The notes beneath the pieces are model-generated. The model was not told the origin of the DNA. It saw only the letters and a program-made list of their open reading frames with translations, and did not search any database. Both the position numbers and the translations under genes were made by a program. Positions 1 through 64,000 of a stretch of DNA of 64,000 nucleotides are shown here, one piece after another. Positions within the stretch are counted from its first letter, which is position 1; every line of letters begins with the position of its first letter. Source of the stretch: Macrostomum lignano (taxonomy: Eukaryota); NCBI GenBank assembly GCA_002269645.1, contig NIVC01000875.1, positions 186,001 to 250,000 on the forward strand, given 5' to 3'.

Positions 1-719
1 GAAGACCGAGCAGCCGAACGCCCAGATGTCCGACTCTCTGCTGTACTGCTCGCATTCCGAGGTGCCGATTCCGAGCAGCTCTGGCGCCATGAAGCTCAAA
101 GTACCTTTCAATGACTCGGGAAAAGCTGAGTGGCGACTGACTGACTGCTCTAGCTTGATCGACAGGCCGAAGTCGATCAGCTTGATTCGCGTGTTGTCAG
201 CACAAACAATCATGTTCGAGCAGTTTATGTCTCTGTGGATCACGGGCGGCTGCCGGCTGTGCAGGTAGAGCAGCGTGCGGCAGATCTACGAGCGGTTGGT
301 CAGTGAGCAGTCATCATTCATGGAACATGGAACAGTAGCATCAAGGATGCACAATGCTCACCTGCTCGCTGAAGTCTCGAATCGTCAGCTCGTCGAGCGG
401 CTTGTTGTTGTCGATGAACCTCTCCAAGCTTCGGCCGTCCAGCAGCTCCATGAACACAACGACTGTGGCGGGCTCCGGCTGAGCCATGTGCAAGAACCTG
501 ACGATGTTGGGATGCCGCAGTCGGCACAGGTTTCTCTCGCTCTTGATAGCTTCATCGATATTCTTCGTTTTCGTCTCCTTCTTATCGCCGAGCTGCACAG
601 GCAGGTTGAGAGTCTTGGCGGCGCACCTGATGCCTCTGTCGGTGACAACTTCCTGGATGTCACCAAAAAATACTCTGACAACGAAGCGAACGGAGTCCCA
701 GCTCTCTCTGTAAACGGGA
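1..719 (-). CDS. Gene A kinase domain 2 (degenerate glycine loop), partial; 76-nt intron 286-361
   Basis: FVVRVFFGDIQEV replaces GxGxxG, while AAK, HRDINCSN, DFG and GTLSFMAPE are retained. Phase-2 acceptor TTTCCCAACAG at 720. Confidence 0.88.
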
Positions 720-3700
720 CTGTTGGGAAATTTCGAAAGTGAATCAGGATGCGTTGAGCTGCTCGGTAGAATATTGGTATCGCCTGGCAGACAGGCGTAA
801 ATGAGGAGATGCACGGGAGTAACAGCAAGTGGAGGGTTTTGTTGGATTTAGTATACCTTTTTGCAATCAATTTCGTCGTTTTTGCGTTCAATTTCGGCGC
901 GAGCGCTAGTGTGCAGTCTAAACAACTGAGCCATAGACACTGGGCAACTTTTGCGTTCAAATTCGGCCTTTTTGCGTCCTATTTCGGCAGCTTACGGCAT
1001 CAAACATACTTGCGGAGACGACTATAGGCCTGCTTTAGGAGACAAATTTTTCGTCCCACCCTCACTGAATTCGATCGAGTGAGAAAGTGTCTATGGCAAA
1101 AACATTCGAACTGTGCCCACAGTGCGGCCCATGTGATTGCGCTGCCGAAATAGGACGCAAAAAGGCCGAATTTGAACGCAAATGTTGCCCAGTGTCTATG
1201 GCTCAGTTGTTTGGACTGCACACTAGCGCTCGCGCCGAAATTGAACGCAAAAACGACGAAATTGATTGCAAAAAGGTATATTCAGTAACTCAGCTTCCAC
1301 AGAAGCCTCACAGATTCTCAGGAACTCTCTCGAACTCTTTCTGAGTCTGAGCAAACTTCTGCTTTATTAAATCAAATTAAGCACAATTTTTCTTTCCTGG
1401 GCTTGAGGCTGGCGTCTGAGTGCATATTTCTCAAAGTAGGAGACGCATCCTTAGCGTAAGCACAGTAAGTCTGCTTGACAACTGATAAAAAAGCGCAAAA
1501 CTGGTGCCACATCTGCATTAGCATCATATCGCATAGGCATCTAAGGCTAGCCCAGTAACTGTACATTTCTACCTGACGATGAGGAACTCGTGCCCCATCA
1601 GCTCCAGAGCAGACTTTCTGCTTTTGCGGTCCATGGCGGTGCAGCGGCTGTAGAAGTCCTGCAGCTCCTCTGAGCAGCCCGTCGGCAGGGCGGGGGCGCC
1701 GCTGCTTCTCAGCCTTTCGGGCAGCGTGTGAAGCATTTTGTGCTCAGCGAAGGGCCGCCTGCCCGAGACCATCTGGAAGACCGAGCAGCCGAACGCCCAG
1801 ATGTCCGACGCTCTGCTGTACCGCGGGCTGTCCGACTCTTCCGGTGCCAGCAGCTCCGGAGCCAAGAAGCTCAGAGTGCCTTTGGGGGTGGCTTTGGAGT
1901 CCGAGATGTGGGTGACTGACTCCAGCTTGATTGACAGGCCAAAGTCGATCAGCTTGATTCGCGTGTTGTCAGCACAAACAATCATGTTCGAGCAGTTTAT
2001 GTCTCTGTGGATCACGGGCGGCTGCCGGCTGTGCAGGTAGAGCAGCGCGCGGCAGATCTACGAGCGGTCGGTCAGTGAGCAGTCATCATTCATGGAACAT
2101 GGAACAGTAGCATCAAGGATGCACAATGCTCACCTGCTCGCTGAAGTCTCGAATCGTCAGCTCGTCCAGCGGCTTGTTGTTGTCGATGAACCTCCCCAAG
2201 CTTCGGCCGTCCAGCAGCTCCATGAACACAACGACTGTGGCGGGCTCCGGCTGAGCGATGTGCAAGAACCTGACGATGTTGGGATGCTGCAGTTGGCACA
2301 GGTTTCTCTCGCTCTCGACAGCTCTGTGGATCTCTGTGCTCACAGAGGTCAGCTCGTCACCGAGCTGCACAGGCAGTCTGAGAGTCTTGGCAGCGCACGT
2401 GACGCCCGTGTCAGTTCGAACTTCGTGAACTTCGCCGAAGCCACCGCGACCGATGAGGCGAACGGCGTCCCAGCGTTCCAGGAGCGGGGGGCTTTCGAGT
2501 CTGAGGGGATGCGAATTGAGACAATGAGGGAAAATTTGCATGCTGTAGCAGTGTGTGCTGTAGCTGTGTGCTGTAGCTGTGTGCTGTAGCTGTGTGTGCT
2601 GTAGCTGTGTACTGAAGGAACTCACGGCACTGCCAGAGGCTCGTCAAAGTAAATCTTGCCGTCGTACCTAAAAATCCAGTGCGGAGTCTGAGGTCCGGAG
2701 ATATCTTTAATTTTAACAGAGAAAAACAGAAAACTTTCAGCTTTTAAAAAATAACTCAACTGTCACAGAAAACTGCTTGCTGTTGTCTCACAGCTCGCAG
2801 GCAGCTGAACATTAACATTCAACTGGCAATCTGCAGTCAAACTGCACTGCAAACTCCCTCAATGCAGCTCAGTCAGTGTCTGCTGCCCATTTAAACTACA
2901 AAAATAAAAAAATGCCCACTCAGAGCAACTGCAGTCAGCTGCTCAATATTCAATCATAAATTACAGCATGATTTTATCAATGATAAATCAAGGTCAGAGA
3001 GACATTCTCAGTCGCCATGGAAACTCACCCACGCAGCAGCTCGGCCAGTTCGCTCTTTCCGTTCTGTGTGGCCAAATCCAGCGCAGTCCTGCCGTCTCTG
3101 TCCTTCAGGCTCCAATCCGCCCCTGAGTCCAGCAGAACCCGACCGACTGCGGCGGCGGTGTCGGGAGGCGCACTCATGGCTGCTTCCATGAGTGGCGTGG
3201 ATTCACAGCAATCCCTGGCATTGGCGGAGGCTCCGGCAGTCAGCAGAGCGGAGGCTGCGGCAGAATTGCCAGCACCGGCTGCAAGGAGCAGGCAACTGTC
3301 AGCCCATATATTTGCACAGGTGGGGTCACCCAGCTGCACCAGCTGCTCCCACAGAGCCTCATCACCGCACGAGCTGTTCTGAGCTGCCCACATCAACGCG
3401 GTGCGACCCAATTCGTCAGGCAGGTCGCAGCCGTCGCAGGTCGCCGCTCGCCGCAGCCCCGCCGAGTCGCCCGCCTCGGCCAGCCGCCGCAGTTCCTTAC
3501 GATCCGCCTCCTCCTGCAAAGGCGAGCGGGAAATTTGAGCACAGCTGCTCAGCTGCAGCCGCATCGGCACCGCAGATGCCGCTCACCTGGGCTGTCAGGC
3601 CGGAAATCTCGCCGAGTGCATCTACGACCAGCCGCATCTCCCTGCAACAGCAAAAATGAGCAGCGAATTCGCAATTATCTCAAATCCGGCAACTACGATC

Positions 3701-4898
3701 GCAAAAAAAATTCATGATAAATTTAGTAAACAGAGATTTCAAATTATCTGAGCTGCTTGCAGATGGAGTTTCCAAGAGGACTGCAGCAGCTCTGCAACAA
3801 TCAGCATTGGCGAGAGCGCATCCGACTTCTCACACGCAGCTCATTTTCCATTTCTTCAGCATGATTTTCCTTCCACCTCACAATGTCTCACAAAGCACTC
3901 ACGCACAGCCTCCCAGTTCTCCATCTGCAGCTCAACCCACACACTCTTACTGCACACTGAGGCCCTACAGCTTCCATTCTCGACTCAGATCAACCGGCAC
4001 CCCATTGGCTGCGAGGCAGCCAGCCAATCACAGCTCTCGCCCATCAAGCAGTCAGTCAGAGACAAGCTCAGCTGACTGGCTCTGATTGGCTGGCCTGAGA
4101 CTGCAGCTTTGGCCACCCCAGCCGAATGCTGAAAAACTTGATGGACACAGCAGCGAACTGCTCACTCACCGCTCGATGTAGCTGGCCAGCTCTGAGTGGC
4201 CGCTGAGCCTCGCCAGTTCCGACGCCGTCCGACCCTGGCGATCCTTCAGTCCGAGCAGCTCCGACCTCTTCGAGTTTCCGTGCTCCTTGCACTCATTGAA
4301 CCTATCCTGCCTGAGCAGGTGCAGCAGGTGCTTGGCGCATTTCCAGCTTCCAGTCCGCGCCGCCTCCATCAGCGGAGTGGCGCCGTTGTCGTTCTGCAGC
4401 CACTTCGCATCGAACGAAAGCAGCGTCAGCAGCCGCAAGTGGTTACTCCGGGCTGCCAGGTGCGCAGCCGTGTCGCCGTTCGAGTCAGCCGCCCTGGGGT
4501 TCGCGCCCAGCTCAAATAAGTACAAGATGCACTTTTCAGTGTGCACGGGAGTCTCAGGAGCGTCGGCCACCCACATGAGGACGGTCCGACGAGCTGCATC
4601 AGCGCTGGTGACCAGCTGGCGCGTTGCCAGCCGCCGTACCTGGTCGAAGTCACCTTGGATGACGTCATTGGCGAGAGTCTGGAGATCGGCTGGTGAGTCT
4701 CCGACGCTTGCCCGGTTGCTGGGGTCCGGCTGAGTGAGTTCCGTCAACTACAATTGAGGCACCCAAGCTGCACATTCAAACATGTGAGTGAATTCCTGCA
4801 ACTGCAGTCAAGCCTACAAATATATTATGCTTCAATTTGCTCACTTAAACTTTACTTACTCTTTCGTCAGGAAATGATGTTGGCGCTTGCTCTGCCAT
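1..4898 (-). CDS. Gene A: ankyrin-repeat + tandem MAP3K-like protein kinase (3' end runs off the window)
   Basis: Exons with GT-AG borders and matching phases: 4860-4898 (MAEQAPTSFPDER), 4170-4678 (alternative acceptor 4747), 3587-3641, 3029-3513, 2626-2667, 2134-2500, 1573-2057, 362-719, <1-285. Ankyrin motifs (GxTPLMxAA, GRTALDLA) and kinase motifs (GRGGFG, AAK, HRD, DFG, APE). The kinase1-kinase2 join is inferred. Confidence 0.8.
854..1278. mobile_element. MITE (Tc1/mariner-type TA target), 425 bp
   Basis: 138-bp terminal inverted repeats (854-991 and 1141-1278, 2 mismatches), termini TACC...GGTA, TA duplication at 852-853 and 1279-1280. The empty site is visible in gene B (GGATATCA-TA-TTCAGT near 15550). 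Confidence 0.9.
1569..2500 (-). CDS. Gene A kinase domain 1 (STE/MAP3K-like Ser/Thr kinase), split by a 76-nt intron (2058-2133)
   Basis: LIGRGGFGEV, CAAK, ESE, HPNIVRF, HRDINCSN, KLIDFG, GTLSFLAPE, SDIWAFGCSVFQMVSG. Removing the intron joins FSEQ|ICRALLYLH. Confidence 0.92.
3029..4678 (-). CDS. Gene A ankyrin region (block A 4170-4678, linker 3587-3641, block B 3029-3513; about 4-5 repeats per block)
   Basis: NGDTAAHLAA, NGATPLMEAA, QGRTASELA in block A; LGRTALMWAA, ESTPLMEAA, DGRTALDLA in block B. Donors CG|GTGAGT and GG|GTGAGT. Confidence 0.9.
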
Positions 4899-5200
4899 GA
4901 CTGGAAGCTCAGTGACTGGGTCTCAGCTCAGCCCGAGAGTCCGGCAGGGCAGCGGCCGCCTCTGCAGCAGATTTTATTGGCCCTGGAGCAGCTGCAGCGA
5001 ATTCCTTCTCACCCTGCCTGCTCAGATTGCGGCTGCTTTTGCTGGCTTGTGCGGCCGCCTCTGCCCAGCTTTCTGCCTCTCCCATTGGCTCTGAGGGAAC
5101 AGCAGAAGTGCTGCAGTGTCAGTGCGTGGCTACTTGAAGCAGTCAGTGTCCGACTGTGGATTTTTCGTTAAACTGGTACAAAAAAAATCCAAAAATGAAT
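4899..5200 (-). promoter_or_regulatory. Type I promoter module of gene A (CCAAT boxes + AATAAAATCTGCTG core)
   Basis: Module conserved immediately 5' of the ATG in A, B and E; CCAAT at 4976-4980 and 5084-5088. Function is inferred. Confidence 0.55.
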
Positions 5201-5552
5201 AATAAACTCCATTTATCGATCGGGAATTTTGAATTGGAACATACTTTGCTGCGGTGAAGCAGATCAGTGCAAACATAAACAGCTTGAGTACATTATTGTC
5301 CATTAAGTGTTCTACTCAGACTCAACTGCAACACTCGGACTGCTACTCAACAGTAGTCAGTGAGTGCTTTCACAAGCTCACGTCGTTATTCTGATAAAAA
5401 TTTCACACTGACAAAAAGGTGGAAAATTCACGAGTTCGAAAATATGAAATCTCAGTACTGCTGCTTGGTAATTGTGTAAAAGTTGGTTGAAGAAATATGA
5501 TTATTTCACAGATTTTAGGCAGAAATGGCATTGAGGCTCTTCCGATGTCTCA

Positions 5553-5922
5553 CAGATTTGCTGACATAAAGATTTTCAGGGCTGCTGTGGGGCAGGCAGA
5601 TTTGCTGACATAAAGATTGTCAGGGCTGCTGTAGGGCAGATTTGCTGACATAAAGATTGTCAGGGCTGCTGTAGGGCAGATTTGCTGACATAAAGATTGT
5701 CAGGGCTGCTGTAGGGCAGATTTGCTGACATAAAGATTGTCAGGGCTGCTGTAGGGCAGATTTACTGACATAAAGATTGTCAGGGCTGCTGTAGGGCAGA
5801 TTTGCTGACATAAAGATTGTCAGGGCTGCTGTAGGGCAGATTTGCTGACATAAAGATTGTCAGGGCTGCTGTAGGGCAGATTTGCTGACATAAAGATTGT
5901 CAGGGCTGCTGTGGGGCAGATT
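5553..5922. repeat. 40-bp minisatellite, about 9 copies
   Basis: Unit GTAGGGCAGATTTGCTGACATAAAGATTGTCAGGGCTGCT. Confidence 0.95.
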
Positions 5923-6075
5923 TCTGGAAAGAGTAGAAACAGAAAATCTCAGAGAAGAGAGGCTGGAGGTAATCTCTGAAGAGGCATAGACATAAACATT
6001 CATACACATAAGCATAAAAAGGCCTAAACAAAAAGAACCATTAGCGTAAACAAAAATAAATTAAAGATGATTAAA

Positions 6076-6500
6076 GTCGCAGGTGTCTCAGCTCAGCCTG
6101 AGAGTCCGGCAGGGCAGCGGCCGCCTCTGCAGCAGGTTTTATTGGCCCTGGAGCCGCTGCCGTGAATTCCTTCTCACCCTGCCTTTCTGCCCCTCCCATT
6201 GGCTCTGAGGGAACAGCAGAACTGCTGCAATGTCAGTGCGTGGCTACTTGAAGTAGTCAGTGTGCGACTGCGGATTTGCTTGCAAAGTTTGTGCAATTAA
6301 AAAGCAAATAAGAATAATATTTTTATTCGCAGGCCAGCTCCATTTATCCATCAGGAATTTCATACTGGAAAATACTTTGTTGCGGTGAAGCAGATCAGTG
6401 CAAACATAAACAGCTTGAGCACATGATTGTTCTTCTCAGACTCAACTGCAAGACTCGGACTGCTACTCAACAGTAGTCAGTAAAGCGTCAGTAAAGCTTT
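6076..6500 (-). promoter_or_regulatory. Orphan duplicate of the type I promoter module
   Basis: Near-identical to 19497-19900 but with no exon 1 downstream. Confidence 0.55.
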
Positions 6501-6884
6501 CACAAACTCATAGGTGTTTTTTTAGTGGATGGAATTCCGCTCAAGTTTTATTTTGACAAAAATTGTTTTGAGTCGCAACTGCACTGGTTGAAAACTCCAC
6601 GAGTTCGACAAAATGAGATGAGAGATGAGAGCACTGCAGCATGAGGTGCATATGATCAGTAATTTTTGGAATTTGGAAGAGCCAGAAACCAGGAGGCGAG
6701 TTGTGAAATGAGAAATTTAGAAATTCACTTTTTAACCGCTGGCCAGCTGAAGGGGGCCTTCTGAGTTTAAAGACGTCAGGATTGGCGATCTGCAGTCCTT
6801 CAGGGCCTCCCTTGTTGCCTCTGAAATCACAAAACTAAAGCAGAAACCTTTGAAGTCGCAGGCTCTAACTCTGTCTCTAAATCT

Positions 6885-7200
6885 CCCCTCCTCTTCCATC
6901 AGTATATCCCCTCCTCCCTTCCCCATCTCCACTCTCCTCCCTTCCCCATCTCCCCTCTCCTCCCTTCCCCATCTCCCCTTTCCTCCCTTCCCCATCTCCA
7001 CTCTCCTCCCTTCCCCATCTCCCCTCTCCTCCCTTCCTCATCTCCACTCTCCTCCCTTCCCCATCTCCCCTCTCCTCCCTTCCTCATCTCCACTCTTCTC
7101 CCTTCCCCATCTCCACTCTTCTCCCTTCCCTATCTCCCCTCTCCTCCCTTCCCTATCTTCCCTCTCCTCCGATCCTTCTATCCTTTCACTCTCTCCACTG
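6885..7200. repeat. CT-rich degenerate simple repeat
   Basis: Polypyrimidine tract with CCCTTCCCCATCTCC-like subunits. Confidence 0.9.
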
Positions 7201-7419
7201 TCTCTCATTTTACTTACGATTTTCAGCTATAAGCCACTGAAATGTTGTTGATACGATGAGATAAGAATCCAATCACGTTACTATAGTAAGTAGTATACCC
7301 ATACCACACAGCACACTATTTTACATTGGCTAACTTGTATTATAAAACTACAGATATGCTTTCAGAGAACAGTGGATCTGCATTACGTTATGATAAATTT
7401 AGTTCAGCCAGGTGCTTTA

Positions 7420-10400
7420 TGTCTGTATTGATCTGGAAACTCAATTCACGAATCAGAGTCCTTCGTATAACTTTGAATGCTCAGATATCAAAATGATTTT
7501 TTGAAATGAATTTCAATCTGATTTTTTCACTATTTACGAGCGTAAACTGAATAAAAATGTGAGAGACTTGAAAAAAGCGTTTTTTTGTAGAGGCTAAAAA
7601 TGCTTTGTCGTCAAGGTAACAAAAACGACGCCTTTTGTGTGAGTGTTGTGTTCTCAGACCTCTCTGAGTGTGTGCTCATGCTCATGGTCAGGACTAAAGC
7701 TCACTCGCTACTCCATCAATCGGCTGTCTCCACAGATGCCGAATGGATGGAGAAGCTGCAACTCAATTGGCAGCTTCACGAGGCCTCTAATGCAGCGTGC
7801 AGTGTTGAGAGCAGTTTTTTTGTCAGCCACTCAATGAATTTTCTGCCTAATCTGGGGGATGGGATTTTCGTGGGATTTGGGATAATAGGGAAAGTTTTTT
7901 TGCTCACGACTTGCCAGCATCCGAAGGTGTTGCTGATGACGAATAGAACTGAATTTTGCTCCTGCAATGCATGCAGAGAGACTTGAAAATCCTCAACTCC
8001 AGGTCGCTAGAAGGTCATGTCTGTACTCAGTCTTCAGAACAACTAATTTATTGCTTTGCCTCAAACAGCTGATGGCCTCTGTATTCACTTCTGTCTCAAG
8101 ACTCTGCCACTAAGCGGAATTCAAGAGTGAGTACAGGTGCGCTTCTCAGGACTGAAGCTTTATGCTTGTACTGGCTTATTCTCGCCAACAATGATAGGCA
8201 TTGTAGTTCAGACTGTCCCTCTGCTCTCAGGCTCATTGGCCTTTTTGTCTAGTCTTCTTTCAAGCAAAAGAAGAAGCATCGACGCATCGACAACGTGAAA
8301 GACATGCGACATGTTTTCATTTCTGCGAGCATAAGAATGGTTTCAAACTTAAACAGTCTAATAGTCTAAACATACCAGAAGAAGGGGCAGAGCAGCTATG
8401 TGGTAAACTCGTCTGGCTCACGTGCCGTGACACGTTTGATTACGAAGACTTGCTGAGACATATCATATTTTAGGTCCACAGATCTCAAAAAAACGTTTAA
8501 CAAAACTGACTCGATTCAAATCGAATGCAGGTCTTTTCTAGTTGCTAGGCAGGTCTTGGGCTCGATACGCGCTCAGCGGCAGCCTGTTTGTTGCAACTAC
8601 GCTCGTAGTTTCCATTGAATTGGCTGCAGGGCGGGCCGAGGACACGGCCATTCCACTAATTCAGGGGCAAACTACAGGCCGCTCTACCCGGCCCACAATA
8701 ACACTCCGGCCCGCTCAAGGTTTGTGTCTCTTCTCAGCTCTCTCCTCTCTAATCTCATCCCCCTTTTCTCTCTCTCCTTCCCTCCTCTCTCCCTCTCTTC
8801 TCTCCCTTCTTTATTCTACTCTCCTATCTCTTCTCTCCACCCTTTCCTCTCCGTTCTCTCATCTCCCTTCTCTCCTTTCCCTTCTTTTCTCACCTCCCCT
8901 TTTCTCTCCTCCCCTTCGCTTCTCTCGTCTCGTCTCTCTTCTCTTCTCTCATCTCCCTTCTCTTCTCTCCTTTCCTCTCCCTTCTCTCCTCTCCCTTCCC
9001 TTCTCTCCTTTCCTCTCCCTTCTCTCGTCTCTCTTTTCTTCTCTCCTCTCCCTTCTCTTCTCTGCTCTCCCTTCTCTCCTCTCCTCTCCTCTCTCCTCTC
9101 CTTTCTCTCCTCTCCCTTCTCTCCTCTCCTCTCTCCTCTCCCTTCTCTCCTCTCCCTTCTCTCCTCTCCTCTCCTCTCTCCTCCCCCTTCTCTCCTGTCC
9201 TCTCCCTTATCTTCTCTTCTCCCCTTCTTTTCTCTCCTATCTCCTCTTATCTCTCCTCCTAATGCACTCCTCTCTCCCGCCCGCAGGCATGCGCTAGATT
9301 CTCCATCAGGCACTTCAGGTAAAAGTTTTTAAACCCTGCACTAAACCCTGAAAAGCCCAGAGACAGAGGCTCGTCTTTTGGCCCCGAGAAACTCGGGCCA
9401 GCCGGCATCGTCTGCGGACGGGTTGGGTTCGAGGTAGTGGAGTCGGTCTCGGTTGAAGGCTCGGCAGAGGCAGACGAAGTGCAGCTTGGCATCTTCGTTT
9501 TCAAGGTTGCAGAAGGGCCAGAGTAGGTTCTATTTTTTGATTTAGTATAAATTTTAATTATAAATATAAGTGTTTCTAATTTTAATACTTTTTTCTACGT
9601 CAGGTTCCTGAAAGTGCGTCATGTCAGCATTTTTCCTCTACGGTCTGGCTTCCGACGTCCACGAGGACTCAAGCTTGACTGTGTTGTATTTCGCTCTTTT
9701 GAGGGCCGTAAGAGGTCTCAAGTCTATGGCATTGAAGTATGGTCCTGTATGGCACTGCATACAGTGTTCCCAGTGGTCCTTGCCAAAGCCATGTGCAGGT
9801 GCTGCTGCTGGCGCTGCTTATGGAGGAGTCTGGAAACATCTCTAATCCAAACACACTGAAGCTGTAAGATTCCAATCCAGCAGAAGATCGACATTCAAGT
9901 GTCTTTTTCATCTCGCGATATAAAGTGTTTTTATTACACACCTCACTCATTGTACCTTTCTCATTTTCTTCACACCCACTCAGACTCCAAACTTTGTTAC
10001 TGAAAACGTCTTCTTGCTTTGGGATGTGAGAGTTTTCGAAGCCGCCTTTGTTAAAGCATTCTATGAATACGTTTGATAATGTGTGTATTTAGCGCTGGTG
10101 GTTTCATGACAAACCGCAGACAGAACAGCCCATAATGAGCAACAAATGCAAAGATCTTCACCATTAATACAGGAACATTTGCCTGAAGAGTGAAGAGTAT
10201 AATTTATCTAAGCAGGGAGTCACTTTTACTGCACTATCGAATAGCAATGAGATCGCATAGATAAGCGAGCAAAGTGCAAGGTATGCAGCATGTTCGGCTG
10301 GCAAAATCCTCGCTATAAAACTTTTACAGACTAAATTTGGATCAGGCTTCGCGCTTATATACAGCATAGATTTTAAGACAATGAACTTCAATAGAATGAG

Positions 10401-10905
10401 ATGAGGCTGCTAAACTCTGAGATCAGTGATCTCGCCATTAATGCATGAGAAGAAGCTGCAGAACAGGCTGCATCAACATGGCAAGTCATCAGCGTATCGT
10501 AGCCTGATTTCCACTGAAACAGATTTTAGTTGTTTTAATGTATCCGCTTTGAATTAAGCATTATGTAATAGTATAATTTTTATATGCAATCAGTATTCTG
10601 TAATAAAGTAATAAAGTTGGAAAGTGATGGATAAAAGACGCTGGTGCAGCTACAGGGACTACTAAATATTTAGAGCAGAGCAATACTTAGAGTATTTAGT
10701 GGTCCCTGTGCCACTGCTACTACTGAGGCTCATGCTGCTACTGATATAATAAAGCGGGTGCCAGCGCAGATTAGGAAATAATAAGTTAATGGACAGCGCA
10801 AGCTATGAAATATTTGAAAAAATGAAGTTTTTTGTAAATGTGCATTGCTTGAAGAACTAAAAAAGTCAGAAGTTCCACACAGGCTGGCACACAGTCCTAA
10901 AGATA
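7420..10905. repeat. Spacer block X, segmental duplicate of 19900-24120
   Basis: Colinear high identity with 19900-20359 plus 21213-24120, including the CT tract and the 189-nt exon-like ORF. Confidence 0.85.
8720..9290. repeat. CT-rich simple repeat (paralog at 22095-22590)
   Basis: (CTCTC/CTT)n degenerate tract. Confidence 0.9.
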
Positions 10906-10919
10906 CCGCGATTATCGTA

Positions 10920-11100
10920 TGAGAAGACAGTGTCTGAGAGATGCACTGCCTGCACCTGATTGGCTGAATGCGAGCCCGGTGCCTCGGTCTCGGACTCTCC
11001 TTTATACGGAACGCATACTACTTATGGCAGTAGAGGTTTGAGTGCAGACTTGCAGAGTCGAGTGGGCAGTGAAAAAATGCAGAGATGAGAGAGGTGGAGA
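10920..11100 (-). promoter_or_regulatory. Orphan type II promoter remnant (no gene downstream)
   Basis: Homologous to 31245-31420 and 47905-48040; CCAAT retained, TATA degraded at the junction. Confidence 0.55.
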
Positions 11101-11139
11101 ATGATTTGATGTGAAAATACTGGTATACTTGAGAGTAGC

Positions 11140-11745
11140 AGATGGAATATGCAGAGAGAATATGCAGAGAGAATATGCAGATAGAATATGCAGATAGAAT
11201 ATGCAGATAGAATATGCAGATAGAATATGCAGAGAGAATATGCAGAGAGAATATGCAGATGGAATATGCAGAGAGAAAATGCAGATAGAATATGCAGATA
11301 GAATATGCAGAGAGAATATGCAGATAGAAAATGCAGAGAGAATATGCAGAGAGAATATGCAGATGGAATATGCAGAGAGAAAATGCAGATAGAATATGCA
11401 GATGGAATATGCAGAGAGAAAATGCAGATAGAATATGCAGATGGAATATGCAGAGAGAAAATGCAGATAGAAAATGCAGATAGAATATACAGAGAGAATA
11501 TGCAGATAGAATATGCAGATAGAATATGCAGATAGAATATGCAGATGGAATATGCAGAGAGAATATGCAGATGGAATATGCAGATGGAATATGCAGATAG
11601 AATATGCAGATGGAATATGCAGATAGAATATGCAGATAGAATATGCAGATAGAATATGCAGATAGAATATGCAGATAGAATATGCAGATAGAATATGCAG
11701 ATGGAATATGCAGATAGAATATGCAGATAGAATATGCAGATAGAA
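11140..11745. repeat. 13/14-bp minisatellite (ATAGAATATGCAG)
   Basis: Direct tandem units; the paralogous array at 31455-31890 has unit ATAGAACATCCAG. Confidence 0.95.
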
Positions 11746-11808
11746 TTCACTGCGGTTTGTGTCCGGTTCAATTCATTGGTCTATGTCGATTGGCATAATT
11801 TTTATCCT

Positions 11809-12262
11809 TAGAATCTCCCAGCATCTCAGAATCTCCCAGCATCTCAGAATCTCCCAGCATCTCAGAATCTCCCAGCATCTCAGAATCTCCCAGCATCTCA
11901 GAATCTCCCAGCATCTCAGAATCTCCCAGCATCTCAGAATCTCCCAGCATCTCAGAATCTCCAAGCATCTCAGAATCTCCCAGCATCTCAGAATCTCCCA
12001 GCATCTCAGAATCTCCCAGCATCTCAGAATCTCCCAGCATCTCAGAATCTCCCAGCATCTCAGAATCTCCAAGCATCTCAGAATCTCCCAGCATCTCAGA
12101 ATCTCCCAGCATCTCAGAATCTCCCAGCATCTCAGAATCTCCCAGCATCTCAGAATCTCCCAGCATCTCAGAATCTCCAAGCATCTCAGAATCTCCCAGC
12201 ATCTCAGAATCTCCCAGCATCTCAGAATCTCCCAGCATCTCAGAATCTCCCAGCATCTGAGA
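11809..12262. repeat. 18-bp minisatellite (AGAATCTCCCAGCATCTC), about 25 copies
   Basis: Direct tandem units; paralog at 33545-34512. Confidence 0.95.
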
Positions 12263-13348
12263 ATTCGGCACTCTAAAAAAACAAAGAAACTCTCACATCA
12301 AACTTTCTCAGTTTTTTTTATTTCAACAAAAATAAGCGACTCAAGCACTCGATGTGCTGATAGTAGCATGACGCGGAGCCAGCTTGGTGTGCAGAATTAA
12401 GGAGAATTTTTAGTATATGGATATGAAAATTGAAATAGATTGAAAAACCGAAATGGCTGTCTGGTGACACAAAATTAAAAGTTTTCAGTAAAAATGTTTC
12501 AATAATTTAAGCGTATTTGTCTGAGCACTCTCAATCAGCCCTTCCCTGAGCTATATCAGACGCAGCTCACTTTAAAGCCAAGCTCTTTAGCTAAAAATTA
12601 ATTCTAAAATGAGAAAATGCTTAATCATGACCACATGCAAAGCACGCAGGCAGCAAAGGTTGGCTGAACAGCACTATGACGTGATTCTTGAACTTTCCGC
12701 TGCAGTCAAACTGCCTCACTGTGAGTTCCGCAACCAACAGAAGATTTTTATCATAACCCAAAGCTTTCAAAGCTCGCACAGCTGCTCAAAATTAGTAAAC
12801 AGCTAAACAGCTTATTATGCAGCTCTCCTGTCCCGTGCTGCTTTTGATCTTGACGTCAGTGTCAGCTGATTCTTGGGGCTGCATGGCTGCCTGCTCTCAG
12901 GTGAGCTTTCCGCGACTCTCTTATCGGGAAGACCTTGCTCGATCTAAGCTCAGGTGCAGCCTCGGTGGCTCCACTTATCTTGCTTTTCTACAGTTGTCTG
13001 CCTTGAGGTGCGGCCTGTGGCACTTTTGCCCTTTTTGGTCTGTCCTTGCAGCGAATCTGAAGCTCTTGTTTGGTCATCTTTCGAAAAGATTTGAATAAAC
13101 TTTTGCTTTTGCAAGCAAAACACTTCGGAGGGTTTTTGAGAAGCCTGGCAATTGTGCATCATGATGAAGTGAAACTTTTGTGCTGCAATGCATCCGAATT
13201 CAACTGTAAGGGCTTTGCTTTCAGCCAATGCGAGCGCTCAGCCGGAAAAGCTGAGGACACGAACCCTGCCTCAGCCAGTGAATGAACTCTAATGTACAAG
13301 TAAATTATTGCTCTCCTTCCCCATTTCTCCATCAGATCCCTGAGCCAG

Positions 13349-13535
13349 GAGTGACACTTAATCATTGTTAATGATCAAACCACATACGCATCCACATTGT
13401 CTCATAGGCCACGAGTGATACTTAATCATTGTTAATGATCAAACCACATACGCATCCACATTGTCTCATAGGCCACGAGTGACACTTAATCATTGTCAAT
13501 GATCAAACCACATACGCATCAACATTGTCTCATAG
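13349..13535. repeat. 64-bp tandem repeat, about 3 copies
   Basis: Units start at 13349, 13413 and 13477. Confidence 0.9.
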
Positions 13536-14482
13536 ATGTACGCTTTTGATCAGCGTTGAACAATCCATCATTGTTCAACGATAAAGCGAATCTGATTGTT
13601 CGACGCTAAAAAGACGAGAAATTTTGGTTGCTTGAGGCTATAGACAAGTTTTTTCTTCGCCAGAACGAAGCTTGTAAGAGTCTGATTTGAACCATAGACG
13701 TAAGTAGCTGCAACAAAAATTCGTCTCGACTAGCAGCAAAAGCATCATCAGCCACGAGGCAGCAACTGTTCGTGAGAATACCAATGCTGCAGTGTTCTTC
13801 AACTGCCAGTTCGCAAATTGCACTATCAATATCAATACAATATCAATAAGTAGTAGGAATAAGTGACAGAGCAATAACATCTGTGTTCACCACGTTTTTT
13901 TGTACTCACATGAGTCGTATTTGTTTCGCTTTTTGCTTGTTGTTCTCATATTCATATTTTTTTCTGTGAAAATTGTTTGCACGCAATCGTTGAACGCTTA
14001 ATACCAAGGACCACTAGAAGCAGAAGGACGGGACACTTCGTTTCTTGGAAAATTTATTAAAGGCTGATTTTCACGGAAAAATGCACTAGCGAGATAGGAA
14101 ATTTTCACTTTTTTTCACTCTAAAATGGTGATAGCTTTTTATTGGAAGCCGATACAATGCTCTTCTTTTGATATAACTTACAAAACATGTTGCTTCAACG
14201 GATTTTGTAAAGATATTTTCATGAATAATTGATCTTCATATTATTTTAGTTTACAGTCTATGTTCAAAATATCTGCTCTAGCGTGTGACAATTGAAAGCG
14301 TTGCCAGTAGGCTTGATCTATTTGACAATAGTTCTAAAGTCTAAATTTCGTAGAGTTCTTTTGAGTAGCTAGTCCTTGGCCAAGTACTGTTGGCTGAACT
14401 TTGAAAAACAGAAATCTTAATTGACGCGTAGCATACAAAAAAGATACAAAATCTTCATAGATGGTATTTAAAGCAACTCGGC

Positions 14483-15423
14483 TTAGTGCTGTGAGTCAGA
14501 CTTTTTCCTCAAGAACTCGTGCTCCAACAGCTTTTCTGCCGAGTGTCTCTCACTGCGGTCCTTGGCGGTGCAGCGGCTGTAGAAATCCTGAAACTCTGCG
14601 GACCGGCCCTCCGGCAGGGCGGGGGCGCCCCTCCTGTAAAGATCAAGTGCCATTTCCCAGAAGTTTTTTACTTTTGAGAACGGTTTGGTACCGGAGGCCA
14701 TCTGGAAGACCGAGCAGCCGAACGCCCAGATGTCCGACTCTCTGCTGTACTGCTCGCATTCCGAGGTGCCGATTCCGAGCAGCTCTGGCGCCATGAAGCT
14801 CAAAGTACCTTTCAATGACTCGGGAAAAGCTGAGTGGCGACTGACTGACTGCTCTAGCTTGATCGACAGGCCGAAGTCGATCAGCTTGATTCGCGTGTTG
14901 TCAGCACAAACAATTATGTTCGAGCAGTTGATGTCTCTGTGGATCACGGGCGGCTGCCGGCTGTGCAGGTAGAGCAGCGTGCAGCAGATCTACGAGCGGT
15001 TGGTCAGTGAGCAGTCATCATTCATGGAACATGGAACAGTAGCATCAAGGATGCACAATGCTCACCTGCTCGCTGAAGTCTCGAATCGTCAGCTCGTCGA
15101 GCGGCTTGTTGTTGTCGATGAACCTCTCCAAGCTTCGGCCGTCCAGCAGCTCCATGAACACAACGACTGTGGCGGGCTCCGGCTGAGCGATGTGCAAGAA
15201 CCTGACGATGTTGGGATGCCGCAGTCGGCACAGGTTTTTCTCGCTCTCGACAGCTCTGTGGATCTCTGTGCTCACAGAGATTTGGTCATCACCGAGCTGC
15301 ACAGGCAGTCTGAGAGTCTTGGCGGTGCACCTGATGCCTCTGTCGGTGACAACTTCCTGGATGTCACCAAAGCATCCTCTTGCAACGAACCGAGTGGAGT
15401 CCCAGCTCTTCCTGAAAATGGAG
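14483..15423 (-). CDS. Gene B kinase domain 2 (altered glycine loop ARGCFG)
   Basis: FVARGCFGDIQEV, TAK, HRDINCSN, DFG, GTLSFMAPE; intron 14990-15065; stop at 14483-14485. Confidence 0.9.
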
Positions 15424-18400
15424 CTGTTGGGAACATTGGAAAGCGACTCAGAAAGCGTTGAGCTGCTATTCAGACTTTTTGCATTGCCTGACAGACAGAC
15501 TAAAATTAGGGGATGCACGGGCGTCACTGCAGTTGGAGGATTTTGTCGGATATCATATTCAGTAAAACGCATCTGACACAGCAGCCCCACAGATTCCCAG
15601 GAACTCCCTCGAACTGTCTACGTCTGAGCAGGGATTTCGCTTTATCAATGCAGTATAGGCACAATTTTATTTTTCTGAGGTTCAAGCTAACACCTCTCAA
15701 TGCTCACTGCTCAATTTAGGTGGCGCATCTTTAGCGTGAGCACAGTGAGCCCGCATGACTGGTTATAAAACAATGCAACTCCGTTCTCACCTATGCATTA
15801 GCATCATATCGCATAGGCATCTAAGGCTAGCCCAGTAACTGTACATTTCTACCTGACGATGAGGAACTCGTGCCCCATCAGCTCCAGTGCAGACTTTCTG
15901 CTTTTGCGGTCCATGGCGGTGCAGCGGCTGTAGAAGTCTTGCAGCTCCACTGAGCAGCCCGTCGGCAGGGCGGGGGCGCCGCTGCTTCTCAGCCTTTCGG
16001 GCAGCGTGTGAAGCATTTTGTGCTCAGCGAAGGGCCGCCTGCCCGAGACCATCTGGAAGACCGAGCAGCCGAACGCCCAGATATCCGACTCTCTGCTGTA
16101 CCGCGGGCTGTCCGACTCTTCCGGTGCCAGCAGCTCCGGAGCCAAGAAGTTCAGAGTGCCTTCGGGGGTGGCTTTGGAGGCTGAGATGTGGCTGACTGAC
16201 TGCTCCAGCTTGACTGACAGGCCAAAGTCGATCAGCTTGATTCGCGTGTTGTCAGCACAAACAATTATGTTCGAGCAGTTGATGTCTCTGTGGATCACGG
16301 GCGGCTGCCGGCTGTGCAGGTAAAGCAGCGCGCGGCAGATCTACGAGCGGTCGGTCAGTGAGCAGTCATCATTCATGGAACATGGAACTGGAGCATCAAG
16401 GATGCACAATGCTCACCTGCTCGCTGAAGTCTCGAATCGTCAGCTCGTCCAGCGGCTTGTTGTCGATAAACCTCCCCAAGCTTCGGCCGTCCAGCAGCTC
16501 CATGAATACAACGACTGTGGCGGGCTTCGGCTGAGCGATGTGCAAGAATCTGACGATGTTGGGATGCTGCAGTCGGCACAGGTTTTTCTCGCTCTCGACA
16601 GCTCTGTGGATCTCTGTGCTCACAGAGGTTTGGTCATCACCGAGCTGCACAGGCAGTCTGAGAGTCTTGGCAGCGCACGTGACGCCCGTGTCAGTTCGAA
16701 CTTCCTGGACTTCGCCGAAGCCTCCTCGGCCGATGAGGCGAACGGCGTCCCAGCGCTTCAGGAACGGAGGACCTTCGGGTCTGAGGGAATGCGAATTGAA
16801 GCAATGAGGGATAATTTGCATGCTGTAGCTGTCTGTGCTGTAGCTGTGTGCTGTTGCTGTGTGCTGTAGCTGTGTGTTGTAGCTGTGTGTGCTGTAGCTG
16901 TGTGTGCTGTAGCTGTGTGCTGTAGCTGTGTGCTGTAGCTGTGTGCTGTAGCTGTGTGTGCTGTAGCTGTGTGCTGTAGCTGTGTGTGCTGTAGCTGTGT
17001 GTGCTGAAGGAACTCACGGCGGTGCCAGAGACTCCTCGAAGTAAATCTTGCCGTCGTACCTAAATAGGCAGTGCGGAGTCTGAAGTCAAGAGGGAATTCA
17101 GTTGAGAGCCCATGCTCTGTGCTTCATTTCTTCATTTTGTTTTAATTAACTATGAAACAGATTTCATTAATACTTTTGTTTTATTGTAAAAAATGATATT
17201 AGCAGAAAAGCACAAAAAATTTCAGATGTTGAAATTAAACTCAACTGTCACAGCAAAATGTTTGCTGGTGTCTCACAGCTCGCAGGCAGCTGAACATTAA
17301 TATTCAACTGGCAATCTGCAGTCAAACTGCACTGCAAACTCCCTCAATGCAGCTCAGTCAGTGTCTGCTGCCCATTTAAACTACAAAAATGTTAAAATGC
17401 CCACTCAGAGCAACTGCAGTCAGCTGCTCAATATTCAATCATAAAGTACAGCATGATTTTATCAATGATAAATCAAAGTCAGAGAGACATTCTCAGTCGC
17501 CATGGAAACTCACCCACGCAGCAGCTCAGCCAGTTCGATATTTCCCTTCTGTGTGGCCAAATACAGCGCAGTCCTGCCGTCTCTGGTCTTCAGGTTCCAA
17601 TCCGCCCCTGAGTCCAGCAGAACCCGACCCACTGCGGCGGCGGTGTCGGGGGGCGCAATGATGGCTGCCAGCATGAGGGGCGTGAATTCAGCCCGACCCC
17701 TGGCATTGGCGGAGGCTCCGGAAGCCAGCAGAGCGGAGGATGCGGCAGAATTGCCAGCCTCGGCTGCCCAGTGCAGGCAACTTGTAGCCCATATGGTCGC
17801 ACAGGTGGGGTCACCCAGCAGCACCAGCTGCTCCCACAGAGCCTCATCTCCGCACGAGCTGTTCTCAGCAGCCCACGTCAACGCAGTGCGACCCTCATGG
17901 TCAGGCAGGTCGCAGCTGCCGCGGGTCACCGCTCGCCGCAGCCCCGCCGAGTCGCCCGCCTTGGCCAGCCGCCGCAGTTCCTGTCGATCTGCCTCCTCCT
18001 GCAAAAGCGAGCGGGAAATTTGAGCACAGCTGCTCAGCTGCAGCCGCATCGGCACCGCAGATGCCGCTCACCTGGTCTGTCAGACCGGAGATCCTGCCAG
18101 ATGCATCCACAAGCAGCCACATCTCCCTGCAACAGCAAAAATGAGCAGCGAATTTCCAATTTTCTCAAATCCGACAACTACGATCGCCAAAATAAATATT
18201 TATGATAAATTTAGTAAGCAGAATAAATTCCTAACTATCTGAGCTGCTCGCAGATGGAGTTTCCAAGAGAACTGCAGCAGCTCTGCGACAATCAGCATTG
18301 AGAGCGCATCCGACTTCTCATACGCAGCTCATTTTCCATTTCTGCAGCATGAGTTTCCTTCCATCTCACAATGTCTCCAAAAAAGCACGTACGCACAGTC

Positions 18401-19486
18401 CCTACAGTTTCCACTCTCGACTGAGATCAGCCGGCACCCCATTGGCTGTGAGGCAGCCAGCCAATCACATCTCTCGCCCATCAAGCAGTCAGACAGAGAC
18501 AAGCTCAGCTGACTGGCTCTGATTGGCTGGCCTGAGACTGCAGGTCTGGCCACCCCAGCCGAATGCTGCAAAACTTGATGGACACAGCAGCGAACTGCTC
18601 ACTCACCGCTCGATGTAGCTGGCCAGCTCTGAGTGACCACTGCGACTCGCCAGGTCCGACGCCGTCCGACCCTCGCGATCCTGCAGTCCGAGCAGCAGCG
18701 ACCTCTTTGAGTTTCCGTGCTGAAAAAACTCATTGAATCTTATCTGCCTGAGCAGATGCAGCAGGTGCTTGGCGCATTTCCAGCTTCCAGTCCGCGCCGC
18801 CTCCATCAGCGGAGTGGCGCCGTTGTCGTTCCGCAGCCACTTCGCATCGAACGACAGCAGCGTCAGCAGCCGCAGGTGGTCCCGACGGGCTGCCAGGTGC
18901 GCAGCCGTGTCGCCGTTCGCGTCAGCCGCCTTGGGTTTCGCGCCCAGCTCAAATAAGTACAAGATGCACTTTTCAGTGTGCACGGGAGTCTCAGGAGCGT
19001 CGGCCACCAGCATGAGGACGGTCCGACGAGCTGCATCAGCGCTGGTGACCAGCTGGAGCGTTGCCAGCCGCCGCACCTGGCCGAAGTCACCTCGGATGAC
19101 GTCGTGGGCGAGAGTCTGGAGATCGGCTGGTGAGGATCTGACGCTTGCCCGGTTGGTGGGGTCCGGCTGAGTGAGCTCCTGCAACTGCAATTGAGGCACC
19201 CAAGCTGCTCATTCAAACAGGTGAGTGAGTCTTTGCAACTACAGTGGAACCTCCTTCAGGTATTAATGTGTTTCAATTTGGTCACTTTAACGTCACTTAC
19301 TTCTTCGTCAAGTAGTGGCCTTGGTGGCTTTGGTGGCTTTGGTGGCTTTGGTGGCTTTGGTGGCTTTGGTGGCTTTGGTGGCTTTGGTGGCTTTGGTGGC
19401 TCTCCTAGTGAACTTCGTCGTCTTATTGGTGGTGATGGTGGTGGTGATGCTGGTGGTGGTGGTGGTAGTCGCCCTCGCTCTGCCAT
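14483..19486 (-). CDS. Gene B: Pro-rich N-terminus + ankyrin repeats + tandem MAP3K-like kinases (997 aa if fully spliced)
   Basis: Exons 19301-19486, 18607-19115, 18072-18126, 17514-17998, 17018-17059, 16417-16780, 15853-16340, 15066-15423 and 14483-14989 sum to 2994 nt, open, ending KKSDSQH*. Confidence 0.8.
15849..16780 (-). CDS. Gene B kinase domain 1
   Basis: LIGRGGFGEV, AAK, HRDINCSN, DFG, GTLNFLAPE; 76-nt intron 16341-16416. Confidence 0.92.
16820..17005. repeat. Intronic (GCTGTAGCTGTGT) microsatellite in intron 5; homologs at 2541-2610, 28655-28984, 45110-45335, 56975-57060
   Basis: Same motif at the same intron position in all five genes, with lengths of about 70-330 bp. Confidence 0.9.
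17514..19115 (-). CDS. Gene B ankyrin region (two blocks plus linker exon)
   Basis: Same exon sizes (509/55/485 nt) and ankyrin motifs as gene A. Confidence 0.9.
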
Positions 19487-19900
19487 GGCTGCAAGCTCAG
19501 TCGCAGGTGTCTCAGCTCAGCCCGAGAGTCCGGCAGGGCAGCGGCCACCTCTGCAGCAGATTTTATTGGCCCTGGAGCAGCTGCAGCGAATTCCTTCTCA
19601 CCCTGCCTTTCTGCCTCTCCCATTGGCTCTGAGGGAACAGCAGAACTGCTGCAATGTCAGTGCGTGGCTACTTAAAGCAGTCGGTGTGCTACTGTGGCTT
19701 TTATTGCAAAATTGGTGCAACTAGAAAGCAAAAAAGAATAATATTTTTATTTATATTTAACTTTATTTATTTATTTATATTTAAATAAGAATAAATGGCC
19801 AGCTCCAGAACTGGGAAATACTTTGTTGCGGTGAAGCAGATCAGTGCAAAAATAAACAGCTTGAGCACATGATTGTTCTTCTCAGACTCAACTACAAGAC
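19487..19900 (-). promoter_or_regulatory. Type I promoter module of gene B
   Basis: CCAAT at about 19565-19569 and 19622-19626; homologous to 4899-5200. Confidence 0.55.
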
Positions 19901-20160
19901 TCAATCTTGAATTCTCACTCATATCTTTGAATGCAAAGATATTTATTTAATTTTTTTAAATGAATTCATCACTCTCATTTTTTCACTATTTAAACTGAAT
20001 AAAAATGTGGAAGACTTGGAAAAATCGTTTTTTGTAGAGGCCTAAAATGTTTTGTTGTCATGGCAACAAAAACGACGCCTTGTGTGTGTGCTGTGTTCTC
20101 AGCCCTCCCTGAGTGTGTGCTCATGCTCATGGCCAGGACTAAAGCTCACTCGCTACTCCA

Positions 20161-20348
20161 TCAATCGGCTGTCTCCGCGGATGCCTGATGGATGGAGAAG
20201 CTGCAATTCAATCGGCTGTCTCCGCGGATGCCTGATGGATGGAGAAGCTGCAACTCAATCGGCTGTCTCCGCGGATGCCTGATGGATGGAGAAGCTGCAA
20301 CTCAATCGGCTGTCTCCGCGGATGCCTGATGGATGGAGAAGCTGCAAC
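20161..20348. repeat. 47-bp tandem repeat x4
   Basis: Units at 20161, 20208, 20255 and 20302; single copy at the paralogous site near 7717. Confidence 0.9.
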
Positions 20349-20359
20349 TCAATTGGCAG

Positions 20360-21212
20360 TTAATCGATACAACGATTAATAATAGTAAATTAATTACGCA
20401 ACTGGCAAGCGGATCTCAGCTTGAATAATAAACCGAACAGGACCACGGAGGAAGACTCCTAACCACTGGCCTAACCCAGGACCTACTCTCAGCGAAAGCC
20501 CTGACGAATCGGCTGTTCAGCGGAGCACTGACTAAGTTCTGTCAGCGCTGCCCTTCAGTGTGACACTGAGGCCCTCTGGGTAGAGGCCACGTACTTTGTC
20601 GAATCCGTCACTCTATCTAGAACGCGCTTAATAGCGACGACTTCAGACACTGGTGCCGTATCGTTACGCTATAAGACTGAAGCAGTCGGGCAGGGAGTGA
20701 AACTCGGACCGGGGTGATGAAATCGGGCGCCTCAAAGCGCGAACCAAAAATAGGGCAAAACGGCCGGGAGGTTGGAACAAAACCAAAAGCCGGGGAGAGA
20801 AGTGAGATTCGACCGCCAAACACACTTTCATTTATAGTCACTGTCAGACCCCTCACAACCCCCCTCAAGCCGGGTGGTGGTCGTCTGGCCGGCCGCTCGC
20901 TAAGCTGAATTGCACTGTGCCCGCGGCGCCGGGTAGAGTTGGATTTTGCCGCGTGCCGGGGTCCAGGCCGACCTTGATTGGCTGGCCGCGCAACGCTGGG
21001 GTTCGCAAAAACTTCAACCCTCCGCTGAGTCACGAAATTGGCGTCTGACTTTTACCCTGTTTACGCAAAATTAGATTCTAACTAACAAGAAAAAAGTACA
21101 TTGAAAACGTGACTAAATTAAAGCAAAATACAATAATTATCTTATCAACAATAATACAGAAGCTAACTAACTAATAGAATTCAAAAATTACACAAAAGAT
21201 GCTAACACTACA
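20360..21212. mobile_element. Unclassified insertion (about 850 bp), absent from the paralogous block at about 7775-7825
   Basis: Flanks on both sides match the 7.7-kb copy. GC-rich core and A-rich right end; no recognisable ORF, TIR or TSD. Confidence 0.35.
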
Positions 21213-24200
21213 AGCCACTCAATGCATATTCTGCCTAATCTGTGGGCTGGGATTTCCATGAGATTAGGGTTAATAGGAAAAGTTTTTTTGCTCACGACTT
21301 GCCAGCATCCGAAGGTGTTGCTGATGACGAATAAAACTGAATTTTGTTCCTGCAATGCATGCAGAGAGACTTGAAAATCCTCAACTCCAGGTCGCTAGAA
21401 GGTCATGTCTGCACTCAGTCTTCAGAACAACTAATTTATTGCTTTACCTCAAATAGCTGATGGCCTCTGTGTGCACTTCTGTCTCAAGACTCTGCCACTA
21501 AGCGGAATTCAAGAGTGAGTACAGGTGCGCTGCTCAGGACTGAAGCTTTATGCTTGTACTGGCTTATTCTCGCCAACAATGATAGGCATTGTAGTTCAGA
21601 CTGTCCCTCTGCTCTCAGGCTCATTGACCTTTTTGTCTAGTCTTTTTTCAAGAAAAAGAAGAAGCATCGACGCATCGACAACGTGAAAGACATGCGACAT
21701 TTTTTCATTTCTGCGAGCATAAGAATGGTTTCAAACTGAAACAGTCTAACAGTCTAAACAGATCAGAAGAAGGGGCAGAGCAGCTCGTCTGGCTCACGTG
21801 CCGTGACACGTTTGATTACGAAGACTTGCTGAGACATATCATATTTTAGGTCCACAGAAATAAAAAAACGTTAAAAAAACTGACTCGATTCAAATCGAAT
21901 GCAGGTCTTTTCTAGTTGCTAGGCAGGTCCTAGGCTCGATACGCGCTCAGCGGCAGCCTGTTTGTTGCAACTACGCTCGCAGTTTCCATTGAATTGGCTG
22001 CAGGGCGGGCCGAAGACTCGGCCATTCCACTAATTCAGGGGCAACTACAGGCCGCTCTACCCGGCCACAATAACACTCCGGCCCGCTCAAGGTTTGTGTC
22101 TCTTCTCAGCTCTCTCCTCTCTAATCTCATCCCCCTTTTCTCTCTCTCCTTCCCTCCTCTCTCTCTCTCTCTCTCTCTCTCTGCTCTCTCTTCTTTATTC
22201 TACTCTCCTATCTCTTCTCTACTCTCTTATCTCTTCTTTTCACCCTTTCCTCTCCGTTCTCTCATCTCCCTTCTCTCCTCTCCCTTCTTTTCTCTCCTCC
22301 CCTTTTCTCTCCTCCCCTTCGCTTCTCTCGTCTCGTCTCTCTTCTCTTCTCTCATCTCCCTTCTCTTCTCTCCTTTCCTCTCCCTTCTCTCCTTTCCTCT
22401 CCCTTCTCTCCTCTCCCTTCTCTTCTCTGCTCTCCCTTCTCTCCTCTCCTCTCCTCTCTCCTCTCCCTTCTCTCCTGTCCTCTCTTCTCTCCTCTCCCTT
22501 CTCTCCTGTCCTCTCCCTTATCTTCTCTTCTCCCCTTCTTTTCTCTCCTATCTCCTCTTATCTCTCCTCCTAATGCACTCCTCTCTCCCGCCCGCAGGCA
22601 TGCGCTAGATTCTCCATCAGGCACTTCAGGTAAAAGTTTTTAAACCCTGCACTAAACCCTGAAAAGCCCAGAGACAGAGGCTCGTCTTTTGGCCCCGAGA
22701 AACTCGGGCCAGCCGGCATCGTCTGGGGACGGGTTGGGTTCGAGGTAGTGGAGTCGGTCTCGGTTGAAGGCTTGGCAGAGGCAGACGAAGTGCAGCTTGG
22801 CATCTTCGTTTTCAAGGTTGCAGAAGGGCCAGAGTAGGTTCTAATTTTTGATTTAGTATAACTTTTAATTATAAATATAAGTGTTTCTAATTTTAATACT
22901 TTTTTCTACGTCAGGTTCCTGAAAGTACGTCATGTCAGCATTTTTCCTCTACGGTCTGGCTTCCGATGTCCACGAGGACTCAAGCTTGACTGTGTTGTAT
23001 TTCGCTCTTTTGAGGGCCGTAAGAGGTCTCAAGTCTATGGCATTGAAGTATGGTCCTGTATGGCACTGCACACAGTGTTCCCAGTGGTCCTTGCCAAAGC
23101 CTGCTGCTGCTGGCGCTGCTTATGGAGGAGTCTGAAAACATCTCTAATCCAAACACACTGAAGCTGTAAGATTCCAATCCAGCAGATGATTTGGAATCTC
23201 GTTTGATAATGTGTGTATTTAGCGCTGGTGGTATTACTTTCATGACAAACCGCAGACAGAACAGCCCATAATGAGCAACAAATGTAAAGATCTTCACCAT
23301 TAATACAGGAACATTTGCCCGAAGAGTGCGTGGTGAGGTGCGGCAGAACCAAAATGTCTGTGGCGGACAGTATGATTTGTCTAAGCAGGGAGTCACTTTT
23401 ACTGCACTATCGAATAGCAATGAGATCGCATAGAAAAGCGAGCAAAGTGCAATGAATGCAGCATGTTGAGCTAGCAAAGTCCTCGCTAGAAAACTTTACA
23501 GACTAAATTTGGGTCAGGCTTGGCGATTTTATACAGCATCGATTTTAAGACAATCAACTTCAATAGAATGAGATGGGGCAGCTAAACTCTGAGATCATCG
23601 ATCTCGCAATTAATGATGAGCATGAAAAGAAGCTGCAGAACAGGCTGCATCAAAATGACAAGTCATCAGCATATCGTACCCTGATTTTCACTGAAAAACA
23701 TCGATTTTTGGTGTTTTACGAGCACTGTATCTGCCCTGAATAAAACATTATGTAATATATTTAGTACTACAATCGTATGCAATCAGTATTCTGTAATGAA
23801 GTTATAAAGTAGTAAAGAGATGGATTGAAGACGCTGGTTCCACTGCAGGGATTACTAACTACTTAGAGTAGAGTAATACTTTGAGTATTTAGCAGAGTCC
23901 CGGTGCCACTGCTACTACTGAGGCTCACACTGCTACTGATATACTGAAGCGGGTGCCAGAGCAGATTAAGATATGATAAGTGAATGAGCAGCGTAAGCTA
24001 TGAAAGTTTTGATAAATTGAAGTTTTTTGCTAATGCGCATTGCCTGAAGAACTGAAAATTAATTAACGGTTGAATGAGTCAGAAATTCCACACAGGCTCG
24101 AACACAGTCCTACAGCTACCTCGAGTTGAGCTTCTCTTCCCAAACGACAGGTTGGTCCGCAAGAAAAATCAATGACTTTTCGCGGCAACCCCAAACGCAC

Positions 24201-24954
24201 TGTCGCAACGCCATTACTCATAAGCTAGCCTGGGAGAGCACTGCTCTGCTGATCTCTTCCTGCTTGTCAGCCCACACGCATGCAGCTCTCCACTCTCTCC
24301 TGTTGCAGCCCCAAGCCCTCCCACAATACGCTGGGCTGGAAGACAAACTTGCAAACTGGTCTCTCCCTAAAATTCTACTCATCTCTTAATCTCTCAGCAG
24401 CTGTTTCTTTATTTCTCCGGCACAGAACTTCCTTGTCTTAGAGAGCTGTGGCTATGAGTAGGATAAGCCGCAATAGGAAAGCTTGGGGGTTGCGGTGGGA
24501 GCAGGGAGGCGTGGGGAGAAAAGCAGTGGCGGGTCGAAGTCGCTACAGCCGCCTATGAGTCTTTGAAGGACCCCGCATTTACAGCGAGTGTCCATCGAAT
24601 CCTCTTTTCTCCTGCTCCTTCTAAACCCCTTCTTTCTGAAAAAGCAATGGTTTTGTCTACCGCAAATCACACACGGTTTTACCAGATTCACCGGCATGCA
24701 AAAGCAGCACAGAGACTGGCAAATGCGCGCAGACCAGCATGCAACAGGAGTTCATTGAGCCCAGCAGACTTTGAGCAAATGCAGGCAGCTGGAGAGTCGG
24801 AGCAGTGCGAGTTGCTGGTTCACTCTGGAGCCGAGCACAACCACGTGACTTTGAATATGCACTTTTAAAGTACATGATGTACATTGCAGCCATAGCGATT
24901 GGCTGCGATGGGTTCAAAACTTTGACTTATGGGAGCCACTGATGGCTGTGAGGG

Positions 24955-25576
24955 CTGGGTGTCTGAGTGCTGGGTGTCTGAGTGCTGGGTGTCTGAGTGC
25001 TGGGTGTCTGAGTGCTGGGTGTCTGAGTGCTGGGTGTCTGAGTGCTGGGTGTCTGAGTGCTGGGTGTCTGAGTGCTGGGTGTCTGAGTGCTGGGTGTCTG
25101 AGTGCTGGGTGTCTGAGTGCTGGGTGTCTGAGTGCTGGGTGTCTGAGTGCTGGGTGTCTGAGTGCTGGGTGTCTGAGTGCTGGGTGTCTGAGTGCTGGGT
25201 GTCTGAGTGCTGGGTGTCTGAGTGCTGGGTGTCTGAGTGCTGGGTGTCTGAGTGCTGGGTGTCTGAGTGCTGGGTGTCTGAGTGCTGGGTGTCTGAGTGC
25301 TGGGTGTCTGAGTGCTGGGTGTCTGAGTGCTGGGTGTCTGAGTGCTGGGTGTCTGAGTGCTGGGTGTCTGAGTGCTGGGTGTCTGAGTGCTGGGTGTCTG
25401 AGTGCTGGGTGTCTGAGTGCTGGGTGTCTGAGTGCTGGGTGTCTGAGTGCTGGGTGTCTGAGTGCTGGGTGTCTGAGTGCTGGGTTTCTGAGTGCTGGGT
25501 GTCTGAGTGCTGGGTGTCTGAGTGCTGGGTGTCTGAGTGCTGGGTGTCTGAGTGCTGGGTGTCTGAGTGCTGGGTG
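24955..25576. repeat. 15-bp minisatellite (CTGGGTGTCTGAGTG), about 41 copies
   Basis: Almost perfectly homogeneous tandem array. Confidence 0.97.
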
Positions 25577-27694
25577 TTGGCTTGGGAACTGTTTTTCATA
25601 TCTTGGGTAGCAGCGGTCGGTGTATCTCTTGCGTAGGTAAATTCGGGAATCCCACCGGCCTCCAGGTGCGCCAGGAATGCCGATTTCATGGCCTGATGGT
25701 AATGCCACTCGGGCTGGCAACTGGCAGCGGCTTCACTTGACCTCTCCAGGCGCTTCTGCTGAGATGCCGCCGCCCGTCACGTGACCCGCTGGGCTCGCTC
25801 TGAGCTGAGGTGAGTAGGATCAGCTCGGCTACCCTCAGGGGCTAAAGAGCTGATGGCTCCGGAATCGATCCCGGACCGCCGGGCCTGCGCCAATCCGCCT
25901 GTGCGATGGGACTGGGAGTTCACTGCGTTGGTGCCGGTTGCTCAGTGATGTCATTGCTTTTATGGCACTGGACTTCAAACTCCTGCATCTGCAAATCCAG
26001 CTGCCACAATGGCATATTTGGCAAAACTCTTCTCTGCCGTATTTTTAAACTTCATATTTAATTATTAGAGTCTCACTGCATTTCTTGAATTAATTGAGCA
26101 ACTGCCCAGTACCAAATGCTTTAGCCCAAGCATTGCCTTGGGAATTCAGTAACGAATGCTTTGCTAAAAGCTCCGTCTGTCCCAGGCACAGTATTGATTA
26201 TGCAGGCTGTGCAGCACAGAGCGGCTCCTAACGCGGGGAGAGCCGATCGCCACGCCAGTCAGGCGGCAATTTCTCAGCGAAGCCAAGCTGGGGCTGGGAA
26301 ATCCTGCTGGTGGCTGTCTGGGGGCATTGGAGAGGAGTTGAGCACGGGCTCTTGTATACTGCTGTATGGGAGGCTCTGCTCCCGAGTTGGAGTTGACAGA
26401 GCGAGCCAAGCTGGCCAGCTGCAGAGCTGAGCAGCTCAGTTGGGCAGGGGTGGAGGCTTAAGGAAAGGGTTTGAGAAGCAGGATTCGCTGTGTGGGATCT
26501 CACACTCTTTGAAGTCTCAGAGCCAGTGGGCTAGGAAGAGCCGTCTGAGAAACTGGATTGGGGAAATGGCTCTCGTATTTCTTCCGTGAATTTCTGTTTG
26601 GAAGTCGTGCGAATGTAAGTGCCTCACGCTGAGTGCTTCTCATAGAGTGCTTCTCCCGGAGTGCTTCTCCCTGAGTGCCTCTTTCTAAGTGTTTCCCCAC
26701 GGAGTGATGTCATTCATAGGCTACATTAATTGAATTAATTTTACACATTGATTCAACAAGCATTATTGCATTTCACACAGATCGACTCAGACAACTCATT
26801 AAACTATGCGGGAAAACTAAGCGAAATCTTCATAGGCCAAGAGATTTGTCCCGAAAGCCAGCTGAAGGAAAATATGAATGATACCCATTAAGGCGCTTAC
26901 CTCTCGTGTATGTATCTCTCTCTGCAGCTCCATCGACTCTCTCTGCAGCTGCCATTATAGCATCTCGCTCTCCTACTCCCTGAATTTCATTTCCATTTTT
27001 ATCAGCAGTTGAGTTCAACAAACACGGCAGCCACTCAGTGCTGATAGTCGGGCAGTTCCGGTATGCTAGAGAGTCACACACGAGTATATTTGAGTAATTC
27101 GTCACAAAGCTCACAAAAAAGCGACAGCAGCAGATGGCAAATAGCAGAGCTTGAGTACAGATTGGCATTTGAGCAGCTCAAGGGAGGGCAGAGTGTAAAA
27201 GAGTGGTGGGGCAGAGAAAACAGAGGCGGTAACGCCTGCGGTGCAGATAAACAAAATGAGTTCAAAATGAGTAAATTTCCTGGGTGCACCTGGCACTCAG
27301 TCTCAGGCGGAATTGAAGCAGTCACAGCCTGTGTATGCGGGATATTCATCAGAGAGTTCATTGATAAATGATGGGAAATTTGGGAGAACTCAAGACAAGG
27401 AAAAAATGTACAACAAAGTCCAATAGAAAAACGACGGCGTAAGATCAGCTTAAAATAAAAATTTTCAGCAAAAACAAAGCTTCATCAAGCAAAATAATGA
27501 TAGACACTTCTCAAGCCGCATCGAATTCAGAGAAATCCCCACCCAGTCTCTGCACAGCAAGGAAAGCAGTCTAAGCTAATCCTGGCGTGAGCAAAAATGG
27601 TTTGCTAGGTCTCATTTTTAGCCGCATTTCAGTTGAGTTGAAGATGATGATGATGGGGTGGATGGTGGCAAACCAACAACCAACTCATCTTCTG

Positions 27695-28615
27695 CTACCC
27701 GCACGTCAGGAACTCGTGCTCCAGCAGCTGCTGCGCTGAGCTTCTCCCCTTGCGGTCATTGGCGGTGCAGCGGCTGTAGAAATCCCTCAGCTCTGCGGAC
27801 CGGCCGTCCGGCAGGGCGGGGGCGCCCCTCCTGACGATCAGCTGGGCCATTTCTAACAGGCTTTTGGCGTTCGCGAACGGCCTCTCACCGGAGGCCATCT
27901 GATAGACCGAGCAGCCGAACGCCCAGATGTCCGACTCTCTGCTGTACTGCACGCTGTCCGACTCTCCCGCTCCAAGCAGCTCTGGCGCCATAAAGTTCAG
28001 AGTGCCTTTGGGTGACTGAGTGGAGGCTGAGAAGTGGCTGACTGACAGCTTGATTGACAGACCGAAGTCGATCAGCTTGATTCGCGTGTTGTCAGCACAA
28101 ACAATTATGTTCGAGCAGTTGATGTCTCTGTGGATCACGGGCGGCTGCCGGCTGTGCAGGTAGAGCAGCGCGCGGCAGATCTGCGAGCGGTCGGTCAGTG
28201 AGCAGTCATCATTCATGGGAACATGGAACAGGAGCATCAAGGATGCACAATGCTCACCTGCTTGTTGAAGTCTCGAATCTTTGGCTCGTCCAGCGGCTTG
28301 TTGCCGATAAACCTCTCCAAGCTTTGGCCGTCCAGCAGCTCCATGAACACAACGACTGTGGCGGGCTCCGGCTGAGCGATGTGCAAGAACCTGACGATGT
28401 TGGGATGCCGCAGTCGGCACAGGTTTCTCTCGCTCTCGATAACTTCATTTATTTTCTTCTTTTCCGTCTCATTCTGATCAGTTCTGAGCAGTCTGAGAGT
28501 CTTGGCAGCGCACGTGACGCCCGTGTCAGTTCGAACTTCCTGGACTTCGCTGAAGCCTCCGCGGCCGATGAGGTGAACGACATCCCAGCGCTCCAGGAAC
28601 AGGGGGCCTTCGGGT
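27695..28615 (-). CDS. Gene C kinase domain
   Basis: LIGRGGFSEV, AAK, HRDINCSN, DFG, GTLNFMAPE; 77-nt intron 28181-28257. Confidence 0.92.
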
Positions 28616-31151
28616 CTGAGGGGATGCGAATTGAGGCAATGAGGAATAATTTGCATGCTGTAGCTGTGTGTGCTGTAGCTGTGTGCTGTAGCTGTGTGTG
28701 CTGTAGCTGTGTGCTGTAGCTGTGTGTGCTGTAGCTGTGTGCTGTAGCTGTGTGCTGTAGCTGTGTGTGGTGTAGCTGTGTGTGCTGTAGCTGTGTGTGC
28801 TGTAGCTGTGTGTGGTGTAGCTGTGTTTGCTGTAGCTGTGTGTGCTGTAGCTGTGTGCTGTAGCTGTGTGTGCTGTAGCTGTGTGTGCTTTAGCTGTGTG
28901 TGCTGTAGCTGTGTGTGCTGTAGCTGTGTGTGCTGTAGCTGTGTGTGCTTTAGCTGTGTGTGCTGTAGCTGTGTGTGCTGTAGCAAACTCACAGGGACTC
29001 ATCGAAGTAGATCACTCCTTCAAATGCTTGCTGGTGTCTCACAGCTTGCAGGCAGCTGAACATTAATATTCAACTGGCAATCTGCAGTCACACTGCACTG
29101 CAAACTCCCTCAATGCAGCTCAGTCAGTGTCTGCTGCCCATTTAAACTAAAAAAATATAAAAATGCCCACTCAGAGCAACTGCAGTCAGCTGCTCAATAT
29201 TCAATCGTAAATTACAGCATAATGTTTATCAATGATAAATCAAAGTCAGAGAGACATTCTCAGTCGCCATGGAAACTCACCCACGCAGCAGCTCCGCCAG
29301 TTCGCTCTTTCCGTGCTGTGTGGCCAAATCCAGCGCAGTCCTGCCCCGCATGTCCTTCAGGCTCCAATCCGCCCCTGAGTCCAGCAGAACCCGACCGAAT
29401 TCGGCGGCGGTGGCGGGGGGCGCATTGATGGCTGCAAGCATGAGGGGCGTGCATTTACTCCAATCTTCCCTGGCATTGGCGGAGGCTCCGGCAGCCAGCA
29501 GAGCGGAGGCTGAGGCAGAATTGCCTGCCTTGGCTGCACGGTGCAGGCAACTTTCAGCTAATATAGTCGCACATGTGGGGTCACCCAGCTGCACCAGCTG
29601 CTCCCACAGAGCCTCATCACCGCATGAGCTGTTCTGAGCTGCCCACATCAATGCGGTGCGACCCCAGTCGTTAGGCAGGTCGCAGCTGTCGCGGGTCGCC
29701 GTTCGCCGCAGCCCCGCTGAGTTGCCCAGCTCGGCCAGCCGCTGCAGTTCCTGTCGATCCGCCTCCTCCTGCAAAAGCGAGTGGGAAATTTGAGCACAGC
29801 TGCTCACAACCAGCCGCATCGGCACTGCAGATGCCGCTCACCTGGGCTGTCAGACCGGAGATCCTGCCATTTGCATCCACAACCAGCCGCATCTCCCTGC
29901 AACAGTAGAAATGAGCAGCGAATTTTCAATTCTCACAAATTAAAAAGAATTTAAAAATTAAATTTTCAGATGGACGAAAGAATTTTCATACTAAATTTAG
30001 TAAACAGAAATTCATAATTATCTGAGCTGCTCGCAGATGGAGTTTCCAAGAGGACTGCAGCAGCTCTGCAACAATCAGCATTGGCGAGAGCGCATCCGAC
30101 TTCTCACACGCAGCTCATTTTTCATTTCTGCAGCATGAGTTTCCTCCATCCCACAATGTCTCACAAAGAACTCACGCACAGCCTCCCAGTTCTCCTCAAC
30201 CCACACAATCTCACTGCACACCGAGGCCCTACAGCTTCCATGTTCGACTGAGATCAACCGGCACCCCATTGGCTGGGAGGCAGCCAGCCAATCACAGCTC
30301 TCGCTCATCAAGCAGTCAGTCAGAGACAAGCTCAGCTGACTGGCTCTGATTGGCTGGCCTGAGACTGCAGCTCTGGCCACCATAGCCAGCCGAATGCTGC
30401 AAAACTTGATGGACACAGCAGCGAACTGCTCACTCACCGCTCGATGTAGCTTGCCAGCTCTGAGTGGCCGCTGAGCCTCGCCAGGTCCGACGCCGTCCGA
30501 CCCTCGCGATTCTTCAGTCCGAGCAGCCGCGACCTTTTCGAGTTTCCGTGCTTAATGCACTCATTAAACCTCCACAGCCTGAGCAGGTGCAGCAGGTGCT
30601 TGGCGCATTTCCAGCTTCCAGTCCGCGCCGCCTCCATCAGCGGAGTGGCGCCGTCGTCGTTCCGCAGCCACTTCGCATCGAACGACAGCAGCGTCAGCAG
30701 CCGCAGGTGGTCCCGCCGGGCTGCCAGGTGCGCAGCCGTGTCGCCGTTCGCGTCAGCCGCCTTGGGGTTCGCGCCCAGCTCAAATAAGTACAAGATGCAC
30801 TTTGCTGTCTGCACGGGAGTCTCAGGAGCGTCGGCCACCAGCATGAGGACGGTCCGACGAGCTGCTTCAGCGCTGGTGACCAGCTGGCGCGTTGCCAGCC
30901 GCCGCACCTCTCCGAAGTCACCTCGGATGACGTCGTGGGCGAGAGTCTGGAGATCGGCTGGTGAGCCACCGATGCTTACCCGGTTGTTGGGGTCCGGCCT
31001 AGTGAGTTCCTGCAACTGCAATTGAGGTTCCCAAGCTTTACATAAGGAAGTAAGGGCAAAGGAATAAGCTTATTCATTTACTACTTGAAGGTTTAGAGAC
31101 AAGTATAATATTTTAATAAAAATACTTTACTTTAGAGGCTTCACCTTCCAT
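27695..31151 (-). CDS. Gene C: ankyrin repeats + single MAP3K-like kinase (about 638 aa, linker mini-exon probably skipped)
   Basis: Exons 31131-31151 (MEGEASK, least certain), 30438-30946, 29842-29896, 29281-29768, 28258-28615 and 27695-28180 are frame-consistent; ends HEFLTCG*. Confidence 0.8.
29281..30946 (-). CDS. Gene C ankyrin region
   Basis: Ankyrin motifs as in the paralogs; block B is one codon longer (EDWSKCT). Confidence 0.9.
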
Positions 31152-31420
31152 TATGCGCACCTCAAGAAGCTTTTACTCAACTCAGCCCGAAAAGAAAACT
31201 TCATGAGCCGCCGCCCCAGCACAGCAGATTTTATATCGGCAACAGAAGACATTGTGTGAGAGATGCACTGCACTGCGCCTGATTGGCTGAATTCGAGACC
31301 GGTGCCTCGGTCTCGGATTCGTTATCGTACATATTGCACACTACTTATGGAAGTAGCGGTTGGAGTGCAGACTTGCAGAGTCGAGTGGGCAGCGAAAATT
31401 GCAGAGATGAGAGGGGAGGA
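31152..31420 (-). promoter_or_regulatory. Type II promoter of gene C (TATAAAA + CCAAT)
   Basis: TATAAAA at 31229-31235 and CAGCCAATCAG at about 31280-31290, about 50 bp apart, upstream of the ATG. Confidence 0.6.
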
Positions 31421-31454
31421 GAGTGATTTGACGTGAAAATAAACACAAGAGGGG

Positions 31455-31890
31455 ATGATAGAACATCTAGATAGAATGTCCAGATATAACATTCAGATAG
31501 AACATTCAGATAAAACGTCTAAATAGAACATCCAGATCTAGAAAGAAGAACCAGATAAAACATTCAGATAGAACATCCAGATAAAAAATCCGGATAGAAT
31601 ATCCAGATCTAGATAGAACAACCAGATAGAACATCCAGATAAAACATCCGGATAGAATATCCAGATCTAGATAGAACATCCAGATAGAACATCCAGATAA
31701 AACATCCGGATAGAATATCCAGATCTAGATAGAACAACCAGATAGAACATCCAGATAAAAAATCCGGATAGAATATCCAGATCTAGATAGAACAACCAGA
31801 TAGAACATCCAGATAGAACATCCAGATAAAACATCCGGATAGAATATCCAGATAGAACATCCAGATAGAACATCCAGATAGAACATCCAG
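31455..31890. repeat. 13-bp-based minisatellite (ATAGAACATCCAG)
   Basis: Direct tandem units with higher-order variants. Confidence 0.9.
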
Positions 31891-32712
31891 ACAGAAGACC
31901 AAGGATTCTCTTTGTCCGAATGCGGTTGCAGCCATAGACATGAAAGGTTCGGACTTCTTAAGCCCTCCAACAGAAGCCCTTCGGGCCTCAGAGCAAATAA
32001 ATTAGTCACTCAATGCTTTGCCCCTCACTCCTGTCAGATGGCCAGCCCCAGGGCAGCTGAGATGTGGCCAGCAGAGCACCGCAGGCGCTGTGGTTAAGAG
32101 AAGACAGCAAGAGACCAGCAGGGAGAGCAGCTCACCAAAGCAGCTCTTATGAAGTCGGGTTTCCGACTAGACGTGGCTCTGAACTGCCCTAACTCGTGTC
32201 TTTTGGCTGTCGATCTCGAAGTCACGGCTCATTACAGGGACACTGCTGGGACCGGATCGCATTGACCATGCAGGGACAGAGAGGACTTCTGTGTCCTTCC
32301 TGAGGGTCTAAGCTGGGTCGCTGGCAAGTCTCTTTACATGGAAGAATGTACTATTATTGTACTATTATTGAATAAAACAACTCCAACAAATGGCCACCGC
32401 ATTTCCAATAAAATCGGCAGTCCAATGCTTCAGCTGTCCAAGACGCTTTCAACTCGTCGAAGCGTCCACCAGATGACATCGCCCACGTAGTCTGCCCGAG
32501 ACAGACCTCTGCCGTCATTGCTTGCCTTCAGTTGGACTATGGAACTTCTGCTACTCCTATTTCTGGCTGCACTGGTGCCCTCTAAGGACAGCACATCCAG
32601 TTAATGGATGCAAACCGTGTGCTCATTTCTGACTGCAATATTTTTATTTCTCGCTGCATTCGAGACTGAGTCTCTGAGAGTTAAGACAGCAGCCTGGCAG
32701 CAGACAGAAGCC

Positions 32713-33525
32713 TCTATTCACTGGTTTGTGTCCTGTTCTATTCACTGGTTTGTGTCCGCTTCTATTCACTGGTTTGTTTCCGGTTCTATTCACTGGTTTG
32801 TGTCCGGTTCAATTCATTGGTCTGTGTCCTGTTCTATTCACTGGTTTGTGTCCGGTTCTATTCACTGGTTTGTGTCCGGTTCTATTCACTGGTTTGTATC
32901 CGGTTCTATTCACTGGTTTGTGTCCGGTTCTATTCACTGGTTTGTGTCCGCTTCTATTCACTGGTTTGTTTCCGGTTCTATTCACTGGTTTGTGTCCGGT
33001 TCAATTCATTGGTCTGTGTCCGGTTCTATTCACTGGTTTGTGTCCGGTTCAATTCATTGGTCTGTGTCCAGTTCTATTCACTGGTTGGTGTCCGGTTCTA
33101 TTCACTGGTTTGTGTCCGGTTCAATTCATTGGTCTGTGTCCAGTTCTATTCACTGGTTGGTGTCCGGTTCTATTCACTGGTTTGTGTCCGGTTCTATTCA
33201 CTGGTTTGTGTCCGGTTCTATTCACTGGTTTGTGTCCGGTTCTATTCACTGGTTTGTGTCCGGTTCTATTCACTGGTTTGTGTCCGGTTCTATTCACTGG
33301 TTTGTGTCCGGTTCTATTCACTGGTTTGTGTCCAGTTCTATTCACTGGTTGGTGTCCGGTTCTATTCACTGGTTTGTGTCCGGTTCTATTCACTGGTTTG
33401 TGTCCGGTTCTATTCACTGGTTTGTGTCCGGTTCTATTCACTGGTTTGTGTCCGGTTCTATTCACTGGTTTGTGTCCGGTTCTATTCACTGGTTTGTGTC
33501 CGGTTCTATTCACTGGTCTGTGTCG
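32713..33525. repeat. 21-bp minisatellite (TTCTATTCACTGGTTTGTGTCCGG-like), about 38 copies
   Basis: Direct tandem units; only about 2 units at the paralogous site 11745-11790. Confidence 0.95.
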
Positions 33526-33544
33526 ATTTCAAGAATTTTCATCC

Positions 33545-34512
33545 ATCTCAGAATCTCTCAACATCTCAGAATCTCTCAGCATCTCAGAATCTCTCAGCAT
33601 CTCAGAATCTCTCAGCATCTCAGAATCTCTCAGCATCTCAGAATCTCTCAGCATCTCAGAATCTCTCAGCATCTCAGAATCTCTCAGCGTCTCAGAATCT
33701 CTCAGCATCTCAGAATCTCCCAGCATCTCAGAATCTCTCAGCATCTCAGAATCTCTCAGCATCTCAGAATCTCTCAGCATCTCAGAATCTCTCAGCATCT
33801 CAGAGTCTCTCAGCATCTCAGAGTCTCTCAGCATCTCAGAGTCTCTCAGCATCTCAGAATCTCTCAGCATCTCAGAATCTCTCAACATCTCAGAATCTCT
33901 TAGCATCTCAGAATCTCTCAGCATCTCAGAATCTCTTAGCATCTCAGAATCTCTCAGCATCTCAGAATCTCTCAGCATCTCAGAATCTCTTAGCATCTCA
34001 GAATCTCTCAACATCTCAGAATCTCTCAGCATTTCACAATCTCTCAGCATCTCAGAATCTCTCAGCATCTCAGAGTCTCTCAGCATCTCAGAGTCTCTCA
34101 GCATCTCAGAGTCTCTCAGCATCTCAGAGTCTCTCAGCATCTCAGAATCTCTCAGCAACTCAGAATCTCTTAGCATCTCAGAATCTCTCAGAATCTCAGA
34201 ATCTCTCAGAATCTCAGAATCTCTCAGCATCTCAGAATCTCTCAGCATCTCAGAATCTCTCAGAATCTCAGAATCTCTCAGCATCTCAGAATCTCTCAGC
34301 ATCTCAGAATCTCTCAGCATCTCAGAATCTCTCAGCATTTCACAATCTCTCAGCATCTCAGAGTCTCTCAGCATCTCAGAATCTCTCAGCATCTCAGAAT
34401 CTCTCAGAATCTCAGAATCTCTTAGCATCTCAGAATCTCTCAGCATCTCAGAATCTCTCAGAATCTCAGAATCTCTCAGCATCTCAGAATCTCTCAGCAT
34501 CTCAGAATCTCA
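33545..34512. repeat. 18-bp minisatellite (AGAATCTCTCAGCATCTC), about 54 copies
   Basis: Direct tandem units. Confidence 0.95.
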
Positions 34513-35187
34513 ACGATTAGAGTTTTGCACTCATTTAAAGCAAAATACGAGCAAAATTAATTTCTCAGATCCATTTTCGGCTTCAAATTCAAACAAAAAT
34601 AAGCACCGTTAGCTTTAATGAGTCCTGACAGTAGTATAAAATGGAACCAATGGAATCATGATCACATTCAAGGCGCAAAAGCAGCAAAGGTTGGCTGAAC
34701 AGCACTATGGCGCGATTCTTGAACTTTCAGAACTTGCAGTTACGAGTAAAAAGCCTCACTGTGAGCTCCGCAACCAACTGACAGTGTTTATCTTATCACA
34801 GTTGCTTTCGGCCTTGACGTCAGTGTCAGCTGACTCTTGGGCTGAACGCTGCTTTTCTCAAGGATCTCCGCGACTCTCTTATCGGGAAGACCTTTGGTCT
34901 GAGCTCCGGTGCACTCAGTGGCTCCAATTCTTTCTACAGTGTTTGCCTTGAAGTGCGGCCTGTGGCACTTTTTCCATTTTCGGTCTGGCCTCGCTGCGAA
35001 TCTGAAGCTCTTGTTTGGTCATCGTCTTCGTGAGACACCTCACTGGCACCCCAGTGTCCAGTTCGACCTCCGCCTGCCTCGGTCAGATGACATGCTCAGC
35101 CAGGCATTTGAACCAAATGCGAGCGTACATTTTAGGGTGCCCAGGCTAAGCCTTGATCCTACGCCCGACCTGCTCATGGATCTGATA

Positions 35188-35780
35188 CTCCCATTGGCTC
35201 TGAGGGAACAGCAGAACTGCTGCAATGTCAGTGCGTGGCTACTTAAAGCAGGCAGTGTGAGACTGTGGAATTTCTTGCGAAGTTGCTGCAATTAACATGC
35301 CAAATATGAATAATAATTTTTAGGCAGACTCCATTTATCGATCGTGAATTTCGAATTGGAAAAAAAATTGTTGCGGTGAAGCCAGATCAGTACAAAACAC
35401 ACAGGGCTTGAGCACTCTATTTTACATTAAGTGTTCAGCTCAGACTCTAACTGCTAGTCAACAGTAGTCAGTGAGTGTTTTCACAAGCTCACAGCTTTTA
35501 CTTAAGCTCAAAATTTCAAACAGACAAAAATTGTTGCGAGTCGCAACTGCACTGGCTGGAAACTTTGTCGTCGGGAAATATTTAGGTAGTTGGCAGTGCC
35601 AAAAAGCAGGAGACGAGTTGGAACTAAAAAATTCTGAAATTTACTTATCAAACCGCTGGTCAGCTGATGAGTACCTCCTGAGTTTACAGATGCCAGATTT
35701 AGCGATCTACAGGCCTTCCAGGCCTCGTTTGTTGCCCTGTTATCGCAAAACCAAAGCAGAAACCTTTGAAGTCGCAGGCA
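35188..35780 (-). promoter_or_regulatory. Orphan distal half of the type I promoter and its upstream block
   Basis: CTCCCATTGGCTCTGAGGGAACAGC onward is homologous to 6195-6870; no gene attached. Confidence 0.5.
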
Positions 35781-37670
35781 ATACTCTAAGGAAAATCTCG
35801 ACTTTCATTTGACTATAAGCTTTTTGTGATTTGAGTCTTTTGTTGAATTCGCTTAGCTGTCAATTTCAAGGACGGTGAATTTTCCCAATTCAAACTGCAG
35901 CAAGAATTTCCCATTGATTGAAACAAAGCTGGTGCCGATCAGGGCAGATTCCGTCTGCGTGTTCGTCAGCTTCAGGGGGAGAGCAGCTGAGGCTGCGGCT
36001 GAGCGACGCGAGTTGCTGACGAAGCTCTCGAAGGCTGGCCGAATTGCAGTTACTGTGCAGACGGATCTAAGAGACTGGATAATCCAAGATAATCTAAGTG
36101 TAGAGAGTATTACTTGTGGTACTAGCTCGCTGCCACAACCGCAAGAAATCTAGCGTCGTAAATTTGTTTTAGTTGGATCTCTAGCTTAGAGCACGGCTTA
36201 AGAGTTGCGATATCCGAGCAAGAAAATGTATTCCAGAATTAATGGGCGCTCATTTCACGATTTACCAAAAGGATGTCGGACTGCAGCTGCATTTTGCACG
36301 CAGTTTAATCAGCTCAGGTGCTTTCACGCAGTTAGTCGATTTTTATTAGACTGAATAACAGAGAAAGTCAAACAAATTATTAAAGGAAAGACAGCTGGTT
36401 AGTTCGGGTCTGGGGCCTCGGGTGTTGAGCTTTTAAGAAACTGGAAAGTTTTCTCACTCGAGTCTGGCCGGGATGGGGGCCGCAGACTCTCGAATGGGCT
36501 CTCGTGATCCACCGGGTGGGAGAAGGGAAATTGGGGTCACAGAGTTGAGCCAGCAGGTGAGAAGCCAAAGCCGGGTGACGTATTTTTAAATCATTGAAAC
36601 ATTTTTCACTGACCGTAAAAATACAGTTGTTCTGGTAAAGTCGCGGGAATATGTCTTGCATTATAACAAAGTATAGCAGCTTTCAATAGAAGTTTTCCAA
36701 TTGAAGTTTCTGGAAAAGCGATAGAAATTCAACAGTGTACTTTTATGGAATATTCTGGAATCCTCAGTCTGTGGGTTCCTCAGTTTCAGGGAAAGAGCAG
36801 CTGAGGCTGCGGCTGAGCGGCCCGAGTTGCTGCCGAAAGTCTCGAATCCTTGCCGAGTTGCAGCTGCTGTGCAGAGGTATCTACTTTGTCAATGAAGTTG
36901 GTATTCTTGCACCGAGTTATCAAAATTGAGGGATTCCGAGCGTAAATTTCATAGAATTTACTTTAAGTAGTCACTGTCACACCATTAATTTGCGCTAAAG
37001 AAAAAGAACAATCTCTGTATCGTAACAGTCGGTCGGGAATTTTTGCTTTCTTCTATCACAGTTACTCTGCTTTTTAGATGTCCAAGGGAGACGCTCAGCT
37101 GAGGTGACAGTCACTGCTGGCTTTCCAGTAAAGCGACAAACGCTTGTAAATGCAAATTTATTTATTCTTTTTAGAGCCGTCAGACAGGCTGACTCTGTCC
37201 TAGCTGCAGTTAAACAAATTATTTTTGCATGATTTTAAAATTGTTGTTTTCTAAGAAACGTAAACGGTGCTTGCTTTGAGATTTGAGAGGCAATTAATAA
37301 AATACCAAACGAGTATTGAGCTGCCTTGGAAATTTTCAGCAGATGGAGTGAATGCCTTCCGGTGGAGCTGAGCAGCGCCGTCTTGGAGGAGGCAATGAGG
37401 GAGAGTGAGAGAGGAAAGGTAGAGTGGGTAGAGGAAGAAGAGAGGAAAGGTGGAGTGGGGAGAAACAGAGAGGGAGAGTGTTAGAGAAAAAGGTAGATTG
37501 GTAAAAACACAAAGAGTGATGAAAGAGAGAAGAGGCTTGGATCTGAGAGCACACCACAGACAGGTTAAGCAGGTTTAATAACCCATAAACTTGAAACACT
37601 CAGCAGCACATCGAATTGATTCTTTTCGAATTGAAATGAGGCTCTGAGTTCATGAGATGGTCTGGTCCGA

Positions 37671-38031
37671 TTTTTTTTTATTAGAGGCAGGGGGGTTGTG
37701 TGCACCCTGGCGCACTTTAAGCGACATAGGCACACAACCGGCGAGAGGCATTACTGCCCATTCCGCCGACTCCCCTGAGCAGGCATACAAGCGCGCGGAT
37801 ACGTACGCAGGCACACACTCACACAGGAGTGTACAGCGGCCCTAACTTTATCAATTGTTAGGCATGTACACTTCACTGCGCCTTGGGGGGTTGGCTCTCA
37901 AGGCCGTTAATTGCACAAGCGAGCCAAGCCGAAATTCCAATTCAGCCCCAAATTAATGTGGCTGCACTTGGAATCGAGCCTGGGTCGCTGGCACACCAGA
38001 GCAGCTGCGCTACCGCTGGGCTACGGCCCCC
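37671..38031 (-). mobile_element. tRNA-derived SINE (about 360 bp)
   Basis: Minus strand starts GGGGGCCGTAGCCCAGCGGTAG (A box, 38013-38023), has GGCTCGATTCC (B box, 37970-37980) and ends TAATAAAAAAAAA (37671-37683). The cloverleaf is degenerate, so it is not a functional tRNA. Confidence 0.7.
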
Positions 38032-38314
38032 CTTCCTCTTGTCCGAAAAAATCTGCTACAAAATTGAGCCCCAGCGTTTCTCCTTTATCCTCCCTTCCCC
38101 TGACCTCTCCGGTCTCTCCCACTCTCCTGCTTCCATGCCATCTGTGCTGAAGTTTCAATTCTCCTTGCAAGTCATTGCTAAGTTCCAGCAATAATCTACT
38201 GCATTCTGTTGACTCAAGAATCCAGTCATGCTAATTTAGTAAGTAGCATATAAGTAGTAAGAAAGCAGGAGTACTGGAGTACGCTGGGCGAAAATATCAT
38301 GAAGTTCAATTGCT

Positions 38315-38950
38315 GATGAGCAGTTCTCCTTTGAGCAGTCCCTGCACAGTCTGAGCAGTTTCCGTTTGAGCAGTCCCTGCACAGTCTGAGCAGTTCTCCT
38401 TTGAGCAGTCCCTGCACAGTCTGAGCAGTTCCCATTTGAGCAGTCCCTGCACAGTCTGAGCAGTTCTCCTTTGAGCAGTCCCTGCACAGTCTGAGCAGTT
38501 TCCGTTTGAGCAGTCCCTGCGCAGTCTGAGCAGTTCTCCTTTGAGCAGTCCCTGCACAGTCTGAGCAGTTCCCCTTTGAGCAGTCCCTGCACAGTCTGAG
38601 CAGTTCTCCTTTGAGCAGTCCCTGCACAGTCTGAGCAGTTCTCCTTTGAGCAGTCCCTGCACAGTCTGAGCAGTTTCCGTTTGAGCAGTCCCTGCGCAGT
38701 CTGAGCAGTTCTCCTTTGAGCAGTCCCTGCACAGTCTGAGCAGTTCCCCTTTGAGCAGTCCCTGCACAGTCTGAGCAGTTCTCCTTTGAGCAGTCCCTGC
38801 ACAGTCTGAGCAGTTTCCCTTTGAGCAGTCCCTGCACAGTCTGAGCAGTTTCCCTTTGAGCAGTCCCTGCACAGTCTGAGCAGTTTCCCTTTGAGCAGTC
38901 CCTGCACAGTCTGAGCAGTTTCCCTTTGAGCAGTCCCTACAGTATGAGCA
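38315..38950. repeat. 35-bp minisatellite, about 18 copies
   Basis: Unit TGAGCAGTTCTCCTTTGAGCAGTCCCTGCACAGTC. Confidence 0.95.
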
Positions 38951-39107
38951 GTTCCCCTCACCCTGAATCCGCAGCCCACCCCAGCTCCATCCCAGCCACA
39001 GTGCTCAAACGCTGAAACATTCGGAGGCGAGCGGCTTTGATGACAATGTTAAAAGCTTGCCTTTCAATCACTGGAGATAAAAGGTTTTTAAATAAAAAAT
39101 TCAAAAA

Positions 39108-39438
39108 ATGACAAAAAATACTTTTCTGCAAGATTTAGCTATTGAGCTGGAGATTCCAAACTTCGGAGGGGTCTTTATGAGATGCGCTTCCCAAATCCTC
39201 AATCAACACCATAAGAAAGGAATGCGGTGTCATGAACTTTGACACCTCTGACAAACCAGGTTCTCATTGGGTTTCCTGGATGATTGATCCAGATCGCAAG
39301 CATAAATGCTACTATGAGCTAGCGCACTTTGACTGTTACGGAACGGCTCCAACTGAAGGATTTAGAAATTACTTCATACTTGAAAATCTTATCAGCGACA
39401 TCTGCGGTGAGCTCTGCATGACTTTTTATATGCAATGA
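39108..39438 (+). pseudogene. Adenain-like cysteine protease remnant of Polinton/Maverick (adintovirus) type
   Basis: MTKNTFLQDLAIELEIPNFGGVFMR/DALPKSSINTIRKECGVMNFDTSDKPGSHWVSW...FDCYG...SDICGELC. Frameshift near 39180 and an apparent deletion before the catalytic Cys. Matches the F-x-GVFMRD / N-x-D-x-S-x-x-PGSHWV / FD-x-YG / CG-x-x-C pattern. Confidence 0.75.
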
Positions 39439-40096
39439 CCAAAACCAAAAAGAGCTATGGGATTTATTCTAGGGCTTAGATGTTGATTTCGTTTTTGAGT
39501 GTATAAAGGCGAATTGGCAGAATTTTCTAAGTTTTTTCAGTCCTATTTAGCATTTCGTTGTACTGAGCATGCTACTTACTATTAGTAGGCTCTAAACAAC
39601 TTCAGGCTGTCCTGGACTGTCTAGGAAAAATCTCGCATCATTTTTTCTAACAGCTTTCGTACGCGAAAAACTCCGTCCTCTGTGCGGCGCCCAGCCGTGA
39701 GTTGAGGGCTGGGGTTGGGGCTGTGCGCTGTTCTCGCTCTCACACCGGAGCGGAAAAACAGCGGCCTCTACTCGCCCCGACCCCAGCTGTCCAAGCAGAC
39801 CAGTAGAGCTCAATTCCCAGAGGACAATGGCGAAGCTGAGGTTTGCGGGCCGAGCCAGCAGCCTGCGAACGCGTGACAAAAGACTCGCCAAGTCTTTTGG
39901 CGAGGAGGGGGGGGGGGGGGGGGTTGACAGCAGCACAAAGACAAACTGCTTGAGCGCTAACCCTGCCCCGCTCACATCATTCACTGCTTTGCATTGCGCC
40001 TGTGCGTTCGCTTTGACAATAAAATTCACTGCCTTGGATACTCGGGAGATGCCTTGATGCCAAGATGCCTTGCACTCATAATAGGACGTTTAGATG

Positions 40097-40320
40097 TAGG
40101 GTGAGGGGCAGGGAGATAGACAGGATGGGATGCAGGGTGAGGGGTAGGGAGAGAGACAGGCTGGGATGCAGGGTGAGAGGCAAGGAGAGAGACAGGCTGG
40201 GATGCAGGGTGAGGGGTAGGGAGAGAGACAGGCTGGGATGCAGGGTGAGAGGCAAGGAGAGAGACAGGCTGGGATGCAGGGTGAGGGGCAGGGAGAGAGA
40301 CAGGCTGGGATGCAGGGTGG
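40097..40320. repeat. 36-bp G-rich minisatellite, about 6 copies
   Basis: Unit GGGTGAGGGGTAGGGAGAGAGACAGGCTGGGATGCA. Confidence 0.9.
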
Positions 40321-40659
40321 GTGCAGGGTTGGCCGCTGGCCAATGGGAGGGGCCAATATCAATAAATATCGATACTGATTGGACCGCCAGTCTGTCAGTC
40401 CAAAAATACTTGCAAATCCCCCCAAACAATATCGCTTACAGTAAGCTACTCATAGTACTCAGGAGAAATATCATTTGCCCTGAAAGAGAAGGGCTGCATG
40501 GAATTTTTCAGATGTCAGTTCGCACCTGAAGATTCGCTATGCCAGATTAATTATTTTACTCAAAAGCGCTGCACTGCCTTGAGTCGCGCCTTGGGGCTCT
40601 GGGGGGTGGGCGCTCAGTTTTGGAATTTTCCAGCGTCTCTTCGATGCACTTCACTCTGC

Positions 40660-40682
40660 ATCTCTCTCTCTCTGTCTCTCTC

Positions 40683-40743
<61 letters not shown>
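40660..40743. repeat. (CT)n microsatellite
   Basis: Direct reading. Confidence 0.95.
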
Positions 40744-40745
<2 letters not shown>

Positions 40746-41334
40746 GCTCAGCTTGTGTTTTGTTGCGCACCTGTAAAAATCCATTTCTATTGCACATTTG
40801 AGTCCGCCTCTTCATCGGTTTCATTGTCCTGTAAAATTTGGCTTGTAAAAAACTGGCTTGTCAAGCATTCTGTTGCATTTTGTAGCAGCTGCTCGCGCAG
40901 CTCGTGTTTTGTTTAGTCCCCTGAGCAGACGCTCTATCTTTCTTTTTTTGATTTTACTGCTATTTTTTGCATGGGTTTGGAATCACAGATTTGTGCGATC
41001 ATGTGCCATAATAAAATATCTCATTCACACAGCCATTGCTTATGTGCCATAACAACATTGCTGTTTCTAATGTGTTTCCCTCATTATCTCCCTTTCACAC
41101 ACCCCCTCTCACCCATCCTCTTCTCACCCATCTCTATTTTAGAACGATTTCCAGCTCAGATTCCATCAGCCATCAGCTCGGTGCCTGCCCAGGACATTGC
41201 GGGACTCAGATATGGGCTGATTTTGGAGTCCACACAGTTTATCTGTGCACTGCGGCTGCCTGCCTTTTTATTACATTTTGCATTCGTTGATCAGCACTTC
41301 AGCATTTCACTGCTGAGATTTGTCAACTCGACAG

Positions 41335-42285
41335 CTCAGCTTCTCTATTCTCCATCAGATCCTAGCTCAGCTTCTCTATTCTCCATCAGATCCCAGCTCA
41401 GCTTCTCTATTCTCCATCAGATCCCAGCTCAGCTTCTCTATTCTCCATCAGATCCCAGCTCAGCTTCTCTATTCTCCATCAGATCCCAGCTCAGCTTCTC
41501 TATTCTCCATCAGATCCCAGCTCAGCTTCTCTATTCTCCATCAGATCCCAGCTCAGCTTCTCTATTCTCCATCAGATCCCAGCTCAGCTTCTCTATTTTC
41601 AATCAGATCCCAGCTCAGCTTCTCTATTCTCCATCAGATCCCAGCTCAGCTTCTCTATTTTCAATCAGATCCCAGCTCAGCTTCTCTATTCTCCATCAGA
41701 TCCCAGCTCAGCTTCTCTATTCTCCATCAGATCCTAGCTCAGCTTCTCTATTCTCCATCAGATCCCAGCTCAGCTTCTCTATTCTCCATCAGATCCCAGC
41801 TCAGCTTCTCTATTTTCAATCAGATTCCAGCTCAGCTTCTCTATTCTCCATCAGATCCCAGTTCAGCTTCTCTATTTTCAATCAGATCCCAGCTCAGCTT
41901 CTCTATTCTCCATCAGATCCCAGCTCAGCTTCTCTATTTTCAATCAGATCCCAGCTCAGCTTCTCTATTCTCCATCAGATCCCAGCTCAGCTTCTCTATT
42001 CTCCATCAGATCCTAGCTCAGCTTCTCTATTCTCCATCAGATCCCAGCTCAGCTTCTCTATTCTCCATCAGATCCCAGCTCAGCTTCTCTATTTTCAATC
42101 AGATTCCAGCTCAGCTTCTCTATTCTCCATCAGATCCCAGCTCAGCTTCTCTATTCTCCATCAGATCCCAGCTCAGCTTCTCTATTTTCAATCAGATTCC
42201 AGCTCAGCTACTCTATTCTCCATCAGATCCCAGCTCAGCTTCTCTATTTTCAATCAGATTCCAGCTCAGCTACTCTATTCTTTAT
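41335..42285. repeat. 31-bp minisatellite, about 30 copies
   Basis: Unit CCCAGCTCAGCTTCTCTATTCTCCATCAGAT. Confidence 0.95.
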
Positions 42286-42744
42286 CAGCTCCTAACTCAG
42301 ACCTTTCTGAGCACAGAAGCAAAGTTGCAGTGGGGGCAGGCAGGGTGCTGAAGCACAATGCAGAGTCTCCATTGTGCAAGGCTGGGCTGCAACTCATTCG
42401 GGAGCAGCCGCCACTGCAGCCTCAGACAGCTCAGGTGTGCGCTGCTCATCTCTGCAGCCTCATCGCTAATTAAATCTTGATTTGGCAACGGCTTCAAAAT
42501 ACCTGACTAAAATGTGCGATATCGGAAAAAGGCTGACACGGACAATTCTCAGTGCCCCTGTCATCTCATGTTGAGATCTCTGACTGTCTCAGTCTCAGAT
42601 TTGCTGAGTTGTCTTTGCTGCGTGCCCCACCTGCTGCCGCTCCGACTCCGCCTCCTCTGAGTTGCATTGTCTACGAGCTATGATCTATGATATTTTTCTG
42701 TGGCCGATGTTAGGGTTGCAGGTCTGCCTGCCACATTTTAGGCT

Positions 42745-43190
42745 CCCTACAGCTGGCTCTACTCTCCCTACAGCTGGCTCTACTCTCCCTACAGCTGGCT
42801 CTACTCTCCCTACAGCTGGCTCTACTCTCCCTACAGCTGGCTCTACTCTCCCTACAGCTGGCTCTACTCTCCCTACAGCTGGCTCTACTCTCCCTACAGC
42901 TGGCTCTACTCTCCCTACAGCTGGCTCTACTCTCCCTACAGCTGGCTCTACTCTCCCTACAGCTGGCTCTACTCTCCCTACAGCTGGCTCTACTCTCCCT
43001 ACAGCTGGCTCTACTCTCCCTACAGCTGGCTCTACTCTCCCTACAGCTGGCTCTACTCTCCCTACAGCTGGCTCTACTCTCCCTACAGCTGGCTCTACTC
43101 TCCCTACAGCTGGCTCTACTCTCCCTACAGCTGGCTCTACTCTCCCTACAGCTGGCTCTACTCTCCCTACAGCTGGCTCTACTCTCTCTG
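42745..43190. repeat. 21-bp minisatellite (CCTACAGCTGGCTCTACTCTC), about 21 copies
   Basis: Homogeneous tandem array; the paralogous site at 26915-26950 has only about 2 degenerate units. Confidence 0.95.
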
Positions 43191-44125
43191 CAGCAGAAAT
43201 TTGAGCATCTCACTCTCTCCCAATTCCCCAATTTCATTTCCATTTTTATCAGCAGTTGAGTTATGCAAACACGGCAGCCACTCAGTGCTGAGAGTCGGGC
43301 AGTTCCGGTATGCTAGAGAGTCACATGAGTATATTTGAGTAAGTTATCATAAAAATTCACAAAATAGCGACGGCCTCTGATGGCAAACAGAAAAGAGCTT
43401 GAGTACAGATTGGAATTTGAGCAGCTAAACTGCTAGAGGGAGGGCGCAGAGAGTGAAATAGTGTTGGGGCAGAGATAAAAAAGTTGGCGCTTAAAATGAC
43501 AAAAGCTCATGGGTGCATCAGGCACTCAGTCACAGGGGAATTGAAGCAGTCCAAACCTCTGTCAGCTGTAAATTTATACGAGTAGAATACATGTACATGT
43601 AGGTATAGCATATGATCGTAGATAATGTGAAAATTCAAGAAGTGAGAGCTCAAGACAATGATTGGAAAAGTTTGAAAACTCTAAAATTTGAGCAGCACAG
43701 TTAAATATTTGAGCCAAGTTGAATTAACACATGTTCAACACATTTGCAAAATCCATTGAGAGATCTCAGGAATTTTCAGTCCGCTAAAAATCAATCAAAT
43801 CCTGTCTGTGACATTTTAGAAATCACAAATACTCGTTAAAGTACAGAAATATCACAGACAGTTTCACAATGTCTAATAATAATTTAGTATGTTATACACC
43901 CACGCTAAAGTACAAAGTAAAAAATAAAAGTACATACGAAGATATCAAAACATTCGTTAAATGGAAAAAACAAACACGAACTGAAGCACCTAAAGAAAAT
44001 TAGAAAATGTTCGAAAGCCAAGTGCAACGACTACTTAACGACAAAGTTATTAAGTAGTCCTTGGCCAAGTACTGTACATGGACGCAAAACTGTCAACAGA
44101 AATTTTATTTTACGTATAACATAAA

Positions 44126-45070
44126 TCAACGATTCAAAGAATTTTTCGCCATGAACTCGTGTCCCATCAGATCCAGAGCAGACTTTCTGCTTTTGCGGTC
44201 CATGGCGGTGCAGCGGCTGTAGAAGTCCTGCAGCTCTGCGGACCGGCCGTCCGGCAGGGCGGGGGCGCCCCTCCTGTCGATCAGCTGGGCCATTTCTAAG
44301 AAGCTCCTGGCGTTCGCGAACGGCCTCGCGCCGGACGCCATCTGGAAGACCGAGCAGCCGAACGCCCAGATGTCCGACTCTCTGCTGTACTGCACACTGT
44401 CCGACTCTCCCGCTCCGAGCAGCTCTGGCGCCATGAAGTTCAGAGTGCCTTTGGGTGACTGAGTGGAGGCTGATATGTGGCTGACTGACTGCTCCAGCTT
44501 GATTGACAGGCCGAAGTCGATCAGCTTGATTCGCGTGTTGTCAGCACAAACAATTATGTTCGAGCAGTTGATGTCTCTGTGGATCACGGGCGGCTGCCGG
44601 CTGTGCAGGTAGAGCAGCGCGCGGCAGATCTGCGAGCGGTCGGTCAGTGAGCAGTCATCATTCATGAGAACATGGAACAGTAGCATCAAGGATGCACAAT
44701 TCTCACCTGCTCGCTGAAGTTCCGAATCGTCGGCTCGTTCAGCGGCTTGTTGTCGATAAGCCTCTCCAAGCTCCGGCCGTCCAGCAGCTCCATGAACACA
44801 ACGACTGTAGCGGGCTCCGGCTGAGCGATGTGCAAGAACCTGACGATGTTGCGATGCCGCAGTCGGCACAGGTTTCTCTCGCTCTCGACAGCTCTGTGGA
44901 TCTCTGAGCTTACAGAGGGCAGCTCATCACCGAGCTGCACAGGCAGTCTGAGAGTCTTGGCAGCGCACGTGACGCCCGTGTCAGTTCGAACTTCCTGGAC
45001 TTCGCCGAAGCCTCCGCGGCCGATGAGGCGAACGGCGTCCCAGCGCTTCAGGAACAGGGGGCCTTCGGGT
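44126..45070 (-). CDS. Gene D kinase domain
   Basis: LIGRGGFGEV, AAK, HRDINCSN, DFG, GTLNFMAPE; intron 44630-44706. Confidence 0.92.
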
Positions 45071-47847
45071 CTGAGGGGATGCGAATTGAGGCAATGAGGC
45101 ATAATTTGCATGCTGTAGCTGTGTGTGCTGTAGCTGTGTGCTGTAGCTGTGTGTGCTGTAGCTGTGTGCTATAGCTGTGTGCTGTAGCTGTGTGTGCTGT
45201 AGCTGTGTGCTGTAGCTGTGTGCTGTAGCTGTGTGTGCTGTAGCTGTGTGCTGTAGCTGTGTGCTGTAGCTGTGTGTTTTGTTGCTGTGTGCTGTAGCTG
45301 TGTATTTTGTTGCTGTGTGCTGTAGCTGTATGGGCTGAAGGAACTCACGGCAGTTCCAGAGGCTCGTCGAAGTAAATCTTGCCGTCGTACCTAAATAGGC
45401 AGTGCGGAGTCTTAAGTTAGGTTGGAATTCAGGTGAGAGCCCATGCCCTGTACTTCACTTCTACATTTTGCTTAAATTACCTATGGAACATATTTTTAAA
45501 TACTTTTTGTAAGATCGTAAAAAGCTGTAATATTAACAGAAAAGCACCAAGAAAATCACATTGTAAAATTAAACTCAAATTTCACACCAAAATGCTTGCT
45601 GGTGTCTCACAGGCAGCTGAGCATTAATATTCAACTGGCAATCTGCAGTCAAACTGCACTGCAAACTCCCTCAATGCAGCTCAGTCAGTGTCTGCTGCCC
45701 ATTTAAACTACAAAAATGTAAAAATTCCCACTTAGAGCAACTGCAGTCAGCTGCTCAATTTTCAATCATAATGTAGAACGAGCGAGGTTTGAGATTGCGA
45801 GAAAACCGACTTGGCGCTCAGAACTGACAATCGATATATACACAAGCACGTACAAATAGGACTGCGAACAACATTAAAATATTTAGATGCATAGAATGCT
45901 CACAATAAATTACAGCATAATGTTTATCAACGATAAATCAAAGTCAGAGAGACATTCTCAGTCGCCATGGAAACTCACCAAAGCAGCAGCTCAGCCAGTT
46001 CGCCCTTTCTCCTCTGTGTGGCCAAATACAGCGCAGTATTGCCGTGTCCGTCCTTCAGGCTCCAATCCGCCCCTGAGTCCAGCAGAACCCAACCGACTGC
46101 GGCGGCGGTGGCGTGGGGCGCCCAGATGGCCGCCTGCATGAGGGGTGGGAATTCCCACTGACCCCTGGCATTGGCGGAGGCTCCGGCAGCCAGCAGAGCG
46201 GAGGCTGCGACAAAATTGCCAGCCTTGGCTGCACGGTGCAGGCAACTGGTAGTCCATCTATTCGCACAGGTGGGGTCACCCAGCTGCACCAGCTGCTCCC
46301 ACAGAGCCTCATCACCGCATGAGCTGTTCCGAGCTGCCCACATCAACGCGGTGCGACCCTCATCGTCAGGCAGGTCGCAGTTTCCGCGGGTCGCCGCTCG
46401 CCGCAGACCCGCCGAGTCGCCCACCCGGGCCAGCCGCTGCAGTTCTTGTCGATCCGCCTTCTCCTGCAAAGGCAAGTGGGAAATTTGAGCACAGCGGCTC
46501 AGCTGCAGCCGTATCGACACCGCAGATGTCACTCACCTGGTCTGTCAGGCCGGAGATCCCGCCATCTGCATCCACAACTAGCCGCATCTCCCTGCAACAG
46601 AAAATTTGCAATTTTCTCAAATCCGACAACTACGATTGCCCAAGTAAAATTTCAAGTCTGGAGAGAATTTTCATGAGAAATTTCGTAAACTGAAATGTCT
46701 AATTATGTAAGCTGTCCCCAGATGGAGTTTCCAAGAGGACTGCAGAAGCTCTGCAACAATCAGCATTAGCGAGAGCGCATCCGACTTCTCACAAGCAGCT
46801 CATTTTCCATTTCTGCAGCATGAGTTTCCTTCCATCTCAGGATGTCTCACAAAGCACTCACGCACAGCCTCCCAGTTCTCCATCTGCAGCTTAACCCACA
46901 CACTCTCTTTGCACACCGACGCCCTACAGCTTCCATTCTCAACTGAGATCAAGCCTGCACCCCATTGGCTGGGAGGCAGTCAGCCAATCACAGCTCTCGC
47001 ACATCAAGCAGTCAGACAGAGACAAGCTCAGCTGACTGGCTCTGATTGGCTGGCCTGAGACTGCAGCTCTGGCCACCCCAGCCGAATGCTGCAAAACTTG
47101 ATGGACACAGCAGCGAACTGCTCACTCACCGCTCGATGTAGCTGGCCAGCTCTGAGTGACTGCTGAACCTCGCCAGGTCCGACGCCGTCCGACCCTGGCG
47201 ATCCTTCAGTCCGAGCAGCTCCGACCTCTTCGAGTTTCCGTGCTCCTTGCACTCATTGAACCTATCCTGCCTGAGCAGGTGCAGCAGGTGCTTGGCGCAT
47301 TTCCAGCTTCCAGTCCGCGCCGCCTCCATCAGCGGAGTGGCGCCGTTGTCGTTCTGCAGCCACTTCGCATCGAACGACAGCAGCGTCAGCAGCCGCAAGT
47401 GGTTACTCCGGGCTGCCAGGTGCGCAGCCGTGTCGCCGTTCGAGTCAGCCGCCTTGGGGTTCGCGCCCTGCTCAAATAAGTACAAGATGCACTTTTCAGT
47501 GTGCACGGGAGTCTCAGGAGCGTCGGCCACCAGCATGAGGACGGTCCAACGAGCTGCATCAGCGCTGGTGACCAGCTGGCGCGTTGCCAGCCGCCGCACC
47601 TGGCCGAAGTCACCTCGGATGACGTCGTGAGCGAGAGTCTGGAAATTCAAACATGTGAGTAGGTTCCTGCAACTGCAACTGAGGCTAGGCACCGAAGCTG
47701 AACAGACGAGTAAGGAGGTAAGTAAGGACGAAGTAAAGATATATATTTAAATTTACTTCTTCAACGCACACAAACAAATATATTTCTTCAATCAAGATAA
47801 AGTTAATGTAATACCTTATCCGGTTCGTTAGAGGCTCCAACACCCAT
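44126..47847 (-). CDS. Gene D: ankyrin repeats + single MAP3K-like kinase (about 663 aa)
   Basis: Exons 47815-47847 (MGVGASNEPDK), 47130-47638, 46537-46591, 45979-46463, 45349-45390, 44707-45070 and 44126-44629 sum to 1992 nt, open; ends MAKNSLNR*. Confidence 0.85.
45772..45904. mobile_element. 133-bp solo LTR (TRIM/Gypsy-like) in gene D intron 4
   Basis: TGT...ACA termini and 4-bp TSD ATAA (45768-45771 and 45905-45908). The empty site TCATAAATTACAGC is seen in gene A. Confidence 0.75.
45979..47638 (-). CDS. Gene D ankyrin region
   Basis: Ankyrin motifs as in the paralogs; clear acceptor TTTCCAG|ACT at 47638. Confidence 0.9.
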
Positions 47848-48047
47848 TATGCTCGCTAGAAAACTGCACGAGCAGCCGCCCTAGCACAGCAGATTTTATA
47901 TCGGTCTCAGAAGACATTGTCTGAGAGATGCACTGCCCGCGCCTGATTGGCTGAATGCGAGCCAGGTGCCTCGGTCTCGGATTCTTCTTCGTACGGAATG
48001 CACACTACCCTTGGCAGAGGTTGGAGTACAGACTTGCAGAGTGGAGC
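47848..48047 (-). promoter_or_regulatory. Type II promoter of gene D
   Basis: TATAAAA at 47894-47900 and CCAAT at 47946-47950; homologous to the gene C promoter. Confidence 0.6.
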
Positions 48048-48360
48048 TGTAATTGCCTTGCAATAACTCAACCAATATTAGCTCTGAGTGAATGCTACGA
48101 CGTAAATGAATTATTTTTTGATCGCGCAAAAAAACCAGATGTACATTTATGCTGGAATAAATATATATAAATCGTTGAGTTGGCCACTTCGGGCCCCACG
48201 TTTTCTCGCTCAGCTTAACCCGCGGCCTTCAGACTTTACAGTGGCGTCGCAAGCAAGCCCACTTTGGCCAGTCATTCAAGGCTCAATTCATCTCACTGCC
48301 ATCCCCTGAGCAATTCAGCACTAGAGCAGATCAACATAACGCCGGTAAACGCTGGAACAA

Positions 48361-49560
48361 ATGGTCCGATCATTTTTGAGACTTTATCGAAACGTCAGGC
48401 ATCAAGGACGAAACTCAGAAGTGCAAGCTCCTGGCTACACGGCCGGGAGAGAAATCGCGCAAATCATTAAGGACTTGCCAAACGATAAAAAAGGCAGCCT
48501 CGAAACTCTGCTCGCAGCAATAAAAGAGCACTTCAAGGAGCGCAACAACATCGTATTTACCCGCTATCAGTTTCGTCTATGCGTTCAGCAAGCCGGAGAA
48601 CCAGTGGACTCCTGGTACTCCCGACTCAACTCAGCGGCCGAGACATGCGAGTTCTCAGCACTCAAGGACTCCTTAATCAGAGATCAGATAGTGGTGACAT
48701 GCTGCTCCGATAAAATTCGGCGAAGATTGCTGCAGGAGTCCAACATCTCTCTCGGCGATGCGTTGAGACAAGCGCGCGCGTTTGAAGCAGCAGAAGAGCA
48801 GGCCACGGCCATTGAGAACTCCGGTAGCATCGCAGCAGTGCACAGAGCAGCACCGAAGCAGTTCAGAGACAGCGGAACGCGCCCGAACAGTCAGCGGGTT
48901 CCTGGCGGCCAAGCAAACAGCGGCCCAACCACCTGCTATCGATGCGGCGAACGCGGGCACAGCTCATGCAAGGCGGCAAAAGGCAAAACCTGCCTGGCAT
49001 GCGGCAAGCTAAACCACCTCGCCAAAGCATGCAGACAACGCAAGCCCCAAACAAGCTCCAGCATCAACGCCGTAGCGGACAAAGAAGCTGAGGAGGTCTT
49101 CACCGACCACGATTCACTAATTGAGGAGGCCTTCACTATCCAGTCGCAAAAAACGGCACCCAGACGCAACTCCGCCAACACTCATCTGAAGATCGAGGGC
49201 AAGGACTTCACCGTACTCGTGGATTGCGGAGCCAGCTGCAACGTCATGAGCGAGGAGAACTTCCGGCGGCAAAGAAATGTTCGAATGCACAGCGCCTTCC
49301 ATCCAATTTTCAGCTACGGGTCCACAAAGCCTCTCCAAGTCCTGGGTGTCGCCGACCTCAACGTGAGCAACGTAGCCAGCAGACAACTAGCTTCATTCTA
49401 CATCACCAAAGGCTGTGGAACCACACTGCTCGGTCGAGAAACCGCTTTCAACATGGGAATTCTGCACATCCAGCATCCAACGGTTGAAGTCAACTCGGTG
49501 CAGCCCACGGAAAATCCAGCTGCATCAGGTATTCAAGCGCTGTTCTCCAAGTACAGTGAT
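48361..49560 (+). pseudogene. gag: Gypsy gag + aspartic protease (disrupted 5' end)
   Basis: CYRCGERGHSSC, CLACGKLNHLAKAC, VLVDCGASCNV; in-frame stop and frameshift at the N-terminus. Confidence 0.85.
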
Positions 49561-49614
49561 GTCGACAAAGATCTTCCAACCGAACTCCGCATCAGCACCG
49601 AACTCCCAGCAGCA

Positions 49615-51942
49615 TCCTTGGTGAGTTTCAGTCAATCTTCGAAGGCCTTGGCTGCGTTAAGGGCGTTCGTCTTCGATCAGAAGCTGTCCCAGTCTGTCAC
49701 CCACCCTCCAGAGTTCCCGTCCACCAGCGGTCGGCGGTCATCTCGGAACTACAGGCTCTCCTCGACCAAGGCATCATCGAGCGCGTCAACGGCCCGTCAC
49801 CGTGGGTCTCCCGCATGGTTGTCGTCCCGAAAGAAGGCGGCGGAATCCGCATCTGCCAGGACCTGCGCGACGTAAACTCATTTGCCGTGCCAGAAAAGCA
49901 GCCCATCCCAACCTTTGAGGAGATCACGGACGAAATGGCGGGCTCCACGGTATTCAGCGAGCTCGACATCACAAAGGCTTTCCACCAGATTCTTGTCAAA
50001 CCGGAATCGCGTCACGTCTTCACCTTCAGCACCCCACTGGGTCTCATGCGACTGACCAGACTCAGCATGGGATTCACCAACGCATCCGAGATACTGCAAA
50101 GGGTTATGACAGGCGTCTTGAGCGGCCTTGACGGTGTCCGATGGGCACACGATCACATCACCGTCTTTGCAAGCACGATAGAAGAGCACAACATCCGACT
50201 AAAACAGTGCTTCAAGCGCCTACAAGACCATGGAATCACACTGAACCCGAACAAGTGTCGTCTGGCGCAGCCTTTCATCGATTTTCTTGGTATGCGCATC
50301 AGCGCACGAGGCGTTCAGCCTGCAGCCGAGAAGATCAAGGCCGTCAAAGACTTTAAGGAGCCAACAAATGTGTCAGAGCTGCGCTCATTCCTCGGTTTGG
50401 CCACCTACCTGTCCAGGTTCGTTCCGAACTTCTCAGATCTGACGCAGCCAATGCGAGAACTGCTAAAAAAGGGTCACAAATGGTGCTGGTCAGAAAGGCA
50501 ACAAAAAGCATTCCTGCAAACAAGAGCAGCGATCTGCAAGGAGAGCGTCCTGGCCTTCTTTGACGTGAATCTCCTAACAGAAGTTCATGTGGACGCCTCG
50601 CCAGTCGGCCTGGGAGCCATTCTCAGCCAGGTGGACGGAAAAGGCGTTCGCAAACCGGTCGCCTTCGCCAGCAGGTCGCTCACGCCAGTTGAGCAGCGAT
50701 ACGCCCAAATTGAACGCGAGGCGCTTGCGGTGAAATTCGGGTGCCTACGTTTCGAGCACTACCTCAGCGGCTGCCCAGATCTCACAGTCATCACGGATCA
50801 CCGCCCATTAGTCCCGCTTTTTCAACCTGGTTCCAGGCCTCCACCAAGGATTGAACGGATGGCTTTAAGAGTGCAGCACTTCAAATTCAAGCTTATCTAC
50901 CAGCCGGGGCCACAGAATCCAGCGGATTTCCTCAGCAGACAACCTGAAATGCAGACAAATGACAACCCCTGGACAGACGCTTCATCAACGCAGTCGCCAT
51001 CGGCTCTACTCCGAAAGGACTGAACTTCGCAACGATTCAGGACGCTTCAAAGTCAGACGGCACGATCCAAGCAGCTCTATCAGCTCTACGAACTGGTCAA
51101 TGGGACATGCAGAACAGAGAACTTCGAGCCTTGTCCTGCCTGCAGCAGGAGCTTTCAGAACATGATGGCGTGCTACTACGGAACTTGTTGATCGTGATCC
51201 CGAGCAGCTTACGTCGGACGGTGCTCCAGTTGGCACATGCAGGCCACCAATGCTGCCGAAAGACTATGGACAGACTGCAAACCAAAGTCTGGTGGCCAGC
51301 GATGAGAAGCGACTGCCAGACGTTCGTCCAGTCTTGCCTCCCTTGCCAAGCGACATCGCCGAAGAGCCTCGCACCGCCACCACTCTCACCGTCGCAACTT
51401 CCGGGCGGAGCGTGGCTGGTTCTTGGAATGGACTTTTACGGCCCAGTCCAAGGGAAAATGCTAATGGTGACAACCGACCTCTTTTCAAAATTTCTCGAGG
51501 TCGACATAGTCAGCTCAACATCAGCAGAGGCAGTGCTTCCGCATCTCCGGACTCTGTTCAGCAGATACGGCATACCGTTGGAAATCGTCAGCGACAATGG
51601 ACCTCCGTTAAACTCGGCAGAATTCGCAAACTTCCTCTCAGAGTTCGGCATCAAGCATCGCCGGATCTGTCCACTGCACCCCGAGGCGAACGGAGCGACC
51701 GAGCGAGTCAACAGGTGCATCAACAAGGTCATCAGAGCGGCCATCGCAGAAGGACGCAACTGGCGCACCACGCTCGACGACTGGCTGCTCGCTCATCGCG
51801 TCACTTTGCACTCAGCAAACGGCGTGGCACCAGCCGAACTGCTCATGGGCCGAGCTCTCAACGACGGCCTCCCGTCAATCCAATCATCGCAGCCTGTGCA
51901 GCACGACCGAGCCGAACTCGCAAAGCGCCATGAGGTCTATGA
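49615..51942 (+). pseudogene. pol: Gypsy pol (RT, RNase H, integrase), frameshifted and truncated
   Basis: PWVSRMVVVPK..IRICQDLR and FSELDITKAFHQ; the YxDD motif reads AHDH (50145-50156); integrase is cut at 51942. Confidence 0.88.
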
Positions 51943-53760
51943 TGTAACCGCCCTTGTCGCCTGTCCGCTCCGTAGAGAGACGAACGCATGACTAGAGGGG
52001 GCAATGACCGTAGGCTGCCTATGACCGGGCAACGACCTGACAGACCTCCAGCACCAGACTGTCCCGCCCACATGATTAGTAGCTTTTGGTAGCGCTTCGT
52101 GACCAGAGGGCCAAGGACCCACATGGACCCCACCTGTAGCCAAGGTGCAATAGTTGGTCACTCGGTCATGGTATGACCGAGTGGCTGCCACCACTCTATG
52201 TGACCTGGCGCACCTGGATCTTTCTACCAGACCTCTCGAGGCTAGAGCCCCGCCTGGGATGGTTACCAGGAGATTTAGGCTAACAGGGGAGACACATGCA
52301 GCCGAGTACAGGGACTCTGCTTGGGGCATGATCGGGAACTCTGGCTCAATCCTGGAGGATTTCTCAGCAGGGGATCCTTTGTGGCTGTGAGCGAGGCTGA
52401 CTTGCGACTTTGATTACTAAGAGTAGTATGAGGCGAACATGTACTGTCTCCAGTTTAGATTGCTCAGGGCGAAGGGACGCGTTAGCATGGGGTTGCAACC
52501 TTCCTACTGCCATTCTGTGCCAAGACTCGCTAATCCCTCTACTGCACGCACACGCGGCCCCGCAGCACGCACTCACAGGGAGAGGCCATTAGCTTACCCA
52601 AACTCCCTTATGCTTTGCCACCCCGGGAGAAAGGCTTAGCAAGCCATGAGTTAAATGATGGTGAAAGATTGAATAATGATGAAGTTAGTTAATAGTTAAT
52701 AATTAGGCCCTTAGGCGAATAATCAGGCAATTAGGCGGCTTCACTATTGAGTAAAATACAGCAAAAGATACGGTATCACAATTGGCTCAGTTCTCTAATC
52801 AGACAATGGAAAATAGGCAAACCCCGGATAAGCAAAGGCAATTAGAGCACAAATTAGTAACAGGAACTTACCGGCAGCTGCACAGAGAGAGAGAGAGAGA
52901 GGCGGAGTGACCGAGGGTGGCTGTAGGCTGCAGTCAGGCAGACAGTGAAGCAGCGATGCGCTGGAGCGACGAGGCGCTGATGTAGATCAGGCGATGCTGA
53001 TGATGCTGGGCGGTATCAGACCGCTGGCCGATAGGCGAGCTCGCTTGGGGAGCTAAGGATAACTTGACGGTAACAGACCGCGGACCGGCAGGGGTTCGTC
53101 TAATAGACGAATGGGTCAGAACTCAGTCTGACGGCAAGTCTAAAGAAAGACTAGGAGCCCGAAGGTGGGCAGAAGTGGGAAGCGTAGAACGCGACTGACG
53201 ATTCTCATGCCGAAATCGCTTCCTTTTATAGACCTCACAGCCGCCTCCTCAAGGTCGTTACCATGGCTCCCTCTCTCTGATTGGCTGCCGGCAGAATGAC
53301 GGCAGAATGAGTCATGATGAGAAGCATGAGACCGGCATAGCAACATGAGAAATAGGGAAATTGCGCAATCCGGAGGTGGGATGGGGGGATAATTGGCGCA
53401 GCGGGTGGTCACGAAAGTGTTGCGCAAGCAAACATTGAGAACAATAGGGCTGGGGTCGAGAACAAAGGAATTGGAAATCGGGGATAATTGGGGAAAACTG
53501 AGAACAATGGAAAAGTAAACATTGGAGAAAAGGTGATAATTAGGTGCGAAAACGAGAACAAAAGAAAGAGAAAATCGGAGAAAATGTGATAATTGGTGGG
53601 GGTCGAGAGAACAAAAGAATCAAAAACGAGAACAATAGAAGCGGAGGTGGGGTGGGTGTCGCATGAGAAATTTGGGGAGGAGAACAATGGCATGAGAAAA
53701 GGTTGCGCAAGAGAGGGGGATGAGTCATCGATGAGTCATCGGGGGGAAGGAGGGGTCACA
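51943..53760 (-). mobile_element. LTR-like insertion (about 1.8 kb) truncating the Gypsy integrase
   Basis: Termini TGTAACC...GGTCACA; minus-strand CCAAT (53280-53284) and TATAAAA (53224-53230). No TSD, PBS or PPT found. Confidence 0.4.
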
Positions 53761-54216
53761 CGACTTGCGTCACCGTTTGGGAGTTTGGGAGGGGATGGGG
53801 AGACGGTGAGCACACAAAATACTGTAAGTAGACACAGAGAAGGAGGGGACAGCGCAGGAAAAGAGTGCAGAGAGAGACAAAAAGAGGGGGGAAAGGGAAA
53901 GTACAAGAAGAATAGGGTGGAGTGCAGGGAGATAAGGTAGAGGGGAGGGTACAGAGAGGGACAGGGAGTTCCGGAAAGGCAGGTGTGGCGGCAGGGGAGA
54001 CGGAACCAAGGCAGTAGGAGGGGGGGCAGCAGAGCGGGAGTCTCCAGGCCTGGGCGGAGACCTGGCCGAGTCTCGACAGCTCTGTGCAGAGGGTACACGG
54101 GATAGGAGACACTTTCGAAAAAGTTCCCATGCCCTATCCCGCGACCAGAGCGTGGTGACGCGTAGCATACAAAAAAGATACAAAATCTTCATAGATGGTA
54201 TTTAAAGCAACTCGGC

Positions 54217-55155
54217 TTAGTGCTGTGAGTCAGACTTTTTCCTCAAGAACTCGTGCTCCAACAGCTTTTCTGCCGAGTGTCTCTCACTGCGGTCCTTGGC
54301 GGTGCAGCGGCTGTAGAAATCCTGAAACTCTGCGGACCGGCCCTCCGGCAGGGCGGGGGCGCCCCTCCTGTAAAGATCAAGTGCCATTTCCCAGAAGTTT
54401 TTTACTTTTGAGAACGGTTTGGTACCGAAAGCCATCTGGAAGACCGAGCAGCCGAACGCCCAGATGTCCGACTCTCTGCTGTACTGCTCGCATTCAGAGG
54501 TGCCGATTCCGAGCAGCTCTGGCGCCATGAAGTTCAAAGTACCTTTCAATGACTCGGAAAAAGATGAGTGGCGACTGACTGACTGCTCCAGCTTGATTGA
54601 CAGGCCGAAGTCGATCAGCTTGATTCGCGTGTTGTCAGCACAAACAATTATATTCGAGCAGTTGATGTCTCTGTGGATCACGGGCGGCTGCCGGCTGTGC
54701 AGGTAGAGCAGCGCGCGGCAGATCTGCGAGCGGTCGGTCAGTGAGCAGTCATCATTCATGGGAACATGGAACAGGAGCATCAAGGATGCACAATGCTCAC
54801 CTGCTCGCTGAAGTCTCGAATCTTTGGTTCTTTCAGCGGCTTGTTGTCGATGAACCTCTCCAAGCTTCGGCCGTCCAGCAGCTCCATGAACACAACGACT
54901 GTGGCGGGCTCCGGCTGAGCGATGTGCAAGAACCTGACGATGTTGGGATGCCGCAGTCGGCACAGGTTTCTCTCGCTCTTGATAGCTTCATCGATATTCT
55001 TCGTTTTCGTCTCCTTCTTATCGCCGAGCTGCACAGGCAGGTTGAGAGTCTTGGCGGCGCACCTGATGCCTCTGTCGGTGACAACTTCCTGGATGTCACC
55101 AAAAAATACTCTGACAACGAAGCGAACGGAGTCCCAGCTCTCTCTGTAAACGGGG
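54217..55155 (-). CDS. Gene E kinase domain 2 (degenerate glycine loop VRVFFG)
   Basis: FVVRVFFGDIQEV, AAK, HRDINCSN, DFG, GTLNFMAPE; ends KKSDSQH*. Confidence 0.9.
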
Positions 55156-55289
55156 CTGTTGGGAAATTTCGAAAGTGAATCAGGATGCGTTGAGCTGCTC
55201 GGTAGAATATTGGTATCGCCTGGCAGACAGGCGTAAATGAGGAGATGCACGGGAGTAACAGCAAGTGGAGGGTTTTGTTGGATTTAGTA

Positions 55290-55714
55290 TACCTTTTTGC
55301 AATCAATTTCGTCGTTTTTGCGTTCAATTTCGGCGCGAGCGCTAGTGTGCAGTCTAAACAACTGAGCCATAGACACTGGGCAACTTTTGCGTTCAAATTC
55401 GGCCTTTTTGCGTCCTATTTCGGCAGCTTACGGCATCAAACATACTTGCGGAGACGACTATAGGCCTGCTTTAGGAGACAAATTTTTCGTCCCACCCTCA
55501 CTGAATTCGATCGAGTGAGAAAGTGTCTATGGCAAAAACATTCGAACTGTGCCCACAGTGCGGCCCATGTGATTGCGCTGCCGAAATAGGACGCAAAAAG
55601 GCCGAATTTGAACGCAAATGTTGCCCAGTGTCTATGGCTCAGTTGTTTGGACTGCACACTAGCGCTCGCGCCGAAATTGAACGCAAAAACGACGAAATTG
55701 ATTGCAAAAAGGTA
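55290..55714. mobile_element. Same 425-bp MITE at the homologous site in gene E
   Basis: Sequence and flanks match 854-1278; TA TSD at 55288-55289 and 55715-55716. Confidence 0.9.
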
Positions 55715-56004
55715 TATTCAGTAACTCAGCTTCCACAGAAGCCTCACAGATTCCCAGGAACTCTCTCGAACTCTTTCTGAGTCTGAGCAAACTTCTGCTT
55801 TATTAAATCAAATTAAGCACAATTTTTCTTTCCTGGGCTTGAGGCTGGCGTCTGAGTGCATATTTCTCAAAGTAGGAGACGCATCCTTAGCGTAAGCACA
55901 GTGAGTCTGCTTGACAACTGATAAAAAAGCGCAAAACTGGTGCCACATCTGCATTAGCATCAAATCGCATAGGCATCTAAGGCTAGCCCAGTAACTGTAC
56001 ATTT

Positions 56005-56936
56005 CTACCTGACGATGAGGAACTCGTGCCCCATCAGCTCCAGTGCAGACTTTCTGCTTTTGCGGTCCATGGCGGTGCAGCGGCTGTAGAAGTCCTGCAG
56101 CTCCTCTGAGCAGCCCGTCGGCAGGGCGGGGGCGCCGCTGCTTCTCAGCCTTTCGGGCAGCGTGTGAAGCATTTTGTGCTCAGCGAAGGGCCGCCTGCCC
56201 GAGACCATCTGGAAGACCGAGCAGCCGAACGCCCAGATATCCGACTCTCTGCTGTACCGCGGGCTGTCCGACTCTTCCGGTGCCAGCAGCTCCGGAGCCA
56301 AGAAGCTCAGAGTGCCTTTGGGGGTGGCTTTGGAGTCCGAGATGTGGGTGACTGACTCCAGCTTGATTGACAGGCCAAAGTCGATCAGCTTGATTCGCAT
56401 GTTGTCAGCACAAACAATCATGTTCGAGCAGTTTATGTCTCTGTGGATCACGGGCGGCTGCCGGCTGTGCAGGTAGAGCAGCGCGCGGCAGATCTACGAG
56501 CGGTCGGTCAGTGAGCAGTCATCATTCATGGAACATGGAACAGGAGCATCAAGGATGCACAATGCTCACCTGCTCGCTGAAGTCTCGAATCGTCAGCTCG
56601 TCCAGCGGCTTGTTGTTGTCGATGAACCTCCCCAAGCTTCGGCCGTCCAGCAGCTCCATGAACACAACGACTGTGGCGGGCTCCGGCTGAGCGACGTGCA
56701 AGAACCTGACGATGTTGGGATGCTGCAGTTGGCACAGGTTTCTCTCGCTCTCGATAGCTCTGTGGATCTCTGTGCTCACAGAGGTTTGGTGATCACCGAG
56801 CTGCACAGGCAGTCTGAGAGTCTTGGCAGCGCACGTGACGCCCGTGTCAGTTCGAACTTCGTGAACTTCGCCGAAGCCACCGCGACCGATGAGGCGAACG
56901 GCGTCCCAGCGTTCCAGGAGCGGGGGGCTTTCGAGT
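56005..56936 (-). CDS. Gene E kinase domain 1
   Basis: LIGRGGFGEV, AAK, HRDINCSN, DFG, GTLSFLAPE; near-identical to gene A kinase 1. Confidence 0.9.
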
Positions 56937-57477
56937 CTGAGGGGATGCGAATTGAGACAATGAGGGAAAATTTGCATGCTGTAGCTGTGTGCTGTAGCTG
57001 TGTGCTGTAGCTGTGTGCTGTAGCTGTGTGTGCTGTAGCTGTGTGTGCTGTAGCAGTGTACTGAAGGAACTCACGGCACTGCCAGAGGCTCGTCAAAGTA
57101 AATCTTGCCGTCGTACCTAAAAATCCAGTGCGGAGTCTGAGGTCCGGAGAAATCTTTAATATTACCAGAGAAAAACAGAAAACTTTCAGCTTTTAAAAAA
57201 TAACTTAACTGTCACAGAAAACTGCTTGCTGTTGTCTCACAGCTCGCAGGCAGCTGAACATTAACATTCAACTGGCAATCTGCAGTCAAACTGCACTGCA
57301 AACTCCCTCAATGCAGCTCAGTCAGTGTCTGCTGCCCACTTAAACTACAAAAATTAAAAAATGCCCACTCAGAGCAACTGCAGTCAGCTGCTCAATATTC
57401 AATCATAAAATACAGCATGATTTTATCAATGATAAATCAAAGTCAGAGAGACATTCTCAGTCGCCATGGAAACTCAC

Positions 57478-59127
57478 CCACGCAGCAGCTCGGCCAGTTC
57501 GCTCTTTCCGTTCTGTGTGGCCAAATCCAGCGCAGTCCTGCCGTCTCTGTCCTTCAGGCTCCAATCCGCTCCTGAGTCCAGCAGAACCCGACCGACTGCG
57601 GCGGCGGTGTCGGGGGGCGCAATGATGGCTGCCAGCATGAGGGGCGTGAATTCCCACTGATCCCTGGCATTGGCGGAGGCTCCGGAAGCCAGCAGAGCGG
57701 AGGCTGCGGCAGAATTGCCAGCCATGGCTGCCCAGTGCAGGAAACTAACAGCTCATATAGCCACACAAGTGGGGTCACCCAGCAGCACCAGCTGCTCCCA
57801 CAGAGCCTCATCACCGCACGAGCTGTTCTCAGCTGCCCACATCAACGCGGTGCAACCCTCATGGTCAAGCAGGTCGCAGCTGCCGCGGGTCGCCGCTCGC
57901 CGCAGCCCCGCCGAGTCGCCCGCCTTGGCCAGCCGCTGCAGTTCCTGTCGATCCGCCTCCTCCTGCAAAAGCGAGCGGGAAATTTGAGCACAGCTGCTCA
58001 GCTGCAGCCGCATCGGCACCTCAGATGCCACTCACCTGGGCTGTCAGGCCAGTGATCTTGCCATCTCCATCGACAACCAGCCACATCTCCCTGCAATAGC
58101 AAAAATGAGCAGCGAATCTGCAATTTTTCAAGTCCGACAACTACGATTGCGAAAAAAGTTGTATGATATATTTGGCGAACATAAATTCCAAATTATCTGA
58201 GCTGCTCGCAGATGGAGTTTCTAAGAGGACTGCAGCAGCTCTGCAACAATCAGCATTGGCGAGAGCGCATCCGACTTCTCACACGCAGCTCATTTTCCAT
58301 TTCTGCAGCATGAGTTTCCTTCCATCTCAAAATGTCTCACAAAGCACTCACGCGCGGGCTCTCAGTTCTCCATCTGCAGCTCAACCCACACACTCTCTCT
58401 GCACACCGAGGCCCTACAGCTTCCATTCTTGACTGAGATCAACCGGCACCCCATTGGCTGGGAGGCAGTCAGCCAATCACAGCTCTCGCCCATCAAGCAG
58501 TCAGACAGAGACAAGCTCAGCTGACTGGCTCTGATTGGCTGGCCTGAGACTGCAGCTCTGGCCACCCTAGCCGAATGCTGCAAAACTTGATGGACACAGC
58601 AGCGAACTGCTCACTCACCGCTCGATGTAGCTGGCCAGCTCTGAGTGACCACTGCGCCTCGCCAGGTCCGACGCCGTCCGACCCTCGCGATCCTTCAGTT
58701 CGAGCAGCCGCGACCTCTTCGAGTTTCCGTGCTCAAAGCACTCATTGAACCTCCATTGTCTGAGCAGGTGCAGCAGGTGCTTGGCGCATTTCCAGCTTCC
58801 AGTCCGCGCCACCTCCATCAGCGGAGTGGCGCCGTTGTCGTTCCGCAGCCACTTCGCATCGAACGAAAGCAGCGTCAGCAGCCGCAGGTGGTCCCGACGG
58901 GCTGCCAGGTGCGCAGCCGTGTCGCCGTTCGCGTCAGCCGCTTTAGGGTTCGCGCCCAGCTCAAATAAGTACAAGATGCACTTTTCAGTGTGCACGGGAG
59001 TTTCAGGAGCGTCGGCCACCAGCATGAGGACGGTCCGACGAGCTGCATCAGCGCTGGTGACCAGCTGGCGCGTTGCCAGCCGCCGCACCTGGCCGAAGTC
59101 ACCTCGGATGACGTCGTGGGCGAGAGT
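57478..59127 (-). CDS. Gene E ankyrin region (interrupted by TGA at 57753-57755)
   Basis: Ankyrin motifs as in the paralogs; GDPTCVAI*AVSFLHWAA. Confidence 0.85.
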
Positions 59128-59193
59128 CTGGAGATCGGCTGCCGAGTCTCCGACGCTTGTCCAGTGTTTGGGGTACGGCTGAGTGAGTTTCTG

Positions 59194-59475
59194 CAACTGC
59201 AGTTGAGGCACCCAAGCTGCACATTCAAACATGTGAGTGATTTTATGCAACTGCAATTGAGACACTCAAGCTGCACATTCAAACATACGAATGAGTTCCT
59301 TCAACTGCAATTGGGGCACCCAAGCTGCACATTCAAACATTCGAATGAGTTCCTTCAACTGCAATTGGGGCACCCAAGCTGCACATTCAAACATGTGAGT
59401 GAATTCCTGCAACTGCAATTGAGACACTCAAGCTGCACATTCAAACATACGAGTGAGTTCCTGCGACTGCAATCA
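59194..59475. repeat. 54-bp tandem repeat (about 5 copies) in gene E intron 1
   Basis: Unit CAACTGCAATTGAGGCACCCAAGCTGCACATTCAAACATGTGAGTGAATTCCTG; about 1 copy in gene A (4745-4805). Confidence 0.9.
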
Positions 59476-59642
59476 AGCCTACAAAAATTAATATGCTGGA
59501 ATTAGCTCACATTAACTTCAATATGACTTTCAGGTAGAACCGGCGTTGAGTTAAAAGAAATTGGTAGTGAAAACAATGACGAAAAAGAGCCATGAAAACT
59601 TAGTCGGGAAGACGGTGGCGAAGGCTGCCCTCCCTCTGCCAT

Positions 59643-59885
59643 GACTGCAAGCTCAGTCCGTCAGTCGCAGGTGTCTCAGTTGAGCCCGAGAGTCCGGCAG
59701 GGCAGCGGCCGCCTCTGCAGCAGATTTTATTGGCCTGGAGCAGCTGCAGCGAATTCCTTCTCACCCTGCTTTTCTGCCTCTCCCATTGGCTCTGAGGGAA
59801 CAGCAGAACTGCTGCAATGTCAGTCCGTGGCTACTTAAAGCAGTAACTGTGCGACTGCGGATTTTTTTTGCAAAATTGGTACAAG
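59643..59885 (-). promoter_or_regulatory. Type I promoter module of gene E
   Basis: Same module with CCAAT boxes at about 59729-59733 and 59785-59789. Confidence 0.55.
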
Positions 59886-59894
59886 TTTCAGAAA

Positions 59895-60065
59895 TGAATC
59901 TTCTCTATCTCGTCTGTCTCTATCTTCTTCTTCTGTCTCTGTCTCTGTCTGTCTCTGTCTCTTCTGTCTGTCTTCTTCTCTCTCTTCTGTCTGTCTGTCT
60001 GTCTGTCTTCTCTGTCTTCTTCTCTCTGTTTCTCTCTATCTTCTATCTATCTATCTATCTTCTTC
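59895..60065. repeat. Compound (TC/TCTG/TCTA) microsatellite
   Basis: Direct reading. Confidence 0.9.
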
Positions 60066-60250
60066 TATCTACATATACTAAAGTTCACGTGTTGTTTGTC
60101 TGTCTGTCATTTCGACAACTCCTCCTTGAATAGTGGCAACTCAGCGTTGAAACGTATATGGGAAGACAAGCTGTTGAAACCCGCGGATTTTGAACCCGGG
60201 GAATTCCAATCCCTGGAACTACTTTTGCATGCATTCTGAAATCTAAGGTC

Positions 60251-61215
60251 ATACACAAACAAAAACTTGTTAATAGTTAGTAGGATAGAGGTAGACATAA
60301 AATGGAGCACATTCGTGTAAAATTAGGATTTGAGGCAAACATTGATATTGTTGGCTGGGGTACTGCACAGAATGTCAGGCAATGTCTGTCTGACTCTAAA
60401 ACATGTATTGGCAAACTCTGGCCTCTCCCTGACTCTCCCTATGTCCCTTGGATCCTTTAAAATTTCTATCGTCTTTTTTGTTTCCTTTCTTATCTCTCGT
60501 CCCTCGTCTCTCTTCTCTCCTCTCTCCTCTCTTCTCTCATATCTTCCCTCATCTCTCTTCTCTTTCATCTCTCTTATCTCTTGTCTCTTCTCTCTACTCT
60601 TTCCTCTCTCTCTCCTCTCTACTTTTCGTTTTCTCTCCTCTCTCCTCTCTCCTGTCTCCTCTCTACTTTTCGTTTTCTCTCTCCTCTCCTCTCTCCTGTC
60701 TCGTCTCTACTTTTCGTTTTCTCTCTCCTCTCCTCTCTCCTCTCTACTCTTTCGTTTTCTCTCTCCTCTCCTCTCTCCTATCTTCTTTCGTATCTTCCCT
60801 CATCTCTCTTCTCTTTCATATCTCTTATCTCATCTCTTCCCTTTTCATTTCTCTCTCCTCTCCTCTCTCCTCTCTACTTTTTCGTTTTCTCTCTCTCCTC
60901 TCTCCCCCTTTTCTCTCGTCTCTTCCTTCTCCTCTCTATTCTTTTCTCTCTTCTCTTAACTCTCTCCTCTCTCCTCTCTACTCTTTCCTCTCTTTCTCCT
61001 CTCTCCTCTCTACTCTTTCCTCTCTCTCTCTCCTCTCTCCCCTCTTCTCTCGTCTCTTCTATCACCTCTTTCCTCTCTCTCTTTCCTCTCATTTATTTTC
61101 TTGTTTTATCTCTTCTCTCTCCCCTCGTCGCTCGTCTCTCCCTCACCTCTCTTCTCTCTTGTCTGCGTTTTTATCTCTCCTTTCTCTTCTTTTATCTTTT
61201 CTCTCACTGTCTCTC

Positions 61216-61288
<73 letters not shown>

Positions 61289-62947
61289 CTCTCTCTCTCA
61301 TCTCTCCTCTCCCATCTCTCTTCTCCTCTCTACTCTCTCCCCTCTTCATTCTCCTATTTCCTCTTCTCTCTCCCTGTCTCTCCTCTCTCCTCTAGTCTCT
61401 GTAATCTCTTCTCTCTTATCTCTCCTCTGTTCTCTCTACCCTCCCATCTCTCGTCTGTTCACCCTCATCTCTGCTCTCTCATCTATCATCTTTACTCTCT
61501 AATACGTTCTCTCAGTTATCTCCTCTGTACTCTTCTCTTTCACCTCTTCTGACTCCTCTCTTTCCTTACTCCTCTTTTCTTTTCTCTTCCCTCTTCTATA
61601 CTCTCTCTCCTCTATTATCTTCTCTCGTCTCTCTGCACTCTCCTCTCACCTTTTTCATCTCTCATCCTTACTCTCTCATCTCTCCTTTCATTGGTCTCAT
61701 CTCTACAATCTCATCTCTCCTTTCTCCCCTCTTCTTACACCCCTCTCTTATCTCTATCTCTTCTCTTCTCACTCCTCTCTCCCCCTCTTATCTCCTCTCT
61801 TCTCTATCCTTTCTAATCTCTCCTCTCGATCCTCTCTCATCTGCCTCTCTGTTCTCTCATCTCTCATCCCTTCTCACTCTTCTCTACTCTCCTCTCTCAT
61901 TGATCCTCTGTCTCATCTCTCCCCTCTTCTCTCTCCATCTTCTCACCTCTACTATTTCCTCTCCCTTCTCTCTCCCCTCCTCTCGCTTCTTCGTCCCATA
62001 TTCTCTGCTCTCTCCTCAACCTCCTCGTACGTCTCTCCTGTTATCTTCTATCTTTTCTTTTATCCCCTCTCGCCCCTCCTCCCTTTCTAATAGTCTATTC
62101 CTTTTCCTTTTCACTCTCATCTGCCCCGCAGCCATAAGCTTGATTCTTTATCTGGCCTTTGAGATAAAAATCTGCCGATCCCTGCTTCGGAATCCAGTTT
62201 GTGGGACGTAGTACTATCATGGTTGTTATAATTTCTCGTGCTCTTTCTGGCCAATTAGCAGTCCTGAGAGGAATTTGTGTATCTCCATTCTCTAGCTCCA
62301 CCACCACAGTCTGCAGCAGTCTAACAACCAAGGAAATACGCATTTCTTAGGAGGTTATTTAAATTTTCAAGTACCTTATTCGTATCTTAATGTTAAAATT
62401 TTCATGGTGTAAGCAATTTAGTAGGATTGCATTGTAATCAGTTCATTGTAATCATTAATTTTTCGCTATTTTTACTAGATAGAGATAAGAGAGGGGTGTA
62501 AGAAGAGGGGAGAAAGGAGAGATGAGATTGTAGAGATGAGACCAATGAAAGGAGAGATGAGAGAGTAAGGATGAGAGATGAAAAAGGTGAGAGGAGAGTG
62601 CAGAGAGACGAGAGAAGATAATAGAGGAGAGAGAGTATAGAAGAGGGAAGAGAAAAGAAGAGAGGAGAAAGGAAAGAGAGGAGTCAGAAGAGGTGAAAGA
62701 GAAGAGTACAGAGGAGATAACTGAGAGAACGTATTAGAGAGTAAAGATGATAGATGAGAGAGCAGAGATGAGGGTGAACAGACGAGAGATGGGAGGGTAG
62801 AGAGAACAGAGGAGAGATAAGAGAGAAGAGATTACAGAGACTAGAGGAGAGAGGAGAGACAGGGAGAGAGAAGAGGAAATAGGAGAATGAAGAGGGGAGA
62901 GAGTAGAGAGGAGAAGAGAGATGGGAGAGGAGAGATGAGAGAGAGAG

Positions 62948-63026
<79 letters not shown>

Positions 63027-64000
63027 AGAGAGAAGGAGAGACAGTGAGAGAAAAGATAAAAGAAGAGAAAGGAGAGATAAAAACGCAGACAAGAGAGAAG
63101 AGAGGTGAGGGAGAGACGAGCGACGAGGGGAGAGAGAAGAGATAAAACAAGAAAATAAATGAGAGGAAAGAGAGAGAGGAAAGAGGTGATAGAAGAGACG
63201 AGAGAAGAGGGGAGAGAGGAGAGAGAGAGAGGAAAGAGTAGAGAGGAGAGAGGAGAAAGAGAGGAAAGAGTAGAGAGGAGAGAGGAGAGAGTTAAGAGAA
63301 GAGAGAAAAGAATAGAGAGGAGAAGGAAGAGACGAGAGAAAAGGGGGAGAGAGGAGAGAGAGAAAACGAAAAAGTAGAGAGGAGAGAGGAGAGGAGAGAG
63401 AAATGAAAAGGGAAGAGATGAGATAAGAGATATGAAAGAGAAGAGAGATGAGGGAAGATACGAAAGAAGATAGGAGAGAGGAGAGGAGAGAGAAAACGAA
63501 AGAGTAGAGAGGAGAGAGGAGAGGAGAGAGAAAACGAAAAGTAGAGACGAGACAGGAGAGAGGAGAGGAGAGAGAAAACGAAAAGTAGAGAGGAGACAGG
63601 AGAGAGGAGAGAGGAGAGAAAACGAAAAGTAGAGAGGAGAGAGAGAGGAAAGAGTAGAGAGAAGAGACAAGAGATAAGAGAGATGAAAGAGAAGAGAGAT
63701 GAGGGAAGATATGAGAGAAGAGAGGAGAGAGGAGAGAAGAGAGACGAGGGACGAGAGATAAGAAAGGAAACAAAAAAGACGATAGAAATTTTAAAGGATC
63801 CAAGGGACATAGGGAGAGTCAGGGAGAGGCCAGAGTTTGCCAATACATGTTTTAGAGTCAGACAGACATTGCCTGACATTCTGTGCAGTACCCCAGCCAA
63901 CAATATCAATGTTTGCCTCAAATCCTAATTTTACACGAATGTGCTCCATTTTATGACTACCTCTATCCTACTAACTATTAACAAGTTTTTGTTTGTGTAT
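60251..64000. repeat. Large inverted repeat: arms 60251-61759 and 62477-64000 (may extend beyond the window), 717-bp spacer
   Basis: The reverse complement of 63921-64000 matches 60251-60330 with 1 mismatch. The ORF track gives identical translations on opposite strands, and the inner ends pair at 61759/62477. Confidence 0.93.

Follow-up and report, generated by a model that had tools for sequence, protein, structure and literature searches.

Ankyrin repeats and a kinase domain occur together in a few conserved, low-copy animal proteins, either as N-terminal ankyrin repeats followed by a TKL kinase (ILK and TNNI3K) or as a kinase with C-terminal ankyrin repeats (RIPK4/ANKK1). Plant tandem kinase proteins (Rpg1, WTK1/Yr15, Sr60, Sr62, and Pm24) carry kinases of the RLK/Pelle lineage, and among the hypervariable repeat receptors are the fungal NLR-like STAND proteins with ANK, TPR, or WD repeats. 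In flatworms, ankyrin-caspases and a Macrostomum lignano caspase with a kinase pro-domain have been reported, as well as the loss of FADD and DED-caspases (PMC11463336). Here we describe a tandem array of M. lignano genes that join a two-block ankyrin module to one or two kinase domains, with hypervariability concentrated on the canonical binding surface of the second block.

Locus Organization and Gene Models

The window analyzed comprises 64,000 nucleotides of contig NIVC01000875.1 (positions 186,001 to 250,000). Searches by tblastn with the gene B model located five paralogs (A to E) in head-to-tail tandem, all on the minus strand, bearing out the co-orientation that had been claimed by a first-pass annotation. 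Genes A (1-4898, its 3' end cut by the start of the window), B (14483-19486, complete, 1020 aa), and E (54217-59642) encode ten ankyrin repeats followed by kinase 1 and kinase 2, and genes C (27695-31151, 661 aa) and D (44126-47847, 663 aa) encode ten ankyrin repeats and a single kinase; both Pfam and tblastn agree with this earlier division into one-kinase and two-kinase fusions. The previously proposed exon scaffold was recovered exactly, with 509/55/485 (488 in C)/42/358-367/482-507 nt. Introns are GT-AG throughout, with donors of the type GTGAG(T/C/A), almost all GTGAGT/C, save for the donor between kinase 1 and kinase 2 (see below). Reading frames are open in four of the five copies (661-1020 codons), and transposon and satellite insertions are found within and between the genes of the array.

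The GenBank Mlig_3_7 annotation, built on RNA-seq (PMC5730564), treats the five genes as a single chimeric 48-kb gene with a 946-aa product (P0311). This model combines exons of three paralogs (A, B, and D) and therefore does not represent a true mRNA. Gene B shares with it 439 contiguous identical residues (end of e3, e4, kinase 1, and the kinase 2 N-lobe), and the first 340 residues of gene D are also identical to it. As a result of such merging, current resources count too few members of the family and model them wrongly.

The first ankyrin exon of A, B, C, and E probably measures 578 nt, with the acceptor ttgcag/TTGCAG and a short ATG exon upstream, a form that agrees with the annotated paralogs P0077-79, which have N-termini of the type MAxx...(K/R)LQELTQPDP. 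D has the 509-nt form instead, after an upstream exon that encodes MGVGASNEPDK, an N-myristoylation-like motif; myristoylation of one copy of the array is possible. All exon coordinates that follow are on the minus strand. Gene A starts with an ATG exon at 4898-4860 (MAEQAPTSFPDER) and continues with 4747-4170, 3641-3587 (55 nt), 3513-3029 (485 nt), and 2667-2626 (42 nt), followed by the kinase exons 2500-2134 (kinase 1 N-lobe), 2057-1573 (kinase 1 C-lobe), 719-362 (kinase 2 N-lobe), and 285-1 (kinase 2 C-lobe). Its last exon extends 222 nt outside the window, and completion from another locus (L002) gives an open 971-aa product. Gene B consists of 19486-19301 (the ATG exon, with a PPK-repeat microsatellite), 19184-18607, 18126-18072, 17998-17514, and 17059-17018, with kinase exons at 16780-16417, 16340-15853, 15423-15066, and 14989-14483, where the stop codon lies. 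Gene C is made up of 31151-31131 (ATG, MEGEASK), 31015-30438, 29896-29842, 29768-29281 (488 nt), 28615-28258, and 28180-27695. Near 29013-28992 it retains a remnant of the 42-nt exon without an in-frame acceptor, and the reading frame is preserved when this exon is skipped. Gene D has exons at 47847-47815 (ATG), 47638-47130 (509 nt), 46591-46537, 46463-45979, 45390-45349, 45070-44707, and 44629-44126. Finally, gene E comprises 59642-59511 (ATG), 59196-58619, 58090-58036, 57962-57478, and 57116-57075, plus the kinase exons 56936-56570, 56493-56009, 55155-54801, and 54723-54217. It is probably a recent pseudogene, with a TGA nonsense codon at 57755-57753 (in exon 57962-57478), a codon that reads TGG in A, B, and D.

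Ankyrin Module and Kinase Domains

Pfam detects Ank_2/Ank/Ank_4 in both large 5' exons, and among solved structures the ankyrin part matches Ankyrin-1/2 and DARPins best. The first-pass annotation was right about the ankyrin array itself, which it put at about nine repeats; the AlphaFold2 model of D gives ten helix-pair repeats (residues 8-365, pLDDT >90). The proteins are laid out as a short variable N-terminal exon, repeats 1-5, a hinge, repeats 6-10, a 14-residue linker, and the kinase domain or domains. The hallmarks of the module, present in the window copies, are an invariant CAKHLLHLL motif in repeat 4, the hinge hairpin, and then the YDGKIYF linker. The hinge between the two ankyrin blocks is a beta-hairpin encoded by the 55-nt micro-exon e2 (18072-18126 in gene B; A 3587-3641, C 29842-29896, D 46537-46591, E 58036-58090), with strands at residues 186-193 of the D model and a hypervariable tip (LVVDAxGxISGL). 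Block 2 (repeats 6-10), with its hypervariable and putatively ligand-binding surface, is encoded by exon e3 (17514-17998 in gene B; A 3029-3513, C 29281-29768, D 45979-46463, E 57478-57962). As had been proposed, no transmembrane segment is predicted, the best 19-residue stretch reaching at most 1.63 on the Kyte-Doolittle scale.

Matches to the Pfam profile Pkinase (PF00069) are divided between an N-lobe exon and a C-lobe exon, with one such pair in C and D and two in A, B, and E; the C-lobe E-values of the two kinase units are 2e-31 and 3e-32. Kinase 1 has the motifs GRGGFG (GRGGFS in gene C), AAK, HRD, N, DFG, and APE, and the glycine-rich loop of kinase 2 is degenerate (ARGCFG in B, VRVFFG in A and E). 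All family kinases have the catalytic loop HRDINCSN, in which Asn replaces the Lys of Ser/Thr kinases, so that activity cannot be taken for granted. In the AlphaFold model of D, the kinase region is of low quality (pLDDT 30-50). Kinase 2-type domains of several loci form a separate clade. The domain had been called STE11/MEKK-like, and MAP3K2 is indeed the top solved-structure match (96 bits, 2.4e-26, identity ~30%), but its lead over WNK1 (92), ASK1 (87), PLK4 (87), and PAK1 (85) is a marginal few bits. A search of 1.84 billion representatives placed the nearest kinases outside Macrostomum in multi-kinase protist proteins, at ~32% identity.

A Family with Interchangeable Effectors

All relatives at E<1e-50 come from M. 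lignano or from a short environmental contig, in keeping with the earlier idea of a lineage-specific family; a conserved low-copy ortholog across animals, of the ILK/TNNI3K type, was not found, nor were close relatives outside Macrostomum. A profile search with the ankyrin module retrieved ~70 M. lignano proteins at E<1e-50, and the window copies are 80-89% identical to M. lignano family proteins. Kinase, caspase, and SH3 fusions are all represented: the module (40-85% identity) is joined to a kinase in P0077-82 and others, to a caspase in P0083, P0084, P0088, P0091, and others, and to SH3 in P0098. Further architectures are ANK-kinase-kinase (P0159, 1180 aa) and kinase-ANK-caspase (P0164). 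The fusion of ankyrin and caspase in paralogs was absent from the first-pass annotation and is the most informative context for the array.

Variability, Selection, and Recombination

In an alignment of 37 sequences, the columns that vary in repeats 7-10 correspond to ankyrin positions 2, 3, 5, 10, 13, and 14. We took as a priori surface set the DARPin library positions 2, 3, 5, 13, 14, and 33, which correspond to 24 codons in e3. Entropy in block 2 is 2.02 bits at these positions vs. 0.60 elsewhere (permutation p<5e-5), and in block 1 it is 0.65 vs. 0.42 bits. Pairwise Nei-Gojobori counts, made for the five copies only, give in e3 a dN of 0.24-0.57 for the 24 surface codons and of 0.045-0.105 for the remaining codons of the exon, at a dS of ~0.09 (binomial p 7e-3 to 3e-9). 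This pattern in the e3 of five copies is a feature expected of receptor families under diversifying selection.

Omega across the whole of e3 is 0.83-1.5, and elsewhere it is 0.3-0.9 (e1), 0.3-0.67 (kinase 1), and 0.35-0.87 (kinase 2). These values are high everywhere, so that overall constraint is weak, and judged by dN/dS kinase 2 by itself appears indistinguishable from neutral change. At the nucleotide level e2 has diverged by 18-22% and the introns on either side of it by 6-8% (Fisher p 0.012-0.0005), and e3 is likewise more diverged than its flanking introns. Between B and E, introns have 17 indels per 182 substitutions (~0.09 indels per substitution) and exons just three indels, all of them 3-nt and in frame and none frameshifting; exon indels this few and in frame indicate that reading frames are held open by selection. 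Gene A is a mosaic, its ankyrin half being nearest to D (e1 dS 0.045) and its kinase half nearest to E (kinase 1 dS 0.020), which points to reshuffling of ankyrin and kinase halves among copies. Overall, the nonsense copy, the exon loss, the transposon insertions, and the mosaic recombination are the features of the birth-and-death cluster that had been suggested, and the proposal of a variable sensor gains support from the hypervariability and non-synonymous excess on the canonical binding surface of repeats 7-10.

Proposed Function and Alternative Explanations

We see an even chance that the array represents a Macrostomum-specific family of soluble receptor-like kinases, acting as cytosolic sensors of variable ligands with a kinase output. 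The concave face of repeats 1-5 is conserved among paralogs and could dock a common partner or regulate the protein's own kinase, and that of repeats 6-10, varying at target-binding positions, would be the ligand-recognition surface, presumably diversified by positive selection and recombination between copies. Kinase 1 would be a divergent STE-group-like Ser/Thr domain with a full catalytic motif set, and kinase 2 of A, B, and E, with its degenerate glycine-rich loop, may have a regulatory role or work as a pseudokinase-like module. A variable ligand bound to block 2 would alter kinase activity or clustering, and the signal would be relayed by phosphorylation; the caspase paralogs would couple the same ankyrin sensor to proteolysis or cell death.

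Flatworms are without several canonical components of innate immunity and extrinsic cell death, and their intracellular recognition of microbes or non-self is little understood. An immune or non-self function of the array seems plausible, at roughly one chance in three. More tentatively still, and we regard this wider picture as rather unlikely, Macrostomum may have a cytosolic innate recognition system in which one hypervariable ankyrin sensor is joined in various combinations to tandem kinases, caspases, or SH3 domains. Such a system would be the animal equivalent of plant tandem-kinase/integrated-domain immune receptors and might make up for the lost FADD/DED-caspase pathway, and the array in the window would be one of its diversifying receptor clusters. 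The family is a concrete lead in this respect, with dozens of members, recombining tandem arrays, a candidate arms-race signature on the ankyrin surface, and interchangeable outputs (kinase, tandem kinase, caspase), and it is experimentally tractable because M. lignano offers RNAi, transgenesis, and a defined microbiota.

Surface hypervariability is also expected for non-immune recognition, e.g., in reproductive conflict. Reproduction-related genes of Macrostomum evolve rapidly, and nematodes have large lineage-specific kinase expansions that are sperm-enriched. The same architecture might then serve a fast-evolving surface of a non-immune kind, with reproduction-related conflict (sperm or seminal signalling) as the leading candidate, or an endogenous, rapidly evolving partner as another. 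None of the signals observed (surface dN excess, tandem duplication, pseudogenes, recombination) points to immunity in particular, and searches, which found no expression, localisation, ligand, or enzymatic data, tied the genes to no tissue or challenge by expression. However, the caspase fusion of the same ankyrin module fits a path from sensor to cell death better than sperm signalling, and the loss of FADD and DED-caspases (PMC11463336) leaves a function vacant for which sensors of this kind would be suited. These two arguments do not settle the matter, and we consider the non-immune alternative rather improbable.

A different doubt concerns whether the two kinases of A, B, and E belong to one protein. 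In gene B they are separated by an intron at 15424-15852 (minus strand, donor CAG/GTAGAA, acceptor caacag/C), with a second possible acceptor 12 nt downstream; its equivalents in A (720-1572) and E (55156-56008), also on the minus strand, each contain a 429-nt MITE-like insertion. Joined across this intron, in-frame two-kinase models are obtained for A (971 aa), B (1020 aa), and E. Kinase 2 could instead be an alternative 3' module and not a second domain, giving two single-kinase isoforms, and the donor of the 42-nt exon would join in frame either the kinase 1 exon pair or, past it, the kinase 2 pair. Several features fit such isoforms: both N-lobe exons have phase-2 acceptors that match the strong donor (GTGAGT) of the 42-nt exon, in A, B, and E a TAG closes the kinase 1 C-lobe ORF and an AATAAA follows ~200 nt downstream, and the donor between the kinases, whose GTAG contains the in-frame TAG stop, is weak in comparison with the GTGAG(T/C/A) at all other donors. 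Moreover, a G before any stop codon creates a phase-2 'GT', so that frame compatibility is unsurprising, the C-terminal tail of kinase 2 (LRKKSDSQH) resembles that of the single-kinase paralog P0077, and closely related full-length annotated relatives have a single kinase. What makes us think this quite unlikely is that the RNA-seq-derived P0311 contains the direct junction of gene B from the kinase 1 C-lobe to the kinase 2 N-lobe (peptide LIV/SSIFRKSWD), along with the e3-e4-kinase 1-kinase 2 N-lobe joins of that gene, and that P0153 holds the junction twice, using both acceptor variants. P0155/P0297 and P0159, which are divergent paralogs, carry tandem-kinase annotations, and in paralog L001 (BOX15_Mlig009993g1) the intron between the kinases agrees in position and phase. 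Both isoform types could also coexist. The predicted kinase 1-kinase 2 fusion depends on this weak donor and draws its support from an automated, chimeric RNA-seq-derived model and from paralogs, and the adjacency of donor and stop could be partly coincidental.

Least probable is that the cluster is mostly evolutionary debris, i.e., recent, weakly constrained or decaying copies in a highly redundant, repeat-rich genome, with variability as relaxed constraint, which would suit the omega of 0.3-1.5 across segments, the nonsense codon in E, the exon acceptor lost in C, the transposon/satellite insertions in and between genes, and the known redundancy of the Mlig_3_7 assembly (PMC5730564), but neutral decay predicts uniform dN ~ dS and not a 4-5-fold excess confined to binding-surface codons on a conserved framework, exons are free of frameshifting indels against the ~0.09 indels per substitution of introns, frames are open throughout in four of the five copies, and exons of A, B, and D occur in the transcript-derived P0311.

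Comparison with Known Systems

The true paralogs of the sensor part are the M. lignano ankyrin-caspases, which share the two-block ankyrin module with the window genes at 40-75% identity and differ in the effector, a caspase there and a single or tandem kinase here. P0033 and P0084 even have the 14-residue YDGK(I/V)YF linker of the window genes, followed by a caspase domain. In the description of flatworm caspases (PMC11463336) the ankyrin region was treated as a caspase pro-domain, and the kinase branch, its tandem arrays, and the hypervariability were not described.

ILK, TNNI3K, and RIPK4/ANKK1 resemble the array in having ankyrin repeats and a kinase in one soluble polypeptide, in the same order in ILK and TNNI3K, but the 60 best solved-structure matches of the kinase domain, made up of STE, WNK, and PLK kinases, include none of them, and the flatworm family is multi-copy (dozens of paralogs), Macrostomum-restricted, and hypervariable, unlike these conserved low-copy proteins. 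MAP3Ks (STE11/MEKK, ASK) include the best sequence match among solved structures, MAP3K2, with ASK1 close, and the family differs in having the Asn of HRDINCSN at the Lys conserved in Ser/Thr kinases. With DARPins as structural reference, the flatworm variation sits on target-binding-groove positions of an otherwise conserved scaffold. Compared with fungal STAND proteins, the flatworm genes are without a NACHT/NB-ARC switch, have a kinase or caspase as output, and have repeats that are not near-identical cassettes.

Plant tandem kinase proteins share with A, B, and E the presence of two kinase domains in one cytosolic protein, and the degenerate ATP-binding loop of kinase 2 recalls their kinase-pseudokinase pairs; both families are lineage-specific and fast-evolving. 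Their kinase lineages are unrelated, STE-like in the flatworm and RLK/Pelle in plants (no RLK/Pelle or IRAK kinase appears among the 60 best solved-structure matches), and recognition in the flatworm would most plausibly proceed via the N-terminal ankyrin domain. The likeness to these plant immune receptors is one of analogy, not homology. If the proposed function holds true, this would be the first animal ankyrin-sensor tandem-kinase architecture, convergent with plant tandem-kinase resistance proteins.

Gene copies and exon structure

Five co-oriented paralogs lie in the window, as the first-pass annotation had proposed: A (1-4898, truncated at its 3' end by the edge of the window), B (14483-19486), C (27695-31151), D (44126-47847), and E (54217-59642). 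They were recovered by self-comparison and by tblastn with the spliced model of the second copy (B), and all are on the minus strand, which is the coding strand of the array; the plus strand of the window has no domain-bearing frames, and an Rfam scan of the window gave no RNA genes. When the exon boundaries of B were projected onto A, C, D, and E, all introns proved to be GT-AG, and the exon sizes of 509 (or 578)/55/485 (488 in C)/42/358-367/482-507 nt agreed exactly with the series first described. According to Pfam, ankyrin repeats occupy the two large 5' exons, and each protein kinase domain spans a pair of exons, one for the N-lobe and one for the C-lobe. C and D have a single such pair and A, B, and E have two, the same distribution as originally read. 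The predicted products contain no stretch hydrophobic enough for a transmembrane segment, also as claimed.

An AlphaFold2 model of D, with 17 family sequences as input, placed residues 8-365 at pLDDT>90 and resolved 10 helix-pair repeats, arranged as two five-repeat blocks with a connecting beta hairpin that comes from the 55-nt micro-exon; the kinase part was poorly modelled. The ankyrin array thus stands, with its count amended from about nine repeats to 10. Overall the earlier gene models were confirmed, with amendments concerning the first exon, D, C, and E. The 42-nt exon of C has no in-frame acceptor, and the frame is kept when it is skipped. E carries TGA at 57755-57753, a codon that reads TGG in A, B, and D, and is probably a very recent pseudogene.

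The 509-nt first ankyrin exon originally proposed begins at an internal AG. In A, B, C, and E there is a further acceptor 69 nt upstream of it (ttgcag|TTGCAG), and ahead of this acceptor a short exon that contains the ATG and encodes MAEQAPTSFPDER in A, MAERG... with a PPK microsatellite in B, MEGEASK in C, and MAEGGQ... in E. Because paralog models based on RNA-seq start MAxx...(K/R)LQELTQPDP, a 578-nt form is likely in these four copies, and the 509-nt form holds for D, which has lost the upstream 69-nt segment and joins a mini-exon, MGVGASNEPDK, directly to it. This mini-exon has an N-myristoylation-like motif, MGVGAS... agreeing with the consensus. The type of first exon and promoter in D (47815-47847, minus strand) is common to C (31131-31151, minus strand), both with a TATAAAA box upstream, and is unlike that of A, B, and E; in C the N-terminus is MEGEAS..., with Gly2 lost, and MGSGSS is present in P0088, a paralog with ankyrin repeats and a caspase. 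The first coding exon of B (19301-19486, minus strand) has an expanded CCACCAAAG microsatellite, found in no other copy, that gives (PPK)8 in a proline-rich N-terminus. Upstream of the first ankyrin exon of E, a 54-bp unit is repeated 5.4 times in tandem (59181-59473) and holds the exon-1 acceptor (ttgcag), so that several candidate acceptors occur there.

Existing annotation and transcript support

The window corresponds to contig NIVC01000875.1 of Mlig_3_7, in reverse orientation, and in GenBank the array is entered as one gene of 48 kb (window 1-47847 being 10001-58069 of genomic locus L002). Its product, the 946-aa model P0311, is a chimera in which residues 1-340 come from D and the following 439 from B (the last part of the second ankyrin exon, then the 42-nt exon, kinase 1, and the N-lobe of kinase 2), with a kinase 2 C-lobe from A; one of the switches falls inside an exon. 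This annotation, which was built with transcripts from StringTie/TACO/Trinity and ORFs from TransDecoder (PMC5730564), has neither C nor E and does not show where the genes truly begin and end. Being a chimera of D, B, and A, P0311 is not a faithful mRNA; exons of the three copies are nevertheless represented in RNA, and the joins from ankyrin repeats through the linker to kinase 1 and kinase 2 were seen within B. Our own spliced models of A, B, C, and D had no exact match in the protein collection because GenBank carries one chimeric model for the entire array. No expression or functional data were found by gene identifiers in published full texts or in the supplements of PMC5816591.

Divergence concentrated on the second ankyrin block

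Pairwise Nei-Gojobori estimates per segment gave omega values of 0.3-0.9 for ankyrin block 1 (repeats 1-5), 0.83-1.5 for block 2 (repeats 6-10), and, for the two kinase domains, 0.3-0.67 (kinase 1) and 0.35-0.87 (kinase 2); the kinase 2 values, taken alone, do not separate constraint from neutrality. In an alignment of 37 family members, block 2 varies at ankyrin positions 2, 3, 5, 10, 13, and 14 of repeats 7-10, within an invariant framework. With the a-priori surface defined by the positions that are randomised in libraries of designed ankyrin repeat proteins (2, 3, 5, 13, 14, and 33), entropy in block 2 is 2.02 bits at the surface vs. 0.60 elsewhere (permutation p<5e-5), and in block 1 it is 0.65 vs. 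0.42. For the five copies in the window, dN is 0.24-0.57 at the 24 surface codons (binomial p 7e-3 to 3e-9) and 0.045-0.105 in the remainder of the block 2 exon, with dS about 0.09. The 55-nt micro-exon differs by 18-22%, compared with 6-8% in the introns on either side. Copy A is a mosaic, its ankyrin half nearest to D and its kinase half and introns 0-2% from E. Neutral decay would not predict this pattern, which is the signature expected of diversifying selection and recombination acting on a putative binding surface. The excess of dN and entropy localised to the surface of block 2 strengthens the variable-sensor idea of the first-pass annotation.

Probable splicing of kinase 1 to kinase 2

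In A, B, and E the frame of the kinase 1 C-lobe closes with ...HEFLIVR-TAG, and kinase 2 can be reached only through the donor CAG|GTAGAA, in which the stop codon is part of the GTAG (a phase-2 GT is expected by chance at any stop after G). This donor is weak beside the GTGAG(T/C/A) donors of the remaining introns, and AATAAA lies about 200 nt downstream of the kinase 1 stop, both of which would suit an isoform with an alternative 3' module, in which the 42-nt exon is spliced straight to kinase 2. We regard such an isoform as possible but less likely than the tandem product. In P0311 the junction LIV|SSIFRKSWD corresponds to this very donor joined to the acceptor caacag|C at 15423, and P0153, a UniProt model from another locus, links three tandem kinases by this donor and uses both of the acceptors, which lie 12 nt from each other. 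In BOX15_Mlig009993g1 (locus L001), a paralog with 58% identity, the intron between two kinases matches in position and phase and reads GAAAG|gtacag ... ctaacag|C, and P0159, in three near-identical copies, is an annotated protein of 1180 aa with ankyrin repeats and two kinases. A tandem-kinase product of A, B, and E is accordingly the likely one. An acceptor for the kinase 2 N-lobe exon at tttcag|G (346 nt) was rejected, as the transcript-derived model uses the one 12 nt upstream (358 nt).

The splice is further supported by kinase 2-type domains, which form a separate clade spanning loci and have in common a degenerate G-loop (ARGCFG, VRVFFG, or ARGFFG), and by the kinase 2 exons, which have no frameshifts and a single indel, in frame, with introns at about 0.09 indels per substitution; for constraint on kinase 2, this indel pattern and the cross-locus clade are more informative than dN/dS. 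From beta-3 to helix C, kinase 2 of A and E (KKETKTKNIDEAIKSERNL; 500-570 and 54940-55010, minus strand) is nearer to the single kinase of C (NETEKKKINEVIESERNL; 28400-28470, minus strand) than to kinase 2 of B, which suggests a short gene-conversion tract in the N-lobe between C and A/E kinase 2.

Mobile elements and satellites

Between D and E there is a coding region of LTR-retrotransposon type (48361-51991, plus strand) with three consecutive ORFs, for a zinc knuckle and aspartic protease, a reverse transcriptase and RNase H, and an integrase, the polyprotein frame being broken at two places. The intron between kinase 1 and kinase 2 harbours a MITE-like element of 429 nt in A (852-1280) and E (55288-55716), absent from B, with 140-nt terminal inverted repeats that are 99% complementary. 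In the copies examined, the intron that follows the 42-nt exon carries a (TGCTGTAGCTGTGTG)n minisatellite of differing length (16821-17001, 28656-28984, and 45111-45329). Two inverted arms of about 1.5 kb each, 98.8% identical (60251-61759 and 62477-64000), consist mostly of degenerate (TCTCTCC)n/(GGAGAGA)n satellite, and related CT-rich arrays are found at 8720-9280 and 22100-22570. The intergenic spaces are full of many unrelated minisatellite arrays with periods of 13-71 nt and up to 54 copies (e.g., 5553-5923, 11138-12264, 24949-25577, 32713-34511, 38317-38953, 41332-42300, and 42743-43194); some blocks are common to the upstream regions of different copies, so the duplicated unit took in intergenic DNA.

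Family context and comparison with known systems

The close relatives are all proteins of Macrostomum lignano, and with a profile of the ankyrin module about 70 of them are recovered before generic ankyrin proteins appear. Relatives also lie on short environmental contigs, from a metagenome assembly and an SRA run, which carry no taxonomic information. Co-oriented arrays and the satellites had pointed to a dinoflagellate or other protist as a source, an idea ruled out by the canonical GTGAGT introns together with the matches to M. lignano. What follows the module is a kinase (e.g., P0077-79, 690-704 aa), a caspase (P0083, 84, 88, 91, 93, 96, 100, and 102), or an SH3 domain (P0098), and the family also includes kinase-ankyrin-caspase and kinase-kinase-caspase-ankyrin proteins. 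The YDGK(I/V)YF linker exon of the window copies also precedes the caspase in P0033 and P0084. A search of 1.84 billion proteins gave no close relative of the kinase domain outside Macrostomum, which upholds the lineage-specific family first suggested. Among solved structures MAP3K2 is best, its lead over WNK1, ASK1, PLK4, and PAK being marginal, so the earlier label STE11/MEKK-like should be read as divergent, STE-group-like. Every copy and all inspected family members have the catalytic loop HRDINCSN within the kinase C-lobe exons (e.g., 16300-16280, minus strand), with Asn in place of a Lys that is highly conserved in the HRDxKxxN of Ser/Thr kinases.

Ankyrin-pro-domain caspases are a flatworm novelty, FADD and DED-caspases have been lost across the phylum, and a M. 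lignano caspase with a kinase pro-domain is on record (PMC11463336); we found no description of the kinase branch or of its hypervariability in the literature. The first interpretation is partly supported, its variable sensor more firmly than its kinase class. On the best-supported reading, the sequences belong to a family of soluble receptor-like proteins specific to Macrostomum, each with three functional parts. The first ankyrin block is conserved and probably docks either a shared partner or the kinase of the same protein; the second, with the hinge, is diversifying and probably recognises variable ligands; and the output domain is interchangeable. The arms-race signature, the paralogs with caspases, and the loss of the death-domain pathway make an immune or non-self role an attractive candidate, its main rival being a role in reproductive conflict. 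The likeness to the tandem-kinase resistance proteins of plants is an architectural analogy and does not make the family one of them, and the comparison with ILK/TNNI3K fails on kinase lineage and copy-number pattern. The known kinds nearest to this family are ankyrin-repeat kinases and hypervariable repeat receptors.

Follow-up and report, generated by a model that had tools for sequence, protein, structure and literature searches.

Gene array and gene structure

The analysed window is a stretch of 64,000 nucleotides (contig NIVC01000875.1, positions 186,001 to 250,000). As judged from its protein matches, it is Macrostomum lignano DNA: the best matches to the window genes are all ankyrin-repeat (Ank) plus kinase proteins of this species, and the UniRef fragments P0121 (kinase 2 of gene E) and P0123 (gene C) are 100% identical to window sequence. 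Mapping with tblastn revealed five paralogous tandem ankyrin-repeat kinase genes (A–E) on the minus strand, in each of which exons for ankyrin repeats precede a protein kinase unit of two exons. Two such units (kinase 1, K1, and kinase 2, K2) are present in genes A, B and E, and one in genes C and D, both intact. The nearest solved kinase domains are those of MAP3K2, WNK1 and ASK1 (E about 1e-25 to 1e-28), and a literature search for this ankyrin-kinase family in Macrostomum turned up nothing relevant.

The exons of gene A were mapped with the proteins P0002 and P0012 as guides (all features below lie on the minus strand; a caret marks a splice boundary). Exon 1 (4860–4898) holds the ATG (4898–4896) and ends in the donor GA^GTAAGT. 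Exon 2 (4170–4747) and exon 4 (3029–3513) encode ankyrin repeats and have the phase-2 donors CG^GTGAGT and GG^GTGAGT, respectively; between them lies exon 3 (3587–3641), with a phase-0 donor, AG^GTGAGC. Exon 5 (2626–2667) is a linker mini-exon, YDGKIYFDEPLAV(P), with the phase-2 donor CC^GTGAGT. K1 follows in two exons, the first (2134–2500) entered through the acceptor CCCCTCAG^A, which is of phase 2 like the K2 acceptor, and the second (1573–2057) ending in CAC GAG TTC CTC ATC GTC AG^. These seven exons, from exon 1 to K1 exon 2, join to give a clean ORF of 684 codons. Beyond them, K2 occupies 362–719 (exon 1) and 1–285 (exon 2, cut by the window end). Pfam matches to Ank_2, Ank and Pkinase were obtained with the assembled gene A protein, the ankyrin repeats being N-terminal to the kinase.

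Gene B is complete (14483–19486: ankyrin exons, K1, spacer, K2 and a stop at 14485–14483), with K1 at 16780–16417 and 16340–15853 and K2 at 15423–15066 and 14989–14486. Gene E was delineated from exon 2 onwards (54217–59196), with K1 at 56936–56570 and 56493–56009 and K2 at 55155–54801 and 54723–54220. The full copies of K2 exon 2 in B (14486–14989) and E (54220–54723) end in HEFLRKKSDSQH and a stop. For these two genes, the full-length models include an uncertain exon 1 that is rich in repeats.

The junction between the two kinase units

The last exon base of K1 falls at 1573 in gene A, 15853 in B and 56009 in E, where the sequence ATCGTCAG^GTAGAA was found on the minus strand only. The weak 5' splice site GTAGAA thus occupies 1567–1572, 15852–15847 and 56008–56003, respectively. 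Read through this donor, the protein continues as ...HEFLIVR and then meets a TAG, in frame after AGG, at 1571–1569, 15851–15849 and 56007–56005. The acceptor TTCCCAACAG^ ends at 720 (A), 15424 (B) and 55156 (E), and joining donor to acceptor keeps the frame in all three genes, giving LMGHEFLIVS-PVYRESWDSVRFV in A and E (LMGHEFLIVS-PVYRESWD) and ...IVS-SIFRKSWDSTRFV in B (IVS-SIFRKSWD). The earlier note had described the donor sites, the acceptor sites, the IVR-stop read-through and the in-frame join, and all of these statements check out. An in-frame join by itself has a one-in-three chance of occurring; the case for the junction is strong because of transcript models from paralogous genes, not because of the frame.

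A second in-frame acceptor follows the first after 12 nt; it reads TTTACAG^A in A and E and TTTTCAG^G in B, and would yield IVR-ESWD or IVR-KSWD. In gene A, the 12 nt between the two acceptors, TCCCGTTTACAG, occupy 708–719. Model P0003 uses the second acceptor, as does P0001 at its first junction. The 3' splice region of gene A (720–750) contains a branch-point-like CTGATTC about 30 nt upstream of the boundary, followed by TTTCCCAACAG^, and the acceptor together with the branch-point-like CTGAYTC is conserved in A/E, in B and at the paralogous locus L001 described below.

Paralogues with the same junction

In the protein BOX15_Mlig034440g1 (P0002, 985 aa), the domains run Ank-K1-K2 and the junction reads HEFFIVS-PVFRDSWD. 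Its locus, L001 (NIVC01000875), reads ATCGTCAG^GTACAAATG...TTTCCTAACAG^CCCC, with the donor GTACAA, so that the same two sites are used as are present in the window. Two more distant paralogues, about 55% identical, likewise have tandem kinases and an intron of this phase at the corresponding position. In Mlig024413g1 (P0005, locus L002) the intron reads GAAAG^GTACAT...2.3 kb...TAATAG^C, and in Mlig009993g1 (P0004, locus L003) it is spliced from the donor GAAAG^GTACAG. The Mlig_3_7 GenBank annotation used only RNA-seq (StringTie/TACO) and a de novo transcriptome, with ORFs called by TransDecoder; spliced-leader and poly(A) sites that had been mapped by experiment served as cut points for the transcripts (PMC5730564). 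As this annotation was built only from transcripts, the paralogue junction is RNA-supported. At L001, which has three kinase units and a duplicated, identical spacer, no spliced-leader or poly(A) cut was placed between K1 and K2, and only one isoform is annotated.

The junction expected in the window, from CAG^GTAGAA to TTCCCAACAG^, is of the type found in the transcript-derived model P0002, and we infer that the window's own copies are spliced like their paralogues. Genes A, B and E were not found among the transcript-derived GenBank proteins, their only matches being ab initio fragments and P0003, an unusual computed model, and they may therefore be poorly expressed. A protein search with the junction alone returned ab initio fragments only. 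P0121 was set aside as splicing evidence, since it reads from the intron straight into K2.

Donor strength and the boundary stop

The donor GTAGAA lacks the +5 G, which is present in the remaining donors inspected across the five genes (GTGAG or GTAAG throughout). In M. lignano, GT[G/A]AG is an enriched donor motif and lies near about 65% of the sites (PMC8629364). Lacking the +5 G and departing from the species motif, GTAGAA may be spliced inefficiently. The same donor in the paralogues, GTACA, is likewise weak, yet the transcript-derived models indicate that it is used.

The earlier note had taken the stop codon inside the donor as a possible switch between one-kinase and two-kinase isoforms, and a special device of this kind is not supported. 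Before an intron in phase 2, the exon ends on the first two bases of a codon, and a phase-2 GTRA or GTAG donor consequently reads NNG-stop. In gene A, all four phase-2 donors run into an immediate stop when left unspliced (CG^GTGA, GG^GTGA, CC^GTGA and AG^GTAG, at the ends of exons 2, 4, 5 and K1 exon 2). Furthermore, the stop is not conserved, the K1–K2 donor being GTAC (Tyr) in all three paralogues, where the read-through tails run for 11 codons (L001), 7 codons (L003) and about 25 codons (L002). The GTAC of the paralogues implies that the TAG is a lineage-specific, single-base state rather than a conserved device. The stop is thus an arithmetic consequence of a phase-2 GTAG, GTGA or GTAA donor; the donor TAG is most likely a by-product of reading-frame phase and does not demonstrate an isoform switch. 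The unusual feature of this site is the weakness of the donor, rather than the stop. No protein ending in HEFLIVR was found in the databases searched.

The spacer

The K1–K2 spacer, most likely a phase-2 intron, spans 720–1572 in A and 55156–56008 in E (853 nt each) and 15424–15852 in B (429 nt). In gene A it includes a foldback or MITE-like insertion of 423 nt with 140-nt terminal inverted repeats (855–1277), an identical copy of which is present in E (55291–55713); the insertion is absent from B and from L001. The spacers of B and E are only 73% identical, compared with 91–97% for the other introns of these genes. Apart from the spacer itself, no nucleotide similarity to the spacer was found in the rest of the window.

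Each spacer contains one AATAAA (1363–1368 in A, 55799–55804 in E, 15666–15671 in B), the positions in A/E and B being non-homologous, and the L001 spacer has none. We estimate from base composition that the chance of one AATAAA in 430–850 nt is roughly 0.2–0.4. Given its absence from the L001 spacer, no conserved poly(A) site can be deduced, and these motifs, as judged from sequence comparison, do not appear to be evidence for one.

A conserved block within the intron, ...TTCGAGAGAGTTCCTGAGAATCT^GTGAGG (1306–1340 in A), ends in AATCTGTG(A/G)GG at 1316–1306, 15595–15585 and 55752–55742 (AATCT^GTG(A/G)GG). Its DNA sequence is conserved between A/E, B and L001. The earlier note had likened it to the linker mini-exon, exon 5, which in gene C reads FEGVIYFDESL. 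When the block was aligned locally with exon 5 from four genes, the shuffle p values over eight comparisons were 0.014–0.064, a marginal resemblance at chance level. Moreover, the block at L001 is interrupted by an in-frame TGA and carries a 6-nt insertion removing the GT donor, and the transcript model skips it. The block was accordingly rejected as a mini-exon relic.

Coding constraint on kinase 2

In the K2 frame of A and E, no ATG lies between the upstream in-frame stop and residue 78–90; the first in-frame Met is located 78–90 residues in, past the ATP-binding lobe. In these two genes K2 is therefore not translatable as a whole domain on its own. The domain is intact in B, E and L001, with the catalytic Lys, HRD..N, DFG and APE retained. 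Its glycine loop has degenerated, to the greatest extent in A and E (VRVFFGD, compared with GRGGFGE), and the Pfam Pkinase match begins at profile position 22. None of the five copies of K2 contains a stop or frameshift. The pN/pS of K2 is 0.56–0.58 (binomial p about 0.004), the same as that of K1, and the probability that K2 would stay stop-free under neutral substitution over the observed divergence is 0.017. From these substitution patterns, K2 is judged to be under purifying selection. Gene conversion within the family is strong, however, and might contribute to an open frame in the middle of K2 even where selection is absent.

All eight kinase units are almost the same in their central region and in the 76-nt intron within it, and the most diverged parts between B and E are the spacer and K2 exon 1. 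Such a near-identical core beside a diverged spacer and K2 exon 1 is, at the level of sequence, the pattern of concerted evolution by gene conversion. K1 and K2 arose by a recent tandem duplication. The K1–spacer–K2 segment, with the 423-nt insertion included, is nearly the same in A and E.

Discussion

The stretch between the kinase units is probably an ordinary cis-spliced intron that joins two kinase domains of one M. lignano ankyrin-kinase gene. The proposal of the earlier note that the two kinases belong to one gene is well supported by the missing start codon of K2 in A and E, by purifying selection and by paralogue models with the same junction. According to this reading, 720–1572, 15424–15852 and 55156–56008 would each be a phase-2 intron spliced in cis inside a single gene, the product of which would carry N-terminal ankyrin repeats and then two tandem Ser/Thr kinase domains. 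Reading of K2 would require splicing from the weak donor CAG^GTAGAA to TTCCCAACAG^ or to the acceptor 12 nt further on. The TAG overlapping the donor would be the automatic outcome of a phase-2 GTAG, and an unspliced message would end right after kinase 1. The gene structure that had been deduced from sequence alone is thus borne out by the paralogue models and by the constraint on K2.

It is unlikely, in our estimation, that the weak donor competes with termination or polyadenylation in the spacer in such a way that regulated one-kinase (...HEFLIVR) and two-kinase proteins are both made. Such a switch would be consistent with a donor that is sub-optimal relative to all others of the gene, with a read-through that stops at once and leaves a complete kinase domain, with the intact single-kinase relatives C and D, and with an AATAAA 180–200 nt after the TAG in the A/E and B spacers where the GTAC paralogue has none. 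However, three paralogues that splice the intron are missing the stop, the AATAAA motifs are non-homologous in position and carry the chance expectation given above, and the databases hold no HEFLIVR-ending protein, with one isoform annotated at the paralogous locus. On general grounds, some intron retention at so weak a donor is likely and would give a K1-only protein. A short isoform arising through non-use of the donor is possible from its sequence, and regulated toggling between the two forms might be hypothesized on the same basis. A slightly more doubtful proposal is that the +4 change from GTAC to GTAG, together with AATAAA motifs newly arisen in the spacer, could allow two products from the one weak donor in A, B and E, a clean one-kinase protein and one that pairs a kinase with a deviant kinase; isoform innovation or gene fission would then be at an early stage in a fast-evolving, lineage-specific kinase family.

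We consider it improbable that the TAG is a true stop in the window copies and that K2 is an untranslated, decaying duplicate in the 3' UTR or in downstream DNA. The C-to-G change at donor +4 does place a stop exactly where the kinase domain normally ends, the glycine loop is degenerate, most of all in A and E, and a transcript-derived model of these copies was not found. Decay is, however, difficult to reconcile with five copies free of stops and frameshifts, with a pN/pS of about 0.57, significantly below 1, and with the low neutral probability of an open frame. Moreover, the acceptor and branch site have been kept in a spacer that is otherwise 27% diverged.

Use of K1 and K2 as mutually exclusive cassettes, with the exon 5 donor CC^GTGAGT joined to either the K1 or the K2 acceptor to give Ank-K1 or Ank-K2 proteins, is very improbable. 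Descent of the K2 acceptor from the K1 acceptor, with the phase retained, puts the join from exon 5 to K2 in frame, but a protein in which ...EPLA(V/L)P leads straight into a K2-type N-terminus was not found in the databases, and the transcript-derived models hold both kinases in series. It is scarcely credible that K2 is a separate downstream gene of an operon, trans-spliced to the spliced leader at the conserved acceptor: although M. lignano trans-splices about 30% of its genes and the second acceptor (TTTACAG or TTTTCAG) fits the trans-splice motif [T/C]TNCAG (PMC8629364), the leader ends in ...GCATG, whose ATG would not share the K2 frame at either acceptor, the first in-frame Met lies beyond the ATP-binding lobe, and a pipeline that cuts at spliced-leader sites kept K1 and K2 of the paralogous locus in one gene. 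An independent K2 gene, whether made through a spliced leader or from its own start, was rejected on reading frame.

For the favoured structure, in which one intron joins the two kinases, the practical consequence is that A, B and E should be annotated as single Ank-kinase-kinase genes, and not each as a kinase gene plus an orphan kinase fragment. The intron is an ordinary gene-structure feature of a lineage-specific family, and the locus illustrates how such a kinase family evolves in a polyploid flatworm, by tandem duplication, gene conversion and duplication of exon units. If the short form is real, the weak donor would control whether a second kinase domain, perhaps a regulatory one, is added, through a mechanism that is well known elsewhere.

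The choice between secreted and membrane immunoglobulin mu (IgM) depends on competition between a poly(A) site and a weak splice donor that closes a coding exon, and truncated receptor isoforms arise by intronic polyadenylation. Both are the short-or-long protein mechanism proposed in the earlier note. At the window locus, by comparison, a functional intronic poly(A) site and a short mRNA are hypothetical, and the boundary stop is not conserved.

Tandem-kinase proteins are known from RSK/MSK, with two active kinases, from JAK, with a pseudokinase plus a kinase, and from the plant proteins WTK1 and Rpg1. The window genes share with them two kinase domains per polypeptide, one with a deviant ATP-binding loop. 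The resemblance involves no specific sequence relationship, and in the window the pair is preceded by ankyrin repeats.

The closest comparison is with Mlig034440g1, together with Mlig024413g1 and Mlig009993g1. The paralogues have the donor GTAC and no boundary stop where the window copies have GTAG, and the Mlig034440g1 locus, about 80% identical to the window proteins, has three kinase units and a spacer without the inverted-repeat insertion. This group and the window genes nonetheless belong to one family in which ankyrin repeats, kinase 1 and kinase 2 come in the same succession, and they share the same phase-2 intron, the junction peptide IVS-PV(F/Y)R(D/E)SWD, the degenerate glycine loop of K2 and the K2 tail ...LRK(K/N)S.SQ. 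before the stop.

Results

Comparison of the tandem ankyrin-repeat kinase genes, all of which lie on the minus strand, reveals signs of concerted evolution at the sequence level, both between genes B and E and among all eight kinase units. Genes B and E display 91–98% identity across most exons and introns, with lower values in the spacer between the first (K1) and second (K2) kinase units (73%) and in K2 exon 1 (86%). Furthermore, one segment of K2 exon 1 in gene B (DDQISVSTEIHRAVESE) is K1-like, suggesting that K1 sequence was introduced there by conversion.

The paralogous locus BOX15_Mlig034440g1 (L001, NIVC01000875) carries three kinase units at 20115–23671; two are present in the GenBank model and three in the older UniRef model, P0001. 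The middle unit is a hybrid that pairs an exon 1 of the K3 type with an exon 2 of the K1 type, and is flanked by two identical spacers. This arrangement results either from an unequal crossover of very recent date or from a duplication in the assembly.

A foldback or MITE-like element of 423 nt, with terminal inverted repeats of 140 nt each that are 98.6% complementary, occupies the K1–K2 intron of gene A (855–1277) and of gene E (55291–55713), inserted between ...CTGAATAT and ATACTAAATCC. These are its only two copies within the window, and both gene B and the paralogous locus lack it.

The intron immediately 5' of kinase 1 harbours a (ACAGCTACAGCAC)n microsatellite (window ∼2530–2620, 16821–17001, 28656–28984 and 45111–45329; L001 ∼19500–20050). 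It was present in all gene copies examined, including the L001 paralogue, which lies on a different scaffold, and its repeat number differs among copies.

At the 5' ends, exon 1 of gene B (19486–19290, minus strand) owes its larger size to a stretch rich in proline together with a 9-nt repeat coding for (PPK)n, whereas exon 1 of gene A is short, at 13 codons. Upstream of gene E exon 2, a 54-nt unit present in 5.4 copies (59181–59473) duplicates the acceptor region (...CAATTGCAG/TTGCAGGAA...), thus placing several equivalent 3' splice sites in tandem. The intergenic stretches, of 8–10 kb each, consist mostly of minisatellite arrays (5553–13535, 20161–25577, 31457–43194 and 60493–63758) with periods of 13–71 nt and up to 54 copies, and close to the window end long low-complexity tracts switch strand from TC-rich to AG-rich.

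The 3' end of gene D (44150–44000) was compared with L001 23671–23800. In both its C-terminal tail (..KNSLNR*) and its 3' flank (ACAGTACTTGGC.AAGGACTACT), gene D resembles the corresponding parts of the tandem genes' terminal kinase, and its kinase body is K1-like. Taken together, a terminal-kinase-like tail and flank on a K1-like body suggest that gene D is a K1/K2 fusion generated by deletion, or that the terminal unit is ancestral.

Follow-up and report, generated by a model that had tools for sequence, protein, structure and literature searches.

In the LRRs of plant NLRs and in lamprey VLRs, a conserved repeat scaffold carries hypervariable, solvent-exposed positions that contact the ligand. 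A contact surface under diversifying selection is, in repeat proteins, the hallmark of recognition receptors, the WD40, ANK and TPR NLRs of fungi being a further example. DARPin libraries are randomised at positions 2, 3, 5, 13, 14 and 33 of a 33-residue ankyrin repeat, in a numbering that reportedly goes back to Binz et al. 2003. The defined surface positions of DARPins form their paratope (PMC8683736). In fungi (Podospora, Dyrka et al. 2014), the ankyrin repeats of NLRs are hypervariable; they belong to multigene families whose effector domains can be swapped, recombination adds to their diversity, and their internal identity is at least 85% (PMC4986451). Platyhelminth ANK-caspases, which combine an N-terminal ankyrin pro-domain with a caspase, have been called unique to parasitic flatworms; hypervariability of their ankyrin face is not reported in that paper (PMC11463336).

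Here we analyse a stretch of 64,000 nt of Macrostomum lignano DNA (the window) with five tandem minus-strand genes, each encoding two ankyrin blocks (A and B) and a MAP3K-like kinase domain. Among known systems, we found the closest precedent in the ankyrin repeats of fungal NLRs, with which the window family shares its organization as a multigene family, swappable effectors, recombination and positive selection on concave-face positions. It differs in that the variation lies between paralogous animal genes with the kinase or caspase fused directly to the ankyrin module, in that the copies examined keep the same repeat number, and in that the repeats are 22–42% identical internally, as opposed to at least 85%. 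Pfam detected no NACHT or NB-ARC (NOD) domain in the window proteins or in the domain lists of family members. The logic of plant NLR LRRs and lamprey VLRs is the same, down to the clustering of genes in tandem and the exchange of sequence among them; however, the fold here is ankyrin and not LRR, the NOD domain is missing, and there is no evidence of somatic assembly in the flatworm family. Block B resembles an N3C DARPin in size and predicted fold, and its fastest codons fall at the library-randomised positions 2, 3, 5, 13 and 14. Unlike a DARPin, it belongs to natural germline paralogs, occurs in fusion with a second ankyrin block and an effector domain, has repeats that are not consensus-like (22–42% identity), and varies at positions 1 and 10 and not at position 33. 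About ten M. lignano paralogs share the ankyrin and caspase layout of the ANK-caspases, an architectural likeness to the Schistosoma pro-domain, whereas all five window genes end in a MAP3K-like kinase and have no caspase.

MATERIALS AND METHODS

Exon 4, which encodes block B, was analysed in 16 copies, five from the window (A to E) and 11 from other M. lignano contigs. Codon models were fitted with our own implementation on an NJ tree whose branch lengths were held in the proportions found under M0; posteriors are naive empirical Bayes values. Recombination can inflate the LRTs of site models; as a control, each repeat was also analysed on its own tree. Sites were mapped by repeat register, by the secondary structure of the model and by alignment to ankyrin-1/2.

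RESULTS

Gene models, fold and kinase domain

The features of the locus are collected in Table 1. Gene models are in frame throughout for copies A and B, and for copy E as well except for the TGA in exon 4. This TGA, which stands where the other copies have a Trp codon, makes copy E a probable pseudogene or null allele. Exon 4 of copy A is bounded exactly by an AG acceptor and a GTGAGT donor. It matches Pfam Ank_2 with E = 8e-19 (8e-19 to 8e-23 over copies A, B and C), and the Pfam Ank matches of the same three copies have E≈1e-14 to 1e-15.

Table 1. Features of the ankyrin-kinase locus (window positions; residue numbers of selected codons refer to block B of copy A)
Feature	Position	Strand	Details
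Whole gene, copy A	1569..4898	minus	Gene model; seven exons, 684 aa, ATG at 4898, stop 1569-1571
Exon 2, copy A (ankyrin block A)	4170..4747	minus	Pfam; hairpins conserved
Exon 3, copy A	3587..3641	minus	55 nt, linker joining blocks A and B; in-frame gene model
Exon 4, copy A (ankyrin block B)	3029..3513	minus	161 codons + 2 nt; cap-like repeat and four ankyrin repeats
N-terminal cap-like degenerate repeat	3418..3513	minus	Residues 1-32; helices 2-14, 17-23 and 26-29 in the model
Ankyrin repeat 1	3313..3417	minus	Selected: E34 (3412-3414), L35 (3409-3411), R37 (3403-3405) = positions 2, 3, 5
Ankyrin repeat 2	3214..3312	minus	Register checked against ankyrin-1/2; selected: I69 (3307-3309), W70 (3304-3306), D72 (3298-3300), L77 (3283-3285), G80 (3274-3276) = positions 2, 3, 5, 10, 13
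Ankyrin repeat 3	3103..3213	minus	Seven selected codons: D101 (3211-3213), C102 (3208-3210), C103 (3205-3207), S105 (3199-3201), E110 (3184-3186), M113 (3175-3177), S114 (3172-3174) = positions 1, 2, 3, 5, 10, 13, 14
Ankyrin repeat 4 (C-terminal)	3031..3102	minus	Selected: R139 (3097-3099), D140 (3094-3096), N151 (3061-3063) = positions 2, 3, 14
Kinase exons, copy A	1569..2500	minus	Pfam Pkinase; exon 6 = 2134-2500, exon 7 = 1569-2057
Exon 4, copy B	17514..17998	minus	Intact
Exon 4, copy C	29281..29768	minus	Intact; +3 nt (one extra codon, repeat-3 hairpin)
Exon 4, copy D	45979..46463	minus	Intact
Exon 4, copy E	57478..57962	minus	In-frame TGA at 57753-57755

The AlphaFold model of block B of copy B (pLDDT 93.7) has paired helices in each repeat and places positions 7–13/14 of each repeat in the first helix. 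The best Foldseek matches of this model are DARPin structures and DARPin–target complexes (TM about 0.8, 30–33% identity). As modelled, block B thus has the ankyrin solenoid fold, helix-turn-helix plus β-hairpin; repeats 1 and 3 contain insertions.

The kinase domain of the window genes is, judged by its sequence, MAP3K-like and of STE-group type. Pfam Pkinase is matched with E = 1e-26, the best sequence matches in PDB are MAP3K2 (9e-28), WNK1 and ASK1/MAP3K5, and the domain has the motifs GRGGFGE, AAK, HRD, DFG and APE. In the catalytic loop, Asn replaces the Lys usual in Ser/Thr kinases; its sequence is HRDINCSN in all aligned copies but L2 (YRDINCSN), and kinase activity is uncertain for want of this Lys.

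Variation between the five window copies

A preliminary description of the locus proposed that block B varies between paralogs at the DARPin-type binding positions on an invariant scaffold. All the strings that it quoted are found in the five-way protein alignment. In the order A/B/C/D/E, the hairpins read DEL/DHE/NDW/DDE/DHE, NIWAD/TIWAT/TILAE/NRWTT/AI*AV, DCCEST/GRAEFT/EDWSKCT/GQWEFP/DQWEFT and DRD/TRD/DMR/DGH/DRD, and the inner helices LLLAAG/LHWAAE/LHRAAK/LHRAAK/LHWAAM and MEAAMS/MLAAII/MLAAIN/MQAAIW/MLAAII. The scaffold segments NSSCGDEALWEQLV, GASANAR and VLLDSGADW are identical in all five copies. In the same five copies, pN is 0.32 at the DARPin positions defined a priori and 0.078 in the rest of the exon, a contrast well beyond what chance would give.

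Exon 4 of the window copies has diverged by 0.10–0.14, compared with 0.03–0.05 for the adjacent introns. This contrast is no standalone proof of selection, since introns lie partly in tracts of recent conversion or duplication, such as that shared by copies A and E, which lowers their values.

Positive selection in exon 4

In the 16-copy data set the site models strongly favour a class of codons under diversifying selection (2ΔlnL = 267 for M1a/M2a and 301 for M7/M8), in agreement with the initial proposal; ∼15% of exon-4 codons are at ω≈7.2. With a separate tree for each repeat the LRTs are 27, 114, 99 and 16 for repeats 1 to 4, so the signal survives the recombination control. The cap-like repeat gives no signal of positive selection (segment LRT 1.1).

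Selection on ligand specificity had been predicted to show as sites clustered on the binding face. All 18 sites with posterior >0.95 lie within the β-hairpin or the inner helix, at positions 1, 2, 3, 5, 10, 13 and 14, and 15 of them fall at positions 2, 3, 5, 13 and 14 (Fisher P = 2e-14 to 7e-13). At these five positions pN is 0.28–0.57, versus ≤0.1 at most scaffold positions. The correspondence with the DARPin design is partial: position 33, with pN 0.078 and two residue types per repeat, is not variable, and positions 1 and 10, which account for the other three selected sites, are variable besides. Trp, Arg, Phe, Ile, Lys and His are overrepresented at the selected sites, which fits a binding surface, and the combination of face residues differs in every copy examined.

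Comparisons that use no tree give the same picture. The ratio of binding-face pN to scaffold pS is 3.1 (95% CI 2.3–4.1). Over the 120 pairs of the 16 copies, binding-face pN is 0.44, with synonymous divergence at 0.12 and intron divergence at 0.20–0.25; face pN exceeds pS in every pair and intron divergence in 103–112 of the pairs. The pattern named beforehand as speaking against selection, in which divergence of the variable sites would match that of synonymous and intronic sites, is thus absent.

Averaged over the whole exon the signal disappears: NG86 dN/dS per pair is 0.83–1.50 (mean 1.14) and is not distinguishable from neutrality, and partitioning by site is therefore needed. A FEL-like fit for each site found only 14 sites with β>α at P<0.1, power being low with 16 sequences. 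In this fit the synonymous rate is raised at the hypervariable codons (mean α 6.6 versus 1.8, the α estimates being noisy). Cassettes that are older or mutate faster could therefore explain part of the excess, in place of ω>1 at every site.

The exon-4 frame is open in 15 of the 16 copies and the splice sites are conserved. The alignment has four short indels, all indels are multiples of 3, and the copies differ in length by 1–5 codons. An alignment artefact is ruled out, as exon 4 aligns with only these in-frame indels. A set of dead pseudogenes is ruled out too, by the open frames and by the constrained kinase.

Block A was initially described as far more conserved than block B. This stands for the overall rates: block A has a tree length of 1.63 substitutions per codon and an M0 ω of 0.72, and block B has 4.10 and 1.23, respectively. 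The conservation is not uniform; block A has a small hypervariable loop, RQ[D]RFNEC[KE], at 4283–4306 in copy A. Codon models put ∼4% of block A sites at ω≈10, with variable sites only in one loop and at the N-terminus. Kinase exon 7 has ω = 0.22 and LRT = 0, i.e. no signal of positive selection. Overall, strong positive diversifying selection between paralogs acts on the hairpin-tip and inner-helix-face residues of block B, and purifying selection acts on the scaffold, on block A and on the kinase.

Gene conversion and mosaic structure

Copies A and E are 0–2% divergent downstream of ∼3100, yet 10–17% divergent over repeats 1–3 of exon 4. Distance matrices of non-adjacent repeats are uncorrelated, and nearest neighbours change from repeat to repeat. 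Through gene conversion or unequal recombination, paralogs swap segments about the size of a repeat, and the variable hairpins are re-assorted in this way. Both point substitution and segmental gene conversion have contributed to the repertoire.

Related genes

We retrieved 57 related M. lignano protein clusters, with ANK+kinase, ANK+caspase, ANK+SH3 and ANK-only architectures. The caspase domain PF00656 (Peptidase_C14) is present in P0025, P0026, P0038, P0039 and other paralogs; the ankyrin module of P0026 is 67–73% identical to the modules of kinase-type members. No database protein retrieved is identical to the window copies, the best block B match being 88% (P0018 versus copy C). In the databases searched we found no close relatives outside Macrostomum; beyond M. 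lignano there are only generic ankyrin proteins with 25–38% identity, of which two are the only non-Macrostomum proteins at E ≤ 1e-10. Our search of the literature on Macrostomum lignano and ankyrin found no paper describing this ankyrin-kinase family, and we found none on an animal family with the ankyrin binding face as hypervariable element.

DISCUSSION

We interpret exon 4 as a variable module whose face, under diversifying selection, would be the target-recognition surface in a germline receptor repertoire of cytosolic proteins, and we give this reading a probability of roughly 60%. It is the architecture, together with the pattern of selection, that suggests a receptor role. The proteins of the family, so far found only in Macrostomum, are predicted to be cytosolic and to combine two ankyrin modules with one C-terminal effector domain: a MAP3K-like kinase in all five window genes, and a caspase, SH3 or no domain in paralogs. 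Block A is the conserved ankyrin module, and block B, a five-repeat module with the predicted size and shape of a DARPin, is the candidate target-recognition surface, with which each paralog may bind a different or fast-changing protein partner. The constant block A, together with the kinase or caspase, could then pass the binding signal on. The likeliest role would be the sensing of non-self or selfish-element proteins, with a stress-kinase or cell-death output.

The selection may be real and have another cause. The face could track a diversified endogenous partner, such as paralog-specific substrates or inhibitors, allorecognition proteins or proteins of reproduction and sexual conflict, instead of pathogens or selfish elements. 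(M. lignano is a hermaphrodite, the context in which sexual conflict comes up as a candidate.) The selection pattern points to no particular driver, the databases searched contain the family in Macrostomum only, and allorecognition is the role of fungal ankyrin and WD40 NLRs that bear this signature (PMC4986451). Still, we consider an endogenous partner unlikely. A co-diversified partner family was not seen within the window, and effectors such as a MAP3K-like kinase or a caspase are typical of stress and cell-death signalling. A secreted reproductive role in particular is unlikely because the N-terminus, by inspection of the copy A translation, has no signal peptide.

The high ω itself might be an artefact, if gene conversion or local mutation of hairpin codons gave clustered multi-nucleotide differences that single-tree models misread. 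The mosaic structure is indeed clear, and synonymous divergence is raised where nonsynonymous divergence is highest, both in the FEL-like fit and by NG86 (pS 0.22–0.35 inside the hypervariable codons). We nevertheless regard such an artefact as improbable. Each repeat, when analysed on a separate tree, still gives a significant LRT, face pN exceeds both exon pS and intron divergence in the tree-free comparison, and for the kinase exon, which belongs to these same mosaic genes, the LRT is zero. In addition, the conserved codons interleaved with the hypervariable ones (positions 4, 6, 7, 8, 9, 11 and 12) have pS of 0.07–0.29 (mean ∼0.16), well below the face pN, which argues against a regional mutation hotspot. 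We know of no mutational process that targets a 33-residue-periodic set of codons defined by a three-dimensional surface.

That exposed positions simply drift (ω≈1) under relaxed constraint in redundant recent duplicates, as whole-exon values near 1 (NG86 1.14, M0 1.23) and the probable pseudogene, copy E, might suggest, is very unlikely and is refuted by the present data: M1a, which permits ω = 1, is rejected, face pN is 3–5 times pS and ∼2–2.5 times intron divergence (both uncorrected for multiple hits), all but one of the frames are open with only in-frame indels, and the kinase and the remainder of exon 4 are constrained.

Returning to the reading of exon 4 as a recognition module, a broader proposition can be put forward only tentatively: that Macrostomum possesses a NOD-less germline system of variable ankyrin receptors, functionally an animal counterpart of the NLR repertoires of plants and fungi, for innate immunity or the control of selfish elements. 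In it, a constant block and a hypervariable DARPin-like block would act directly on interchangeable kinase or caspase effectors, and diversity would come from positive selection and from cassette shuffling inside tandem arrays.

M. lignano is amenable to transgenesis and RNAi, which makes the receptor hypothesis directly testable. If block B does recognise targets, flatworms would have a class of cytosolic sensors, so far unrecognised, that are coupled to a stress kinase or a caspase, and flatworm ANK-caspases would stand as a single effector variant within a larger candidate receptor family. The family would then also be a natural experiment in the binding space of the DARPin scaffold, including positions 1 and 10 and the hairpin insertion.

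Gene structure of the five copies

Self-comparison of the window reveals five tandem copies (A–E) of a ~3.5-kb gene on the minus strand. The seven exons of copy A join into an unbroken reading frame of 684 codons, in which two ankyrin modules, block A and block B, precede a protein kinase domain; the interval singled out in the preliminary description (3029–3513) coincides exactly with exon 4 of this copy. The sequence of the window is eukaryotic, with introns that are short and of the GT-AG type, and it also contains microsatellite arrays along with a Ty3/gypsy-type retroelement.

Features of the window, with positions and strand
Feature	Position	Strand	Basis
Copy A exon 1	4898–4860	−	in-frame gene model
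Copy A exon 2, ankyrin block A	4747–4170	−	in-frame gene model, Pfam
Copy A exon 3	3641–3587	−	in-frame gene model
Copy A exon 4, ankyrin block B	3513–3029	−	in-frame gene model, Pfam
Copy A exon 5	2667–2626	−	in-frame gene model
Copy A exon 6, protein kinase domain	2500–2134	−	in-frame gene model, Pfam
Copy A exon 7, protein kinase domain	2057–1569	−	in-frame gene model, Pfam
Kinase-only partial copies	1–960, 14483–15590, 54217–55400	−	
Ty3/gypsy-type LTR-retrotransposon coding region	48361–51991	+	
Inverted duplication	60251–61759, 62476–63999		
Mini-/microsatellite arrays	5580–5960, 8540–9330, 11020–12400, 24865–25720, 32600–34600, 38226–38980, 40970–42470, 42660–43240		

Exon 1 differs strongly among the copies, with a PPK-repeat N-terminus in copy B. 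The 42-nt exon 5, omission of which would preserve the reading frame, is without a recognisable homologue in copy C (~28987–29022), and the 5′ end of exon 2 in copy D (47130–47672) is divergent and 35 nt shorter. In copy E an in-frame TGA takes the place of a Trp codon at position 3 of repeat 2 (57753–57755), and the scaffold is altered in unusual ways (P to L, R to C and C to F); the kinase exons of this copy are intact and almost identical to those of copy A. No signal peptide was seen at the N-terminus when the sequence was read by eye.

The retrotransposon, located between copies D and E, has three consecutive ORFs, the first for a gag zinc knuckle and an aspartic protease, the second for RT plus RNase H and the third for integrase. 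Long mini-/microsatellite arrays occupy the intergenic space and account for long spurious ORFs on several frames. The flip of GC skew from −0.70 to +0.53 at the window end is due to low-complexity, CT-rich sequence that is present as an inverted duplication of 1.5 kb with 98.8% identity.

Position of the variable residues in the ankyrin fold

All variable exon-4 strings reported earlier were reproduced in a five-way alignment, the TGA of copy E included, and the three scaffold segments described as invariant are so in all five copies. The ankyrin register was set by two independent routes. HMMER alignment to ankyrin-1/2 paired TSCLHWAAEAG with TALHIAALAG and EFTPLMLAA with GFTPLYMAA; in the AlphaFold2 model obtained for block B (pLDDT 93.7), helix 1 of every repeat lies at positions 7–13/14. 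In this register the variable strings fall at positions 1–5, in the β-hairpin, and at 10, 13 and 14, on one face of helix 1. In an alignment of 24 family proteins these columns show 7 to 9 or more kinds of residue, scaffold columns mostly 1–3. With its five repeats, block B makes up a self-contained ankyrin domain, and its closest solved structures are DARPins (TM about 0.8), several of them complexed with targets. DARPin libraries randomise six ankyrin positions (2, 3, 5, 13, 14 and 33). The proposed equivalence with these positions holds for the first five; position 33, however, is conserved, its place being taken by positions 1 and 10.

Diversifying selection on block B

Seven M. lignano contigs encoding paralogs added 11 exon-4 copies to those of the window. 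In the resulting set of 16 the reading frame is open in 15 copies, lengths differ by multiples of three only, and the AG/GTGAGT splice sites are kept. Codon likelihoods were computed with a program of our own (GY94/F3x4, NJ tree, M0 branch lengths, naive empirical Bayes posteriors). For the 16 copies the M0 ω was 1.23, and 2ΔlnL reached 267 for M1a versus M2a and 301 for M7 versus M8, with ω≈7.2 for about 15% of codons. The posterior exceeded 0.95 at 18 codons, rich in Trp, Arg, Phe, Ile, Lys and His: 15 are at positions 2, 3, 5, 13 and 14 and the remaining three at 1 and 10, with no such codon elsewhere (Fisher P = 7e-13 for enrichment in the six-position DARPin set). Diversifying selection on the binding face, as had been proposed, is thus supported, with 18 of 18 selected codons in hairpin or inner-helix positions.

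The signal also holds under control for recombination: with its own tree for each repeat, the LRTs were 27, 114, 99 and 16 for repeats 1–4 (1.1 for the cap-like N-terminal repeat), and the same sites were picked. The same codon program, applied to kinase exon 7 of these loci, gave ω = 0.22 and LRT = 0, which indicates that the genes are under purifying selection and that the method creates no signal in these mosaic genes. In a tree-free comparison, pN was 0.39 at the a-priori DARPin positions and pS was 0.126 in the scaffold (ratio 3.1, bootstrap 95% CI 2.3–4.1). Face variation matching synonymous and intron divergence was looked for and did not occur: at positions 2, 3, 5, 13 and 14 mean pN (0.44, uncorrected) exceeded exon pS in 120/120 pairs and intron divergence in 103–112 of 120 (median ratio 2.1–2.5). 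For the window copies alone, pN at these positions was 0.36 versus 0.07–0.10.

Synonymous rates are raised at hypervariable codons in a FEL-like per-site fit (16 sequences, low power), as is NG86 pS within them. The raised pS could stem from older cassettes escaping homogenisation or from repeated non-synonymous turnover via residues with six-fold degeneracy; a codon-precise mutational bias is a formal possibility. For the conserved codons that alternate with the variable ones pS averages ~0.16, so a regional hotspot is absent.

Block A, previously called far more conserved, does show 2.5-fold less change (tree length 1.63 versus 4.10 for block B) and conserved hairpins, but it has a positively selected class of its own (about 4% of sites, ω≈10; M1a/M2a 2ΔlnL = 95), limited to the inter-repeat loop RQ[D]RFNEC[KE] (4283–4306 in copy A) and two N-terminal residues (4709–4720).

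Mosaic structure and shuffling of repeats

Copies A and E are 0–2% different from ~3100 through the kinase and 3′ flank and 10–17% different across exon-4 repeats 1–3, with repeat 4 identical; A and D are identical over the hypervariable loop of block A, in which the divergence of other pairs is 9–16%. Among the 16 copies the nearest neighbour shifts from repeat to repeat, the distance matrices of non-adjacent repeats are uncorrelated (Mantel r −0.11 to 0.18) and the face-residue combination is unique in every copy. The A/E and A/D mosaics, together with the repeat-wise neighbour changes, indicate that gene conversion or unequal exchange re-assorts repeat-sized cassettes alongside positively selected point substitution.

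Kinase domains

By sequence, the closest solved relatives of the kinase domain are MAP3K2, WNK1/3 and ASK1/MAP3K5. The catalytic loop reads HRDINCSN (copy A ~1990–2013) in all aligned exon-7 copies except L2 (YRDINCSN), with Asn where Ser/Thr kinases have the Lys of HRDxK; DFG, APE and the β3 Lys are all present. The domain may be that of an atypical kinase or of a pseudokinase. Kinase-only partial copies, which match the kinase exons alone and lack ankyrin exons, are found a short way downstream of A, B and E. A database protein of 985 aa (P0001) unites an ankyrin module and several kinase domains, so tandem-kinase proteins may be the product of some loci; alternatively, the kinase-only copies may be partial duplicates. 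Two kinase-domain lineages are swapped between copies (2262–2361 and 1616–1765 in copy A coordinates, and equivalents in C and D), A/B/E and C/D being ~41–43% different over 1666–1765. The divergent segment LRTDQNETEKKKINEVIESE is found in copy C only and resembles the kinase-only copies. This pattern points to gene conversion among kinase units.

Family relatives and possible role

Database protein searches returned 57 M. lignano protein clusters related to the window proteins, none identical to them (best block-B match 88%), and retrieved no comparable protein outside M. lignano. The window genes are accordingly either M. lignano copies missing from those protein sets or genes of a very close relative. 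All five window genes have a MAP3K-like kinase as effector; in paralogs it is a caspase, an SH3 domain or none. The ankyrin module of the caspase-type protein P0026 is 67–73% identical to that of kinase-type members. Predicted ankyrin-caspases of the family (P0025, P0026, P0038, P0039, P0042, P0044, P0049, P0051, P0053 and P0056; locus L006) occur in the free-living M. lignano. The published account of platyhelminth ANK-caspases restricts them to parasitic species and does not mention ankyrin variability (PMC11463336). We found no published description of the Macrostomum ankyrin family in the literature.

The closest precedent is provided by the ankyrin repeats of Podospora NLRs, where positively selected sites fall within the inner helices and in the β-hairpin/loop on the concave face (PMC4986451), elements corresponding to those selected here. 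Unlike these NLRs, the Macrostomum family is without a NOD domain, its internal repeat identity is 22–42% in block B (at least 85% in the fungal NLRs), repeat number is constant among the copies examined and the variation is between paralogous animal genes.

That an endogenous co-diversifying partner, in allorecognition or reproductive conflict, drives the selection is a serious alternative. The family joins a constant block A and a variable block B to alternative effectors (MAP3K-like kinase, caspase, SH3 or none). On the best-supported reading its members would be cytosolic recognition proteins that form a germline repertoire, and the variable face would set target specificity. Block B would then bind the target and the kinase or caspase would signal, and the family may have an immune or selfish-element role.
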